A stretch of 64,000 bases of DNA from Spirochaetia bacterium (GTDB lineage: Bacteria > Spirochaetota > Spirochaetia > DSM-2461): the NCBI GenBank assembly GCA_963668315.1, contig OY764216.1, positions 2,400,001 to 2,464,000 on the forward strand. The letters are read 5' to 3'. The position numbers and the translations under genes were made by a program. Positions 1 to 64,000 of the stretch are shown here, one piece after another. The notes below the pieces were generated by a model. It was not told the origin of the DNA. It saw only the letters and a list, made by a program, of their open reading frames with translations, and did no database searches. Every line of letters starts with the position of its first letter. Within the stretch, counting starts at the first letter, position 1.

Positions 1-361
1 GCAGGGCGGTGATATCGCTGTATCCCAGGAAAACCTTGGGGTTGGCGCGGATCAACTCGTAATCGATCCTGTCAAGAAGACGGGGTGTCCCGTAGCCGCC
101 CCGCAGGCAGATGATACCCTTGTAGCGGCTGTCGGAGAAGGCCTTATGGAGGTCGGCCAGGCGCAGGTTATCCGTGCCGGAGAGGTAACCGTGGCGGGAA
201 CGGCAGCTCTCCAGAAACTCCGGCACCAGCCCCCAGGAGCGGATTTTTCTATCAGCCCCGTCCAGGGTGCCCGACAAGTCTGATTTTACTGCGGCTGAGG
301 GGGCTATCACCGCGACGGTATCCCCTTTTTTCAAGGGCCGGGGTTTAATGAGAGTCTCCAC
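1..361 (-). CDS. LD-carboxypeptidase (peptidase S66/MccF-like), runs off the window's left edge
   Basis: Manual translation from GTG at 361: METLIKPRPLKKGDTVAVIAPS...GYLSGTD..RL.DL..AF...CLRGGYGTPRLLDRIDYELIRANPKVFLGYSDITAL; RGGYG and GYSDITAL are S66 motifs. Confidence 0.9.
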   Translation of the reverse strand, partial: METLIKPRPLKKGDTVAVIAPSAAVKSDLSGTLDGADRKIRSWGLVPEFLESCRSRHGYLSGTDNLRLADLHKAFSDSRYKGIICLRGGYGTPRLLDRIDYELIRANPKVFLGYSDITAL

Positions 362-367
362 GGCTTT

Positions 368-2371
368 TTAGAACTGGCTGGGGTGCTTGGGAAAGAAGTC
401 CACCCGGGGTTCGAGGAACTTGAGCTTATGGTTTTCCCCGTCCTCCACAAAGGAGTAGACCGGCTCGAAGCAGTGCTCCCAGTTAAAGAAGTCCTCCGAG
501 GCTCCCAGGTATTCCCGCACCATCTCCGTTCCCGTGGGGGCGATGGGGTGCAGCATGAGAACCGCCGTTCTGACCATGTGGAAAACATTGACCAGTATCG
601 GGCCTATCTCATCGGCTTCCATTTCGTTCTGCACATTCTTCGCCCAGTATTTACTGACAGACCGAACATACTTGTCCAGAACCGACATGGCCCGGTGGAA
701 CTCCTGGCGGTGCATGGTAATCTCCCACTCCATGATGGCCTGATCCGCCTCATCCTTCACTTCCTGATCAATCTCGCCGAAGGGCAGATTTCCGTCGAAG
801 TATTTCTGGGCCGTGTAGAAACAGGATCGGCAGAGACGGTTCATCACGTTGCTCAGAAGGTTTCCCTCCTTGAGAACCGGATCGGCATCCTTGGGCTGGG
901 CGTCCGGATTAAAAGGCTTGGGCCGGAAGCTGATGGGGCGCATGCCCAGGCCCAGGGAAAAGAAATGGGCCCTGAGCTGTTCCGGGGTGTAGTAATCGAG
1001 CAGATCCATGGCCATGATCGGTTTTTCCTCTCCCGAGGAGGAGACCTTTTTGTCTCCCTGGAGCAGGTGGCAGTTGGCCACAAGGCGGGGAAGCTGCAGC
1101 TCCCCTTCGGCCGGATCGGCATGGGGCGTCTTCGACTCGAAGCCCATGAAAATGGACATCTCCGCCAGGGAGTAGAAATAAATATTATCCTCGCCGATAA
1201 ACTGGTAGACTCCGGCGTCCTTGCTGGACCACCAATTCTTCCACTCCTCCTTGTCCTTTCCCAGAGATTCCAGGTAGGTGGAGGTGAAGGAGATAGGCGT
1301 CCAGAGCGATTCGGGCCAGACCCAGAAAGTCAGATCCTTCAGATCCTCCAGGTCGGGGGCGGGAAGACTCCAGTCCACGTTACCGGTCATTCTAAAGGGG
1401 GTCAGGGTCTTTCCGGCGCGGAAGCGGATATCCGTCTTGTTCAGAATCTCCGCCGCCTGCTCCCGCTCTTCCAGATTCCGGAATTCCAGGATAATCGACT
1501 TCTTATCCTCCCGCACCTCATGGGGAATCCCCAGGTCCACCTTCTTCAGGTCCTCCTCGAAGTCCTGCATGACGTAAAGCACGGGCGGTTCAAGGAACTC
1601 CTTGACCGTGGAAATCACATTTTTCCGGTAGCCGGGAATATCGGAAAGGGAGTCGGCCCACTCGGTCAGCTCCTTGCGGAAGGCGGGCAGGTCTATATAC
1701 CAGTTGCTCACCTCGCGCATCTCAGGCGTTTCCCCGGTGAGGGAACTCTTGGGGTTGATCAGATCCTTGGGCTCGTAGGGATGGCCCAGATCGCACTCGT
1801 CGGCATAGCCCTTCTCGGAGCGGCAGCCCGGCACGGGACACTTTCCCACCACCTGGCGGCCGTTCAGATAGGCGCCCAGCTTGGCGTCGTAAAACTGGGG
1901 GGAACTGATCTTTTTCAGGTGCCCCTTTTCGTAAAGGCCCTTCAGAATCCGGGCGCCCAGCTCCTTGTGAACCTCTCCCGCCCGGCCGAAGGCGGAAGTC
2001 CCGTACAGATTAGGGGAAACGGAGTAGGCCTCCAGAATCTCCTTCTGGATCTTATGGTTGGACATGACGAAATCCTCGATGGACCCCTCAATCGTCCCGG
2101 CTTCCTTGCCCTTGCGGTAATACTCCACGATGGGCGAGCCGTAACAGTCGGTACCGGAAACGAAAATCACATTGTCCTTCCCGATCCTGTCCCGCATGAA
2201 ACGGGCGAAAATATCCGCATGAACGAATACGCCGCCTATATGTCCCAGATGGAGAGACTTGTTCCCGTAAGGCATTCCTCCGGTAATCACGGCCCGCTGA
2301 GGGAAAGTCGGCCTTGTCTCTTTTGTCGGTTTCGCCGGTCCGTAATTGTTCTGATTATTGCCCTTGCTCAT
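368..2371 (-). CDS. metG: Methionyl-tRNA synthetase (class I, no C-terminal Trbp domain)
   Basis: PYGNKSLHLGH (HIGH-like), VSGTDCYG, Zn knuckle CPVPGC..DECDLG, FIGEDNIYF, KVSSS (KMSKS-like); start taken at MSKGNN. Confidence 0.9.
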   Translation of the reverse strand: MSKGNNQNNYGPAKPTKETRPTFPQRAVITGGMPYGNKSLHLGHIGGVFVHADIFARFMRDRIGKDNVIFVSGTDCYGSPIVEYYRKGKEAGTIEGSIEDFVMSNHKIQKEILEAYSVSPNLYGTSAFGRAGEVHKELGARILKGLYEKGHLKKISSPQFYDAKLGAYLNGRQVVGKCPVPGCRSEKGYADECDLGHPYEPKDLINPKSSLTGETPEMREVSNWYIDLPAFRKELTEWADSLSDIPGYRKNVISTVKEFLEPPVLYVMQDFEEDLKKVDLGIPHEVREDKKSIILEFRNLEEREQAAEILNKTDIRFRAGKTLTPFRMTGNVDWSLPAPDLEDLKDLTFWVWPESLWTPISFTSTYLESLGKDKEEWKNWWSSKDAGVYQFIGEDNIYFYSLAEMSIFMGFESKTPHADPAEGELQLPRLVANCHLLQGDKKVSSSGEEKPIMAMDLLDYYTPEQLRAHFFSLGLGMRPISFRPKPFNPDAQPKDADPVLKEGNLLSNVMNRLCRSCFYTAQKYFDGNLPFGEIDQEVKDEADQAIMEWEITMHRQEFHRAMSVLDKYVRSVSKYWAKNVQNEMEADEIGPILVNVFHMVRTAVLMLHPIAPTGTEMVREYLGASEDFFNWEHCFEPVYSFVEDGENHKLKFLEPRVDFFPKHPSQF

Positions 2372-2474
2372 CGGTCTCTCCTTATCAAAATTACATAAAG
2401 TAAGTAAAACCATAAGATATCAGATGAGGTTGTTTAAGGCCATAGGGAGGGGAAGGAAATTAGTAAAAAAAGTA

Positions 2475-2606
2475 AGGGGCGGGGGGAGCTCCCGCTCCGC
2501 GGCAGCCGGGCTGTCCGCTCGAACGGGCTCCTCCCGGCGGCTTTTCCGGTTTTCCCTCCGGTCAACCCGGCCCCCGGGGCCCGTAACCGCTCCCATCCCT
2601 CTCCCG
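2475..2606 (+). ncRNA. GC-rich structured intergenic element, Flavo-1-like RNA motif or repeat
   Basis: CGGGCTGTCCGCT...ACGGGCTCC/GGGGCCCGT stem...ACCGCTCCCATCCCT, with outer pairing GCGGGG/CTCCCG; resembles the Bacteroidota/Spirochaete Flavo-1 layout as recalled, not searched. Confidence 0.45.
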
Positions 2607-2643
2607 TCTCGGCGCTATGGGCAGAAGACTGGCCATTACACGC

Positions 2644-2669
2644 AAAAAAAACCGCCCCCGGAGGAGCGG
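2644..2669 (-). terminator. Rho-independent terminator of the OMP gene
   Basis: Minus strand CCGCTCC-TCCG-GGGGCGG followed by T8. Confidence 0.75.
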
Positions 2670-2706
2670 CTTATATTACCTGCGTAGGACGCGGGTAGGG
2701 TGTCTT

Positions 2707-3720
2707 CTAGTAGAAGTCGTAGAAGAGTTTGAGCTTGAAGGTGAACATGGATCTCTTATCGGCATTCTTACCCATGAGAGGGATATCATAGTTAGCTGCC
2801 ACTTCAAAAGGTATGCCTCCCGTATAGAAGAAGGAGAGCCCGGGGTTGATGGAGAATGAGTATGAATCATCATCCTGGCCTACGCCTTCCACGGTTGTTT
2901 CGCCTTTCATGCTGTATTTAACAGGCAAGCCGAAGCCCATGCTTCCCGTTTTGCTTAAGGTCAGATCGTAATGGGGTTCCAATTCGAAATCCAAGTAGAT
3001 AGGGTATTCATATTCATGTTTTACGGTTGCGGCTTCTGCTGCCGCAACTGCAACATTTAAAGGCTGTCCTAAAGTGTTGACGTAGTAACTAACAGTTCCG
3101 GCGTAGGTTGCCCCAGCTCCATCGTCATATCTTTCGTTGGGGAGATAATACTTTGTCTGATTATAAAGATTTACATAGAAATCTTTGTTGATCTGATAGT
3201 CAAAATAGAATCTGCCTCCAAAACCTAAGCTTTCGGTTTCACTTTGTGAAGCCAATCTGAAATCATCACCCGCCAGGGCATTTCTGCCTTCTTCAAGTCC
3301 ATCAAGGGAATCGGCAGGAATAATTACGCCTGGAGCAAAGGCAAAGCGCATATCATCAGTCTTTAATACCTGTATCTTGGCCCCGACGAAAAAATCTGAT
3401 ATTCCAGTGAATATCAACTGGTCATTCAATGCTGCCAAAGCATCATTGGTATAATCATCTGCCAGCATTACGCCCGGTACCCACTGGACAGCGGCTGAAA
3501 TTTTATCTGTTATACCGAATTCAACAGCTGCCCCGAAATTATCAAAGAAATATTCTGTAGAATCTTGGGCTTCCCCATCATCATCATATGCCTGATCTGC
3601 AGTCAGGATTAAGTTAGCCAAAGTTAATCTCATTACACCGGAAGGCAGAACTTTTGCATCGTCAGCGAAAGCCGCAAAAGTTAGTGAAGCAAGTAAGACA
3701 GAAATAAGAATTTTCTTCAT
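2707..3720 (-). CDS. Secreted putative outer-membrane beta-barrel protein
   Basis: Signal peptide MKKILISVLLASLTFAAFA; alternating aromatic strands; C-terminal FTFKLKLFYDFY; RBS AGGAGA. Confidence 0.7.
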   Translation of the reverse strand: MKKILISVLLASLTFAAFADDAKVLPSGVMRLTLANLILTADQAYDDDGEAQDSTEYFFDNFGAAVEFGITDKISAAVQWVPGVMLADDYTNDALAALNDQLIFTGISDFFVGAKIQVLKTDDMRFAFAPGVIIPADSLDGLEEGRNALAGDDFRLASQSETESLGFGGRFYFDYQINKDFYVNLYNQTKYYLPNERYDDGAGATYAGTVSYYVNTLGQPLNVAVAAAEAATVKHEYEYPIYLDFELEPHYDLTLSKTGSMGFGLPVKYSMKGETTVEGVGQDDDSYSFSINPGLSFFYTGGIPFEVAANYDIPLMGKNADKRSMFTFKLKLFYDFY

Positions 3721-3963
3721 GTATATCTCCTTTTTAAAAATCCTTATAGTCAGATTAGATTCTTGAATGGATAGTTGTCAATTGAAAATTGTGTAAATGA
3801 TGGTCAAAAATGAATAATAAGATGGAAAAAGTGTTAGAAATGAAGAAAAATGCAATATGCACATAATGTGTAAAATATGCTTTGTATATGTATATTATAT
3901 ACAAGAAGTTACGGTGATGCTTTTTTTGTGCATGATGGTTATGTAAATATGATTGCATATTTT

Positions 3964-4011
3964 GCAAAAAAAAGCCCTTTGGAATATTGTCTATTCCAAA
4001 GGGCTTTTTGC
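3964..4011. terminator. Long hairpin terminator downstream of the MCP gene
   Basis: AAAAAGCCCTTTGGAATA-TTGTC-TATTCCAAAGGGCTTTTT inverted repeat. Confidence 0.8.
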
Positions 4012-4030
4012 TAGGATAATGTGTAAATGT

Positions 4031-6109
4031 CTAGTCTATCAATTCGTCCTCATTCGCTTCCTGAACTCCTTCATTCAGAGAGATCTTTTGAGGATTTTCC
4101 TTAGGTAAATCACTTTTTTTTGCATCTGCCGTAGATGGGGATTTTTCCTTTGTCTTATCTCGGGAGGAGCGCTGGGGGGAGAGTTCCCTTTCTTCCGATC
4201 GACTCTCACTCAAAGTCAGGTTCTCTTTCCCATCCTCTGCTTCCTGATCAAGTTCGTCTTCGGTACGGAAATAATCCAATTCATGGCCGATCCTTTCAGC
4301 CACGGAGCCGATATCTTCGGTCGTTTTTTTCACTATGCCAATAGCCTGGGAAATTTCATCGATTCCCTGGGAAACCTGTTCAATCCCTCCGGACACATTA
4401 CCGGCCAGGGCCTGAACTTCTTCCACGGCAATTTTCATCGATTCCGACTGGGACGTCATTTCATTGGATTCCTCCCTGACCGTGGTGGCGGTTGACTGGA
4501 GAGACACCATGGCCGATATGATCTGGTCTCCCCCGGATTTCAGTTCGCCCATGCTGCTGCCGATCTCGCTCATGGAATCGGCCAGTCCTTCCACTTCCTT
4601 TACCGTTTCGCCGAAAGTCCTCGTGGTCATCTCGCTCGATTCAGAGGCGTTCTGGATGCTGCTGATAATTTCGTTCAGGCTGTCGCTGATCTCCCGGGAA
4701 CTCTCTGAAGAGGCCTCGGCCAGTTTGCGGATCTCGTCGGCCACGACGGCGAATCCCCGTCCCACGTCTCCCGCATGGGCGGCCTCGATAGCCGCGTTCA
4801 TGGCAAGAAGGTTAGTCTGGGAGGCAATATTATTGATCACTTCGATCATCTCCCGTATCGTATCGATGCTGCTGTTGATTCTGTTGATATTGGAGGCTGT
4901 CTGGGTCAGCTGGTTATTTCCGTCGGTCATGAGTTTTACCGTTTCCGCCAGGCTGGCCAGTTTTCGGGATGTTACCTGCTCCACATTGGCCACGGAAGCC
5001 ATCATTTCGTTGATGGCAGCGGAGGACTCCTCGATCATAGACGCCTGGTCCTGAACGCCGTCATTCACCTTTTCAATTTTTCCCGAGATGTTCAGGACCG
5101 AATCATAGGCGTTGCGGGTCCTGTCGTCCAGCTGCCGGATATCTTCCCTTATCTCATGGGAACTGACGGCAATCCGCTGTCCCGTCTCCTCCGCCCTGTC
5201 AACCTGATCAATCAGCCGGTCCCTTATGACCAGATTCTCATGGGAGACACCCTTGATTCTCGTTATGATTCCATTGAGATTTGTCTGGAATGAATTGAGG
5301 TTATCATTGAGCCGGGCCAGGTCGTCCCGGGAGTTTACATTATTCTCCGTACGCAGGTCTCCGTCCTTGAGGTGATCAATAGAAGAATCGATATGGCGGA
5401 TATTCGTGGCGATTTTATTGGAGAAGGCCAGACTGAAAATCAGTATAGCCGCCAAAGCCAGTCCTATTGAGGCCAGTGTTATGACCTGGGTCAGAAACTC
5501 ATAGCGGCGAATGGTGCTGTTGATACGTAAAAATTGATCTTCAAGAACATCAAGGGAGCTTTCCAGGGCATTTTTATAGACCGTATGTTTCATGATGAAC
5601 TCATTAAGGGTGTATTCAAAATAAGCCCGGTCCTCTTCTGTGGCCCTGTCCAGAAACTGCCTGGAAATATAGATTTTCATAAAAGTGAAGGAATCAAGAA
5701 AAATATAGGTATCTTCGATGGCTTCCCGGAATGAAGTATCGGCTTTCACTAAATCCTGGAATCGTGTTCTCCTCAATTCGTTAAGGTTCGTGATAATATC
5801 GATTGCATCGGACATGGAGGCACTCTGCTTCTTAAGGTAGTTCAATGCTTCGGTCTTCTCAAAAAATGAGTCTGTTATCTTGGATGCCTCATAAAGAGCT
5901 TCCATCCCCTTCTTATAAGGGGTATCGCCGAGAATGGCATACAGATCGATCCTTTCCTGATTGATACTTTTTTCAAGCTGCTCCAGAATCTCCGCTTCTT
6001 CGTTGATTCTCTTAACAGGAACAGCCGTGAGAAAATAGAAGAGTATGATGAGCATGAAAGCGGCAATAATTCCGGTTATCAGCAGGAATAACTTAGATTT
6101 GATTGTCAT
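4031..6109 (-). CDS. Methyl-accepting chemotaxis protein
   Basis: Two TM helices, [42 protein letters not shown] signalling motif. Confidence 0.95.
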
Positions 6110-6182
6110 GGCCAGAACTCCTTTTGTACGGTCAGTTTCTCAATTGTAACTCAGGAAGGGAGATTTTACCTAATCATTTTCT

Positions 6183-7414
6183 TAATGTTTTCGATTTTTG
6201 ACATCCTTCTCTGATTCAAACGGCCTTCTTATTTAAGGGATTAACCAGGTTTCTGTTCCAATGAGCTGCCTGATAACCGGTAAGACATTCTGTGAAGTCC
6301 TCGGTTCTTCTGCTTATTCCATAAAATATAGCCTGAATTATTTTATAGCGCCTTTCCAGTGAAATACCCGCTGCCTGGCAATGATAGTTGTATTTTCCTT
6401 TTCTTCTGTTAATCCGAAAGGGTTTAAGGAAATTATGCCAAAAACTATAGCAGGAAAACCTATCCATACTGTTATTCATATTTCTCCCGAATTGAACCGT
6501 TTCACGGATATATTCGGCCAGATCTTTTCTTATCTGACGGTCTATGTAATTGCAGGGAAATAGTTTGTTTAGATAGTTCCGTTCAACAAGAGAGTTTGTC
6601 GTACGGTGCAAAATCTTCGGTGATAGTGACCTATGGTTGTTAAATTGATAACGATAAATAGGGTGTTCATCCGTATCAATTATGATAGTTTTTAAGGACG
6701 ATTTATCGGCTTTTGTAGAGAGATAATCAAGAATTTCCCTAAATCGATGTGAGGCTGCTTTCCTTTCGAAACAGGCATCCCTGTAAAGCTTCTGCTTTTG
6801 TATTTTTTGTTCTTCCGTACATATTCCTTTACGTTTGAAGTGATAGGCGTTGAACATATAAATAAATTGGGATCGCTGTCCCACAAGGATATTTACATTC
6901 GTTGGAAAATACTGGGAAAGGATAAAGTTTTCCAGACCATCGGCTGCGACTGATTCATTCAATTCAAGATCATGGATTTCCTTAGCGCATACAGATGTAA
7001 TTCTGCGTGATAACCGCATCAGGCGGTTAATTATCATTTGGGGAGAACAGTGAAAAGCTCTGGCCATATCTCTTATCCCCGATCCGCTGACTAAATGATC
7101 TAAGAGTTTTATATAGGATAGATTCCTGTGGATATAATGGTCTATGGAGAAATAAGATAAAGAAAATGTACGATGACACTTCTTACATTGATATCTCTGA
7201 ATTCTTCCTATTCTTTTAGTGTAGATAAAACCTTTCTTCCGCATCCAGCCTGAATCGGCAGGCGGATGTTTATAATTCTGACAATGGCGGTTGGGACAAT
7301 AAAGTTTATCTTTCATATAAAGCCTCCTCTTTAATCAATGTTTACTTTAAAAGAGGGGAAAATTGTCCAAAATCCCTAATCATGGGGAATTCATGTCACA
7401 AATGGAGAACATTA
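6183..7414 (-). mobile_element. IS1-like insertion sequence, copy A (1232 bp)
   Basis: 22-bp imperfect terminal inverted repeats at 6183-6204 and 7393-7414 (19/22) enclosing one transposase ORF; AT-rich. Confidence 0.8.
6216..7316 (-). CDS. IS1-like transposase (Zn ribbon + HTH + DDE-like core), 366 aa
   Basis: CPNxxC...RYQCKKC Zn finger; SGIRDMAR HTH; acidic motifs ADG, TDEH, NYIDRQ. Confidence 0.75.
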   Translation of the reverse strand: MKDKLYCPNRHCQNYKHPPADSGWMRKKGFIYTKRIGRIQRYQCKKCHRTFSLSYFSIDHYIHRNLSYIKLLDHLVSGSGIRDMARAFHCSPQMIINRLMRLSRRITSVCAKEIHDLELNESVAADGLENFILSQYFPTNVNILVGQRSQFIYMFNAYHFKRKGICTEEQKIQKQKLYRDACFERKAASHRFREILDYLSTKADKSSLKTIIIDTDEHPIYRYQFNNHRSLSPKILHRTTNSLVERNYLNKLFPCNYIDRQIRKDLAEYIRETVQFGRNMNNSMDRFSCYSFWHNFLKPFRINRRKGKYNYHCQAAGISLERRYKIIQAIFYGISRRTEDFTECLTGYQAAHWNRNLVNPLNKKAV

Positions 7415-7416
7415 CA

Positions 7417-7425
7417 TGGTATAAT
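7417..7425 (+). promoter_or_regulatory. Extended -10 promoter (TGGTATAAT) for the GH5-like gene
   Basis: Perfect TGnTATAAT about 90 bp upstream of ATG 7517, 2 bp outside the IS end. Confidence 0.55.
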
Positions 7426-7516
7426 AAACATTCATATAAAACCGGACCGCCTTTGGATCGCCGGGCATAATCTGGTTGTTATTTACGTAATAAATCTCAA
7501 AGGGGGAGAATCTTTT

Positions 7517-8698
7517 ATGAAACCATTAAAGGATTACAGTTTTATCCGCGGCGTGTGTCATAACCCGACCCTGGGACTGACAAAAAAAGAGCTTGAGGAG
7601 AGGCTTGACAGGGAGCTTGGATATTGCCGCAAACTCAACTTGAATTCCATTCGTTTCTGGCTGGTCCCAGAGGAGTATAACAAGGATCCCAGGGGATACC
7701 TTGATATCATTGAAACTTTTATCAGGAAGTGCAATGAATTTGATATTACCGTGATGCCTATCCTCTGGAACGGGAATTTTATTACCGATTTTGAAGATCC
7801 CGGTGAAGAGTGGTATGAAAAGGCCGGAAAATATGCCGGGGATGTTATCGGCCGGTTTAAGGATGAACCGAATATTCTGATGTGGGATGTCATTAACGAG
7901 CCCATGTGCAACGACTATATGAACCATAGTCCGGCGGAAGAATATGATGTCCGTTTTGAGAAAATCAAAAAATATATCCGAAGGCTGTTCGCCATTGTCA
8001 AAGAACTTGACCGGGAAAATTGTCTGACCGTGGGACATGAGCAGGTCAGGCACTGTCTTTCCACCGATGATTTGGTGGATGTAATCTGTTATCACGACTA
8101 TCTGGGCACCCGCAGGGAGATCGAGGGAGCAATTTTCGACGCGGAGAGGCTGAGGGATAAATGGGACAAACCGATTTTAAATACCGAGACAGGATGTGTG
8201 GGCCGGGCAAATCCCTATGAGATAGAGCTTGAGCTGGCGCAGAAACACAGGGTGGGCTGGTATGTGTTTAATCTGATTTCCGAAGGATTCTGGGGCGATA
8301 TTCATGGTTTGGTATATCCCGACGGAACCATCAGGGATCCGGCAGTCATTGCGGCTCTGTTCGGCTTTTTCCGAAACAGGGAGGGAGGCCGAATCCCCGT
8401 CAATGCCAATAAGGAGGGGCACGCCGACAGGGCCGTTAAACGGGTGGAGGATGTCCTTCGGGTGGAGCCGACGACCCTGTTCATGTCAAGGGATAAAACC
8501 ACTGAAGAGATCCTGGACGCGGCGGAGTATTGCGTGAATATTCTGGAAGGGGCAGAAATGGTTCCCATGTGGAACCCTCCTTCGGCCAGGATAGAGGCGT
8601 TCAGAAGGATTCCCGAAGAAGAACGTGATGTTTATGAGATAAGAGAATTCGCCTTTAGTATGGCGAAACTCCTGAAAGAAAAATGTCATATCCTGTGA
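7517..8698 (+). CDS. Clan GH-A glycoside hydrolase (GH5-like), no signal peptide
   Basis: LNSIRFW, WDVINEP (acid/base), YHDY, NTETG (nucleophile); start MKPLKD after GGGGAG. Confidence 0.75.
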   Translation: MKPLKDYSFIRGVCHNPTLGLTKKELEERLDRELGYCRKLNLNSIRFWLVPEEYNKDPRGYLDIIETFIRKCNEFDITVMPILWNGNFITDFEDPGEEWYEKAGKYAGDVIGRFKDEPNILMWDVINEPMCNDYMNHSPAEEYDVRFEKIKKYIRRLFAIVKELDRENCLTVGHEQVRHCLSTDDLVDVICYHDYLGTRREIEGAIFDAERLRDKWDKPILNTETGCVGRANPYEIELELAQKHRVGWYVFNLISEGFWGDIHGLVYPDGTIRDPAVIAALFGFFRNREGGRIPVNANKEGHADRAVKRVEDVLRVEPTTLFMSRDKTTEEILDAAEYCVNILEGAEMVPMWNPPSARIEAFRRIPEEERDVYEIREFAFSMAKLLKEKCHIL

Positions 8699-8712
8699 TG
8701 AGGCCTTATTGT

Positions 8713-8745
8713 CGCTCCCTATTTTATTACGTATAGTAGGGAGCG
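8713..8745. terminator. Intergenic hairpin
   Basis: CGCTCCCTA...TAGGGAGCG. Confidence 0.45.
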
Positions 8746-8760
8746 TATAAGGAAAATTCA

Positions 8761-9510
8761 GTGATAAGTATAAAGAATCAGGATGAAATAAAGAAATTAC
8801 GGGAGTGCGGCATAATTCTCGCGTCTCTCTATCAGCATTTGGAACCCTATGTCCAGGAGGGAATTACCACCGGGGAGCTGGATCGTATTGCAGAGGATTA
8901 CATTCTGGGTAAGGGGTGCGTCCCTGTTCAAAAGGGGTATTACGGTTTTCCCGCCACCCTCTGTGTTTCGGTAAATGAAGAAGTGATTCACGGAATCCCC
9001 GGCAAACGAAAGCTCAAGGATGGAGATCTTGTCGGTATTGACTGCACCATTTCCAAGGACAGTCTTCTGACGGACAGTGCGAAAACTTTTCCCGTGGGAA
9101 ACATCTCAGCCGATGACCGGCTGCTCATGGAAAGAACGGCCAAAGCCCTTGAAGTGGGAATTTCAGTAGCCGAGCATAACATGCGGTCCTCTGATATCGG
9201 AAAAGCGATAGAGAGCTTTCTGAAGCCCTTCGGATACGGCATCGTCAGGGATTACTGCGGTCACGGGATCGGGTATGAGATTCATGAGGATCCCACCATC
9301 CTGCACTACTATTCCAGGCGATACAGCCGCCGATTGAAGGCCGGAATGGTTTTTACCATTGAGCCCATGATCAACAGGGGAACCCATAAGGTCGAAGTCC
9401 TCGAGGATGAGTGGACCGTGGTGACGGCCGACGGTCTGAAATCCTGTCATTTCGAGCATACCATCTGTCTGACCGAGACGGGATGCGAGATTCTGACCCT
9501 TCCCGAATAG
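8761..9510 (+). CDS. map: Methionine aminopeptidase type I
   Basis: SVNEEVIHGIP, DSAKT, GHGIG.EIHEDP, FTIEPMIN, SCHFEHTI. Confidence 0.95.
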   Translation: MISIKNQDEIKKLRECGIILASLYQHLEPYVQEGITTGELDRIAEDYILGKGCVPVQKGYYGFPATLCVSVNEEVIHGIPGKRKLKDGDLVGIDCTISKDSLLTDSAKTFPVGNISADDRLLMERTAKALEVGISVAEHNMRSSDIGKAIESFLKPFGYGIVRDYCGHGIGYEIHEDPTILHYYSRRYSRRLKAGMVFTIEPMINRGTHKVEVLEDEWTVVTADGLKSCHFEHTICLTETGCEILTLPE

Positions 9511-9535
9511 ATCGGCAAAACAGAGGAACAGTCAT

Positions 9536-10498
9536 ATGGCGAAAATATATACCATGGGAGAGATCCTTGTTGAAATTATGAGGGATTCCGTAGATTCTCC
9601 CCTGAATGAACCGGGGCGTTTTGTCGGTCCCTTTCCTTCCGGTGCCCCGGCAATTTTCATTTCCACCGCCGCCCAATTGGGTCATGAGGCCAAAATCTGG
9701 GGCGGTACGGGCAAGGATAAGTTCGGGGAGCTTCTCCTCGGACGTCTGACCGCCGACGGGGTGGACTGCTCAGATATCAGGGCGCAGGAGAAGGGATCGA
9801 CAGCTGTCGCTTTTGTTTCCTACGCATCCGACGGGAGCAGAGAGTTTATCTTCCATATCGACGGCACCCCGGCCGGAAATGTTGTCTTCAGCGGGGAAGA
9901 AGTCCTTCCTCCCGATTACTTTCATGTTATGGGCTGTTCCCTGATGGTCAACGATTCCCTTCATGATAATATATGCCGGGCCGTTGAATGGGCCGTATCA
10001 AAGGGAGCCCGGATCTCCTTTGACCCCAATATCAGGCCTGAACTGCTGGGAGGTCGCGATGTGTATGACATCGCCGGTGCTGTTATCGAGAATACTTCTG
10101 TCTTTCTTCCGGGAGTTGACGAACTATTGATGTTTTCCCGGTCAGGGAATGTGGAGGAAGCGGTGGAAGAGCTGTTTTCCCGTTTCCCCCGAATGGAAAT
10201 TATACACCTGAAAAGAGGGAAGAGGGGCTCCACCGTATATACCCGCGGGGAACGCATCGAGATACCTATCTATCCTATTGAGAAGGTCAGGGATATCGTT
10301 GATCCCACCGGTGCCGGCGACTCCTTCGACGCCGCCTTTATCTGCGGTCTGGCCGATAACAAAACTCTGGAAGAGGCGGGGCACTACGCGGCTAAGGCGG
10401 GGGCGATAAACTCGACGGTGTTCGGGCCGATGGGAGGGGATATGAAGTTGATCGGCCACGATTTCCTTCGATCGAACAGGGGCGGCAGAACAACATAA
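9536..10498 (+). CDS. PfkB-family sugar kinase
   Basis: GEILVE, SGAPAIF, FDPNIR, VDPTGAGDSF. Confidence 0.9.
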   Translation: MAKIYTMGEILVEIMRDSVDSPLNEPGRFVGPFPSGAPAIFISTAAQLGHEAKIWGGTGKDKFGELLLGRLTADGVDCSDIRAQEKGSTAVAFVSYASDGSREFIFHIDGTPAGNVVFSGEEVLPPDYFHVMGCSLMVNDSLHDNICRAVEWAVSKGARISFDPNIRPELLGGRDVYDIAGAVIENTSVFLPGVDELLMFSRSGNVEEAVEELFSRFPRMEIIHLKRGKRGSTVYTRGERIEIPIYPIEKVRDIVDPTGAGDSFDAAFICGLADNKTLEEAGHYAAKAGAINSTVFGPMGGDMKLIGHDFLRSNRGGRTT

Positions 10499-10517
10499 TT
10501 AGAATACGGAATTCAGT

Positions 10518-10688
10518 ATGAAGGTAAAGAAAAGACTGGAACTATGGGGCTGGGGACTCTTCTCTGCGGGAAGCGGTATCTATTTTGTGGAGAGTCTTAT
10601 TAATGGGAATCCTCTCGCTATGACGGGAAGCGCCGCCTTTTGCATCGGATGCGTCTGTTTTATTCTCAGCGAGAGATTTAAGGATTAG
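10518..10688 (+). CDS. Small 56-aa two-TM membrane protein (below the ORF-track cutoff)
   Basis: MKVKKRLELWGWGLFSAGSGIYFVESLINGNPLAMTGSAAFCIGCVCFILSERFKD; two hydrophobic segments; fills the gap co-directionally. Confidence 0.6.
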   Translation: MKVKKRLELWGWGLFSAGSGIYFVESLINGNPLAMTGSAAFCIGCVCFILSERFKD

Positions 10689-10791
10689 GCCTTTCGTTTT
10701 TCCTGTCACGGATGAGAGAAAAGGGCGGGGTGGATTATTCTGTCAATACATATTACAATTGTTATATATGATATGAAAGAGAGAAAAGTCC

Positions 10792-11517
10792 ATGGAATAT
10801 TTACAAGCCGCCGTTTTTTTAGAATCCCTGATCAAAGAAACAAATAATCTCCTCCTTCAGAATAAAGAGATGATTCTGGAATCTCCCAATCGGATGCGGG
10901 TTATTCTGGATGACGGAACCCGGGAGGATATTCCCATGGATTCCTACACTAATGACTATGTAAAGAGAACCCTGGATAATCTGGGAAGCTCGAAGGCGTT
11001 CATCATGACCGATATGGTCTCCACGGAAATTAAGGGAAAGGACGTCACCTATCTATCCTATAAAGCGTATCACGGGGAAGTTGATAAGGGGCTGGTTTTT
11101 TATCAGCTGGTGGACAAAATATTCCTCTCTCCCGTGGGACCCCTCCGTTTCAGCAATCTTGAGGATAATATTTTCTATAGGGTACCTTCTCCCCCAAGCG
11201 AAGAGAGCTCCTGCAATACGATGGAGACGGACAGAGTGGTGGAGAACGGAAAGAGCATTGTGTTCTTCATCGGGCATATGGATGAAGAGCGGCTTATCTA
11301 CGATATCCAGCGATTGATTTTCGATACGGTGAATAATGTGACAAGGCATCCTGAACTTCAATTCGAGTTTATTATCCAGATTGCCCGTTACGGAGCCGCC
11401 CCTTCGGATAATTTGAGAAGAAGTGTTGAATCCATAGAAGAGTACACGAAAAAGCATATCTATCCTGAATATCCCAATGCCACCTTCGATTTTATCTATG
11501 AGCAGGATGCAAATTGA
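10792..11517 (+). CDS. Hypothetical protein, 241 aa
   Basis: Long ORF with native composition and an AT-rich upstream region; no motif recognised. Confidence 0.65.
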   Translation: MEYLQAAVFLESLIKETNNLLLQNKEMILESPNRMRVILDDGTREDIPMDSYTNDYVKRTLDNLGSSKAFIMTDMVSTEIKGKDVTYLSYKAYHGEVDKGLVFYQLVDKIFLSPVGPLRFSNLEDNIFYRVPSPPSEESSCNTMETDRVVENGKSIVFFIGHMDEERLIYDIQRLIFDTVNNVTRHPELQFEFIIQIARYGAAPSDNLRRSVESIEEYTKKHIYPEYPNATFDFIYEQDAN

Positions 11518-11766
11518 AAATATCCGGCCGTCCCGACGGGCGGAAGAGGGGCAGAGAAATATTAATTTTTTCCCCTCAGTTTAAAATATTACCCCAAAAT
11601 CGTGTCACCTTTAAAAGAAAATCTTCTAGTGAAATGAAGAAAACCCCCGTACAATAAATCAAGTTTCCCGCTTTTCCGGCCGGATGAAGGGACTTCAGGA
11701 CATTTCCAGTTACAAGGGATGGAAAGAAGCTTCCATGGGAAAACATTCAAGTTTAGGGGTTTTATA

Positions 11767-13035
11767 ATGAAGAAAAGATTTTTTATGGTTTTAATCATTT
11801 CCGTATTTTGCCTGTCCATAGGGTTCGCCAACGGTAATTCGGAAGCAGGAGCCAAAGGCGGCGACGGTCCCGTAGAGCTGTCCATCTGGCATTATTTTGA
11901 ACATGAGGCGGAAGCCCTCGAAAAGGTGGCAGCCAGTTTCAGCGATATGAAGCAGAATGTCAATATCGTGGCCACCTACATTTCCCGTGAAGAGCTTATG
12001 AAACAGTACACCATCGGTGCCGTTTCGGGAAAACTTCCCGATATCGGGATGGTAGATTCTCCCGACCACGCCTCCTTTATTTCCCTGGGGGTTTTTGAGG
12101 ATATTACCGATGAACTGAAAGCCTGGGGGGAACTGGACCAGTTCTATAAAGGCCCCTTAAGCAGCTGTATGGACAGCGATGGCCGTATCTACGGTCTCCC
12201 GAACAACTCCAACTGCCTCGCTCTGGCCTGTAACATGGATATTCTTAACGCCGCCGGTTTCTCCGAACCTCCCCAGACATGGGATGAGTTTTATGAAGTG
12301 GCCAAGGCTACGACCAATCCCGCCGACATGGTATACGGATTCGCCATGAGCGCCAACAGCAACGAAGAGGGTACTTTCCAGCTGATTCCCTGGCTTTACG
12401 CTTCGGGCGCCACCGTTTCCACTCTGGATACTCCCGCCGCCGCTTCTTCTGTCGCTTTCCTGACTTCTCTGGTAGAAGAGGGGTATATGAGCAAGGAAGT
12501 CGTAAACTGGGGACAGGGCGATGCCTATAATGCTTTCTGTGCCGGAAAAGCCGCCATGCTCGAATCGGGTACCTGGCAGCTCGCCACCATCGATGACGAT
12601 ATCAATGGTACCTTTAATTACGAATACGCCTTCCTGCCCAAGGAAGCCAACTACGCCACGGTAATCGGAGGCGAGAACTTCGGTGTATGCGTCGGCTCCA
12701 GGGACAGAGAGATGAGCATTGAGTTCCTGACCTACCTGCAGACAGCCGAAAACAACGCCGACTGGTGCGAGATCGCCGGTAAGCTCCCCGTCAGGAAAGA
12801 CGCCGCCGAACTGAAGAGCTTCTGGACGGAAGACGAGAGATTCGCCGTTTTCAACGAAGCGATGAATTACTCCGTTCCCCGCGGTCCCCACGAAGAGTGG
12901 CCCACCATCTCCAAAGCTCTGTATACTTCTTTGCAGGCCGCTTTGATTGGCGAGAAAACTCCCGAGAAAGCCATGGCCGATGCCGCTGCCGTTGTTAATC
13001 CCATCCTGGCGGAAACACCCATAGCCGGGAATTAA
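11767..13035 (+). CDS. Carbohydrate ABC transporter substrate-binding protein
   Basis: Signal peptide MKKRFF...GFANGNSE; LPDIG, YGLP, GKAAM, GGENFG motifs. Confidence 0.9.
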   Translation: MKKRFFMVLIISVFCLSIGFANGNSEAGAKGGDGPVELSIWHYFEHEAEALEKVAASFSDMKQNVNIVATYISREELMKQYTIGAVSGKLPDIGMVDSPDHASFISLGVFEDITDELKAWGELDQFYKGPLSSCMDSDGRIYGLPNNSNCLALACNMDILNAAGFSEPPQTWDEFYEVAKATTNPADMVYGFAMSANSNEEGTFQLIPWLYASGATVSTLDTPAAASSVAFLTSLVEEGYMSKEVVNWGQGDAYNAFCAGKAAMLESGTWQLATIDDDINGTFNYEYAFLPKEANYATVIGGENFGVCVGSRDREMSIEFLTYLQTAENNADWCEIAGKLPVRKDAAELKSFWTEDERFAVFNEAMNYSVPRGPHEEWPTISKALYTSLQAALIGEKTPEKAMADAAAVVNPILAETPIAGN

Positions 13036-13042
13036 ATCCCAT

Positions 13043-13067
13043 AGGCCGCCTGTCAGGCAGGCGGCCT
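13043..13067. other. Intercistronic hairpin after the SBP gene (likely mRNA stabiliser)
   Basis: AGGCCGCCTG...CAGGCGGCCT. Confidence 0.5.
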
Positions 13068-13086
13068 CTCCTGCAAGGACCATTCT

Positions 13087-13983
13087 ATGAAACTGACCAT
13101 TGAAAAAAGGCGGAGGCTGGAAGGGTATATATTCATAGTTCCTGCTTTCACCTATATCGTATCCATACTGGGATATCCACTTTTATACAATTTTTATCTG
13201 AGTTTCCATAATACCAACATCAAGACTTTCAAAAAGGGAACCTCCGTGTTCGTGGGACTGGCTAACTATATTGACCTCTTCCATGATCCCACCTTCCTGC
13301 TGGTAATAAAAAATACCTTTATCTTTACCATAGGATGTCTTATCTTTCAATTTACCCTGGGGTTTATCTTTGCCCTGTTTTTCTCGAAAAAATTCACCCT
13401 GGCCGGACCTCTCCGGGGGCTCATACTCATCGGCTTCATGATGCCCATGGCGGTGACGGCCATGCTGGGAAAGAATGTCTTCGGGGTTTCTTCGGGACTG
13501 ATCAATGATCTGCTCTTAAAGGCAGGTTTAATTTATAATCCGATTGAATGGCTTGTCGATACCAAAACGGCCATGAAGGCGGTTATCGCCGTCAACTGCT
13601 GGGTGGGAATCCCCTTCAATATGTTGCTGCTTACGTCGGGTCTGACCAATATTTCCCAGGAGGTCTACGACAGCGCCGCTGTGGACGGGGCGGGATTTCT
13701 GAGGCAGTTCTGGCATATTACGCTTCCCCTTATCAAACCGGCGATGCAGGCCGTCCTGCTTCTGGGGTTCATCTACACTTTCAAAGCCTTCGACCTTATG
13801 TTCGTCATGACCGCCGGCGGTCCTCTCAACGCCACCGACGTACTGGGGACCTACGCCTATGAACTCTCGTTTACCCAGTATGACTTCTCTCTGGGGGCCA
13901 CTACGGCTCTGGTCCTCTTTTTCTTTCTTTTCATAGTGGGCCTCTTCTACCTCAGAATGATCGGCAAGGAGGAAAAATCATGA
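13087..13983 (+). CDS. Sugar ABC permease (MalF-like)
   Basis: EAA-like motif YDSAAVDGA..LRQFWHITLPL; multiple TMs. Confidence 0.92.
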   Translation: MKLTIEKRRRLEGYIFIVPAFTYIVSILGYPLLYNFYLSFHNTNIKTFKKGTSVFVGLANYIDLFHDPTFLLVIKNTFIFTIGCLIFQFTLGFIFALFFSKKFTLAGPLRGLILIGFMMPMAVTAMLGKNVFGVSSGLINDLLLKAGLIYNPIEWLVDTKTAMKAVIAVNCWVGIPFNMLLLTSGLTNISQEVYDSAAVDGAGFLRQFWHITLPLIKPAMQAVLLLGFIYTFKAFDLMFVMTAGGPLNATDVLGTYAYELSFTQYDFSLGATTALVLFFFLFIVGLFYLRMIGKEEKS

Positions 13984-14843
13984 CAACCGGCAATTACCTA
14001 CTGGACCAGCTGACCATACCGGCAAAGAGAAAGAACCTTATCTTCAACATCATAGCCCTCGCGATAACGGTGGTTTATCTTTTTCCCATATACTGGCTTA
14101 TCATGATGTCCTTCAAGTCCGACACGGAGACCTTCGGCAAGGTTCTGACCTACTTTCCCCGGGACTTCACCTTTGAACCGTGGCTGGAAAATCTTCGGGA
14201 TAAGGATCTGCTCACGTCCATAAGGAACAGCGCCATTATTGCCACCCTGTCCATGACCCTGTCCCTGACTTTCGGCGTCACCGCCGCCTACGGAATGGGA
14301 CGGTACCGAATTCCCGGGACCTGGCTGTTCCTTCTGGCTTTTCTGGTGACCCAGATGCTGCCCCCCTCTCTGATGCTGACCCCCATGTACCTGATCTTCA
14401 ACAAATTGGGATTACTGGAGACCTTTGTGGCGCCGGCCATCGCCGTGGCATCAGGATCGATTCCCTTTATCGTGGTGACACTCAGGCCCTACTTCAAGAG
14501 CGTCCCTGTCGCCCTGGACGATGCGGCCCGTATTGACGGCTGCAACGTATTCCGCGCCTTTTTCGAGATTATGGTTCCCGCCATCAAAACGGGAATCATC
14601 ACCGTCGCCATTATCAGCTTTCTCCACGGCTGGAATGATCTAGCCTATTCCATGACTTTCAACGTGCAGCCCGAAATGAGACCGCTGACGGCGAATATTT
14701 ACAAATTCCAGAGTAAATACGGCACCCGATGGAACTGTATCATGGCCTACGGGGTCATTCTGGTGATACCGGTTATCCTGCTGTTTGTCTTCATGCAGAG
14801 ATATATCGTGGGCGGACTTACCGCCGGTTCCGTCAAGGAATAG
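13980..14843 (+). CDS. Sugar ABC permease (MalG-like)
   Basis: LDDAARIDGC, QRYIVGGLTAGSVKE; ATGA overlap. Confidence 0.92.
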   Translation: MTTGNYLLDQLTIPAKRKNLIFNIIALAITVVYLFPIYWLIMMSFKSDTETFGKVLTYFPRDFTFEPWLENLRDKDLLTSIRNSAIIATLSMTLSLTFGVTAAYGMGRYRIPGTWLFLLAFLVTQMLPPSLMLTPMYLIFNKLGLLETFVAPAIAVASGSIPFIVVTLRPYFKSVPVALDDAARIDGCNVFRAFFEIMVPAIKTGIITVAIISFLHGWNDLAYSMTFNVQPEMRPLTANIYKFQSKYGTRWNCIMAYGVILVIPVILLFVFMQRYIVGGLTAGSVKE

Positions 14844-14897
14844 AAGAGACAAGAGAAATTAGACTGACTCAGCTTTAACAAGGAAGGAGAGATTTTT

Positions 14898-16961
14898 ATG
14901 GAAGATTACACGAAAGATGAGCCCCTTTTAGGGGAATTTTATGAGGATTCGGGGAAGCTCTGGTACTCCTATGATGCCGAAAAGGTGTGCATCGAAGGGT
15001 GGGGAAAGAACAGTCTGAGGGTCAGAGGCACCATGCTGCCCGAGATGCCTCGGGACGACTGGGCCCTTTCGGAACCGGTTGACGCCTCATCAAAAATAAA
15101 AATAGACGGGACTACGGCTACCATTGAAAACGGAAAGATCCGGGCCGAGATAAACAATATCGGGCGCCTCTGTTTCTATAACAGCAAAGGAAAACTGCTC
15201 ATGAAAGAGTACGTGAGAAACAGGAAAACCTTCCAGGGCGAGACTTGCAGCTCCCTGGAGGTGGAAGCCCGGGAGTACAAACCCATTATCGGCGGCCCCT
15301 ATCAGATCACCCTGCGCATGGAGACCGATCAGGACGAAAAAATCTACGGCATGGGCCAGTATCAGCAGCCCTATCTGGATGTGAAAGGATGCGACCTGGA
15401 GCTGGCCCATAGGAACTCTCAGGCCAGTATTCCCTTCGCCCTCTCCTCGGCAGGTTACGGTTTTCTCTGGAATAATCCCGCCGTGGGCCGGGCCGTGTTC
15501 GGGAAGAACCTGACCACCTGGGAGGCGCTCTCCTCGGAAAAACTGGACTACTGGATCACCGCCGGGGACACCCCCGCCGAAATTGAAGAGGCCTACGCCG
15601 ATGTGACGGGAAAGGTTCCCATGATGCCCGATTATGCCATGGGGTTCTGGCAGTGCAAGCTGCGCTATCAGACCCAGGAGGAGCTTCTGGAAATAGCCCG
15701 GGAGTACAAGAGAAGGAAGCTGCCCATTTCTGTCATCGTGGTGGATTTTTTCCATTGGCCCCTCCAGGGTGACTGGAAATTCGACGCCACCTACTGGCCC
15801 GATCCGGACGCTATGATCAAGGAGCTCAAGGAGATGGGGATCGAGCTGATGGTTTCCATCTGGCCCACGGTGGATTACCGGAGCGAGAATTTCGCCGAGA
15901 TGAAGAGCAAGGGCTATCTTATCAGAACAGAGAAGGGGTTCCGCATCTCCATGGACTTCCAGGGGAATACGGTTCACTACGACCCGACCAATCCGGACGC
16001 CCGCAAGTACGTCTGGAACAAGGCGAAGGACAATTACTATAAGAAAGGGATCAAACTGTTCTGGCTCGATGAGGCGGAGCCGGAGTATTCGGTCTATGAT
16101 TTCGAGAACTACCGCTACCATAAGGGTCCCAATATTCAGGTGGGGAATATCTATCCCCTCATGTACGCCAAGACCTTCTTCGACGGTATGCAGGCTGAGG
16201 GGCAGGAGAATATCATCAACCTTCTGCGATGCGCCTGGGCCGGTTCCCAGAAATACGGCGCCCTGGTCTGGTCCGGGGATATTCACTCCACCTTCGAAAG
16301 CCTGAGGAATCAGTATGCCGCGGGTCTGAACATGGGGCTTTCGGGAATCCCCTGGTGGACCACGGATATAGGCGGATTTTTCGGAGCCGATATCAAGGAT
16401 AAGAATTTCCACGAGTGTCTGGTCCGCTGGTTCCAGTTCGGCGCCTTCTGTCCGGTCATGCGCCTGCACGGCTACCGCTGGCCCCTGCAGCCCCAGGTCG
16501 GGACGACGGGAGGGGCCACCTGTATCTCCGGCGCTCCCAATGAGGTCTGGACCTACGGGCAGGAAGTTTACGACATCTGTTCCAATTTCCTGACCCTCCG
16601 GGAGAAAATGAAGGGCTATATTTCGGATGTCATGAAAGAAGCCCACGAAAAGGGGACTCCTGTCATGCGGCCTCTCTTTTACGACTTTTCCGGCGATGAG
16701 AAAACCTGGCAGATCGAGAACGAGCATATGTTCGGCCCCGGTATTCTGGTCGCTCCGGTTCTGCACAGCGGCCAGCGAGCGAGGACAGTGTATCTTCCCG
16801 CCGGTGAGGTGTGGACCGATTACTGGACGGGAAAGACCTACGAAGGGGGAAAACAGATAGAAGTGGAAGCCCCCCTGTCGGTAATTCCCTTCTTCATCCG
16901 CAAAGGATACGATCCGGTCGATAAAACAGTCGTTATCGATTCCCTTCCCTTTGAGGCCTGA
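14898..16961 (+). CDS. GH31 glycosidase (alpha-xylosidase-like)
   Basis: FWQCKLRY, WLDEAEPE nucleophile motif, WSGDI, TDIGGF, MRLHG. Confidence 0.9.
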   Translation: MEDYTKDEPLLGEFYEDSGKLWYSYDAEKVCIEGWGKNSLRVRGTMLPEMPRDDWALSEPVDASSKIKIDGTTATIENGKIRAEINNIGRLCFYNSKGKLLMKEYVRNRKTFQGETCSSLEVEAREYKPIIGGPYQITLRMETDQDEKIYGMGQYQQPYLDVKGCDLELAHRNSQASIPFALSSAGYGFLWNNPAVGRAVFGKNLTTWEALSSEKLDYWITAGDTPAEIEEAYADVTGKVPMMPDYAMGFWQCKLRYQTQEELLEIAREYKRRKLPISVIVVDFFHWPLQGDWKFDATYWPDPDAMIKELKEMGIELMVSIWPTVDYRSENFAEMKSKGYLIRTEKGFRISMDFQGNTVHYDPTNPDARKYVWNKAKDNYYKKGIKLFWLDEAEPEYSVYDFENYRYHKGPNIQVGNIYPLMYAKTFFDGMQAEGQENIINLLRCAWAGSQKYGALVWSGDIHSTFESLRNQYAAGLNMGLSGIPWWTTDIGGFFGADIKDKNFHECLVRWFQFGAFCPVMRLHGYRWPLQPQVGTTGGATCISGAPNEVWTYGQEVYDICSNFLTLREKMKGYISDVMKEAHEKGTPVMRPLFYDFSGDEKTWQIENEHMFGPGILVAPVLHSGQRARTVYLPAGEVWTDYWTGKTYEGGKQIEVEAPLSVIPFFIRKGYDPVDKTVVIDSLPFEA

Positions 16962-16987
16962 TTATAATAGAGCTGAGGAGGAAGTTT

Positions 16988-19006
16988 ATGATTTATCTTA
17001 AAAATAACCGTCTTTACAGGCGGCAGGACAAGGAGCTCCTATGCATCGAGCCCTGGGGAAGCAACAGTCTGAGGATTCGGGCGACCCAGAACCGGGACTT
17101 TGCTTCTGAGGAGCTGTCGGCCCTGCTGCCTGCGGCGGAGGTGGAACAGAAATCAGAGGTGACCCTGGATATCGCGCCGGAGAAGGATCGGGCAACCGTG
17201 GTGAACGGTCATATTTCCTGTCGGGTGACGAGGTCGGGCAAGCTGATTTTCCGGAATGGAAAGGGCGATGTTATTCTGGAGGAGTTTTTCCGGAACCGTA
17301 TAGGCAATGATGAGGAGAACCCCTACAACAGCGCCCTGGAGATCTCTCCCCGGGAACTGGCCCCCCTGCAAGGCACGGATAACTACGCCGCTCTGCTCCG
17401 CTTCGAATCGAATGACGATGAGAGGTTCTACGGCATGGGCCAGTACCAGCAGCCCTATCTGAATCTGAAAGGCTGCGTGATGGAACTGGCCCAGCGCAAT
17501 TCCCAGGCCAGCGTGCCCTTTGCTCTGTCCAGCCGGGGATACGGCTTTCTGTGGAACAATCCGGCCATCGGAAAGGCGACCTTCGGGAAAAACCTGACCG
17601 AATGGTCCGCCCGGTCCACCAAGCAGATCGATTACTGGATCACCGCCGGCGATACCCCCGCGGAAATCATGGAAGCCTACGGCAACGCGACCGGCACGGT
17701 ACCGATGATGCCCGATTACGCCATGGGGTTCTGGCAGTGCAAGCTGCGCTATCAGACCCAGGAAGAGCTGCTGGAGGTGGCCCGGGAGTACAAGAGAAGG
17801 GGAGTGCCCCTCTCGGTTATCGTGGCCGATTTCTTCCACTGGCCCTTTCAGGGGGACTGGAAGTTCGATCCCGAGTACTGGCCCGATCCGGAAGCCATGA
17901 CGAAGGAACTGGCCGACATGGGGGTCAAGCTGATGGTTTCCATCTGGCCCACCGTGGAGAAGGGCAGCGAGAACTTTTCCGAGCTGGAGGAGAGGGGTTT
18001 TCTCACGAGGACCGAAGCGGGATCGCGGATGAACCAGCTGGGGGACGCCTGTTTCTTCGACGCCACCAATCCGGAGGCCCGAAGCTATGTGTGGGGAAAA
18101 ATAAAGAAGAACTACTACGACAAGGGGATACCCCTCTTCTGGCTGGACGAGGCGGAGCCGGAGTTTACCGACTACGAGTATTCCCATTACCGCTACCATC
18201 TGGGTTCCGATCTGGAAGTGGGAAATCTCTATCCCCGGCTCTATGCCCGGATGGCCTATGACGGCCTGAGGGAGGAGGGGGTGGATAATCCCATCAGCCT
18301 TCTGCGCTGCGCCTGGGCCGGTTCCCAGAGGATGGGAGCCCTCGTCTGGTCGGGGGATATCGATTCCAGCTTCCGTTCTCTACGGTATCAGCTCGCGGCG
18401 GGACTGAACATGGGTTTGTCCGGGATTCCCTGGTGGACGACGGATATCGGGGGATTCCACGGGGGAAACATCCATGACGAATCCTTCCACGAGTGTCTGG
18501 TACGCTGGTTTCAGTTCGGCGCTTTCTGTCCCGTATTCCGGCTTCACGGGTTCCGGGAACCCTTCAAGGAAGCCCTCTCCGATTCGGGGGGCGGGAGAAT
18601 GTTCAGCGGTGCGGAAAACGAGATATGGAGTTACGGCGACAAAATCTACGGGATCTGCGAGAAGTACATTCGCCTGCGCGAGGTCATGAGGCCCTATATC
18701 AAAGGGGTTATGGAGGAGGCCCATAAAAAGGGAGCTCCGGTCATGCGTCCCCTGTTCTACGATTTTCCCGGGGATAGGGAAGCGTGGGATATAGAGGATC
18801 AGTACATGTTCGGCCCGGATATTCTGGTGAATCCCGTTCTGGAAGAGAGGATGACGGAACGGTCCGTTTACGTTCCCGAAGGGGAGTGGAGGCATCTTCT
18901 GGATGGCGAAATCATCACCGGCCCGAAGAGGGTCACGCTGAAATCTCCCCTGGAGTATATGCCCGTTCTTGTCAGAAAGGGGGCTCTGCCCGATCTCCTC
19001 TGGTAG
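16988..19006 (+). CDS. GH31 glycosidase, tandem paralog
   Basis: Same motifs: WLDEAEPE, WSGDI, TDIGGF, FRLHG. Confidence 0.9.
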   Translation: MIYLKNNRLYRRQDKELLCIEPWGSNSLRIRATQNRDFASEELSALLPAAEVEQKSEVTLDIAPEKDRATVVNGHISCRVTRSGKLIFRNGKGDVILEEFFRNRIGNDEENPYNSALEISPRELAPLQGTDNYAALLRFESNDDERFYGMGQYQQPYLNLKGCVMELAQRNSQASVPFALSSRGYGFLWNNPAIGKATFGKNLTEWSARSTKQIDYWITAGDTPAEIMEAYGNATGTVPMMPDYAMGFWQCKLRYQTQEELLEVAREYKRRGVPLSVIVADFFHWPFQGDWKFDPEYWPDPEAMTKELADMGVKLMVSIWPTVEKGSENFSELEERGFLTRTEAGSRMNQLGDACFFDATNPEARSYVWGKIKKNYYDKGIPLFWLDEAEPEFTDYEYSHYRYHLGSDLEVGNLYPRLYARMAYDGLREEGVDNPISLLRCAWAGSQRMGALVWSGDIDSSFRSLRYQLAAGLNMGLSGIPWWTTDIGGFHGGNIHDESFHECLVRWFQFGAFCPVFRLHGFREPFKEALSDSGGGRMFSGAENEIWSYGDKIYGICEKYIRLREVMRPYIKGVMEEAHKKGAPVMRPLFYDFPGDREAWDIEDQYMFGPDILVNPVLEERMTERSVYVPEGEWRHLLDGEIITGPKRVTLKSPLEYMPVLVRKGALPDLLW

Positions 19007-19007
19007 G

Positions 19008-19044
19008 AAAAACGGTCCGCCTTCCGGTTCCGGGAGGCGGGCCG
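19008..19044. terminator. Hairpin between convergent genes
   Basis: AAAAA-CGGTCCGCCTTCC...GGGAGGCGGGCCG. Confidence 0.6.
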
Positions 19045-19054
19045 CTCTCGGGAG

Positions 19055-19792
19055 TCAGCAGTTTCTCTCGAAGGATGTGAGGCTCATGCCGGTGATCTCC
19101 TTGAACACGCGGGAGAAATACTTGGGATCGGTGAAGCCCACATGGTGGGCGATATCCGCTTTGTTCAGCTGCTTCTCCTTGAAGAGCTTCACCGCCAGGC
19201 CTATCCGGTAGCGTTTGAGGTAGTTGCTGAAGGTCTCTCCCGTATCCCTGTGGAAAAGATAGCTCAGGTACTCCTTGGTGATGCCCAGCTCATCGGCAAT
19301 GCTCTCCTGGGTAATGGAGGCGGCATGGCTCTGCTCAATCAGCTTTATGGCATTGATCACATGGGGGCTGGCATGGGGAAAATCCTGGGATATCTCCAGG
19401 CTGCGGCTGAGATCCTCCTCCCTGCCTTCCTTGAAGGACACCCTGTTGAGGGCTTTCTGCACGTCCTCCAGGGTGACCGGTTTCACAAGATAGTCGACAA
19501 CGCCCAGGGACAGGGCCTTTCTGGCCGTATCAAACTGCTCGTAGGCGCTTATGATGATAAAGCGGGGTATGTTTGTAAAGGACTGGGCCGCTTCGATAAG
19601 GGTCATCCCGTCCATGAAAGGCATGCGCAGATCGGTGAAGACCACATCGGGCTTGGTCAGGTTTATCTCTTCCAGAGCTTTGACGCCGTTGGCCACCATG
19701 GATACCACCTGGCAGTCCCGCGAGGCGCTTTGAATGAGATTGGACAATCCCTGACGCGCTCTCTGTTCGTCCTCCACCACCATGACTCTCAT
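19055..19792 (-). CDS. Response regulator, REC + AraC HTH (YesN-like)
   Basis: VVEDE, TDLRMP, YLVKP; C-terminal GFTDPKYFSRVFKEITG. Confidence 0.92.
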   Translation of the reverse strand: MRVMVVEDEQRARQGLSNLIQSASRDCQVVSMVANGVKALEEINLTKPDVVFTDLRMPFMDGMTLIEAAQSFTNIPRFIIISAYEQFDTARKALSLGVVDYLVKPVTLEDVQKALNRVSFKEGREEDLSRSLEISQDFPHASPHVINAIKLIEQSHAASITQESIADELGITKEYLSYLFHRDTGETFSNYLKRYRIGLAVKLFKEKQLNKADIAHHVGFTDPKYFSRVFKEITGMSLTSFERNC

Positions 19793-21606
19793 GCCGATAC
19801 CTCCCCTTCCGCCGGAAGGGGCAGACTGAATTCAAAGGCGATGCCCCCTCCCGTTTCCTTTTTCAGACTTATCCGGGCGTTCTCTCCGTAATAAAGCCTG
19901 ATCCGCATGACGGCATTGGATATGCCTATGCCCCTGTCCTTTTCGTCGGTACCCATAGGATCAGCCAGAATCCCTTCTATCCTGTCCATCCCTGCCTCCT
20001 CCATTCCCCGGCCGTTATCGGAAATTTCCAGAAGAAGCTTCTCTTCGCTCTTCGTGCCGGTTATGCGGATCATCCCGCCCTTTTCGTACCCTCCGAAACC
20101 GTGGATGATGGAATTCTCCACAAAGGGCTGGAGCATCAGTTTGCAGCAGGGCCAGTCCAGAACGGACCAGTCGACATCAATGGAATAATCAAACAGCTCC
20201 CCATGGCGGTTCTTCTGAAGGAAAAGATACTGTTCCACCCAGTCTATCTCATCCTTGAGAGTGACGTTCCGGTCATGGTAGAGGGAGTAACGGAGGATAT
20301 TGGACAGGTTTTTTATCTGGTGGGAAATCCTGAGGTTGCCCGACTCTATGGCATCGTAGTTGATGCAGTTGAGCGTATTGAGGAGGAAATGGGAATTGAT
20401 CTGGGAATCGAGGGCCTTTCTCTCGGCTTCCTGCTTCCTCTCCAGAGACTCAATGGCCTCCCGGTTGTACTCGTAGACTTTCCGGTTCATCTCCTTGAGG
20501 GAGGCTATCATGTTATTGTACTCTTCGGCCAGTTTCCATATCTCGTTCATTCCCTCTATGGGAATCTCACTGTCGAAGTTCCCCGCCTTCAGTTTCCCGA
20601 TGGAGGAGGCGATTTCGTTCACCGGATGTTTTACGGCCCTGAAAAGCATGATCATGAAAATGGAGACGACGATAAAAATAAAGATATAGAACACCACGCC
20701 CCTGTAGTTTATCGCATTCATCTGGTGCAGGAGTTTTCCCTCGTCAATGGCAATATTCAGGGTCATCCCCGTGGATCCGGTGACTTCGCTGATCAGGGAG
20801 ATATCCTCCTGCTTTGTTATACTGACATTCGTGGACCAGCCGATAAGCTCCTTGTTGTTGTGGTATAGTATCTGATTGTTGCCGTCGGTTATAAAACCTT
20901 CCGCGATCGTCCGGCTCTCGGCATTGATGATATTCAGGGTGTCTTCAATGGCCCTGTTGTCAAAGGAGACGGATATGGCATAATCGGTCTCTTTGAAACT
21001 TTTCTCTCCCTTCAGGGGATAGATAATATGGATAAGCCCGATATCCCTGTGAATCGAGTGGCTGAGAGGGAGAGGGCTGATATAGTAGCGGGGGATGACC
21101 TCATCGGCCAGTATTCTCTGTATCTGGTTGTACCAGGATCGGAGGAGAACATTATCCGCCGAAGACCATAAATCATTCGTATCATAGCCCAGTCTGTCGT
21201 ATTGGTATACCAGGCCGTTCTGTGAAAGAATCCCCACGTCGACTATCCACTGGGAGTAGCGGCTGAGCAGGGTGAGGGAGTGGTCCAGATCCTGTTTGGC
21301 CACTTCGTGATCCGTTCCGGACGTGGTCTCGAAATGAACGATATTAGAAAACAGATCATCATTTATGGCTATCTCGGCCCCGATCTGGATGAAATCGTCA
21401 ATAATGTATTCGATGTTTTTATTTGTCGAGGAAAGAAGACTGTTCTCTATGGCATAAGTCCTTTCCTTTAAGTCGCTTACGTATTCGTTGCGCAAATAGA
21501 TCTGAAGCAGGAAAATCAGGAAGAAGACGGAGAGAGAAATGACGGCGATGGACGAATAGACGACTGAGGATCTGAAAAATGAAACAAATGATTTAATAAC
21601 TGACAT
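19789..21606 (-). CDS. Sensor histidine kinase (YesM/LytS-like)
   Basis: Two TMs, HAMP, SQINSHFLLNTL, LQPFVENSIIHG, DNGRG, GIGISN; start MSVIKS. Confidence 0.9.
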   Translation of the reverse strand: MSVIKSFVSFFRSSVVYSSIAVISLSVFFLIFLLQIYLRNEYVSDLKERTYAIENSLLSSTNKNIEYIIDDFIQIGAEIAINDDLFSNIVHFETTSGTDHEVAKQDLDHSLTLLSRYSQWIVDVGILSQNGLVYQYDRLGYDTNDLWSSADNVLLRSWYNQIQRILADEVIPRYYISPLPLSHSIHRDIGLIHIIYPLKGEKSFKETDYAISVSFDNRAIEDTLNIINAESRTIAEGFITDGNNQILYHNNKELIGWSTNVSITKQEDISLISEVTGSTGMTLNIAIDEGKLLHQMNAINYRGVVFYIFIFIVVSIFMIMLFRAVKHPVNEIASSIGKLKAGNFDSEIPIEGMNEIWKLAEEYNNMIASLKEMNRKVYEYNREAIESLERKQEAERKALDSQINSHFLLNTLNCINYDAIESGNLRISHQIKNLSNILRYSLYHDRNVTLKDEIDWVEQYLFLQKNRHGELFDYSIDVDWSVLDWPCCKLMLQPFVENSIIHGFGGYEKGGMIRITGTKSEEKLLLEISDNGRGMEEAGMDRIEGILADPMGTDEKDRGIGISNAVMRIRLYYGENARISLKKETGGGIAFEFSLPLPAEGEVSA

Positions 21607-21679
21607 TAATATCCCATTACAGAAAAGGATAAGGCGTAAATATCCATCGGTCAAGTTTTTGTTTGAAAGCCCTGATGGC

Positions 21680-22642
21680 TCAGCCGATGATATCCCTGAG
21701 TTTTTCAAGCATTTCCCTGATCTCATCGTCGTCATGATAGATATACTGATTGGTCAGGGGATGGACCTTGCGGGGACGATCCGGGCCGTCTCCGGTCCTC
21801 TCCTTCAGATGGTCCCTGTACTCCCGGGGGGAGCAGCCGCAGTTTTCGTAGAAAGCCTTGTTCATATATTTCCGGTCGGAGAATCCCGCCTCCATGCAGA
21901 TATCCAGTATCTTCAGATTGGTGCCGGCCATGAGCTTGATCGCCCTTTCGAAACGAAGATTGCTCAGGTACTCCTGGAAGGTGATATCGAAATGGCTGCG
22001 GAAAAAGTGGGAAAGGTAGGTGGGGGAAAGGTTCTCCCGGGAAGCCAGATCGGTCAGGGTGATCTTCTCCGCCAGGTTCTCGTTCAGATAATTGGTGATG
22101 CGGGTGAGACGGCTCTGCCTCTCCCTGTTTCTCAGAGACTCCTCCCTGTCGGTTACCTTGTAATCCGACTCCTTCAGCATCAGGGAAAAGAGGGTGAAGA
22201 TTTCCGACGCCACGGAAAGCTCAAAGCCGAAACCGCCCAGGAAATAGTCATGGGTCAGCCTGTAAAGGGCGGCGGTCAGCTGTTCTTTCCCTTCTCCGGT
22301 CATTCCGCCGAGAAGGGAGGTGGAGGTGAAGCAGATATTTTCGAAGCGGGGGAAGATCCTTCGGCAGATGTTCTGGGATATCTGGACGGAAAGGAGGGGG
22401 GAAGGGCCGGACAGACGCTTCAGACTGTGGGGTTCATGGGAATTGAAGTAGAGGAGGGAGCCCTTCGGAGCGGTGAATTCTCCCGATTTGCTTCTGATGA
22501 GGAGCTCCCCTCCCATGACATAGCAGAATTCCATATCCCTGTGAATATGGGTGGTTCTGTTGATCAGGTTGACGAAAAAAATATTGATATTGTCCACCCG
22601 GGGATATTTGACGATCTCGAACTCTTCCCCCTCTTTTTTCAC
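21680..22642 (-). CDS. AraC-family regulator with cupin domain
   Basis: HIHRDMEF cupin; LSPTYLSHFF, EAGFSD HTH; GTG start inferred from GGAGG. Confidence 0.88.
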   Translation of the reverse strand: MKKEGEEFEIVKYPRVDNINIFFVNLINRTTHIHRDMEFCYVMGGELLIRSKSGEFTAPKGSLLYFNSHEPHSLKRLSGPSPLLSVQISQNICRRIFPRFENICFTSTSLLGGMTGEGKEQLTAALYRLTHDYFLGGFGFELSVASEIFTLFSLMLKESDYKVTDREESLRNRERQSRLTRITNYLNENLAEKITLTDLASRENLSPTYLSHFFRSHFDITFQEYLSNLRFERAIKLMAGTNLKILDICMEAGFSDRKYMNKAFYENCGCSPREYRDHLKERTGDGPDRPRKVHPLTNQYIYHDDDEIREMLEKLRDIIG

Positions 22643-22792
22643 GGGAGCCTCCCGGCGGGAAATTTCCTGCCTATGACAAGATTGTCGTTTTTTTATCACA
22701 AAATCAACCCCCACGGATAATTTTATCGGGGGATAATTTACTGACAGGATCCTGAACCTGATGACAGGTATGATCCGGGAGGTATAAACGAT

Positions 22793-23824
22793 ATGTCAAG
22801 ATTCAAATATTCCGTGGGACCCTGGAATGTTCACAGCGGAGCCGACTCCTACGGTCCGGCGACTCGGAGTGAGATCGATTTTGAGGAAAAGATTAAAACC
22901 TTTGCAGAGATGGGTTTCAGTGCCGTTCAGTTCCATGATGATGACGCGGTTCCCAACATAAACGATCTGAACGAAGAGGAGATCAAGGAAGAGGCCCGTA
23001 AAGTAAAAGCCCTTCTGGACAAGTATGACCTCAAGGCGGAGTTCGTCGCTCCCCGTCTGTGGATGGACGGCCATACGGTGGAAGGGGGGTATATGTCCAC
23101 GTCCGCGGAGGACCGGGAGTACGCCATGTGGCGCTCCTACCGTTCCATCGATATCGCCCGGGAACTGGGGGCGGACAAAATCGTCCTGTGGCTCGCCCGG
23201 GAAGGAACCCTGTGCGCCGAGAGCAAAAGCCCTGTCTGGGCCACGAAGAAACTGGTGGAAGCCCTGGACCTGATGCTTGCCTATGACAGGGGAATCAAGA
23301 TCCTCATCGAACCCAAGCCCAACGAACCCATCGACAGGAGCATCTGCGGAACCATCGGCCACGTCATGGGAGTCTCCGCCGCCACTTCCGATCCTTCCCG
23401 TGTGGGGGGACTTCTGGAATCGGCCCATGCCATCCTTGCCGGACTGGATCCTTCCCACGAGATCGGCTTCGGCCTGGCCATGGGAAAGCTGTGGGGCGTC
23501 CACTTGAACGATCAGAACGGCATGAAATTCGACCAGGACAAATCCTTCGGCGTGGAGAATCTGCGACAGGCCTTCAATCAGATGAAGGTGCTTATGGAGA
23601 ATAACTACGGGTCTAACGGCGAGTATGTCGGCCTGGATGTGAAAGCCATGAGAACGACGACCGACAAGGACAGCTATAAGCATCTGGCCAACAGCCTGAA
23701 AATTGCCAGAATGCTGGAGAAAAAGGTGGAGAAGTTCGATTACGACTTTCAGAAAAAGTGCGTGGAAACCCGGGACTTTGAAGGCCTGGAGATGTACGTT
23801 CTGGAACTTCTGATGGGAGCGTGA
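22793..23824 (+). CDS. xylA: Xylose isomerase-family sugar isomerase
   Basis: FHDDD, WLAREG, EPKPNEP, ESAH, HLNDQ.G.KFDQD metal ligands; substrate not certain. Confidence 0.75.
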   Translation: MSRFKYSVGPWNVHSGADSYGPATRSEIDFEEKIKTFAEMGFSAVQFHDDDAVPNINDLNEEEIKEEARKVKALLDKYDLKAEFVAPRLWMDGHTVEGGYMSTSAEDREYAMWRSYRSIDIARELGADKIVLWLAREGTLCAESKSPVWATKKLVEALDLMLAYDRGIKILIEPKPNEPIDRSICGTIGHVMGVSAATSDPSRVGGLLESAHAILAGLDPSHEIGFGLAMGKLWGVHLNDQNGMKFDQDKSFGVENLRQAFNQMKVLMENNYGSNGEYVGLDVKAMRTTTDKDSYKHLANSLKIARMLEKKVEKFDYDFQKKCVETRDFEGLEMYVLELLMGA

Positions 23825-25008
23825 AGGTGAAAATTTCCGGAGCGGGATGCTGTCTCTACGATTACCTTTACAAAAACATATCCTTCTCCTCTCCCGGTTT
23901 TTCCCGGTTCCGCTCGCGGACGCCGGGAGACGGGGGAATCACGCCGGGGGAACTGGTCTTCGCGGAGGATCTCTCCCGGTACTCGGACAGGCCGGTCGAA
24001 TCCTGCCTCAAGGAACTGACCGGGGGAAACCGTCCCGACGCGGTGAACCTGGGCGGACCGGCCCTTGTGGCCATGATCCACGCCTCACAGATGCTTCCTC
24101 CCCGGTGGGATATCCGCTTCTACGCCAGCCTGGGCGGGGACCGGAGCTCCCGGGAGCTGGCGGAAGATCTGTCCCGCTTTCCCCTGACCCTTAAGGCCAC
24201 GGAGGCCCCGGAGCATCGGGTTCCCTCCACGGTGGTTCTCTCCGATCCCTCATGGCATGGGGGAGCGGGGGAGCGGACCTTCATCAATACGCTGGGGAGC
24301 GCCCTGGCCTTTTCTCCCGATCTCCTGGAGGGGGATTTTTTTGAAAGCGATATCTGTCTCTGGGGCGGTACGGCTCTGGTTCCCCCTCTTCATGACAGGC
24401 TGGGAGAACTGACGGCCGAAGCGAAGAGCAGGGGAGCCTTCAATATTGTCGGCACGGTTTATGACTTTCGGAATCAAAGGCAGGACCCGGACGGACGCTG
24501 GCCTCTGGGAAGGCGGGACAAGTCCGCCTATCCCGGAATCGATCTGTTGATAACCGATAGGGAGGAAGCCTTCAGGCTTTCGGGCAAAAGCTCGACGGAG
24601 GAAGCGGCGGAATACTTTCTCGATCAGGGCTGCGGCGCCTGTCTGATCACCAGGGGCAGGGATGATGTCTACGCCCGTACCGGTTCAAGGGGATTCTCTC
24701 CCCTGAAGGGAACGTCATACCGGGTAAGCGAATACGTGGACCGGGACCTCAAGGCCCACCCGGAGAAACGGGGCGACACCACCGGCTGCGGGGACAATTT
24801 CATGGGCGGCGTGCTTGTCTCCCTCGCCCGGCAGATGGAAGGGGGGAAGGAACAGGTCCTGGACCTGGAAGAGGCTGTCGTCGAAGGGGTGAGCGCCGGA
24901 GGATTCGCCCTCTATTCCATGGGCGGCGTCTTCCGCGAATCCTTTCCCGGTGAGAAGAAAAGGGAGATCGATGAGATCAAAAAACATTACAGAGAGCAGA
25001 TGGCATGA
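23821..25008 (+). CDS. PfkB-family carbohydrate kinase
   Basis: LGGPA, GERTF, ITRG, DTTGCGDNFMGG; GTGA overlap. Confidence 0.85.
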   Translation: MKVKISGAGCCLYDYLYKNISFSSPGFSRFRSRTPGDGGITPGELVFAEDLSRYSDRPVESCLKELTGGNRPDAVNLGGPALVAMIHASQMLPPRWDIRFYASLGGDRSSRELAEDLSRFPLTLKATEAPEHRVPSTVVLSDPSWHGGAGERTFINTLGSALAFSPDLLEGDFFESDICLWGGTALVPPLHDRLGELTAEAKSRGAFNIVGTVYDFRNQRQDPDGRWPLGRRDKSAYPGIDLLITDREEAFRLSGKSSTEEAAEYFLDQGCGACLITRGRDDVYARTGSRGFSPLKGTSYRVSEYVDRDLKAHPEKRGDTTGCGDNFMGGVLVSLARQMEGGKEQVLDLEEAVVEGVSAGGFALYSMGGVFRESFPGEKKREIDEIKKHYREQMA

Positions 25009-26219
25009 AGCGTGAAGTCCTGATTTTCGGGGCCGGCAATATCGGCCGGTCTTTTATTACCCCCGTGTTTCTTGATGCGGGCTATACGGTTTACCTTGCC
25101 GATATCAATGCCGCGCTGATAGCGGCCCTGGCGGAGAAGGGACAATACACCGTTCGGATCTGCTCCCGGGAGGGGGAGGAAGAGCGTATCGTGGAAGGCT
25201 ATCACCCCCTGGCTCTCGGAGACCGGGAGTCCCTGATACCCCTCTTGAAAAGAGTTCCCCTGGTCGTCACGTCCGTAGGACAGAGGGGGCTGGACGGCGT
25301 GGCCGCCCTTCTCGGCGAAATACTGCCGGACAGAAAGGATGAAAGGGGGCGGTTTCTTCCCCTGGATATGATACTGGCGGAAAATCTCAGAAACGCCTCC
25401 GACTACTGCCGAACGCGGATCCAGGCCTCTTTGCAGGGAATTTTTCCCATGGAAACCCATCTCGGTCTTGTCGAGACGAGTATCGGGAAGATGGTGCCCC
25501 TGCTGACCGAAGAGGACAGACTGCGCGATCCCCTGGGATTGAAGGCCGAACCTTACAACAATCTGATTCTGGACCGTGACGCTTTCGTGGGGCCCCTGCC
25601 TCTGTCTCCGTCAATCAGTCTGGTTTCACCCGTCAAAGCCTGGGTGGACCGCAAGCTGTTCATCCATAACCTGGGACATGCCGCCGCAGCCTATCTGGGG
25701 CGCAAGTACTTTCCCGGGGTTATCGGCATCGCTCCCCTTATGGAGCATGACTGGTTCGTCACCCTGGTGCGTGACGCCATGCTGGAGGGGGCGAATATCC
25801 TTATGCACGAGTATCCCGACGTTTTCATCCTCTCCGATCTGGTGCATCATATCTACGATCTGCTGGACCGCTTTGCCAATCCCGCTCTGGGTGACACGGT
25901 GCAGCGGGTGGGCCGGGATCTGATGCGCAAGCTGGGCCGCAATGACCGGGTCGTCGGAGCCATGAGGGCGGCCGCGGGAAAGGGGCTGCCCATCGGGGAC
26001 CTCTGCCTTGTCTATCTGGCCGCTCTGGAATTCGGGGAGACATCCGCCGAGGACCCGGACAGGGCACTCTACTCGCGGTATCGGGAAACGGGCCTGGAAA
26101 GCATCTACAGGGAAATCTCCTGCGGAGATGAGGGGCAGCCCGATGAACTGGATGGGATTATCCTGACCGGACTGCTCGGGGCGGCCGTATCCCGGGAGGA
26201 AAGCAAAAGAATTTCATAG
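25005..26219 (+). CDS. Mannitol-1-phosphate 5-dehydrogenase-family protein
   Basis: FGAGNIGRSFI, AEN, KMVP, RKLFIHNLGH, RFANPALGD.V.RVGRD..RKL. Confidence 0.85.
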   Translation: MKREVLIFGAGNIGRSFITPVFLDAGYTVYLADINAALIAALAEKGQYTVRICSREGEEERIVEGYHPLALGDRESLIPLLKRVPLVVTSVGQRGLDGVAALLGEILPDRKDERGRFLPLDMILAENLRNASDYCRTRIQASLQGIFPMETHLGLVETSIGKMVPLLTEEDRLRDPLGLKAEPYNNLILDRDAFVGPLPLSPSISLVSPVKAWVDRKLFIHNLGHAAAAYLGRKYFPGVIGIAPLMEHDWFVTLVRDAMLEGANILMHEYPDVFILSDLVHHIYDLLDRFANPALGDTVQRVGRDLMRKLGRNDRVVGAMRAAAGKGLPIGDLCLVYLAALEFGETSAEDPDRALYSRYRETGLESIYREISCGDEGQPDELDGIILTGLLGAAVSREESKRIS

Positions 26220-26297
26220 CCCGATAGCAAATATCCCTTTACAATATAAAATCGTCCCCTGAGGGGGGATTATGAAGACGTCAGGAAGGAGAGAAAA

Positions 26298-28667
26298 ATG
26301 CGTTTTACAGAAGGAGCCTACAGAGCGAGGACGGGGATCAGGCTGCACAGAGCCCATTCCCTGTTTCGTGCCGAAATCAGTCCGGACAGAGTGAGTGCCC
26401 TTGTGCCCTGCCGGGAAATCCGTTCTCTGGGAGATACCACCGAAGGGGTGAACCTGCATTATGTTTTTTCCTCTCCGGCGACCAACATGATCTCCGTCAG
26501 GGTTTTCCATTTCAACGGGGAACAGGATCGGGGTCCCCGCTTCTCCCTTCAGGGGGACGGCGTTTCCCTGGGGGTGAGGGAAGAGGATGATTCTATCACT
26601 GTAACAAGCGGAGAGCTGACCGCTGTCCTTTCCAAAAGGGGGGATTTTTCCTACGACTTCTATTACAGAGGGAAAAAACTGACCGGAGGAGGCAGGCAGG
26701 GAACGGCCTATGTCACCGATCTGGACTATGAGTGCGACCGCAAGGACGATATGGACGGCCGCCCGAAACCCTCATGCAAGACAGAGACCTATGTAAGGGA
26801 AACGCTGGAACTGGATGTGGGGGAGTATATTTACGGTTTCGGCGAACGGTTCACTCCCTTCGTGAAAAACGGCCAGTCCCTGGATATATGGAACCGGGAC
26901 GGCAATACGAGCTGCCACTTCGCCTATAAATCGATTCCCTTCTACCTTTCGAGCCGGAAATACGGGGTCCTGGTCAATACTCCCGCCCGGGTCGATTACG
27001 AGGTCGGCTCCCTTGATGTCCGCCATGTGGAGTTCAGCACGCCGGGAGAGTCCCTGGAGTATATCCTTATCGCCGGCGAGGACAACCGGGAAGTCCTGTC
27101 CCGCTACACCGGTCTGACCGGCCGTTCTGCCGTTCCCCCCGCCTGGACGTTCGGTCTCTGGCTGACCACGAGCTGGATACTCCGTACCGATGCAGAGAAG
27201 TCCGTCGAGTTCGTCAACGAAATGGAGAGATACGATATCCCCCTGGAAGTTTTTCACTTCGACGCCCGCTGGATGGACGATTTCAAATGCTGCGACTTCC
27301 GCTGGTCCGAACGCTACGGCGACGTCAAATCCCTTCTGAAGTTCATCCACGATAAGGGCGTGAAAGTCTGCATGTGGATCAATCCCTACATCAGCCAGGA
27401 ATCCCACCTCTTCGCCGAAGGACGGGACAAGGGGTTCCTGCTCAAGAGGCCCGACGGCGCCGTGTGGCAGACCGATACCTGGATGAGCGGCATCGGCATT
27501 GTGGATTTTACCAATCCGGAAGCCCGGGACTGGTACATCGGGCAGCTGGAAGCCCTGGTAGATCTGGGGGCGGACTGCTTTAAGACTGACTTCGGGGAGA
27601 AGATACCCACCGAAGTGGTCTGGCATGACGGCTCCGATCCGGCGAAGATGCACAATTACTATACCTATCTGTACAACAAAGCGGTTTATGAAATGCTTCT
27701 GAGGAAGAAGGGAGATGGCGATGCGGTGGTTTTCGCCCGTTCCGCCACCGTGGGGAACCAGCAGTTCCCCGTACACTGGGGCGGGGATAACGCCGCCTCT
27801 TTCGTGTCCATGGCGGAAACCCTGAGGGGCGGCCTCTCTTTCTGCCAGTCCGGATTCGGTTTCTGGGCCCATGATATCGGCGGGTTTTTCGGAAAGGCCA
27901 TACCCGACCTCTACAAGCGGTGGGTCGCTTTCGGGCTTCTTTCCACCCACAGCCGCCTCCATGGCAACGACAGCTACCGGGTCCCCTGGGTTTATGACGA
28001 GGAGAGCGTTGATGTGCTGCGCCATTTCGTCCGCCTCAAATATTCCCTCATGCCCTACCTTTACGCCGGGGCCGTGCGGGTGAACCGGGAGGGGATTCCC
28101 CTCATGCAGCCCATGATGCTTGTTTTTCCCGACGATCCGACCTGCCTGACCCTGGACCGGCAGTACATGCTGGGCGATGATCTGCTGGTCGCCCCTGTAT
28201 TCCGGGAAGACGGACAGGTCGAGTTCTATGTGCCCGAGGGGGAGTGGACCGATTTTCAGAGCGGAGAAGTCTTCTCCGGGCCCCGGTGGTTCAGCCGGAC
28301 TTATGATTACTTCGGCCTGCCCGTTCTGGTACGGCCCGGTGCGGTTCTTCCCGTGGGAGCCGGCAGGGATTCGGCCGATTACGACTATGCCGACGGAGTG
28401 TGTTTTCAGGTATACGGCCTGGACGGGGGATCTGGCCGGGAAAGCCGTCTCTACGACAGAACGGGCAGAGAAATCTGCTGCTTTACGGCATCCAGGACGG
28501 AGGAGGGCCTTACATTGACTCTGACCGGAGACGCACGGAACTGGACGGTCAGATTGATGGGGATCGCCGAACCGCCATCCGTGAGCGGGGCCGAAATCAA
28601 GAAAGAGGATGGATACTGTCTATTGATGCCTGATCGGAAAGAGATCGAAGTTACCCTTTCCTGTTAG
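26298..28667 (+). CDS. yicI: GH31 alpha-xylosidase (YicI-like)
   Basis: YGFGERFTPFVKNGQ, FGLWLTTS, FKTDFGE, VHWGGD, HDIGGF, HSRLHG. Confidence 0.85.
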   Translation: MRFTEGAYRARTGIRLHRAHSLFRAEISPDRVSALVPCREIRSLGDTTEGVNLHYVFSSPATNMISVRVFHFNGEQDRGPRFSLQGDGVSLGVREEDDSITVTSGELTAVLSKRGDFSYDFYYRGKKLTGGGRQGTAYVTDLDYECDRKDDMDGRPKPSCKTETYVRETLELDVGEYIYGFGERFTPFVKNGQSLDIWNRDGNTSCHFAYKSIPFYLSSRKYGVLVNTPARVDYEVGSLDVRHVEFSTPGESLEYILIAGEDNREVLSRYTGLTGRSAVPPAWTFGLWLTTSWILRTDAEKSVEFVNEMERYDIPLEVFHFDARWMDDFKCCDFRWSERYGDVKSLLKFIHDKGVKVCMWINPYISQESHLFAEGRDKGFLLKRPDGAVWQTDTWMSGIGIVDFTNPEARDWYIGQLEALVDLGADCFKTDFGEKIPTEVVWHDGSDPAKMHNYYTYLYNKAVYEMLLRKKGDGDAVVFARSATVGNQQFPVHWGGDNAASFVSMAETLRGGLSFCQSGFGFWAHDIGGFFGKAIPDLYKRWVAFGLLSTHSRLHGNDSYRVPWVYDEESVDVLRHFVRLKYSLMPYLYAGAVRVNREGIPLMQPMMLVFPDDPTCLTLDRQYMLGDDLLVAPVFREDGQVEFYVPEGEWTDFQSGEVFSGPRWFSRTYDYFGLPVLVRPGAVLPVGAGRDSADYDYADGVCFQVYGLDGGSGRESRLYDRTGREICCFTASRTEEGLTLTLTGDARNWTVRLMGIAEPPSVSGAEIKKEDGYCLLMPDRKEIEVTLSC

Positions 28668-28793
28668 GTCCAAACCGTTTCCAGAGCCGATATTCAGTTC
28701 AGCGATGTTGTGGCCGGCGCCGTCAGCGCTCTGGAGAAGGGTACGATAAAAGTCGTTCTTGTTCCTTCGCTTTTTTTAAGAGCGGGATCCTGA

Positions 28794-29555
28794 CTAAATG
28801 GCGGGCATGACATTCCCGCCGCAGACGGGAATATAGGCTCCCGAGATAAATCCGGCCAGATCTGAGGCGAGAAAGGCCGCCAGATTGGCAATGTCCTGAT
28901 CCGTTCCCCTGTGCTTCAGGGGGACGCTTTTCAGATATTCGCCGCTTTCTGCCAAGCCTTCTCTTCGTTCCCTGTCGCTTATCGTCCAACCCGGTGCGAT
29001 CTGGTTAACGGTGATTTGATGCTCCCCGATCTCCCTGGCGAGAACCCGCAGTACCCCGTCCATTCCGCGCTTCCCCGCGGCATAGGCCGACTGGGTGGGA
29101 GCGCATTGCATGGAACACTCCGTATTGATCCCGATGAAGCGACCTGCTCTCTTTTTAATCATGGGGGGAATGAACGTCTTTGCCAGAAGGACGCTCTGCA
29201 TGACGCAGGATTTGAACTGGCTTTCATAATCCTCCGGATCCTGATCGAGTACAGATTTCCAGTCGTATTGAACCACCGCATTATTGATGAGGATATCCGG
29301 ATCTCCCAGAATCGGACAGATCTCTGCCTTCATTTGCAGCACAGAGTTGAAGTCCGTAATATCCGCCTGCACCGCCAGGGCCGAGCGGCCCATTTGCTGA
29401 ATCTCCCCGGTCAATTTTTCCGCCTGTTCCCGGTTCCGGTGATAATGGACGGCCACGTCGGCTCCGCATTGAGCCATCGTCTTTGCCATGATCCTCCCCA
29501 GTTCCCCTGTGGCTCCGGTGATCAAGGCGACTTTTCCCTGTAAATTGATTTCCAT
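28794..29555 (-). CDS. SDR-family oxidoreductase
   Basis: TGATGELG, NNA, YAAGK, NQIAPG. Confidence 0.9.
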   Translation of the reverse strand: MEINLQGKVALITGATGELGRIMAKTMAQCGADVAVHYHRNREQAEKLTGEIQQMGRSALAVQADITDFNSVLQMKAEICPILGDPDILINNAVVQYDWKSVLDQDPEDYESQFKSCVMQSVLLAKTFIPPMIKKRAGRFIGINTECSMQCAPTQSAYAAGKRGMDGVLRVLAREIGEHQITVNQIAPGWTISDRERREGLAESGEYLKSVPLKHRGTDQDIANLAAFLASDLAGFISGAYIPVCGGNVMPAI

Positions 29556-29576
29556 ATCATCCTCCCCGTAAACAGA

Positions 29577-29608
29577 ACGCCGGCCGACTCAAAAATGGGC
29601 CGGCGTCT
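29577..29608. terminator. Hairpin between the esterase and SDR genes
   Basis: ACGCCGGCC...GGCCGGCGT. Confidence 0.5.
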
Positions 29609-29676
29609 TATTCTACCCCGGAGAGGAGAGACATACAATGGCGATGTCGTGAAAAGAAGGGGACGATTCCCGGGAA

Positions 29677-31305
29677 TTAGAGCCCCAGAAGGTTGTCAAA
29701 ATAGGCTTTCCAGAAATCCACTTTCTCCGGGGAAACCCCGTCGTAGACTCCCATGTTGTCGCCCAGTTCCATCAGCGCGAAATCCACGCCGTCGCAGGCG
29801 GGCCATTCGGCCAGACCTTCACCGTTGGGATTGCCCGTCCTGGCGAAGTTGACCAGGTAATCGGACATCTGATCGCCGATCGCGTAATCCTCCTCTGTCC
29901 AGGGACGGGTGGGATCCTGGTAGAAGATATTGAGGAAGTAGGGAACGTCTCCCGTATGGAAGGCGCCTGCTTCGGGTACTTCTCCCGCCGCGGGCAGGGC
30001 GTGGGTGAAAATATCCAGATAAGTCGCCGAATCGCCGTGGATGGCCCGTGCCTTGGCCAGTTCGTAGATACGCACGTTCATCTGGTCATGGACAATGTCG
30101 TTCTTGAGCAGATAATCGGCTTCCTCGTCGCTGGATGCGGGATAGAGAGCCAGGAATTCATCGGCCATCTCACCGTATTCGTCCGCTGCCATCTGCTTAT
30201 ATTGATCCAGGGTGAAGGCGCCACGGGGACCGATGATGCTCGTATCGCCCGATACGCCGCCGGCCAGGAGAGGAACGTCGATCTGCGATCCCTCTTTATA
30301 CACGTCGACATCGGCGGCGGGAATGACGAATCCGTCAATAGTCGGTTTGGTCGGGAAGCCCGGAGGATTTCCGGGAGCCATGAAATGGTTGGCCAGGCCG
30401 GCCAGTTCTTCACCGTCCATGGCTCTGAGTTCTTCAAGGGAACTGACGCCCATATAATCCATCATCGTCTTTCCCAGATCTTCCTGCTCGGCCACGGTGG
30501 CCATGGCTCGCCTCCCCAGGGAATTGAGGGGGTTGGCGCTCTGTGCTACGGCTTTATGGAAGAGTCCCTCTGCCAGGGGCGAAATACTCAGAAGATGAAC
30601 CATGCGGGAACCGGCGGACTGTCCCATGATGGTGACGTTCCCCGGATCTCCGCCGAAGGCTGCGATATTGTTCTGCACCCACTCGAGGGAGGCAATCGCA
30701 TCAAGGACACCGTAGTTGCCGGATACATGCTGGGGAGACTCCTCGTCAAGCTCGGGGAGGCCGAGGAAACCGAATATTCCCAGACGGTAGTTAACCGATA
30801 CGTAAACCACATCCTTTTCGGCAATCCTATCGCCGAAATAGACTTCACAGGAGGAACCGCCCGAATTCAGACCGCCCCCGTGGAAGAAAACGATAACCGG
30901 TTTCTCTCCGTTATGGGAATCCGAATCGGACCATACATTAAGGGTAAGACAGTCTTCGCTGTAATTTTTATTACCGATGATAAACTCGGTCGACCACATC
31001 CTGTAGGGCTGCTGGGGCTGCTGCCAGGCGCTGTTCCCGAAGGTCTCGGCGGCCTTAACTCCTTCCCAGGGGGCAACGGGCCGGGGAGCCTTCCATCTGA
31101 GCTCTCCCACGGGAGGGGCGGCATAGGGGATTCCTCTGAACGCCACCACGGTGGAATTTTCCAGGGGGGCTCCGGATATTCTGCCGCTGTCCAGCTGGAC
31201 GACTTCGGACAGGGTGAAGGAATGGCTTTTTCCCATACTCGCACAGGAAAAGAGCAGCGCTCCCGTCGCTAAGAGTAGAAGGCAACTTTTCATCGCTTTT
31301 TTCAT
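29677..31305 (-). CDS. Carboxylesterase type B, lipoprotein
   Basis: Lipobox LLFSC; FRGIPYA, SEDCLTLN, HGGG, GQSAG, GAFHTGD. Confidence 0.9.
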   Translation of the reverse strand: MKKAMKSCLLLLATGALLFSCASMGKSHSFTLSEVVQLDSGRISGAPLENSTVVAFRGIPYAAPPVGELRWKAPRPVAPWEGVKAAETFGNSAWQQPQQPYRMWSTEFIIGNKNYSEDCLTLNVWSDSDSHNGEKPVIVFFHGGGLNSGGSSCEVYFGDRIAEKDVVYVSVNYRLGIFGFLGLPELDEESPQHVSGNYGVLDAIASLEWVQNNIAAFGGDPGNVTIMGQSAGSRMVHLLSISPLAEGLFHKAVAQSANPLNSLGRRAMATVAEQEDLGKTMMDYMGVSSLEELRAMDGEELAGLANHFMAPGNPPGFPTKPTIDGFVIPAADVDVYKEGSQIDVPLLAGGVSGDTSIIGPRGAFTLDQYKQMAADEYGEMADEFLALYPASSDEEADYLLKNDIVHDQMNVRIYELAKARAIHGDSATYLDIFTHALPAAGEVPEAGAFHTGDVPYFLNIFYQDPTRPWTEEDYAIGDQMSDYLVNFARTGNPNGEGLAEWPACDGVDFALMELGDNMGVYDGVSPEKVDFWKAYFDNLLGL

Positions 31306-31428
31306 GGATTTAATATCTCCTCGTTTGTTTCAGATCGAAATGAGCCTGATGGATCGTCAATGCAAACATCTCCGATCATGAGATTGTCCCCAGTATTTCG
31401 AAAGGGGTGCAAAAAAAAAATAGTTTTT

Positions 31429-31460
31429 GCACAACTCGTATTTTCCATCGCACAACTGGT
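31429..31460 (-). promoter_or_regulatory. LytTR-type direct-repeat operator
   Basis: GCACAACT at 31429 and 31450 (period 21); minus strand ACCAGTTGTGC/ACGAGTTGTGC. Confidence 0.6.
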
Positions 31461-31588
31461 CGGCTGGGAAAATTGTGGAAAATTACGAATGCGGATAGGA
31501 TTTAATAAAGCCGTTCCGGGATAGCCTCCCGTCCGTCAAGCATCATTGTATTATTCCGGAACATAAAGAAAAAGGAGGAATTTCTTTT

Positions 31589-32272
31589 ATGAAATTCAAT
31601 GTGAGGATATTACCTTTAGTTCTTATTTTAGCTGTTACCATGGCATTTTCCTTTGTATCCTGTTCTTCCGATGACAAGAAGGAAGTGGTAAAGGAAGAAG
31701 TGAGCACCGTTGATCTGAACGAGAACGTTACTTCCGTATACGGGTCTTTCACTGCCCACTGGGGATTTGACGAGCTGTCCCCCGTTTTCGCCGAGCAGTT
31801 CACGGCCATGGAAACGGAAGACACCATGTGGCAGGACAGCACTCTACTTCTTACTCCCGTAGAAGCCGGCGCTCCCCGTGCCGCCGAGAGCGAGTACCAG
31901 TGGACCGAAGGCGATCATTACACCCTCGTAAAGAATCTGTACGCTTCCGGTTCCGGTATGTACATCTGGCAGCAGTTTACCGGTAAATTTACCAACGACG
32001 GCCGCAAGATCACTCTTGACACTCCCGAATACTACAGTTATTACACCTTCTTCGGAAAGTCCAGCGGTATGCATATCGATCAGGTGGCAGCCGGTGTTTT
32101 CACCGATGAAGAGGTAGGCAACAAGGTCGGAGGAAGAGCGGGCAACCATATCGATAACTTCGATACATGGCTGGCCGACTATCATAATTCCGCCGGTTCC
32201 GCCCCCATGGTCGTTGTGCTTGATATGAACACAAAAACCTTCGGATACTATAATCCTGACGACGACGAATAA
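31589..32272 (+). CDS. Uncharacterised lipoprotein
   Basis: RBS AGGAGG; lipobox FSFVSC; aromatic beta-rich body. Confidence 0.8.
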   Translation: MKFNVRILPLVLILAVTMAFSFVSCSSDDKKEVVKEEVSTVDLNENVTSVYGSFTAHWGFDELSPVFAEQFTAMETEDTMWQDSTLLLTPVEAGAPRAAESEYQWTEGDHYTLVKNLYASGSGMYIWQQFTGKFTNDGRKITLDTPEYYSYYTFFGKSSGMHIDQVAAGVFTDEEVGNKVGGRAGNHIDNFDTWLADYHNSAGSAPMVVVLDMNTKTFGYYNPDDDE

Positions 32273-32299
32273 AACGACATTATAGATAGTAGATATGGG

Positions 32300-32328
32300 A
32301 CAGAGCGATTATTCTTATAATCGCTCTG
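32300..32328. other. Intercistronic hairpin
   Basis: CAGAGCGATTA-TTCTTA-TAATCGCTCTG. Confidence 0.55.
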
Positions 32329-32362
32329 CTTGTGTTATGAGAGACTTAGTGAGGATAGGATC

Positions 32363-35275
32363 TTGAATATTAAAAAGGCAAACTTATATGTCATAACCGC
32401 TTATGCTGTTGTATTTCTGGCTATGACGATCGCGGCCAATGTCGTGATCAACCATTGGAGCGGGGCGCTGGAAGTGTACTTCGGGCGTATCGGTTCCACC
32501 GGAATATCGGATTTTGAAACGGAATATGCCACCGATGAGGAGCTGCTTCAGGCGGAAATCGACGGGGCCGTTCAAATCGTTGAGGAAGGGGCCACCCTTC
32601 TTAAGAATGAGGGAGGCGCCCTGCCCCTGGCGGCAGGGACGAATGTGAGCCTCTTCAGCCAGAGCAGCGTTGACTGGATAGGCGGGAACGTCGCCGGTTC
32701 CGATACGGCCGAATCGGTCGTCACCCTTAAGGATGTTCTGGAAGAGGAAGGAATCAACGTCAACTCAACTTTGTGGGATTTCTACAAATCCACCGGTAAC
32801 CGCAGGGATCCGGGCGGTAACAACGGCTACGGGCTGCATGAAGCCGATTGGGCGACCGTCAGCAGCGCCGCTTCCTCATCCTTTTCTTCCTACCATGATG
32901 CGGCCATCGTCGTATTCTCCCGTGTGAATACGGAAGGCTCCGACCAGGCGACGGACATGTCCCGCTGGGACGGCGAAGCCGGCGATATTTATATGAAGCT
33001 GAGCGCCACCGAACGGGGGCTGCTCAAAGGGATAAAAGAAGCCGGTTTCGGGAAAATCATTGTTCTCATCAACAGCGCCGTTCCCCTTCAGCTGGATTTT
33101 ATGCAGGACGAATCCTACGGCATCAGCGCCGCTCTTCTCTGCTCCGCCACGGGAAATAACGGCTTAACCGGACTGGGCAAGGTCATCGCCGGTATCGCCA
33201 ATCCTTCCGGTCATCTGGTTGATACTTATGTGTACGATAACTACTCCGCTCCGGCCACCCAGAACCTGGGGGATAACCGCTATGTGAACGCCGCGGGTGA
33301 AGTGATGGAATACAGCTACCTGAATTACGCTGAAAACATCTACGTCGGTTACAGATACTTCGAGACCCGTTACGAAGACAAAATTAAGGGCAGAGATAAT
33401 GTGGGCGACTACGATTACTCTTCCACCGTCGCTTTCCCCTTCGGATACGGTATGAGCTATACCACCTTTGACTGGACCGATTATACGATGACCTCCGAGG
33501 GATCCCATATCACTGTTTCCGTGAAGGTTACGAATACGGGAAATATCGCCGGCAAGGACGTGGTGGCTATCTACTTTCAGTCTCCCTACACCGATTACGA
33601 TATAGTCAACGGTGTGGAAAAGGCTTCCGTCGTTCTGGCCGCCTTTGACAAGACCAATCTCCTCAGCCCCGGCGAAAGTCAGGAAGTCGTCATGTCCTTC
33701 AATGCGGAGACCGTGATGAAGTCCTACGATTCCGAGGGAGCCAAGGGTTATATTCTCGAAGAGGGTGATTACTGCATAACCGCGGCACAGGATGCTCACG
33801 CCGCCGTGAATAACATTCTTGCCTTCAATGGCTTTACCGATCTTCAGGCTGCCGGCGAGACTCCTCTCGTTTATGACGCCGATAAGGTCGCCGTTTACAA
33901 GGTGGCTTCCTTTACGCACGTAGGTGAAGATGAAGTAACCGGAACCTCTGTTTCCAATCAGTTCGATTACGCCCGCGTTACCGACGATGAGTATCTCACC
34001 AGAAATAACTGGTCCATGATGGATAATAACGGATTGGATTATTCTACTGGGACTCAGACGGTCGACTATTATATTCTGCCCTCCTGTGCCGATGCCCAGG
34101 GAACAGTGGGAACCCATCCCATGAACGATGAGCTTCTGGCAAACCTTCAGGCTGTCGGCTGGGACGCTTCCGGCAGACCCGCCTCCGAAAAGAATGATTC
34201 TCCCGCTGTCATCAACTCCGATGATTCCGACGAGAGCGAGCTTACCCTCGTTCAGCTGAGAGGCGCTCCCTACGAAGACGAACGGTGGCAGATTCTTATC
34301 GAGCAGTTGAAAGTCAGTGAAATCCACGGCCTTTTCAATCAGGCCGGATGGTCCACGAAGCCTATCGAAAGCATCCAGATGCCCGGAACTTCCTGTAATG
34401 ACGGCCCGACCGGCCTCGGGAACTTCGTGAGCGGATGGACCAGTTACCGCTGGCCCTGCGAAACGCTTATCGCTTCCACTTGGAATACCGATATGGCCTA
34501 TCTTATGGGTTCCTTCGTTGGTGAGGACGGACTCAGAACCGGTGTCGCCGGTTGGTATGCTCCCGCAATGAACCTTCACAGAACGGCTTTCGGAGGACGG
34601 GCTTCGGAGTACTATTCCGAAGATCCTCTTCTTTCCGGATATATGGGCGCCAATACGGTCAGCGGCGCACAGGAGAAGGGCCTATTCACCTTTATCAAGC
34701 ACTTCGCGGTGAATGAACAGGATATCAACCGCGGGGATATTTCCATGTGGTCCACGGAGCAGGCCATGAGAGAACTCTATTTCAAACCCTTTGAAATCAC
34801 CGTGAAAGAAGGCCGCGCTTTGGGTGTCATGGATTCCCAGACCCGTCTCGGATACCGGTTCTGCAAGGGTAACTATGACCTTCTGACCACCGTTCTCCGT
34901 AATGAGTGGGGATTCCAGGGTACGGTCGTTACCGACTATACCAGCGACGGCGGCGCCATGGCGGAACAGTGTCTGGCTGCCGGTACGGATCTGATGCTCA
35001 GTTCTGCCGCTCTCCGGGTCCCCGATACCAAGGCTGACTATATCCGCCATGCTCTGCAGGACGCGGCATTCCACACGGCCTATGTCGTATCAAACAGCAG
35101 TCTGATGAACGGTCTGGCCGGAGGCGCCTCCTACAGCGCGGGCTTCCCCGTTTACGTGCTGATCCTGATCATCGTTGATGTTGTAATGGGGCTTATCATT
35201 ATACTCGCTGAGTTCTTTGCATGGCGCAGTTATCTGAAGGATAGGAAAAATACCGGGAAGGGGGCAAAGGCATGA
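32363..35275 (+). CDS. GH3 beta-glycosidase, permuted domain order, N- and C-terminal TM
   Basis: EGATLLKN first, then YAENIYVGYRYFETRY and Fn3, then DGP, YYSEDP, KHFA, VVTDY; TTG start inferred. Confidence 0.9.
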   Translation: MNIKKANLYVITAYAVVFLAMTIAANVVINHWSGALEVYFGRIGSTGISDFETEYATDEELLQAEIDGAVQIVEEGATLLKNEGGALPLAAGTNVSLFSQSSVDWIGGNVAGSDTAESVVTLKDVLEEEGINVNSTLWDFYKSTGNRRDPGGNNGYGLHEADWATVSSAASSSFSSYHDAAIVVFSRVNTEGSDQATDMSRWDGEAGDIYMKLSATERGLLKGIKEAGFGKIIVLINSAVPLQLDFMQDESYGISAALLCSATGNNGLTGLGKVIAGIANPSGHLVDTYVYDNYSAPATQNLGDNRYVNAAGEVMEYSYLNYAENIYVGYRYFETRYEDKIKGRDNVGDYDYSSTVAFPFGYGMSYTTFDWTDYTMTSEGSHITVSVKVTNTGNIAGKDVVAIYFQSPYTDYDIVNGVEKASVVLAAFDKTNLLSPGESQEVVMSFNAETVMKSYDSEGAKGYILEEGDYCITAAQDAHAAVNNILAFNGFTDLQAAGETPLVYDADKVAVYKVASFTHVGEDEVTGTSVSNQFDYARVTDDEYLTRNNWSMMDNNGLDYSTGTQTVDYYILPSCADAQGTVGTHPMNDELLANLQAVGWDASGRPASEKNDSPAVINSDDSDESELTLVQLRGAPYEDERWQILIEQLKVSEIHGLFNQAGWSTKPIESIQMPGTSCNDGPTGLGNFVSGWTSYRWPCETLIASTWNTDMAYLMGSFVGEDGLRTGVAGWYAPAMNLHRTAFGGRASEYYSEDPLLSGYMGANTVSGAQEKGLFTFIKHFAVNEQDINRGDISMWSTEQAMRELYFKPFEITVKEGRALGVMDSQTRLGYRFCKGNYDLLTTVLRNEWGFQGTVVTDYTSDGGAMAEQCLAAGTDLMLSSAALRVPDTKADYIRHALQDAAFHTAYVVSNSSLMNGLAGGASYSAGFPVYVLILIIVDVVMGLIIILAEFFAWRSYLKDRKNTGKGAKA

Positions 35276-35547
35276 AGGATAAACTGAATCTCTCTACGGC
35301 GGCATTGGCGCTGAGTATCATCGGCGGAATACTGGTCGCCTGTAAACTGCTGATTGTCGGACTTGTTCTGGCGGTCATCGGGCTGGTCCTTTCCATTGTG
35401 GGCTTTGTCAGAAGAGGCGAAATGTCCATTAATGTGTATCTGGCCTACTGGTGCATGATCGCCTGTATCACCATTCTCTTTCTGAGCGGGCTCGGTGCCA
35501 CCGGGTACACCGTTTACGATATGATTATGGGACATGATGTTAATTAA
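35272..35547 (+). CDS. Small integral membrane protein (91 aa)
   Basis: Hydrophobic helices; ATGA overlap with the GH3 gene. Confidence 0.75.
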   Translation: MKDKLNLSTAALALSIIGGILVACKLLIVGLVLAVIGLVLSIVGFVRRGEMSINVYLAYWCMIACITILFLSGLGATGYTVYDMIMGHDVN

Positions 35548-35550
35548 AGA

Positions 35551-36781
35551 TAATGTTCTAATTCTTTGACATATAAAAGAGGAACCTTTGGGATTCCGGT
35601 AAAAAATAGCCTCCTTCTTTTTTGAGTGCAATTAAGAAGGAGGCTATTTTGTCAGAACAGCTTTACTGTCCCAATCCCCGGTGCCGGAATCATAACCATC
35701 TCCTGGAGGACGATTCCTGGATGCGAAAAAAAGGATTTGTCATGACCAAGAGGGATGGAAAAGTCCAGCGTTATCAGTGCAAAGAATGCCTGGTGACCTT
35801 CTCTCTATCTTATTTCTCTATAGACTATTATGCTCATAAAAATTTATCCTATCCCAAGCTCCTTAATCATCTGGTCAGCGGATCGGGAATCAGGGATATG
35901 GCGCGGGCCATGAAATACTCTCCCTGCCTCATCTCCAATCGTATCCGGCGCCTATCGGAACGGGTTACTGCTTTCTGTGCGAAGGAGATTCATGATCTGG
36001 AACTGCGTGAATCGGTGGCGGCCGACGGCCTGGAGAACTTCATTCTCTCCCAATACTTTCCGACCAACGTGAATGTTCTGGTGGGACAAAGATCACAGTT
36101 TATCTATACCTTCAATGCGCTCCACTTTAAACGTAAAGGTATTTGTACTGACGAGCAGAAAAAGAAGAAGGCGGAACTCTATGAATCGGCCCGCTTTGAG
36201 AAAGGAGCCGCTTCCCGGCGATTCAGGGAAATCCTGGATTTCCTCTCGGAAAAGGCGGAGTCATCATCTTTAAAATCTTTCATTCTGGATACCGATGAAC
36301 ATCCTGTCTATCGATATCAGTTTGATCACCATGAATCCCTTTCTTGTAAGATTTCTCACCGTACCACCAACTCCCAAGTTGAACGAAATTATCAGAATAA
36401 GTTATTTTCCTGTAACTATATAGATAGACAAATCAGAAAAGATCTGGCCGAGTATGTCCGGGAGACGGTCCAGTTCGGGAGAAACATGAATAACAGCATG
36501 GACCGGTTTAACTGCTATTGTTTCTGGCATAATTATCTGAAGCCTTACAGGATTAACCGGAAGAAAAGGAAATACGAATATCATAGCCTGGCGGCAGGAT
36601 TCGCATTGGATCAGATCAAGGATACGGTTCAAGATGTTTTTTATGGGATCAGGAAGAAGGATGAGGATTTTATTGAATATCTCACTGATTATCAGAAGGC
36701 TCACTGGAATAGAGATCTGGTTAATCCGTTGAACAGAAAGGCTGTATGATATGAACGGAATGTCAAAGCATGAGAACATTA
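35551..36781 (+). mobile_element. IS1-like insertion sequence, copy B (1231 bp)
   Basis: Inverted repeats at 35551-35572 and 36760-36781 (20/22), same consensus and spacing as copy A. Confidence 0.8.
35649..36749 (+). CDS. IS1-like transposase, 366 aa
   Basis: Ungapped paralog of 6216..7316; TTG start after AGGAGG gives identical length. Confidence 0.75.
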   Translation: MSEQLYCPNPRCRNHNHLLEDDSWMRKKGFVMTKRDGKVQRYQCKECLVTFSLSYFSIDYYAHKNLSYPKLLNHLVSGSGIRDMARAMKYSPCLISNRIRRLSERVTAFCAKEIHDLELRESVAADGLENFILSQYFPTNVNVLVGQRSQFIYTFNALHFKRKGICTDEQKKKKAELYESARFEKGAASRRFREILDFLSEKAESSSLKSFILDTDEHPVYRYQFDHHESLSCKISHRTTNSQVERNYQNKLFSCNYIDRQIRKDLAEYVRETVQFGRNMNNSMDRFNCYCFWHNYLKPYRINRKKRKYEYHSLAAGFALDQIKDTVQDVFYGIRKKDEDFIEYLTDYQKAHWNRDLVNPLNRKAV

Positions 36782-38095
36782 AGATACGGGAAGAAGAATA
36801 TCTATCCTGAACAATCCGTCCTTCTGGGACATGCGAAAGTTCCCCCGGTATTTTTCCACCGTATAGACGATATTTTTCATACCGAATCCGTGTTCGTCAC
36901 GGTTGTCTTTCTGGGTCAGGGGAAGCCCGTTTTCGAAGTGAAGTTCCCCGGTGCATACATTGATCAGGCAGAGACTTACCAGATCGGCCCTTCGCGCCAT
37001 GTTAAGGGTAATCACCTTTTTTTCGCTGCTTTTCTCCCTTTCGACGGCTTCAATGGCGTTGTCCAGGGCATTTCCCAGAAGGGAATAGACATCGACCGGT
37101 TTCATGAAATCAAGACAGGCTCCGTCTATGATGCAGGAAAAGTCGATTTCCAATCTGTCGCAGAGAAAACTTTTTTCCGTCAGTATGGTATCCAGCGTTG
37201 TATTTCCCGTATTGAAATTTTTATCATAGAGTCCGATCGCTTTTTCCAGATCGTTTAAGCTCTCATCTCTCTGTTCATGGTTCATCTCGCGCATGGCGGC
37301 CAGCTGATATTTCAGATCGTGGAATTTGCGGTTGAGCAGATCTATATTCTGGGTTGAATTCTGTCTCTGCCTGTTTACATCGACGAGAAGGCTTTCCATA
37401 ATCTGTTTGTCACTCAGCAGTTTTCTTCTTTCCAGCATGCCGAACTGGATAATCAGAAGCAGAAGGCAGACGACGACAAGGTAAAATATGGATCCCAGGT
37501 TGCCCATTCCGTGTCCAAAAATATACATGTTCCACGCATTAATCATGACAAGAACAGAGAAAACGAACAGACTGATCTGTTTGTTGTTAACCATGTTCAT
37601 CTCATCCTTCCGGACGATTTTCCGAAGGGAAAAGTTCGTATAGGCAAAGAGGAGCAGAGCCAGCAAAAGACTTATCGTATTGGCCAGGAGGGAACTGCGG
37701 TCCCCATCAAAAAGAAGCCAGGAGAGAAGCTCCATGCATCCGTACCTCAAATGCTGGATGATATAGGCCGCGCTTGCATAGAAGAGAGCCTGTTTGACAT
37801 TCAGGCTGAAAGACCAGAAGATAATCAGCATGGCAAAGATAAAATAGAGAAGATAACCGGCGTAGAACCAGCTGTCGGCGATACGGAAGAACGGTTCGTA
37901 AAGAAATGACTTCCTTATGGGAAACATGAATGTCCAGATGAAGGGCAGTATCAGGTAGCTGACAAGCCCCGTCGCTAATTTCACTCTGCCGTGTGATCTG
38001 AAAGGGTGAAGACGGCAGAAAATGAGAGCTCCCCCCATAAGCATTACCTCGAAACTGCTGATCCATACGCAAAAACGAATATATAGGTCCGACAA
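36779..38095 (-). CDS. Multi-TM GHKL sensor kinase (AgrC-like)
   Basis: Several TMs, FHDLKYQ, GNALDNAIEA, HGFGMKNI. Confidence 0.9.
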   Translation of the reverse strand: MSDLYIRFCVWISSFEVMLMGGALIFCRLHPFRSHGRVKLATGLVSYLILPFIWTFMFPIRKSFLYEPFFRIADSWFYAGYLLYFIFAMLIIFWSFSLNVKQALFYASAAYIIQHLRYGCMELLSWLLFDGDRSSLLANTISLLLALLLFAYTNFSLRKIVRKDEMNMVNNKQISLFVFSVLVMINAWNMYIFGHGMGNLGSIFYLVVVCLLLLIIQFGMLERRKLLSDKQIMESLLVDVNRQRQNSTQNIDLLNRKFHDLKYQLAAMREMNHEQRDESLNDLEKAIGLYDKNFNTGNTTLDTILTEKSFLCDRLEIDFSCIIDGACLDFMKPVDVYSLLGNALDNAIEAVEREKSSEKKVITLNMARRADLVSLCLINVCTGELHFENGLPLTQKDNRDEHGFGMKNIVYTVEKYRGNFRMSQKDGLFRIDILLPVS

Positions 38096-38128
38096 AATCC
38101 CTGCCCCTTATTACGATAATTCTGTAAG

Positions 38129-38839
38129 TTAATAACGCATGCCCTGCATGTATTCCATTATTGTGTTTATAAACTCTTTCTTTTTGGCACGGCTGATTTT
38201 CAGGTTCTCTCCGTTTACGAATACATAGTCATCCTGAATGGCCGAAACATATTTTATATTGACAAGATAGCAGGAATTGCACCGGGAAAATCCGGCTTTC
38301 CCCAGATTATTTTCCGCTTCCGTCATGGTGCCCCATACGGTGTAATTACCGTGAGTCGTGTAATAGACAAGCTGGTGCTTGATGACTTCGATATAATAGA
38401 TTTCCGAAATATCAATAATTTTAAGACCATTATTCACTTTCAGATTGATTTTCTGGGGTTTTCTTTTTTCGGAAATCTCTATGGCCCTTAGGAGCCGCAT
38501 CTTCAGGGCTTCATAGTTTACCGGTTTAACCATATAATCCATCGCATCAACCTCGTAGCCCTTGATGGCATACTGAGCCAGTTCGGTGATGAATATCAGA
38601 ACGGGATTTTTGTGATCTGCGCGGTAAATTTTCGCCGTTTCCAGACCATTCATAAGAGGCATATCTATATCCATCAGGACGATGTCATGCTCGGAGGATC
38701 TATCGTCCAGAAAGCTTTTTCCGTTTACATAACAGGAAATCTCCAGGGGGATGGCGTATTCTTCCTGAAAACTTTTGAGAAGATCTTTGAGCGTTTCGGT
38801 GAATTTAGGATTATCTTCTACGATGGCAATAACGGTCAT
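38129..38839 (-). CDS. LytTR-family response regulator
   Basis: IVED, MDIDMP, YMVKP; IYYIEV, FSRCNSCYLVN, ISRAKKK. Confidence 0.92.
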   Translation of the reverse strand: MTVIAIVEDNPKFTETLKDLLKSFQEEYAIPLEISCYVNGKSFLDDRSSEHDIVLMDIDMPLMNGLETAKIYRADHKNPVLIFITELAQYAIKGYEVDAMDYMVKPVNYEALKMRLLRAIEISEKRKPQKINLKVNNGLKIIDISEIYYIEVIKHQLVYYTTHGNYTVWGTMTEAENNLGKAGFSRCNSCYLVNIKYVSAIQDDYVFVNGENLKISRAKKKEFINTIMEYMQGMRY

Positions 38840-38922
38840 TTCAGATAAACACAGTATAGAGATTTTTTTCCGGTTCGGAAATATTCAATCCGTTGACTTT
38901 CTGCAATTTTGTTGTGATTTCT

Positions 38923-39058
38923 TAATGTTCTCAATTATTGACATCCCGATTCAGAGTGCAGTCAGGAGATAATTATCCCGGTCTTCCCCGAGCGTTCCCG
39001 CCGTTCTGTGCCTCTTTCAAGGGAAATACTCTGCCCATGTCAAACATCGAGAACACGG
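38923..39058. mobile_element. Non-autonomous 136-bp mini-element (MITE-like) of the same IS family
   Basis: TAATGTTCTCAATTATTGACAT (38923-38944) and inverted ATGTCAAACATCGAGAACACGG (39037-39058); no ORF inside. Confidence 0.65.
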
Positions 39059-39101
39059 GGGAGCCGAAACGCACCGCTTAGACCCCCGTGTTTCCGGGAA
39101 A

Positions 39102-40928
39102 TCAGCTTTCTCCGCTGTTAACCCTTTTATCCCCATCGGGAAGGGGCACAGAATTCGTCGATGGGGCGATTTCGATATCTTCGTTATGACCCCAGAGCTT
39201 ATGATAGACCTTATCGGCCAGGCTCTCTTTCACGACTTCCCGTATCTTTTTTTCCGCGGGAAGGCAGTCTGCCGGAACCTGGTCGATGGTTATCCATCTC
39301 TCCATGGCTTCATGGCGGGACATGCCCCGGCTCATGGCGATTTTCCGCACATTGTTCACCGCCTGGATTTCCCGCAGTTTGGCGCCGCTCAGCTTGTAGA
39401 AGTACATGGAAATCATGGTGATGACCCAGGCCGTCATGGGAAGCAGGCAGAAGCAGATGATCGCCGCCAGCCGGACGCCGGTGTAGTCGAATCCGGTCAT
39501 ATCGATACCCGTGGAGGGAAGCTTGCCGTTCAGAGAGGGCACCAGGCCTATGGTGAAGACCGAAATCAGGATGAAGGCGAAGGAGGAGACGAACTTGTCT
39601 ATAAGGGAGAACAGGGTTCCCATCATTCCGGGGACGTAGTTGCCCGACCGGTAGGTCTCGTAGTCGGTGCAGTCGGCTACCATGGGAATGCACATCTCCG
39701 AACTCAGGTTGTAGGCGCCGTAGCCGCATCCGAAAAAGACGATCCAGACCAGGGTGATCAGGTTCGGCCTGAGGGAGATGCTGCCGTCTTCGGCCCACTG
39801 GAGCAGGGAGAGATGGGTGGACGGGTTGTCAGGATTCCAGATCATCAGCAGAACAATCAGCCCCAGATAGAAGAGAAAGGCAATCGCCGTAAACTGGACA
39901 ACGGCCCTTTTCTGCCCCTTGTTTCCCGCCAGTTTCGCGCCGAAGATGAAGAACAGCCCCATGAAGACAAAGGAAAAAGTGTACATGGGAATATAGAGGC
40001 CGTTGTAGTTGTTCATCATAATGTAGTAGATGAGAACGGCCACCGCTCCCGATGTGGCGATGGTGGAGGCCAGTTTGTTGCATCCGGCGGAGAAGACCAG
40101 CCAGCGGATCTGACTGTTTTTTTTCAGAACCCCTACGAAATCGCGGATTCCCGGAGTCTCTGCATCTTCGTCGATACCCCAGTTCTCGGGGATGTCTTTC
40201 TTCCAGATGGCGATAAGGGCCAGCACCGTGTAGACGGCGGATATCGCCACCGTGAAGGGCACCAGAATATCGTAGAAAGCCGGGTTGTACTGGGCGCCCA
40301 GGCCGTTGGCCACATCAACCGGATCGATGATGATGGGAAGAAGCCCGTTCCCCATCATGTTCACCAGGACGATGGAGCCCACCATGCCCACCATGTTCCA
40401 GACAACAAACTGGGACCTTTGGTGGGGCTCGTTGGTGATGCAGGTCTGCCCCGCCTTTGTACAGGCTGTCTGGGCCGTATAACCCAGGACATGGATGACG
40501 TAGCCCAGAATGAAAAGGGCCCATCGGAGACCCTCTGACCGAATCGGCCGGATCAGGAAGAACATGAAGACAACCGAGAAAGCCAGGAGAATGTTGCCTA
40601 TGATCATATAGGGGCGGAATTTCCCCAGCCGGCCGTTCGTCTTGTCTATGAGAGCCCCGATGATCGGGTCGGTGATCCCGTCGAAAATCCTCATTCCCGT
40701 TACTACCGAGGAGAGGACGATCGTCAGGGTGGTCATGGCCGCCGCGGAGAGAACGCCTCCCACGAAGCTGCCGCTCAGATAGTACCCGCCGTAGTAGGTA
40801 ATGAACGTCATCAGGGCCAGGTAACTGTTCGTCGCGGCATTATTGAAGGGAAAGAGAATCACCTGGTAGGGCTTCGCTATATTGATGAAGGACGAAGAAT
40901 CCTTCGATTGGCTGTCTTCTTGTATCAT
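39102..40928 (-). CDS. MFS glycoside-pentoside-hexuronide (MelB/UidB-like) symporter
   Basis: RIFDGITDPIIGALIDKT..RLGKFRPY, PMVADCTDYETY; about 12 TMs. Confidence 0.88.
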   Translation of the reverse strand: MIQEDSQSKDSSSFINIAKPYQVILFPFNNAATNSYLALMTFITYYGGYYLSGSFVGGVLSAAAMTTLTIVLSSVVTGMRIFDGITDPIIGALIDKTNGRLGKFRPYMIIGNILLAFSVVFMFFLIRPIRSEGLRWALFILGYVIHVLGYTAQTACTKAGQTCITNEPHQRSQFVVWNMVGMVGSIVLVNMMGNGLLPIIIDPVDVANGLGAQYNPAFYDILVPFTVAISAVYTVLALIAIWKKDIPENWGIDEDAETPGIRDFVGVLKKNSQIRWLVFSAGCNKLASTIATSGAVAVLIYYIMMNNYNGLYIPMYTFSFVFMGLFFIFGAKLAGNKGQKRAVVQFTAIAFLFYLGLIVLLMIWNPDNPSTHLSLLQWAEDGSISLRPNLITLVWIVFFGCGYGAYNLSSEMCIPMVADCTDYETYRSGNYVPGMMGTLFSLIDKFVSSFAFILISVFTIGLVPSLNGKLPSTGIDMTGFDYTGVRLAAIICFCLLPMTAWVITMISMYFYKLSGAKLREIQAVNNVRKIAMSRGMSRHEAMERWITIDQVPADCLPAEKKIREVVKESLADKVYHKLWGHNEDIEIAPSTNSVPLPDGDKRVNSGES

Positions 40929-40955
40929 TTTTGCTCCTGTATTTCTTAAATAGGC

Positions 40956-42890
40956 CTATTTCTGCCAGCTTTTCGTTCTGCCCGCCCGCTTCATGCGGTA
41001 GGAAGGTTCGTTCCTGCTTACTTTGATCAGCCGCGCCTCGTCGGCAAGATCGCCCGACTGGATTCTGATATCCGTCACATCGGTCAGGGGGATCGTGCAG
41101 CTGAAGATTCGGTCGCCCTCCAGGGTTTTGTAGAATGCGCCGTTCACATAGAGATCGAGTGACTTCTGGTTCGAGTAAAATTTAACCTTCGTGCTTTTTC
41201 CCTTTCTTTTTTCAAAGCGCTTGCCGCAGATATGAACAAAGGGTTCGTCGGACCAATGGGCTTTGTAAAGGTAGAAGGAATCCTTACGGGTCGACCGGTC
41301 AAAGGTAATCAGCCCCTTGTGGTTCATACCCGGTTCGCCCCCCTGATTTCGCGCGTCGGCGGCGAAATCAAACATATTCCACACATGGGTCGCCCAGAGA
41401 TAATCCCGGTCATTGATGATCTTCAGCAGCTTCTCGTGATAAAGGGCCTGGTACTCTTCGGTATTGTCTCCCCGGTGCGGCCGGGCGCTGTGGAGATCGG
41501 GCATGGCCTCGGCCCCGTATTCGGCCAGTCCGATTCTCTCATCGGGGTAGAATTTGTGGAAGAGGTCCAGTTTGATGGCGTTAATGACGGTAAAGGGGAA
41601 ATACCAGCCGTAGTAGAGGTTGTAGGAGACCAGATCGGGAACTCTGTTCAGTCTGTTGGCGTTTGCTTTTGTGACGTAGCAGGCGATGGCCGTTTCCCTG
41701 GTGGGATCCATGGCGTGGCAGTAATCGTTCAGTTCCCTGTGGAAATGAAGGCGGTTGGGACCGGAGGGAAACATGGTTATCTCGTTGGAAAGACCCCAGC
41801 AGATGATGCTCGGATGGTTGTACTGCTGCTTGATCAGTTCGGTCATCTGGCTTTTCGCGTTTTCGTTGCCCCTTTTCATGTGGCGTGAAATATAGGGAAT
41901 CTCCGCCCAGACGATAAAACCGTACCTGTCGCACAGCTCGTAGAAGTAGTCGTCATGCTGATAATGGGCCAGCCTGATGGTGGTGGCCCCCACTTCTCTG
42001 ATAAGGGCGATATCCTGTTCGTGATGGGTGGCAGTCAGGGCATTGCCCAGTCCGGGCCGGTCCTGGTGGCGGCAGACGCCCCGCAGGGGATATTTTTCTC
42101 CGTTAAGGATAAATCCCTCCCGGGGATCGACGGAAAAGGTCCTGAATCCGATTTTCGTCTCCACTTCATCGACGGCCTCTCCGTCCACGAGGAGCTCTGT
42201 TTTCAGGGTATAGAGATAGGGATCTTTCAGCCCGTGCCAGAGGTGGACTCCGGGCAGGGTCAGGAGCTCTGAATCCGTACCGGAGGCGACTTGTCCGCCC
42301 TTTCCGTCCAGAAGGGTGTTCCTCACACGTCCGTTCCCGCTGATAAGGGTTTCGACCTTGAGAATTCCCTCTCCGCTCTGTACGGAGGGAGTGGCTTTCA
42401 CGCCGCTGGAGCCGTCGTCTTCCAGGGAGAAGTGGTTTTCCGGTACGGTGACGATATTCACATCCCGGTAGATACCGCCGTAGAAGGTGAAGTCCGCCGT
42501 CTGGGGATAGACCCGTTCGTTCTTGCCGTTGTCCACCGAGAGAGTCAGGGTGTTTTCATCCTTCAGGAAATCGGTGATCTCGAAGCGGAAAGTGGAGTAT
42601 CCGCCGTCATGGGAACCGAGTTCCCGGCCGTTCAGGTAGACGACGGCCGAAGCGTTGACGCCCTTGAATTCCAGGAAAATGCGGGAACCGGCATCTGCCT
42701 CCTCGCGGTCAAACCGGCGGACGTACCAGCAGGTTCCCCGGTGGTAGTTATTGCCCCCGTTCTGGCCGTCCGTGCCGTTCCAGGTATGGGGGATAGTAAC
42801 CGTCTCTCCGGCCGAGGTAAAGGCGTTTTCCAGGCCGACATCTCTTTTGATAAAAGACCAGCTGTCATTTATGTTCGTTCTCTTTCTCAT
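40956..42890 (-). CDS. GH2 glycosidase, probable beta-glucuronidase
   Basis: RGVCRHQD, IRLAHYQ, SNEI, YNLYYGWY, AEYGA, WNMFDF, NHKG; start MRKRTN. Confidence 0.85.
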   Translation of the reverse strand: MRKRTNINDSWSFIKRDVGLENAFTSAGETVTIPHTWNGTDGQNGGNNYHRGTCWYVRRFDREEADAGSRIFLEFKGVNASAVVYLNGRELGSHDGGYSTFRFEITDFLKDENTLTLSVDNGKNERVYPQTADFTFYGGIYRDVNIVTVPENHFSLEDDGSSGVKATPSVQSGEGILKVETLISGNGRVRNTLLDGKGGQVASGTDSELLTLPGVHLWHGLKDPYLYTLKTELLVDGEAVDEVETKIGFRTFSVDPREGFILNGEKYPLRGVCRHQDRPGLGNALTATHHEQDIALIREVGATTIRLAHYQHDDYFYELCDRYGFIVWAEIPYISRHMKRGNENAKSQMTELIKQQYNHPSIICWGLSNEITMFPSGPNRLHFHRELNDYCHAMDPTRETAIACYVTKANANRLNRVPDLVSYNLYYGWYFPFTVINAIKLDLFHKFYPDERIGLAEYGAEAMPDLHSARPHRGDNTEEYQALYHEKLLKIINDRDYLWATHVWNMFDFAADARNQGGEPGMNHKGLITFDRSTRKDSFYLYKAHWSDEPFVHICGKRFEKRKGKSTKVKFYSNQKSLDLYVNGAFYKTLEGDRIFSCTIPLTDVTDIRIQSGDLADEARLIKVSRNEPSYRMKRAGRTKSWQK

Positions 42891-42971
42891 TGGTATCCTG
42901 TTAAAATAATGGTTTTGGTAAGCATGAAGGGAGGGGTCGGCCCCTCCCTCTGAATGCATCGTATTAAATGA

Positions 42972-45900
42972 TTACGCTTTTCTGCGGCCGGCCATATCCT
43001 TAAGAATAAGAGCAAGGCTGACCAGAAGCAACAAGGCGGCGGCGATATCAACGACTGTCAAGGCGATGATATAGGCCGGGGTAATCTTCTCTATGCTGGT
43101 ATTGGGGGATATCCCGTTCATGGCGTTGCTGTGAACCACCGTGAAAAGGATCCTCTTGGCCGATTCGCGCATGGCCTGGGCCAGTTCGCCGTAACCGGTC
43201 TTGTATTTGTTCAGTTCGGCCGCATCCACATCGCCGTCGGGCAGATCGTTTCCGCTGAGGATGGTGCGGGGCCTCAGGATGGTGGGGCCGTAGGCTCCGT
43301 AGAAGTCGGTGACGGCAAATCCTTCCATTCCGTTCTCCCCGCGGAGAAATCCTTCGAGCAGTTCCGAAGAGCTGGGGGAGGGGGTCAGACCGATTCTGTT
43401 GAAGGAGGTCATCACGTTTTTGGCGCCCCCTTCGGTGATGGAAATTTCGAAGGGCTTCAGGTAGATCTCTCTCATTGTCTGCTCGTTCGCCCAGGTGCCG
43501 ATTCCGGTTCTGTTCGCTTCCTGTTCGTTCAGGGCGAAGTGCTTCAAGTAGACGTAGCAGCCGTGGGACTGGATTCCCTCCGATTCCCGGGAAATGATGG
43601 AACCGCTCAGGAGGGGGTCTTCGCTGTAGTATTCGAAGGCCCGGCCCTCATAGGGGCTTCTGTGCATATTGGCCCCTGTCCCGTAGAGACCGGCATAACC
43701 CGCCCAGAGGGCGTCCTCGCCGATCATGTCGCCGATGGAATGGGCCAGATCCTTATTAAACGTGGCGGCGATGATGCCGTTGGAGGGGTAGCACATGGCG
43801 TGGGAATCCTTGAGGGGATCATCGGTTTTCGCGGCCAGTCCCATGGGACCGCTTGAGTACTTTTCCGTCAGGCCGCTGGGGCCGTTGTGGTCCAGGGTCT
43901 CCGCCTTGGCGATGGACTCCACGGCACCCGTCTTTCTGAGGCCCGTTGAGAGCAGATAAGTCATATCGTCCCAGGAGAGCTGGTCCATGAACAGATCCCA
44001 GGATGAATCGTCATAGCCAATCTTCTGTCCGTCGCTGTCCACTCTCATATCAATCAGGTTAAGACCGTTTTCCGCTCCGTAGACGGGATAGGCCGTGTCG
44101 TCCTCTTCCAGGGGGGCCGTCTGGGCGTTCAGAAGATCGGACATCTCCTTGTTCATGGTGATGACCGCATTTCTGTCCAGAACCACCGTTTCCTCCCAGT
44201 TGTTCCGGGATAGATACTTTATTTCATTGCCGCCGGCTTCTTCCAGGCGGTTGATGTCGGCCGAGTCGAACAGGTTGGATATGGGGCTCCCCGTCGCTTT
44301 GGAAACAGAATAGGTCCTATCGTCGAAATCCAGGCTGTACCGGGCTGTGAAAGAGGCGTCTCCCGCCGCATCCATGCCGTCTCCCGTAGTGTAACCTTTC
44401 GCCGCCAGAATGTTATTCAGAGCGTCATGGGCGTTTCTTCCCGCGGCGATATAGTATTCTCCCTCATCCAGGATATAAGTCTGAGCTCCGTTGGCATCAT
44501 AGGAGGTAAAGGCCCTCTCGTCGATGGTCACTGTCACCGTCTGAATTTCCCCCGGAGCCAGTTCATCGGTCTTCGCGAACTCCGCCAGTTCCACGGCGGC
44601 CTTCTCTATGCCCATTTCCCTGTCGTAATCGGTGTAGGGTTTCTGGACATAGAACTGGACGACTTCCTTTCCCGAATAGGTAGTCCCCTTGTTGGTAACG
44701 TCCAGGGACGCCGTATAGGTCCGGCCTTTTTTGGAAACCTTGAAGTTTGAATAGGAGAAGTCCGTGTAGGAGAGACCGTATCCGAAGGGGTAGGTTACTA
44801 CATCGGCGTAGGTGAAGTTACCCGCATGGGGGGTGCCCATCACCATATCTTCGTACCGGGTTTCCGTATAGCGGTATCCCAGGTAGATGCCTTCCTGGTA
44901 AACGACGTAGTTGCTGAAACGGCCGTCATGGATGGCGAAGTTCCCGGCATTTTCGTAGGTGAATACGCCGAAATTCGCATTGACCGGATTGGAACTGTGG
45001 TCGTTCCAGAAGGTATCGGAGAGACGGCCCGAGGGAACGATGTCGCCGGCGAGAATATGGGAGACCGCATTCAGTCCCACCTGGCCCACGCTGCCGATCC
45101 AGAGGGCGCTGTCGATCTTATAGGCCGGATCGTCTATGAAATCCGTCTCCACCTGGTTGGCCGAGTTGATAAGAACGATGATCCTGTCAAAGACATCGCC
45201 TTTCTGGGACGCCAGTCCCAGAAGGGTATCCCGCTCGTCGGTGGAAAGCTTCAGATAGTTGCCCTCCACGGCGCTTTCGTCGGGGAGTCCCTCGCGATGG
45301 GTGTCGGACCCTTCTCCGCCCACGCGGCCCACGATGAAGATGGCCGTATCTCCGAAGGAGGCGTAGGAATCGGAAGTCGCGGCGGAAAGGGTCTTCCAGG
45401 GGACTTCGTTGATGGTAAAGCCGTTCGTGCTCCAGGGAGAAGAGCCGGGCAGGGGTTTCCGACCGTACTCCTCGCTGTGCGCCGAATAGAAATCCCACAG
45501 AGCGCCATTCAGAGCAAAGCCCGCCTCTTCCATGGATGATCTGAAGGTGGGGGCCGAAGCCGTGTCGACCGAGCCGGAACCGGTGCCGCCGTAAACGGGA
45601 TTCACCGAAGTGATGCCGAAGAGGCTCACATTCCGGTTACCCTCTTTCAGGGGGAGTGTCCCGGCTTCGTTTTTAAGAAGGACAACGCCTTCCGCTTCGG
45701 CCTGCTCGCCCATAACCGTTCCGGCTTCCGTCAGGTCTTTCAGGTTATCGTACCGGGATTTGAAGTACTCCTTATCCATCTCTCCGTCTTCCGACTCGAT
45801 GATGCGGTAGGTTTTTACTCCCAGGGTGGCGCTGATAATGCCTTCGTTCTCCTTGACGATCGCCGTGGAGAGCAGAAGGAGGCCGAGGAAGATCCCCGAG

Positions 45901-46328
45901 AAAACGGAAAGTCCCCTTTTCCAGTTTTTGACGGAACTCTGCGTTTTATTCCCGAGAAAAATATTCATCACGCTCAGAACGAACAGGATCGTGAACAGGG
46001 CGGTATTGATGATGAACCGGCCGTCGAAACTGGAAATGTCGATGCCCACCATGACAACGGAAACGTAAAAGTACATCCCGTACAGGTAAAAAAAGAAGGC
46101 TACCCCCGAGAGAACGGCGCCGGGTACACGGCCGATACGCGTTTTGTTCATGACGAAGAAAACGATATTGACTGCCGCGGCAGCCGCCAGGAAAGCAAAG
46201 GATATCCACGAAATGTAATCCGATGATCTGTAGGCTATGCCATAGGTGATGAGCGTTAGTAACGAAAGAAACGAGAGTATCCCCGATAGGTAGAATCCCC
46301 ATGTCCTGTCTTTCTCTGATATATTCAT
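42972..46328 (-). CDS. GH3 beta-glycosidase, permuted, with a multi-TM N-terminal extension and C-terminal TM
   Basis: About 5 N-terminal TMs; EGVVLLKN, YQEGIYLGYRYTETRY, YYSEDP, KHFA, AVTDF. Confidence 0.9.
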   Translation of the reverse strand: MNISEKDRTWGFYLSGILSFLSLLTLITYGIAYRSSDYISWISFAFLAAAAAVNIVFFVMNKTRIGRVPGAVLSGVAFFFYLYGMYFYVSVVMVGIDISSFDGRFIINTALFTILFVLSVMNIFLGNKTQSSVKNWKRGLSVFSGIFLGLLLLSTAIVKENEGIISATLGVKTYRIIESEDGEMDKEYFKSRYDNLKDLTEAGTVMGEQAEAEGVVLLKNEAGTLPLKEGNRNVSLFGITSVNPVYGGTGSGSVDTASAPTFRSSMEEAGFALNGALWDFYSAHSEEYGRKPLPGSSPWSTNGFTINEVPWKTLSAATSDSYASFGDTAIFIVGRVGGEGSDTHREGLPDESAVEGNYLKLSTDERDTLLGLASQKGDVFDRIIVLINSANQVETDFIDDPAYKIDSALWIGSVGQVGLNAVSHILAGDIVPSGRLSDTFWNDHSSNPVNANFGVFTYENAGNFAIHDGRFSNYVVYQEGIYLGYRYTETRYEDMVMGTPHAGNFTYADVVTYPFGYGLSYTDFSYSNFKVSKKGRTYTASLDVTNKGTTYSGKEVVQFYVQKPYTDYDREMGIEKAAVELAEFAKTDELAPGEIQTVTVTIDERAFTSYDANGAQTYILDEGEYYIAAGRNAHDALNNILAAKGYTTGDGMDAAGDASFTARYSLDFDDRTYSVSKATGSPISNLFDSADINRLEEAGGNEIKYLSRNNWEETVVLDRNAVITMNKEMSDLLNAQTAPLEEDDTAYPVYGAENGLNLIDMRVDSDGQKIGYDDSSWDLFMDQLSWDDMTYLLSTGLRKTGAVESIAKAETLDHNGPSGLTEKYSSGPMGLAAKTDDPLKDSHAMCYPSNGIIAATFNKDLAHSIGDMIGEDALWAGYAGLYGTGANMHRSPYEGRAFEYYSEDPLLSGSIISRESEGIQSHGCYVYLKHFALNEQEANRTGIGTWANEQTMREIYLKPFEISITEGGAKNVMTSFNRIGLTPSPSSSELLEGFLRGENGMEGFAVTDFYGAYGPTILRPRTILSGNDLPDGDVDAAELNKYKTGYGELAQAMRESAKRILFTVVHSNAMNGISPNTSIEKITPAYIIALTVVDIAAALLLLVSLALILKDMAGRRKA

Positions 46329-46414
46329 TTTTCCTCCAATACGGGGCCTTTCCGATGGTCAGACCACAATACAGGGACAGTGTAAAGCCGTTTTTCCGAT
46401 CCCGATAGGGACGA

Positions 46415-46447
46415 TTGCAGAAGTGGTTGTTAAGCTTGCAGAAGTGG
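46415..46447 (-). promoter_or_regulatory. LytTR-type direct-repeat operator
   Basis: Perfect TTGCAGAAGTGG at 46415 and 46436 (period 21); candidate -10 TACACT at 46384-46379. Confidence 0.65.
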
Positions 46448-46498
46448 CGTTACCTTGGTGTATACGAAGAATTACGGATATCCGCAAGCCGTTCCCTC

Positions 46499-46541
46499 AA
46501 AAAAAGGACCCCTGCCCGAAATGACGGCAGAGGTCCTTATT
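46499..46541 (-). terminator. Rho-independent terminator after the GH3 at 46560..49571
   Basis: AAGGACC-CCTGCC...GGCAG-AGGTCCTT with an A-run giving a U-tail on the minus strand. Confidence 0.7.
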
Positions 46542-46559
46542 GTTTTCTGAAGGAAAGTA

Positions 46560-49500
46560 TTACTGTTTCTTTTCAGCTCTGAAAAAGAGCAAAACCGTCA
46601 CGCCTGTCAGGATAGCGAAAAGACCATCCAGGGAGAGAAGAAGGATCTTCCACCAGGGCATAATCTCAATCACTTCCAGGTTCACGCTTATACCGTTCAT
46701 GGCGTTGGACTGGGCCACCGTGTAGAGTATCCTTTGGGAGGACTCTCTCATGGCGGTCACCAGCTGGGGATCATCCTTGCCATCCTTGAGTTTAACCGTC
46801 CACTTTGATGTATCGTTGGCATCCCAGCAGTCGCTTCCGCCCATGAGCCCCCTGTAAACGTCCATGTAGTCGTTGGAGTTGGAGTAGTCCGTCAGGGAGA
46901 AGCCTTTCATTCCCCACTCTCCCTTTAATACATTGTTTTGAAGATTACCGTCGGCACCCGCCCAGACCGGTCCGATCCGGTTGAAGCCGGTCATGACGTT
47001 GTAGGCACCCGATTCGGTAACGGGCGTTTCAAAGGCCTGCAGGTAGATCTCCCGTATGCTCTGCTCATTCGCCCAGACGGCGATACCGTCCCGGCCGGTC
47101 TCCTGGTCATTCAGGGCGAAATGCTTGATGTAGACATAAACGCCTTTGGACTGAATACCCTTGACCTCGGCGGCGGCCGCCCGGCCGGTGAGGAAGGGGT
47201 CTTCGGAGTAATACTCAAAATTCCTTCCGCTGTAGGGAGTCCGGTGAATATTGGCGCCCGGACCGTAGATTCCCGAGTAAGCCTTGAGGTTGGCGAAGAG
47301 GCAGTCGTTTCCGATGCTGACGCCGATAGCTTCGATCAGCTCCTGATCGTAGGTGGCCGCCAGCACATCCTTGGAGGTGTAGCTCATGGAAGAGCCACCG
47401 CCGGTAAGGGTGGCCGTGATGCCCAGGGGACCGTTTTCGTCCTTGGTGGAGGGCTTGGCCACGGAGGTCACCACCATGGTGTTATGGAATCCCAGGCCGA
47501 TTAGTTTGGCCATCTCGTTAAAGGTCACCTGATCCATCAGATCGTTCCAGGTATACTCCACCCCGTCCTTTTCGATAGACCCGTCCAGGGGAACTCCGAT
47601 AAACTGGGCCAATCTCAGATCTCCTTCCTTGCCCATGACCGGCATGGTTCCGGAAGCACCCGATTGGTACGTTTCATTCATGGCCGCCACGATCTCATCG
47701 TTGGCGGCGATCTGGACGGCCGCTTCGTAAGCGATCTCGGTCAGATAGGCCTTGGGCATGGTGCCCGCCCAGTCCTGCCGGGTCAGATAAACCACATCGT
47801 TGGAAGGATCGTCGTCGAACTTATTCAGGTCCGCATGGTCAAACTGATTGGTAATCGCTGTCCCGTTGGCCGAAACCGCGAAGACCGAGCTGTCCACGGC
47901 TGATTCCAGATGATAAAGAACTGCCAGGGCCGAATCGCCCTTTCCGTCCATCCGCGAGACCATTACCGAGCCGTTTGCATCGTCGCCCGAGTCGGCTTTA
48001 GCGGCGAGAATATTGTTCAGCGCTTCGTGGGAGCCGTTACCCAGGGCAAAGTAGTAGTTACCCCCTTCCAGGATATAGGTTCCGGCGTTGGCCGCGTCGT
48101 AGGAGCGCAGTTCTGTTTTGTTTACGGAAACTTTTACCCCTTTCACCGTTTCACCGGCCGGTACTTTTACTTTCCTGTAGCCCACCAGTTCCACCGCAGC
48201 TTTCTCTATTCCGTACTCCCGGTCGTAGGAAGTATAGGGGGCCTGCATGAAGATCTGAACCACCTCTTCTCCGTCGATGGAACTGTTATTCCTGACATCC
48301 ACGGTGAACTCAAAGGCGGAGCCGCTCTCATCCATACTCAGGTTTTCATAGCTGAAATCGCTGTAGGAGAGACCGTAGCCGAAGGGGTAGGCTACTGTTT
48401 TCCCGTAGTCGTAATTACCCACCTTACGGTTTCCCAGAACATAATCTTCGTAACGGGTCTCGTAATATCGGTAGCCCACGTAGATACCTTCCTGGTAGAC
48501 CACATAGTATTCATTGCAGAGTTTGTCAAAAGCCAGGCCCTGTTCTTCCGCGTTGGTGAAAGAGGTAACGAAGGCGTTCTGAAGGGCCGGGGAGGTCAGG
48601 TTGTCATAAAGGAAGGTATCCACCAGTTTCCCGCTGGGATTTACCGATCCGTCAAGCAGTTTTCCAATGGCCCTTATTCCGGTCTGACCGACTTCGCCCA
48701 CCCACAGACAGGCATCGATTCCAAAATCTTCCCCGCCGATACTCGGATTCAGAAAATCCAGTTCGAAGGAGTTGGACGTGTTAAGGAGGACGATGATTTT
48801 CTTCACGGCCCCTTCCTTTTTCAGTTCGGCGATCTTACGCAGAAGATCCTTCTCTTCCCGTGTCAGGGAGAGGAGGTTTCCTCCGTTGCCTTCGTCGCCC
48901 GAATTGAACCAGGCCAGGTCGTAACCTTCGCCGCTCTGCCGTCCAAAGACGACGACCGCCGCATCGCCGAACCTTCCTGCTGAGTCCCACTCCTTTTCGG
49001 AGTAGGCATCCAGGGGTACTTCGTTGACTTTGAAGCCGGAGTTATCGAATATATGGTTGTTCATGGAGCCGGCGGGGGATTCACGTTGGTAGTCCTTGCC
49101 CGCTCCGTCGGTATAGAAGCTCCAGAGGGTGTCATTGACAAGGAACCCATTCTCTTCGAGGGCGTCCTTCAGGGTGATGGCCTTTGATGTATCCATTCCC
49201 CCCGAACCGGTTCCCGCATAGATGAATTGAGCGGCTCCCTTCCCGAAGAGGGAAACCCGGCTTCCCGGAGAAACGGGTAGGGCCGGCTGACCTTCCCTTT
49301 CTTCATTTTTGAGAAGAACGGCCCCTTTGGCAATCACCTCTTCGCAGAGCCTTTCCGCGTTAGCCGTTTGCTCCGGTCCCGTGGCGAAATCTTTTTCGTA
49401 ATAGATTTTTCCGGGGTCACCAACGGTTTTTGTCGCTTCCACATTCAGCACCATGTTCACGATGGAACTGAAATTATATCCGAGTACCGTCGCGGCGATA

Positions 49501-49571
49501 AATACAAGCAGAACGGCAGCGGATATGATGGCAAGGGTCCCCCAAAATTTCTTTCGGTTTTTCTTTCCCAT
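46560..49571 (-). CDS. GH3 beta-glycosidase, permuted, N- and C-terminal TM
   Basis: KGAVLLKN, YQEGIYVGYRYYETRY, GRNFEYYSEDP, KHFA, SLTDY. Confidence 0.9.
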   Translation of the reverse strand: MGKKNRKKFWGTLAIISAAVLLVFIAATVLGYNFSSIVNMVLNVEATKTVGDPGKIYYEKDFATGPEQTANAERLCEEVIAKGAVLLKNEEREGQPALPVSPGSRVSLFGKGAAQFIYAGTGSGGMDTSKAITLKDALEENGFLVNDTLWSFYTDGAGKDYQRESPAGSMNNHIFDNSGFKVNEVPLDAYSEKEWDSAGRFGDAAVVVFGRQSGEGYDLAWFNSGDEGNGGNLLSLTREEKDLLRKIAELKKEGAVKKIIVLLNTSNSFELDFLNPSIGGEDFGIDACLWVGEVGQTGIRAIGKLLDGSVNPSGKLVDTFLYDNLTSPALQNAFVTSFTNAEEQGLAFDKLCNEYYVVYQEGIYVGYRYYETRYEDYVLGNRKVGNYDYGKTVAYPFGYGLSYSDFSYENLSMDESGSAFEFTVDVRNNSSIDGEEVVQIFMQAPYTSYDREYGIEKAAVELVGYRKVKVPAGETVKGVKVSVNKTELRSYDAANAGTYILEGGNYYFALGNGSHEALNNILAAKADSGDDANGSVMVSRMDGKGDSALAVLYHLESAVDSSVFAVSANGTAITNQFDHADLNKFDDDPSNDVVYLTRQDWAGTMPKAYLTEIAYEAAVQIAANDEIVAAMNETYQSGASGTMPVMGKEGDLRLAQFIGVPLDGSIEKDGVEYTWNDLMDQVTFNEMAKLIGLGFHNTMVVTSVAKPSTKDENGPLGITATLTGGGSSMSYTSKDVLAATYDQELIEAIGVSIGNDCLFANLKAYSGIYGPGANIHRTPYSGRNFEYYSEDPFLTGRAAAAEVKGIQSKGVYVYIKHFALNDQETGRDGIAVWANEQSIREIYLQAFETPVTESGAYNVMTGFNRIGPVWAGADGNLQNNVLKGEWGMKGFSLTDYSNSNDYMDVYRGLMGGSDCWDANDTSKWTVKLKDGKDDPQLVTAMRESSQRILYTVAQSNAMNGISVNLEVIEIMPWWKILLLSLDGLFAILTGVTVLLFFRAEKKQ

Positions 49572-49577
49572 AGACCC

Positions 49578-50180
49578 CTATTCCTTGAACTGGAAGACCG
49601 GAGCTTCTGTTATCCTGTATACGAGGGAGGTGTCTTCCGGCGAGAGAGAGGGATTTTCCACGGTGACAGTCATGGGATGGGCATTCTCGGCGAGAAATTC
49701 CTCGGCTCCCTTGGAGGTGGTTTCGGGATCGTAGATCTGAGTCATAAGGTCGGTCCAGGCGGCCGTATCGATTAGCAGATCGCCGGTCAGGAAGTCAACG
49801 CCCCGTCCCCATCTTTTGCCATGCTGTTCATAGAAAATCCGGGTGGGGGCCTGGAGAGCGATATCAAGATGGGAAGGCTCGCCGTCCGCGGAAGGTACTG
49901 ACGTGAAGTCGCCCCAGTACATCAGTGTTCTGTTGCCCTTCATGATCATGTCGGAGCCCCCGAATATATCCGTTTTGTATACAAGTCTGTACTTGTCTCC
50001 CGAAAGAAGCTCCAGGGAGTAGTTATCCAGATTATACCATCCGATCCCCTCCATCTGGGAGGGAACACTGAGCATATACATATTTTCCAAAGTCCCCGAA
50101 TCGGACCCGCAGGAAATCATGCTTAACGAGGCGAAGCAGACCATGGCAGACAGAAATAGCGTGAAAGCCGTTTTATTCAT
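49578..50180 (-). CDS. Uncharacterised lipoprotein
   Basis: RBS AGGAGA; MNKTAF...LSMISC lipobox. Confidence 0.78.
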   Translation of the reverse strand: MNKTAFTLFLSAMVCFASLSMISCGSDSGTLENMYMLSVPSQMEGIGWYNLDNYSLELLSGDKYRLVYKTDIFGGSDMIMKGNRTLMYWGDFTSVPSADGEPSHLDIALQAPTRIFYEQHGKRWGRGVDFLTGDLLIDTAAWTDLMTQIYDPETTSKGAEEFLAENAHPMTVTVENPSLSPEDTSLVYRITEAPVFQFKE

Positions 50181-50254
50181 CTTAATATCTCCTAATAAAA
50201 ATAAATGGAACGTTATCATCTCATATATCCGTCAGAATCATAGATGGGGGGACA

Positions 50255-50287
50255 TAAGTGGTAGGGGAAATGGTTAAACTGGTCGGG
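50255..50287 (-). promoter_or_regulatory. Degenerate LytTR-type direct repeat
   Basis: AAGTGGTAGGG at 50256 and AACTGGTCGGG at 50277 (period 21); minus strand ACCAGTT/ACCACTT. Confidence 0.5.
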
Positions 50288-50295
50288 ATAGATCG

Positions 50296-51576
50296 TCAGG
50301 AGAGGGGGATCACGGCGGAGAGGGTGAAGGACCTGCCCCGGGTATCCACGGTCACGAAGCCGTTGTACTTCTCCACCGTATGGCGGATGCTCTTCAGACC
50401 GAAGCCGTGGTAGCCGTTGGCCGGTTTCGTGCTGCGCGGCAGGTCTTCATCGAATTCGAGGTTCTGGTCGAAGGGGTTGATGATGTTGATGATGAGCATA
50501 TCGTTTTTCGTGTAAATCATCACGTCTATGAACCGGCTCTCCCTGTTCTCGTTTTTCATGACGCTTTCGATGGCGTTGTCCATGGCGTTTCCAAAAATCG
50601 TATAGATATCCACCGGGGCTATGAAGTTCATTTTCAGCCCGTCGGCCACGCAGTTGATATGGATGTCATGGGACTGGCAGTAGAGACTTTTCTCCGTCAG
50701 GATCGTATCCAGCGCCTCGTTGTTGGTCCGTACCAGAGAGTCATAGATGTTGATCGACTCTTCGATCTCCTTGAGATAGCCGTCTTTGTCGCCGGTCCCT
50801 TCCATCTGTCTGATGGCCGACACCTGGTGGCGCAGGTCGTGGCACTTCCTGTTGATCAGGCTGATGTTCTCCTTGGAGAGGTCATACTGATTTTTCTGGT
50901 GGTGCCAGAGGTAGTTGAGCTTGTCCAGTTCCTGCTGGATGGCGCTTTTGGAGAACAGGGCGTTCTGGAGGAAGAGCACGGTCACCGCGTAGGCCTGGCA
51001 CATGAGGATGAGAAGGGAGAGGGGAACATTGCCCGCGGGCAGGAACGTGCTCTCCAGAAAATATCCCAGCACTTCGTATATGACCATGAGCAGGAGGGCC
51101 GAGGAAAACTGGCGGGGCCCGATGCGGAACGTGTGGTTCAGGAGCAGCGACCGGGCCACGGATATCCCCAGGGTGAAGATATAAGCCGAGATGTAGAGGA
51201 TTATCAGCATCATCTGTATTCCGAAGGGCTGGAAGAAGGGTCCCCCGGGCAGAAGTTCGAGGAATCTGTATACCGACATGAAGAGCCTCGTAACGATGAC
51301 GATCCATAGGGTATGGTAGATAACGCCCTTTCTGGTCATCTCGGCACAGAAATCCACGGCCAGGAAGGTTAAGAGATATTCCAGAAGCCAATCGGCCGGA
51401 TTGCCGAAGCGGAAGTAGGCCGAAAGGGCTCCGGCGAGGAGATAGAAAAATCCCAGCATCACATAGCGGAGGACGATATTCTTCCTGTGGGTGACGGGGA
51501 ACAGGAAGACAAGAGTGGTGCCCCCCAGGGCGGCGAAGTCGAAGAGGGACATGATGGGCAGGATGGAGCTGATCAT
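50296..51576 (-). CDS. Multi-TM GHKL sensor kinase (AgrC-like)
   Basis: CHDLRHQ, GNAMDNAIE, HGFGLKSI; start MISSIL overlaps the regulator's stop. Confidence 0.9.
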   Translation of the reverse strand: MISSILPIMSLFDFAALGGTTLVFLFPVTHRKNIVLRYVMLGFFYLLAGALSAYFRFGNPADWLLEYLLTFLAVDFCAEMTRKGVIYHTLWIVIVTRLFMSVYRFLELLPGGPFFQPFGIQMMLIILYISAYIFTLGISVARSLLLNHTFRIGPRQFSSALLLMVIYEVLGYFLESTFLPAGNVPLSLLILMCQAYAVTVLFLQNALFSKSAIQQELDKLNYLWHHQKNQYDLSKENISLINRKCHDLRHQVSAIRQMEGTGDKDGYLKEIEESINIYDSLVRTNNEALDTILTEKSLYCQSHDIHINCVADGLKMNFIAPVDIYTIFGNAMDNAIESVMKNENRESRFIDVMIYTKNDMLIINIINPFDQNLEFDEDLPRSTKPANGYHGFGLKSIRHTVEKYNGFVTVDTRGRSFTLSAVIPLS

Positions 51577-52280
51577 TTGCCCCCCTGGATAAAGCGGGTG
51601 AAGGCTTCCCGGAAAGCCGCTTTGTTGCGCCGGCTTATCTCCAGCTCGAACTCGCCCAGGGTCACTGTGCTGTTGCTGATATTGCTGACATGCTCCAGAT
51701 TGACCAGATACCAGTGGTTGCAACGGACGAAATTATAAGGGGACAGTTCATCCTCCACCCCTTTCATGGTCCCCCTGACCGAATAGGTCTTATCGCGCAG
51801 ATGGTAGTGGAGAAAGCGGTTGCTGCTCTCAACGTAATAGATCTCTTCCGTATCCAGGGTGACGATGAAGTCCTGGCTCGAGAGGGTGATTTTCTTCGAT
51901 CTATGTCTGTCTATCCTGTCGATGGCCCGGGCGAAGCGCTTGGTGAAGGTAAAATAGTTGATCGGTTTGAGAATAAAATCGAGGGCATCGACCTCGTAAC
52001 CTTTGATGGCGTACTGGGCCATGTAGGTGATGAAGACAATCACCGTTTCTCCGTTGGATTTCCGGATCTCGTGGGCCGTATCCATGCCGTTCATATCGGG
52101 CATTTCTATATCAAGGAAGATGATATCATAGCCGTTTGTGGGGCCTGCCAGAATCTCACTGCCGTCTTTGAAGGGGGTTATCTCCGCTTCCGAACCGGTT
52201 TCCGCCATGTAATCGTTGATATACTGGACAATCTTCTCCCTGTATTCCTGCTCGTCCTCTACTACAGCGATTTTCAGCAT
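51573..52280 (-). CDS. LytTR-family response regulator
   Basis: VVEDE, LDIEMP, FILKP; IYYVES, FVRCNHWYLVN, ISRRNK. Confidence 0.92.
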   Translation of the reverse strand: MLKIAVVEDEQEYREKIVQYINDYMAETGSEAEITPFKDGSEILAGPTNGYDIIFLDIEMPDMNGMDTAHEIRKSNGETVIVFITYMAQYAIKGYEVDALDFILKPINYFTFTKRFARAIDRIDRHRSKKITLSSQDFIVTLDTEEIYYVESSNRFLHYHLRDKTYSVRGTMKGVEDELSPYNFVRCNHWYLVNLEHVSNISNSTVTLGEFELEISRRNKAAFREAFTRFIQGGK

Positions 52281-52394
52281 TCCCGATTTCCTTCAAAGAT
52301 GTTTCCCCGGGGGATAGGAACATCATATCCCAATCGAGTTCCTTATTCAATGAGACGGCTATTCGGGAAATCGTCAAAAAAATGAAAAAAAACA

Positions 52395-52425
52395 TTGACC
52401 TGGAGTAACCTCAAGGTCGTATTTT
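52395..52425 (+). promoter_or_regulatory. MerR-family-type promoter/operator
   Basis: -35 TTGACC, 19-bp spacer, -10 TATTTT; dyad ACCTGGAG-TAAC-CTCAAGGT (52398-52417). Confidence 0.65.
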
Positions 52426-52504
52426 AAAATCAACATGATAAAACATGCCGATGGTTAGCATTCCTCGGCTTGAGAGCTTAAAATTAATCCCAAGGAGATA
52501 TTTT

Positions 52505-53380
52505 ATGATTTTAGATGAAAATTATACTTTAAAAAATGGTGTGGAGATCCCCAAACTGGGGCTGGGAACCTGGATGATCGGCGATGACGCTGTCGCCCGG
52601 GCAGTCAAGGATGCGGTAGAGCTGGGGTACCGCCATATAGATACGGCTCAGGCCTATGCCAACGAGCGCGGCGTAGGGGAGGGCGTCAGAGCCTGCGGAC
52701 TGAGGAGAGAGGAGATTTTCGTCACCACAAAGCTGGCCGCCGAAGCCAAGAGCTACGATGTGGCCGCCGCTTCCATCGATGAATCCCTCAAGGTGATGGG
52801 GCTCGATTATATCGACATGATGATTATCCACAGCCCCCAGCCCTGGATGGAGTACGGCGCCGACGAGGACCGCTGCTTCGAGGGAAACAAAGAGGCATGG
52901 CGCGCTCTGGAAGATGCTTACAAAGAGGGAAAAATCAAGGCTATCGGCCTCTCCAACTTCCTGAAGGAGGACCTGGACAATATCCTGGAATCCTGCACCG
53001 TCAAGCCCATGGTCAACCAGATTCTGGCCCATGTCAGCAATACTCCCTTTGATCTGATCGATTACTCCACGTCCAAGGGGCTTCTGGTCGAAGCCTATTC
53101 GCCTGTGGGACACGGGGAGCTGATGAAGAATCAGAAAATCATCGACATGGCCGCCAAGTACGCCGTTTCCGTTCCTCAGCTCTGCATCCGCTACGATCTG
53201 CAGCTGGGACTTCTGCCCCTGCCCAAGACGGCCAATCCCGCCCATATGAAGAACAACGCCGAAGTGGACTTTGTCATCTCCGAAGGAGACATGGACGTCC
53301 TTAAAAAGATGGAGAAGATCAAGGATTACGGCGACGCCAGCATGATGCCCGTTTTCGGCGGCAAGCTGCCCCGGGGTTAG
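52505..53380 (+). CDS. Aldo/keto reductase (DkgA-like)
   Basis: GLGTW, GYRHIDTAQAY, FVTTK, IHSP, IGLSNF, LPKT; RBS AAGGAGA. Confidence 0.92.
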   Translation: MILDENYTLKNGVEIPKLGLGTWMIGDDAVARAVKDAVELGYRHIDTAQAYANERGVGEGVRACGLRREEIFVTTKLAAEAKSYDVAAASIDESLKVMGLDYIDMMIIHSPQPWMEYGADEDRCFEGNKEAWRALEDAYKEGKIKAIGLSNFLKEDLDNILESCTVKPMVNQILAHVSNTPFDLIDYSTSKGLLVEAYSPVGHGELMKNQKIIDMAAKYAVSVPQLCIRYDLQLGLLPLPKTANPAHMKNNAEVDFVISEGDMDVLKKMEKIKDYGDASMMPVFGGKLPRG

Positions 53381-53381
53381 G

Positions 53382-54314
53382 CTATTTTCCGGCGGGAGAA
53401 TCGCGGAGTTCCAGCCAGATGCGTTTCGTAACGGGCGTGGCGACTCCCAGCGATTCTCCCAGTCTTACGACGGCGGCCCCGTAAAGGTCAAGCTCGTTCT
53501 TCCTCGAGGGGTCGGCGAAATCCCTCTGGAAGGAGGTCGTCGTATTATATTCAAGGCCGTTTGTGAATCTCTCCGCATCCTGAACGTCCTCTTCGGTAAG
53601 AGCGACGCCCGCCGCCAATCCCAGTTCATACACTTCCCGTACCATGGTCTTCACCGTGCCGTCCAGCACGGGATCTTCCCGCAGGGCTCCCATGGTTTTG
53701 CCGCTCCAGGCTCCCAGGAGGCTGTAGGGTGAGATAAAGAGGAATTTCCGCCAGATCGCCGGCCGGGGATCGTCGAACCACCGGGCGTTTATTCCGGCCT
53801 TTTCCAGAAAAGAGGTTAAGGGCGCGGGATCGAAATCCGGGCTTCCCGGGCTGTTCCCGAAGACAAAGAGCTCCCGTCCCGTCTGATATCTGACAACGCC
53901 CGGCGCCTCTATATAGGAGGAGACGTAGGTGGCCCCGGAGAGGAGAATCCCCCTGTCCAGATGCTGCCTGATCCGCAGGGGAATATCCATCCCGTTGAGA
54001 ATGGGGATCAGCAGGGTCCGCTCGCCGATCAGCGGTTCGATCTCCCGGCAGGCCTGTTCCAGGTCATAGGACTTCACGCAAAGGAAGATGAGATCCTGCA
54101 CTCCCAGATTTTCCGCAGAGGAAGTGGCCGCGGCGGGATGGACGACGACGTCGGGGCTGTCCGGGTGTTTGTAGGTCAGCCCCTTGGCCGTGATAGTTTC
54201 CAGATGTCTGCCCCGGGCGATGAAATTCAGCCGGGCCTGGGGCAGATGGGAACCGATTTTTGCGCCCAGATAGCCGCCGATTCCCCCTATGCCGAAAATG
54301 GTAATATTGTGCAT
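53382..54314 (-). CDS. panE: Ketopantoate reductase family (PanE/ApbA)
   Basis: GIGGIGG, CVKSYD, LNG, WRKF, TSFQRD, NELD. Confidence 0.8.
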   Translation of the reverse strand: MHNITIFGIGGIGGYLGAKIGSHLPQARLNFIARGRHLETITAKGLTYKHPDSPDVVVHPAAATSSAENLGVQDLIFLCVKSYDLEQACREIEPLIGERTLLIPILNGMDIPLRIRQHLDRGILLSGATYVSSYIEAPGVVRYQTGRELFVFGNSPGSPDFDPAPLTSFLEKAGINARWFDDPRPAIWRKFLFISPYSLLGAWSGKTMGALREDPVLDGTVKTMVREVYELGLAAGVALTEEDVQDAERFTNGLEYNTTTSFQRDFADPSRKNELDLYGAAVVRLGESLGVATPVTKRIWLELRDSPAGK

Positions 54315-54378
54315 GGGCCTATTCTACGAATAGTTCTGCCCCATGTCCATAGGTGGTATCGGTCGGCCAGATCCGGTA

Positions 54379-57138
54379 TCAGCTTTTAAAAAGAGATTCC
54401 AGCTCTCCGGCGCCAATCTCTACGGCGGGTTGGAAATCCCCGCTGTTCATATAGGCACAGATACTGGCCAGCAGCTGGGAAGAAACGGCCTTACCCTCCA
54501 GATTGTCGAAATTCATGCTGGAAACCATCAGCTGCCCTCCGCCGCAGCGGCACTCGAAGAGCATGGCGAGCTTGTGGCTTCTGAACCATGTATCGATGGG
54601 CTGAACCAGGGGTTCGAGCTCTCCGGGTAGATCGTCCAGAACCAGGGAGGCCGCGTCGTGCATCGGCTCCCACCACTGCCAGTTGCTGTAGTCCTCCGTG
54701 GGGAAACCGGCGAAAACGGGATGTCCCGAATCGCAGCTGAGCCCCAGGGTATGGGGGGCCTGATGGCGCGTCCACGAGGTGTTCCAGAAGACAGAGGAGA
54801 ATCCCGTGGCCACATCGGTGTCCACGGCGGCGGGGGGAGCGGTCAGCAGAACCTTTTTCCCCTCCTTCAGGGCTTTCAGAGCTTCTGCGGGTGTATAGCA
54901 GCGGTAGACATCTCCTTCGGCGGTCGAAATCTCTTTGGGATAGACCCAGACATCCCAGTTATTCACGGCGCCGGTTTCGGGGAATTGCACTTCCAGGGTA
55001 TAGCGCGCCGGAGACTCGAGGCCTTCAAAGGAGAAAGAGAAGGGCGAGAGGCGGTTAAGCCCCCGGGTCAGGCTTTTCCCGCTCCCCAGCTTCTGCGTGC
55101 TCAGCGCTTTTCCCTTGCTGTCTTTCACTGAGACGGTGAGCTCGGCATTTTCATACTCCCGGTCGGAATAGTTGTAAAGGTCCAGATCGGCGGTTATCGT
55201 CTCGTTCTCCCGGAAAATCCTCCGGGGCAGCCGGGCCAGGGGCACGATTTCGCTGCAGAAACGGTGGAAGTCCTGCGCTTCGCAGTAGCCCTTATCTTCC
55301 CAGAAAGCATTCAGAACGCCCACCAGAGCCGTGCCCTGGCCGGGAAAATCGGTCAGTCCCAGAAGCTGGAAGCCCGAGATATTCTCGGTCCGGAGATTGC
55401 TTTCGATCTCCTCCTTGTAGCAGAGGAGCTGCTGTTTCCCCGAGGCGTAAAGAAAGGCTTCCGACTTATCGGCCATGCCCCGCCTTTTCATGATATCCTG
55501 GAACACTTCGTAATTTTTCGGTTTGAGGAAGCCCGTGTACTTTTTCATCTCCTTGAAATCGGGGAAGACGCACCACTGGCCGTTCTCGTGAGTAATGACG
55601 GGGACATCCCGCTTGCGGCAGAAGTCATAGTAATCGGTAACCGTCTCCGGCGCCCGGCCGTTGATCCGGGACTTCAGCTCTTCTCCCCAGCGCTGCAGGC
55701 GGGGATCGGGTGTGACATGGAACTGATTCTCTTCGTTCTCCGGCCAGCCGGAAGAGCAGGTATAGAGGCGGCGGCTGTCCTTCTGTTTCCAGTAAGTCGT
55801 CCAGGCGGCCAGAAAATCCTTGTCTCTGCCGTAAGGTTCGTTGCCGCTGTTGAAGAGGATGAAGGAGGGATGATGGCCGTATGCCCCGATGATCCGCTCC
55901 GATTCCCTGAAGAGCCACTCATCCTGATCGGCGTCGCCCTTGAATTCCACACCCTGATTTTTCCACAGGGGGCACTCCACCTGGAGATAGACCCCCGCTT
56001 TGTCCGCTTCGCTGAAAGCCGCTTCCGGGGGGCACCAGGAGTGGAACCGCATATGGTTCATCCCGTAATCCTTGAGTTTGGCATAGATCTTTTTCCAGCT
56101 CTCCCCGTCCGTGGGGGGATGGCCGGTTTTGGGGAAAACGCAGCACTCCAGAGTTCCCCTGAGGTGAATCGCCCGGCCGTTGACGAGGATTTTGTGACCG
56201 TCGGTTTGAACATCCCTGAGCCCGGTGGTCAGAGTGCGGCTGTCCAGGAGGGCGCCTCCCCTGGTCAGGGACAGGTCCAGCGTTACCAGCTGGGGGTTGT
56301 GTTCGTCCCAGAGGCCAAGGTCCCTGTCGAACTCGATTTCCCGGAAAATCTCCCCGGATCCGGGAAGGAGGGTCACACCGGTTTTCTCCTTAAGGGGGGA
56401 GTCCGGCCTTTTGGCCGAAGACGTGAGGGTCAGCTCGGCTTTCACCTTTGTCTCTTCCCGGTTGGTCACGGTCAGCTTCACGATGGCCGACTTTCGGCCG
56501 GAAACGGGGAATATGTCCCATTTTTCAATCCGGCAGGAGGTCACAGGAGCCAGGGACATCTCGCCCACCACGCCGTTCCAGCTGCCTTGGGTGTGGTCGG
56601 AGACGCTGTGGGCGTTCGGGCCCATGTCGTAAATCATCCTGTTATCGACCCTTATGACCAGTTCGCCCTTTTTCTGACCCTCCTTGCGCGTAAGGATGTA
56701 TTCATGGGCCGTACACAGGCTGTCCCTTGACCCCAGGGGAGCTCCGTCGAACCAGACTCGGGTTTCCCAGTGGGTGCGTTCCAGGGTCAGGAGCCAGGTC
56801 AGGACTTCCCCGCCTTCGGGGAACTCTATTGTCCTCTTGTACCATGCGGGCCCGACGAAACGGGTATCCGGCTGGAGCCAGTAGATATATTTGAAATCTT
56901 CCGCCGTGCGGTAGGGGGCATAGAGATCTTCTCCGAGGAATTCGCTTCCCACCTGCGAGCCCACCCAGTCCGTATCCGGTCCGATCGGATCGCCCAGTCG
57001 GTTTTCTTCGAGACAGCCGGGCATTTTGATCACCCCTTCGGCGGGGGGGAAGGACGCATCCGTTCCCATCAGTTCCAGTCCCTTGTCTTCCCTGTCCAGA
57101 TATACGGACCAGTCTCCGGCTAAGTTGATGTTACTCAC
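54379..57138 (-). CDS. GH2-family glycoside hydrolase
   Basis: GPAWY, LERTHW, WDEHNP, LRGTLEC, MNHMRFHSWCPP, GNE, THENGQW. Confidence 0.85.
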   Translation of the reverse strand: MSNINLAGDWSVYLDREDKGLELMGTDASFPPAEGVIKMPGCLEENRLGDPIGPDTDWVGSQVGSEFLGEDLYAPYRTAEDFKYIYWLQPDTRFVGPAWYKRTIEFPEGGEVLTWLLTLERTHWETRVWFDGAPLGSRDSLCTAHEYILTRKEGQKKGELVIRVDNRMIYDMGPNAHSVSDHTQGSWNGVVGEMSLAPVTSCRIEKWDIFPVSGRKSAIVKLTVTNREETKVKAELTLTSSAKRPDSPLKEKTGVTLLPGSGEIFREIEFDRDLGLWDEHNPQLVTLDLSLTRGGALLDSRTLTTGLRDVQTDGHKILVNGRAIHLRGTLECCVFPKTGHPPTDGESWKKIYAKLKDYGMNHMRFHSWCPPEAAFSEADKAGVYLQVECPLWKNQGVEFKGDADQDEWLFRESERIIGAYGHHPSFILFNSGNEPYGRDKDFLAAWTTYWKQKDSRRLYTCSSGWPENEENQFHVTPDPRLQRWGEELKSRINGRAPETVTDYYDFCRKRDVPVITHENGQWCVFPDFKEMKKYTGFLKPKNYEVFQDIMKRRGMADKSEAFLYASGKQQLLCYKEEIESNLRTENISGFQLLGLTDFPGQGTALVGVLNAFWEDKGYCEAQDFHRFCSEIVPLARLPRRIFRENETITADLDLYNYSDREYENAELTVSVKDSKGKALSTQKLGSGKSLTRGLNRLSPFSFSFEGLESPARYTLEVQFPETGAVNNWDVWVYPKEISTAEGDVYRCYTPAEALKALKEGKKVLLTAPPAAVDTDVATGFSSVFWNTSWTRHQAPHTLGLSCDSGHPVFAGFPTEDYSNWQWWEPMHDAASLVLDDLPGELEPLVQPIDTWFRSHKLAMLFECRCGGGQLMVSSMNFDNLEGKAVSSQLLASICAYMNSGDFQPAVEIGAGELESLFKS

Positions 57139-60100
57139 TGTTTTTCTCCTGATTTGATGTTTCTTTCGTGCAGATTCGCACCCTGATGATCGGGCATGAA
57201 CTCAAGAATGCCCTTGATTTCGTCAATGGCCCTGGCCGTTTCTCCCAGACCTTCATACCCCAGGCTTCTCAGGTAGGCGCAGTTGGCCAGCCGCAGCCTG
57301 TCCCCATCCTGCTGGAAGACGGTGATCTCCGGCAGGGATACGGCGAAGTAGTCCGGTACCGCCGGCTTGAAGCTCATCTGTTCGCCGAATCTCATCAGCT
57401 TGTGATAGCGCTTTTTCGCCTGCCCCCTGTCTCCCCGTTTCTCCCAGGCCAGTGCCTGATAGTAGATTGTATCGGAGGGCTGGTCGTTGTAGTAAAGCAT
57501 CTCCGAGGGCTCTTCCAGCCCGGCGCCCGCTTTTTCCCACCAGATTTCTGCCTCGTTCCTCCGGCCGGCCTTCTCCATGAGGCAGCCCAGGTAGTAGTGG
57601 ACGATGTTATCCTGCGCGTTGGGAAGTTTGCCTTCGCCCAGATTCTCCGGAACGGTCAGGGCCTGCTTCAGAAGGGATTCGGCCCTTTCCAGGTCTCCCT
57701 TTTCCGTTGCCGCCCGGCCCAGCTCTCCCAGAGCCAGGGCATACTGGCGGCTCGCCCGGCCTTCTCCTCCCTCCCAGGGGTGGAACCGGCGCGTAGAGAG
57801 GATCTCCAGGGCTTTCGCGTAGTGTCCCGCCGTATTCAGAAGTGTGACATACTCCACGGCCAGGTCGTCCCTTTTCAGGGCCAGGGCCTCATTCTCTTCC
57901 AGGCGTTTCAGCCGCTCTTCCAGAGGCCTGCCGCAGAGGGCCGAGAGGTTGTCGTATTCGAAGAGGAGGCGGGCGTCCCCCTTATCGAGGCGGAAGGCTT
58001 CCGCCATGCAGGCCAGGGCCCGTTCGCCGTCCTTTGCCTTATTGTAATAGTAAATGGAAAGATTTCTGTGGTTTGTGGGGAAGGCCGGATCAAGGGCAAT
58101 CGCTTTCTTCCAGCACTCCGCCGCCCGGGCGTACTGTTTTTTGTCATAGAGCAGATTGCCCAGATAGTAGCAGGCCTTCGCTCCCGAGGGATTCGTGCTG
58201 ATCGCTCTCTCTAATAGGGCAATCTCTTCCGATTTGTTGGGAAAGCAGTAGGCGCTGTCCATGGATTCCGCCCGTTTCAGCGACTCATCCCGTTTTTCCT
58301 TGTCCCCGAGAATGTCGCACAGCCAGGCTTTCATAAAGAAAACCCGGGGAGACGGATCCTTCTCCAGCTCCAGGACGGCCAGGGCATCCTCGTTAAGTCC
58401 GGCCCTTTCGTAATCCAGGGCCAGGTCCAGATAGAGGTTCTCCTCCACGCCGAGTCCCGCGGCGCCCGACTCGAAAAGCAGCCCCGGATTCAGTCTGTCG
58501 ATTTTCCGGCACGTTTCCAGCAGGGGCTCCCTCTCATCTCCGGTTATCCGTTTGAGAGCCGTCCTGAGAATGAGAGCCTTCATGTTATGTCCGTTATAGA
58601 TAAGGGAACGCTCCAGAAAACCGTCGGCCTCCTTCCAGAGCTTCTTCCGGCTGGCCAGGCAAGCCAGATAGTAGAATCCGAGGCTCTGGGCGTCTTCGCA
58701 CCAGGTGGCTTTGTAAAAGGCGTCATAGGCTTCATCGTATTTTCCCTGCATGAAGAGGGACTGGCCCAGGTGGAGCTGATTCAGGCCCGTATAGGGATTG
58801 GCCGTGAGCCAGCTCTCTCTTTTCACGGCTTTGCGGAAGTATTTCTCGCTTTCGGCAAACTGCCCGCTCCGGTAGAGGAGAAGACCGCAGGCATCGTTCA
58901 GGCGCATATCGTCGGGAAAGCGCTTGAGCCCTTCCCGGTAGTAGGCTTCCGGCTCGTAGCTGGCGTGGCGGTACTGTTCCAGGTGGAGTCCCGCGAGGAA
59001 GAGCTCTTCGGCGCTGCTCAGGTCTTCCGGGCGGGGGAGGGCGGCGGCCGGATCGGGCAGGGATTCGTAGCTCTCCTCTTTAATCGTGTAGTCGACAAGA
59101 AGTTCGCCCGCAGCCGAATGGACGCTTACGGTAAGACCCATATCGCACGGGAGGGGCAGCTCCATTTCCAGAGACACGGGGGCTTCCGGGGAAGGGGAAA
59201 CCTGCTGCTTCCAGAGAACTTTGCCTCCCTTTTCTATGCTTATCTGCGCCTCTTCGCGGACCGCCGTCGTATAGAGGACGATCGTTCCCTTCCCTTCGGA
59301 AAAGGTCCAGTTGAGAGCGGCCTCTTTCGTGGCGTTCTTGACGCGGCCCGCCTTTTTATAGGGCATGAAATACTGGGTGAACACCTTTTCCTCGTGGGGA
59401 TTCAGCCAGGTGAAGTCGGGCTGGTTATCGGTGAAGACGCCGGTCATCAGCTCGATATAGGGGCCGTCCTCGTCGGTCAGGTTCCTGTCCCAGGCCCGGC
59501 CGAAATCGGCATTGCCCCAGGTCCACTGCTTTTTCCCGGGCGAGATATGGTGATCCGCCACATGAAGAAGCCCGGCGTCCCGGCTCTCGTCGTAGTTTCC
59601 CATGAAGTCGTAATCCGACCGGTGGGCCATGTAGGAGGTGGGCACGGGAATATTGGCGTACCGGGAGATATCCACTCCGGCGGAGTAATCCATCTTGTAG
59701 TACTCCCCCGTGGCGATGGGGTAGGAGGAGACCGCCCGCTTCCCGTGGTCCATGACCGCTTTCACGTCGGAGGGGAAGACCGAATAGGTGTGATCGTTCA
59801 CGGAAACGGCGGGATTGGCCCACCACAGGAACGTCTGGGGCAGATCGGTGGGATTGGAGAGGCGTCCGTGGATTTCCAGATAGGCCGATTCGGGATAGAG
59901 GGAGAATCCCACCACACTCCGGGTGCCGTACATCTTATCCGTTTCGCCGCACCAGAGGGTCTTCCGGCCGTCTTCTCCCGTTTCCATCTCATAGTCCAGG
60001 GGGGCGTATGTGGAGGGGCGGTGGTGCTGGGGCCAGTTGAACTCGATGCCGCCCGAGATCCAGGGGCCCGCCAGTCCGACAAGGGCCGGTTTGATCACCC

Positions 60101-60389
60101 GGTTGTAGTAGACAAAGTCGTAATTGTTCGTCTTGTCCAGAGCCCGCTGTATGCGCCCGCCCAGTTCGGGGAGGATCATGATCTTCAGGTAGCGGTTCTC
60201 CAGGAATACCGCCTTGTAGGTTTTATCTATCTTCTCATCGGTAAGGCCGTCTATCACGGGAAAGGGATAGACCTTGCCCGAACTGCCCTGATAGGCTCTT
60301 TTTTCAAGGAACATGGGGTTTTTATCCGGTTCGGTAAGCGTATAGGTGGGAATGGTGACATCCTCTTCCCATAACATGACATCACTCAT
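57135..60389 (-). CDS. DUF5107-domain TPR protein
   Basis: YQGSSGKVYP, LENRYL..MILPELGGRI, WISGGIEFNWPQHHRP, then TPR repeats. Confidence 0.8.
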   Translation of the reverse strand: MSDVMLWEEDVTIPTYTLTEPDKNPMFLEKRAYQGSSGKVYPFPVIDGLTDEKIDKTYKAVFLENRYLKIMILPELGGRIQRALDKTNNYDFVYYNRVIKPALVGLAGPWISGGIEFNWPQHHRPSTYAPLDYEMETGEDGRKTLWCGETDKMYGTRSVVGFSLYPESAYLEIHGRLSNPTDLPQTFLWWANPAVSVNDHTYSVFPSDVKAVMDHGKRAVSSYPIATGEYYKMDYSAGVDISRYANIPVPTSYMAHRSDYDFMGNYDESRDAGLLHVADHHISPGKKQWTWGNADFGRAWDRNLTDEDGPYIELMTGVFTDNQPDFTWLNPHEEKVFTQYFMPYKKAGRVKNATKEAALNWTFSEGKGTIVLYTTAVREEAQISIEKGGKVLWKQQVSPSPEAPVSLEMELPLPCDMGLTVSVHSAAGELLVDYTIKEESYESLPDPAAALPRPEDLSSAEELFLAGLHLEQYRHASYEPEAYYREGLKRFPDDMRLNDACGLLLYRSGQFAESEKYFRKAVKRESWLTANPYTGLNQLHLGQSLFMQGKYDEAYDAFYKATWCEDAQSLGFYYLACLASRKKLWKEADGFLERSLIYNGHNMKALILRTALKRITGDEREPLLETCRKIDRLNPGLLFESGAAGLGVEENLYLDLALDYERAGLNEDALAVLELEKDPSPRVFFMKAWLCDILGDKEKRDESLKRAESMDSAYCFPNKSEEIALLERAISTNPSGAKACYYLGNLLYDKKQYARAAECWKKAIALDPAFPTNHRNLSIYYYNKAKDGERALACMAEAFRLDKGDARLLFEYDNLSALCGRPLEERLKRLEENEALALKRDDLAVEYVTLLNTAGHYAKALEILSTRRFHPWEGGEGRASRQYALALGELGRAATEKGDLERAESLLKQALTVPENLGEGKLPNAQDNIVHYYLGCLMEKAGRRNEAEIWWEKAGAGLEEPSEMLYYNDQPSDTIYYQALAWEKRGDRGQAKKRYHKLMRFGEQMSFKPAVPDYFAVSLPEITVFQQDGDRLRLANCAYLRSLGYEGLGETARAIDEIKGILEFMPDHQGANLHERNIKSGEKQ

Positions 60390-60493
60390 GGCATATAGTC
60401 TCCTTTAGCTGGATGATATCATGGGAAAAGGGGCAGAAAAATGTCAAATAATACTATAAAATGGATTATATTCCACAATGGGAGGAGTATCGG

Positions 60494-61393
60494 ATGAAAG
60501 TAATCCAGAAAGGGGAGAGTTTTGAGGAAGAGAGAATTTTTAACATTCCCTCCGACTTTATTCTCAAGAGCTGGGAGCATCCCCTCATCAGAGCGCTCCA
60601 TGTTTCCGACGCGGGATATTTCCCCCGGGCCGAGCACCACTACCGGGAGAGGATGATCGGCATAGAGGAGGCTATCCTCATCTACTGCGCCGACGGTTCG
60701 GGCCACATCGAACTTCCCATGAAGAAGCTCAGGATAGAGAAGGGAACGGCCTTCTGCATTCCCCCCCATACGATGCACCGCTATTACGCTTCGGAAGAAG
60801 ATCCCTGGAGCATCTTCTGGATCCATTTCAAGGGGGAGCAGATGTTCCAATATCCCATAGCCGCCGCGGAACCGGTTCCTCTGAACTCTCCGGCGGTCCA
60901 TGAAAGGCTGCAGGGATATTTCATCCAGCTTTTCGGTGTTCTTGACGGCAGCTATACCCAGGGCAACTTCATCTGCGCTTCAAGCCTGCTGTCGGTCATC
61001 CTGGGCGAAGTCTACTTCCGCCGTTCCGACGAGGCCGTAGACAGACAGCACCGCCTTCTGACCAAGGCGATACAGTACATGTACCGGAATCTGGACAAGC
61101 CGATAGCCCTGAATGAACTGACCGGTTATATGCAGCTGTCAAAAAGTTCTCTCATAGACCTGTTCAACCGACTGACCCCCCATTCGCCCATCGATTTTTT
61201 CATCCGCCTGAAGATTCAGAAGGCCTGCAAAATCCTCCGCCTGACCAATAAGCCGATTAACGAGGTGGCCCGCGCCCTGGGCTTTGACGACCCTTTCTAC
61301 TTCTCCCGCATCTTTAAAAAAATCACCGGCCTATCCCCCCGGGAATACCGGAACGGCGAGTCCTTCTATCAGGGCCTTCCCGGAGAGTTTTGA
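60494..61393 (+). CDS. AraC-family regulator
   Basis: GYFPRAEHHY.ER, HRYYA, WIHF; GFDDPFYFSRIFKK. Confidence 0.9.
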   Translation: MKVIQKGESFEEERIFNIPSDFILKSWEHPLIRALHVSDAGYFPRAEHHYRERMIGIEEAILIYCADGSGHIELPMKKLRIEKGTAFCIPPHTMHRYYASEEDPWSIFWIHFKGEQMFQYPIAAAEPVPLNSPAVHERLQGYFIQLFGVLDGSYTQGNFICASSLLSVILGEVYFRRSDEAVDRQHRLLTKAIQYMYRNLDKPIALNELTGYMQLSKSSLIDLFNRLTPHSPIDFFIRLKIQKACKILRLTNKPINEVARALGFDDPFYFSRIFKKITGLSPREYRNGESFYQGLPGEF

Positions 61394-61467
61394 TACCCGC
61401 CTGAAGAGATGCTTCCCCGTATTGAAAACTTATCCGTATGGGCCTAAGATAAAAGGGGGGTGGATTT

Positions 61468-62139
61468 ATGGCGGCAACGATACTGATCGCCGAGGATGAC
61501 AGGCATCTGTGTCTGCTCATCTCGGAAAAACTGACAACCCGCTATTCCGTGCTGTGCTGCCATGACGGCAGCGAAGCCTGGGAGCAGTTCAGGACGCAGT
61601 CCGTCGATCTCATCATAACCGATATCGCCATGCCCGGAATGAACGGCTACGACCTGGCCCGGAAGGTCCGGGAAAAGAACGGCGATATTCCCATTCTCAT
61701 GCTGACGGCCAACCAGGCCTTCAGTGCCAAGAGAACCGGTTTTTCCACCGGAATCGACGATTACCTGACCAAACCTTTCGATAACGATGAGCTTCTCTGG
61801 AGGGTGCAGGCCCTGCTCAGAAGGGTCGAGATTAAACAGGAAAACCATATCGATATCGGCGGAATCAGGATAGACAAGGCTTCCTATGAGCTGTCCCGGG
61901 GCGACTTTTCCCTCTCCCTTCCCCGAAAAGAATTCGACCTCCTCTATATGTTCCTTTCCGAACCGGGGCGCATTTTCACCAAGCATCAGCTTATGGAAAG
62001 AGTCTGGGGATATGACAGCGACAGCACGGAGGATACCATCAAGACCCATATAAGCCGCCTGAGAAGGAAAATACAGGATTTCCCCGAGCTTTCCCTGGTC
62101 GCCATCAAGGGAATCGGCTACAAAGTGGAGGTAAAATGA
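61468..62139 (+). CDS. OmpR-family response regulator
   Basis: AEDD, DIAMP, DDYLTKPF, KEFDLL, THISRLR, GIGY. Confidence 0.93.
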   Translation: MAATILIAEDDRHLCLLISEKLTTRYSVLCCHDGSEAWEQFRTQSVDLIITDIAMPGMNGYDLARKVREKNGDIPILMLTANQAFSAKRTGFSTGIDDYLTKPFDNDELLWRVQALLRRVEIKQENHIDIGGIRIDKASYELSRGDFSLSLPRKEFDLLYMFLSEPGRIFTKHQLMERVWGYDSDSTEDTIKTHISRLRRKIQDFPELSLVAIKGIGYKVEVK

Positions 62140-63194
62140 GAAATTCCGATACAAGAGAGATAACCGTCCGCCGTCTGAGAAGAAGAATGGTCTGGCAGAC
62201 CGTGGGGATCGTCATCGGGGCGGTCTGCATGTTCGAGCTGGTGGAGTACTTCACCCATATCATGCTGCCCTCCCGGAGAGGGGTGGCCTATGATCCCATA
62301 GACGGCATCGGCATGATCGTTCCCATGGCGCTCATCGTCGGTCTGATGTTCCGCCGGACCCTTAAGAACATGAACCGCTATTTCGGAAAACTGATAGACG
62401 GCATCAACGCTGTGGCCGAAGGGGATTTTACCCTGAAGCTCGACCCTAAGGAGGGCGGTCCCTACAGGGCGGTTTTCGAGAATTTCAATAAGATGATCGG
62501 GGAGCTGAGCGGCGTCCAGACATTGAGAGACGACTTCGTCAATCAGTTTTCCCACGAATTCAAAACGCCCATCTCTTCCATCAGCGGTTTCGCCCGTCTG
62601 CTTCAGGAGAAAGAGCTGCCCCCTGAGAAGCAGAGCCAGTACCTGGAAATTATCGGGGAGGAAGCCAACCGTCTGTCCGATCTTTCCGCTTCGGTCATGC
62701 TCCTTACCGAGCTGGAGAACCAGCAAATGATCCCCGACAGAAAGTACTACTCCCTGGATGAGCAGATCAAGGAGTGCGTCATACTCCTCGCTCCCGAATG
62801 GGATCTGAAGAATCTGGAGCTGGACGGGGAGGATCTCATGCCCGTCATCTATCTGGGGAACGGGGACATCATGAAGCAGATGTGGATCAATCTGATCAAT
62901 AACGCCATCAAGTATTCGCCCGAAGGGGGAAAGATCTTCCTGTCTCTGAATAAAAAGGGTCATGAAGCGGTATTCTCCGTGGAGGATCGGGGACCGGGAA
63001 TCTCCGAAGAGGACAGGGAGAAAATCTTTCAGAAGTATTTTCAATCTGCCAGTACGGCAAGAACCGTCTCGTCCCGGGGACTGGGGCTGGGCCTCTCTAT
63101 CGTCAAGCGGATTCTCACCCTCTGCGGAGGCCGGATAGAGGTGGACAGCCGTCCGGAAAAGGGGACCCGTTTTACCGTTTTTCTGCCTTTGTAG
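62136..63194 (+). CDS. Sensor histidine kinase (HAMP, HisKA, HATPase)
   Basis: SHEFKTP, NLINNAIKYS, DRGPGI, GLGLGL. Confidence 0.93.
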   Translation: MRNSDTREITVRRLRRRMVWQTVGIVIGAVCMFELVEYFTHIMLPSRRGVAYDPIDGIGMIVPMALIVGLMFRRTLKNMNRYFGKLIDGINAVAEGDFTLKLDPKEGGPYRAVFENFNKMIGELSGVQTLRDDFVNQFSHEFKTPISSISGFARLLQEKELPPEKQSQYLEIIGEEANRLSDLSASVMLLTELENQQMIPDRKYYSLDEQIKECVILLAPEWDLKNLELDGEDLMPVIYLGNGDIMKQMWINLINNAIKYSPEGGKIFLSLNKKGHEAVFSVEDRGPGISEEDREKIFQKYFQSASTARTVSSRGLGLGLSIVKRILTLCGGRIEVDSRPEKGTRFTVFLPL

Positions 63195-63298
63195 TTTTTT
63201 TCTTAAAAAGTTTACCATCCTGTTACCTGCGCTTTTTATATTCTTCCTGTCGGCCGGGAAAAACCCGGTCGGGCCTGATACAGCCGAAGGAGAGATAT

Positions 63299-64000
63299 AT
63301 GAATTACAGCAATAAGGTCGTAGTCGTTACGGGTGCCGGCGGCGGAGTCGGACGGGAACTGGTTCTGTAGCTGCTGGAGAAGGGCGCCTCCGTGGCCGCC
63401 GTGGATATCAATACGGATGCTCTTGAAAAGACGAGGGAGAGCGCCGGCCGCCTCGCGGGGAAGGTATCCCTCCATAGAGCCGACATCACCAGCCAGGAAA
63501 GGGTCGCCCGTCTGCCCGGCGAGGTGCTCGAAGCCCACGGGACTGTCGACGGCCTTATCAATAACGCCGGAATTATCCAGCCCTTCATCACCGTGGCCGA
63601 AATGGATATGGCCATGGTCAAGAGACTCATGGATATCAATTTTTACGCCATGATATATATGACCCGGGCCTTTCTTCCCTTACTGGCCAGAGCGCCGGAA
63701 GCCTTTGTCGGGAACGTTTCCAGCTTGGGCGGCTTCCTGCCCGTGCCCGGACAGAGCATCTACGGGGCATCCAAAGCGGCGGTAAAAATCGCCACCGAAG
63801 GGATGAGAATGGAACTCTCCGATACGAATATCAAGGTCTCCCTGATCCTTCCCGGGGGGATGGAGACGGATATCAAGAAGAACTCCGGCCTGAAAGAGGA
63901 AGAGAAAAGCCGGGAAGAGCAGAAAAAATCGGCCGGGGTCTCCCTGACTCAGCCCGGCGACGCGGCACGGTCTATTCTCAAGGGACTGGAAAAGGGCAAG
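63299..64000 (+). pseudogene. SDR oxidoreductase with an in-frame TAG at codon 24; runs off the right edge
   Basis: MNYSNKVVVVTGAGGGVGRELVL*LLEKGA...NNAG...YGASK; frame otherwise open; TAG at 63368-63370. Confidence 0.8.

Follow-up and report, generated by a model that had tools for sequence, protein, structure and literature searches.

Two intact insertion sequences in a spirochaete genome, probably of a branch related to IS1, and signs of exchange between copies of their family

Analysis of a 64,000-nt window, the whole stretch of DNA under study, from the spirochaete source genome G000 indicated that two elements, designated A and B, are very likely intact members of two old spirochaete insertion sequence (IS) lineages, in which transposition with a 9-bp target duplication was followed by exchange between copies. 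Terminal inverted repeats flank a transposase gene, as in an insertion sequence by definition, and judged against Pfam, NCBIfam and the literature rather than ISfinder, the family is a genuine insertion sequence that probably represents a new offshoot of an already known type.

Element A (1236 bp, 6181..7416, minus strand) and element B (1235 bp, 35549..36783, plus strand) are both without a target duplication. The inverted repeats of A lie at 6181..6204 (right, plus strand, with a variable terminal triplet and a conserved core) and 7393..7416 (left, minus strand), and those of B at 35549..35572 (left, plus strand) and 36760..36783 (right, minus strand). Transposase A is encoded at 6216..7316 on the minus strand with an ATG start and transposase B at 35649..36749 on the plus strand with a TTG start, both of 366 aa; the start of B was picked by ungapped alignment and a ribosome-binding site, while a mechanical ORF caller gave an upstream TTG and 375 aa. 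Both ORFs had been reported in an earlier note on this DNA, and its distances from the ends that it had drawn (98 bp to the ORF start, 33 and 32 bp from the stop) are correct. Those ends are real, but the true limits lie 2 bp further out, a shift that follows from the 9-bp duplications and the one empty site seen in relatives, from which the outer boundary of A and B was carried over via the shared register. All four ends fit the 22-mer motif proposed at the time with 1, 1, 1 and 0 mismatches, and the six matches to this motif in the window (shuffled mean 0.01) are these four ends and one more pair at 38921-39060. The two copies described were indeed intact, but this additional inverted-repeat pair and nine further copies in the genome had been missed.

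The chemotaxis-receptor gene (4031-6109) and the GH5-like gene that neighbour A are divergent, with A in between. A 91-aa ORF precedes B, and the right repeat of B contains the TAA stop (36779-36781) of a convergent GHKL kinase ORF. A gap-free alignment of A and B gave 72% amino acid and 69% nucleotide identity, in keeping with the roughly 70% estimated by eye. The comparison of substitution rates that the earlier note had called for gave pN 0.166 and pS 0.857, that is, saturated synonymous sites, so that A and B are old, separately maintained lineages and, as the note had held, not recent copies. The conserved geometry to which it drew attention is real, but it is ordinary for separate IS lineages whose copies are 72% identical.

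Searches of G000 by tblastn and by a family profile gave 11 matches, all 11 full length, uninterrupted and with one open frame, and no fragments. These copies sit near gene boundaries and fall into six lineages; five copies (96-99% DNA identity) make up the largest and two (about 99.4%) the next, with A, B and two others each standing alone. The six lineages are not monophyletic in a tree of 22 proteins (p-AU 2e-73), and one of them shares 91% identity with protein P0005 of a different assembly. An end-profile scan also revealed several solo end motifs. Terminal GG occurs in 2 of the 22 ends. Target duplications were found in 0/11 copies, with nothing longer than 6 bp when end offsets from -4 to +7 were scanned, and cross-matching of the flanks between copies gave no exact 9-mer. 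Five other repeat families of G000, used as controls under provisional family labels, carried duplications in 7/14, 4/8, 5/6, 0/4 and 0/4 copies, the end definitions of the last two being possibly off. With none of the 11 copies duplicated, the evidence for mobility from duplications is limited to relatives and does not extend to recent jumping in G000.

Thirteen of 41 related genomes, many of the relatives being metagenome assemblies, matched the family, with 25 matches in G013, 22 in G009 and 14 in G017; these three also hold broken copies. In relatives a 7-base end, N-N-N-A-(G/A)-T-G, abuts exact 9-bp duplications, and TG is kept at end positions 6-7. Exact duplications were present in 8/16 full-length copies of G013, 1/12 of G009, 0/7 of G017 and 2/53 further loci, and in 0/9 copies among L088-L101 (one showing 8/9 bases). 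The G009 counterpart of the site occupied by L028 has the 9-mer once and is thus an empty site. The copy number in relatives, the 9-bp duplications and this empty site show that the family is mobile. The likeness of the ends to those of IS1 asserted by the earlier note is confirmed by the 7-base register of IS1 and by a 9-bp duplication as in IS1B. Insertions in G013 and G009 are biased to targets near TAAGNNTTA, and reading outward from the ends the flanks favour TAAGG..TTA; this bias is weak in G000.

An empty site was thus obtained once, but none was obtained for A or B within the genus: the flanks of B had no orthologue in three same-genus genomes, and the neighbour of A is present in G002 and G003 with synteny lost, the G003 orthologue having no element upstream. 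The element is not a fixed syntenic gene, and same-genus G002 and G003 (80% and 90% complete) have no family match. No joints were seen in assembled contigs, which came from one study and two samples at most, and this absence carries no weight.

Several readings of the ends were tried and rejected. Copying of the terminal triplets from the target was hinted at by the right end of L029 and the left end of L042 and was rejected as a general rule: L028, L031 and L033 contradict it, and the L042 hint dissolved because the flanking repeat continues variably. This L042 repeat was also rejected as a short family element, its second end not being found. No shared 3-base junction, which would leave one triplet directly repeated at either end, was seen, and on inspection a TA duplication is explicable by target bias alone. 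A dif/Xer-like reading, based on resemblance only, was dropped once the duplications turned up.

The transposase has a Zn ribbon, a helix-turn-helix (HTH) and an RNase H fold, and comes nearest to that of IS1. The four Cys of the ribbon (C7/C12/C44/C47 in transposase A) are conserved in 123-127 of the 127 members of a conservation set that leaves out proteins below 330 aa. An AF2 model (pLDDT 90.5) placed residues 117-320 in the integrase/transposase fold (Z 12.1, rmsd 3.2, 143 aligned); the top Foldseek hit was ISCth4 of the IS256 family (E 1.4e-4; Z 11.3, rmsd 6.4), and the fold-match lists contain no IS1 or IS1595 structure. D126, at the end of strand 1, and D216, after strand 4, are kept in 123/127 and 124/127 members, N256 in 122/127, D259 in 118/127 (with E in 5 more) and R263 in 125/127, and D216 and the third residue are 40 residues apart. 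The codons lie at 6939-6941 (D126), 6669-6671 (D216), 6549-6551 (N256) and 6540-6542 (D259) in A and at 36024-36026, 36294-36296, 36414-36416 and 36423-36425, respectively, in B. The earlier note was right about an IS1-like architecture with Zn ribbon and HTH, here joined to an RNase H fold, but not about a DDE triad, since the position of the E is occupied by N; E occurs at the aligned third catalytic position in at most 1/127 members. From the alignments, the triad is probably D-D-N/D instead of DDE. E272 was considered as the third carboxylate and rejected: it is present in 52/52 proteins of the close set but in less than 80% of the 127 wider members.

Alignment with IS1 InsB (from L203) placed T-D on D216, E on N256, N on D259 and R on R263. 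This single-sequence alignment is weak (probability 0.1, E 0.53); a five-sequence IS1 profile (probability 13.5, E 0.002) kept the T-D and R263 anchors and gapped the E region differently. The weakly supported register suggests that the E-x-x-N catalytic helix of IS1 was swapped to N-x-x-D. Past the triad, the next helix lines up with the LARLRRK..Y/F motif of IS1, and N-terminal profile matches were obtained to IS1595 (probability 92, E 5e-7, residues 41-114) and IS1 InsA (probability 74). The N-x-x-D motif is also encoded by copies that perfect duplications flank, so the family enzyme is likely to be active.

Copies within a genome were never identical in any genome examined (minimum differences 15, 23, 25 and 18), and identical pairs occurred in all five control families of G000 (39/91, 6/28, 15/15, 3/6 and 1/6). 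Within four relative genomes the differences are mostly synonymous (pN/pS 0.09-0.19), and the copies are under purifying selection. Four-gamete conflicts affected 31-62% of informative site pairs and increased with distance in 5/5 sets; one control family of G000 is also mosaic (114/300 pairs), and strain mixing or assembly artefacts in metagenomes could mimic mosaicism in the relatives. The terminal triplet is hypervariable, with at least three states at 14/30 terminal sites vs 16/659 four-fold sites (the sites are not independent), and the edge of this variability is sharp at end position 3/4; hypervariability is weak in the five-copy set of G000, with 1/6 terminal sites having at least three states.

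In three cases the ends follow the locus and not the interior. The right flank, triplet and end variant of L090 equal those on the left of L093 (99.6% over 450 bp); L022 and L046 occupy one site in two species and each resembles the copies of its own genome (98% and 97% vs 84%); and L049 lies 9 bp from a short-element end with the same end variant in both. In a breakpoint test, 18/32 G013 flanks were located in G009, and the two flanks were at least 11 kb apart there for 4/5 duplication-less G013 copies but also for the duplication-bearing L021. Copy-to-copy exchange beginning at the ends or close to them is the best reading of the absent duplications, the mosaic interiors and the triplets that stay with their locus. 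There is an even chance that host recombination together with adjacent deletions lies behind this exchange; adjacent deletion (PMC11708052) and inversions that arise when inverted IS repeats recombine (PMC3004938) are both described processes and, with host recombination, can account for a large share of the pattern. We suggest more tentatively that the transposase itself may start the exchange by an IS26-like end-to-end reaction, to which the sharp edge at position 3/4 would be better fitted than to host recombination.

The additional inverted-repeat pair in the window belongs to a 140-bp MITE-like element (38921..39060, no strand assigned) with the same two inverted repeats and no ORF, situated upstream of a LytTR regulator gene. 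The end-profile scan found four such short repeat pairs of ~140-155 bp in G000. In the 2.4 Mb of G009 that were scanned, all but ~1.0 of 3.4 Mb, there were 18 short-element ends, of which 14 were paired (247-442 bp), and three short elements had at least 8/9 duplicated bases. These derivatives would be mobilised in trans by the family transposase.

A stem over the ribosome-binding site was predicted in all 10 leaders folded and was significant (z -2.8 or lower) in 6/10, with little covariation. The predicted hairpin of B (35603..35650, plus strand) hides the ribosome-binding site with -28.6 kcal/mol (z -7.8); that of A (7323..7358, minus strand) is weak (z -1.0) and not among the significant ones. 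IS1 output is controlled by a frameshift, according to part of PMC12903888, and folding predictions make it likely that the hairpin stands in for this type of control.

A profile search of a library of 50%-identity clusters, which carries no taxa, yielded 483 representatives of clusters with an E value of 1e-30 or below; relaxing the limit to 1e-3 raised the number to 2151, but these additional, weaker matches possibly cover the N-terminal part only; by sequence, at least 483 such clusters belong to the family. Of the 80 loci retained from species-level genomes, all carry spirochaete titles except two short contigs; 27 of the 80 were excluded from the counts because they matched only in part or duplicated copies that had been counted before. 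Also excluded were four broken G013 copies (L037-L040), L041 from a different lineage, L089, whose left motif was unmatched, and L205, which has a stop codon. A plasmid search gave no family match. The HMM search that had been proposed showed that no Pfam or NCBIfam model reaches its cut-off on the transposase. NF033558 scored 35 and 33 bits for A and B against a cut-off of 100, and matched 48/52 members weakly and in the N-terminal part only (best E 3e-10, range 19-45 bits; best of 14 distant members 44.6). Pfam gave weak hits only, PF03400 in 1/52 members (E 0.029) and PF13610 in 1/52. The Atlas contains 30 look-alike clusters without a common Pfam family, the nearest cluster with one having PF03400 in 79% of its members; 'IS1 family transposase' is already the automatic name of one Atlas cluster and one cluster member. 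A description of the family was not found in the literature covered, which included portions of PMC8101967, PMC3196728 and PMC8944449, with the main IS1 and IS1595 reviews outside the scope, and the part of the digIS paper (PMC8147514) considered does not mention Spirochaet- or Leptospira, the four novel elements in its additional file lying outside the comparison.

In the mechanism that we propose, a single transposase would likely bind the ~24-bp end repeats at their inner portion and cleave three bases outside the conserved core at the predicted D126-D216-N256/D259 site, and insertion would give a 9-bp target duplication as in IS1. A second copy route may be IS1-like replicative or circle-forming transposition. 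The hairpin over the ribosome-binding site would hold transposase output low in the role of the frameshift, and resident copies would then recombine, so that interiors and flanks are shuffled.

Slightly under an even chance is left for an ordinary divergent IS1 subgroup, perhaps present in ISfinder, in which RecA recombination and adjacent deletions act alone and unread terminal bases drift. The mosaic control family in G000, the automatic 'IS1 family transposase' names and the inversions reported in part of PMC3004938 would all agree with this, but drift does not readily account for terminal sites far more variable than four-fold sites and bounded by a sharp edge, nor do the scores of 19-45 bits against a cut-off of 100 suit an IS1 subgroup, and the five control families have identical pairs while this family has none. 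Membership of the IS1595 family is quite unlikely. The N-terminal profile match (probability 92, E 5e-7) is stronger than that to IS1 InsA, and one ORF with a zinc finger is also what the text consulted in PMC8101967 describes, but the match spans residues 41-114 and leaves the catalytic part unmatched, NF033547 matches 1/52 members and nothing in G000, the duplication is of 9 bp against the usual 8, and the post-triad helix aligns with the motif of IS1.

It is highly improbable that G000 has domesticated copies, or copies whose catalysis was lost through the E-to-N change, and that these are kept because they serve the host, for example by binding DNA at scattered end motifs. Their intactness in 11/11 cases with no fragments and no duplications, their position near gene boundaries and the existence of solo end motifs could be so explained; however, the same N-x-x-D enzyme is encoded by G013 copies with perfect 9-bp duplications, and broken copies occur in G013, G009 and G017. 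Such a role also sits poorly with the lack of any match in G002 and G003, with the G003 orthologue of A's neighbour that has no element upstream, and with G000 lineages that are not one clade (p-AU 2e-73) and include one 91% identical to a protein of another assembly.

Comparison with IS1 revealed a shared domain order of Zn ribbon, HTH and RNase H domain, the T-D motif at the second aspartate and an R seven residues past the third catalytic position; with IS1B the family shares the 7-base end register with TG at positions 6-7 (GGTGATG/GGTAATG in IS1B), repeats of about 23 bp and the 9-bp duplication. On the contrary, the family has a 366-aa ORF in 1.23-1.3 kb while IS1, in 0.77 kb, relies on a frameshift to make a protein of about 230 aa, has N-x-x-D where IS1 has E-x-x-N, does not conserve the terminal GG (GGnnnTG) but has a variable triplet, has a transposase that is extended at the C-terminus and has basic residues (F-K-R-K-G) inserted after strand 3, and reaches a third of the NF033558 cut-off, with its N-terminal part only. 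The classic insA/insB' -1 frameshift is absent and one frame is open. Single-ORF members of IS1 exist, and some IS1595 groups have DDN-type triads and unconserved terminal bases. The single ORF that the earlier note had set against classic IS1 is present but is no distinctive trait, since IS1595-family elements also have one transposase gene, with an N-terminal zinc finger, in the portion of PMC8101967 considered. IS1595 is further resembled in the N-terminal profile; it differs in that its catalytic domain (NF033547/DDE_Tnp_IS1595) is unmatched, another motif follows the triad, and 8-bp duplications are usual. As three IS1 features failed (the E, the terminal GG and the HMM cut-off) and the IS1595 catalytic domain is lacking, we place the family as an IS1-related lineage and not as a member. 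IS256 resembles the family in fold, its member ISCth4 being the top Foldseek hit, and two G000 elements that we take to be IS256-like have GATAGTG ends resembling those of the family; the family is without the large helical insertion that separates the second D from the third residue in IS256, and duplicates 9 bp vs 8 bp.

We regard as rather unlikely the bolder reading that hundreds of lineages make up a separate new IS family alongside IS1 and IS1595, with a third catalytic carboxylate shifted by one helical turn, terminal bases ignored and transposase-driven end exchange that includes the short derivatives; if true, every copy would stay an intact mosaic while the chromosome is reshuffled. 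As the lineage falls below the Pfam and NCBIfam cut-offs and is often named 'hypothetical protein', spirochaete mobilomes are under-counted. If the enzyme is active without the canonical third E and conserved terminal bases, the rules of DDE catalysis and end recognition would be refined. IS26-type elements are not known to carry an N-terminal Zn ribbon of this kind, and their ends retain GG. The family differs from IS6/IS26 in possessing the ribbon and in matching PF13610 weakly in a single member, and a GG end rule is given in part of PMC8944449. The likeness lies in a precedent, given in PMC7885326, for transposase-started exchange at one end between two copies: for the targeted conservative cointegration of IS26, branch migration is proposed and gene conversion reported (unpublished) there. 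Exchange of this type with branch migration or gene conversion would yield mosaics and lost duplications, and if exchange in this family is transposase-driven, it would explain intact IS copies without identical sisters and would mean that conservative reactions of the IS26 type are not confined to the IS6 family.

Analysis of the source genome (G000, contig C1) indicated that the end repeats of the IS1-like family bound not only full-length copies but also four short elements, namely the 140 bp element of the window (38921-39060) and those at C1 2273978-2274116, 2656153-2656293 and about 4443160-4443315. Two of these were within 1-2 bp of 140 bp in length, close to the window element. Blastn of the interiors of two short elements revealed no similarity to the other pairs. 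Unpaired family ends were also present in the genome, for example at 1231556, 1234747, 4148416 and 4449868. The family copy c4152 has a degenerate right end and is preceded, 4 kb upstream, by an unpaired end of the left type; together they possibly form a composite unit of 5.2 kb (C1 4148416-4153654).

The right repeat of element B, a full-length copy in the window, encloses the stop codon (36779-36781) of a convergent GHKL kinase ORF, and several other copies in the source genome also abut or overlap the ends of neighbouring ORFs. Each repeat carries an inward-pointing TTGACA hexamer, which by its sequence resembles a -35 box (window 6183-6204, 35551-35572, 38923-39058); in the short element one of these putative -35 hexamers is oriented toward the LytTR gene. 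Elsewhere in the window, the C-terminal domain of a GH3 glycosidase ORF (32330-35275) precedes the N-terminal domain; the Pfam order is C, Fn3, N, and the predicted arrangement is circularly permuted.

At loci L232 (related genome G009), L278 and L307 the ends of a different family member were found at or near the same base as in the element-bearing equivalent sites, suggesting site reuse. The left flank of L042 carries a dispersed repeat of ~150 bp with more than 25 matches in the G009 DNA examined, for example at L224, L249, L260, L278 and L295. The family copies L048 and L050 of G009 have 8 left-flank and 9 right-flank bases in common, which form a near-palindrome, and beyond these their DNA is unrelated.

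Other multicopy elements of the source genome were densely clustered at C1 3.14-3.44 Mb and 4.28-4.30 Mb, in groups of 14, 17, 6 and 5 copies. Two control groups of this genome, which we take to be IS256-like families, have GATAGTG ends similar to those of the IS1-like family, and one of the two includes mosaic copies.
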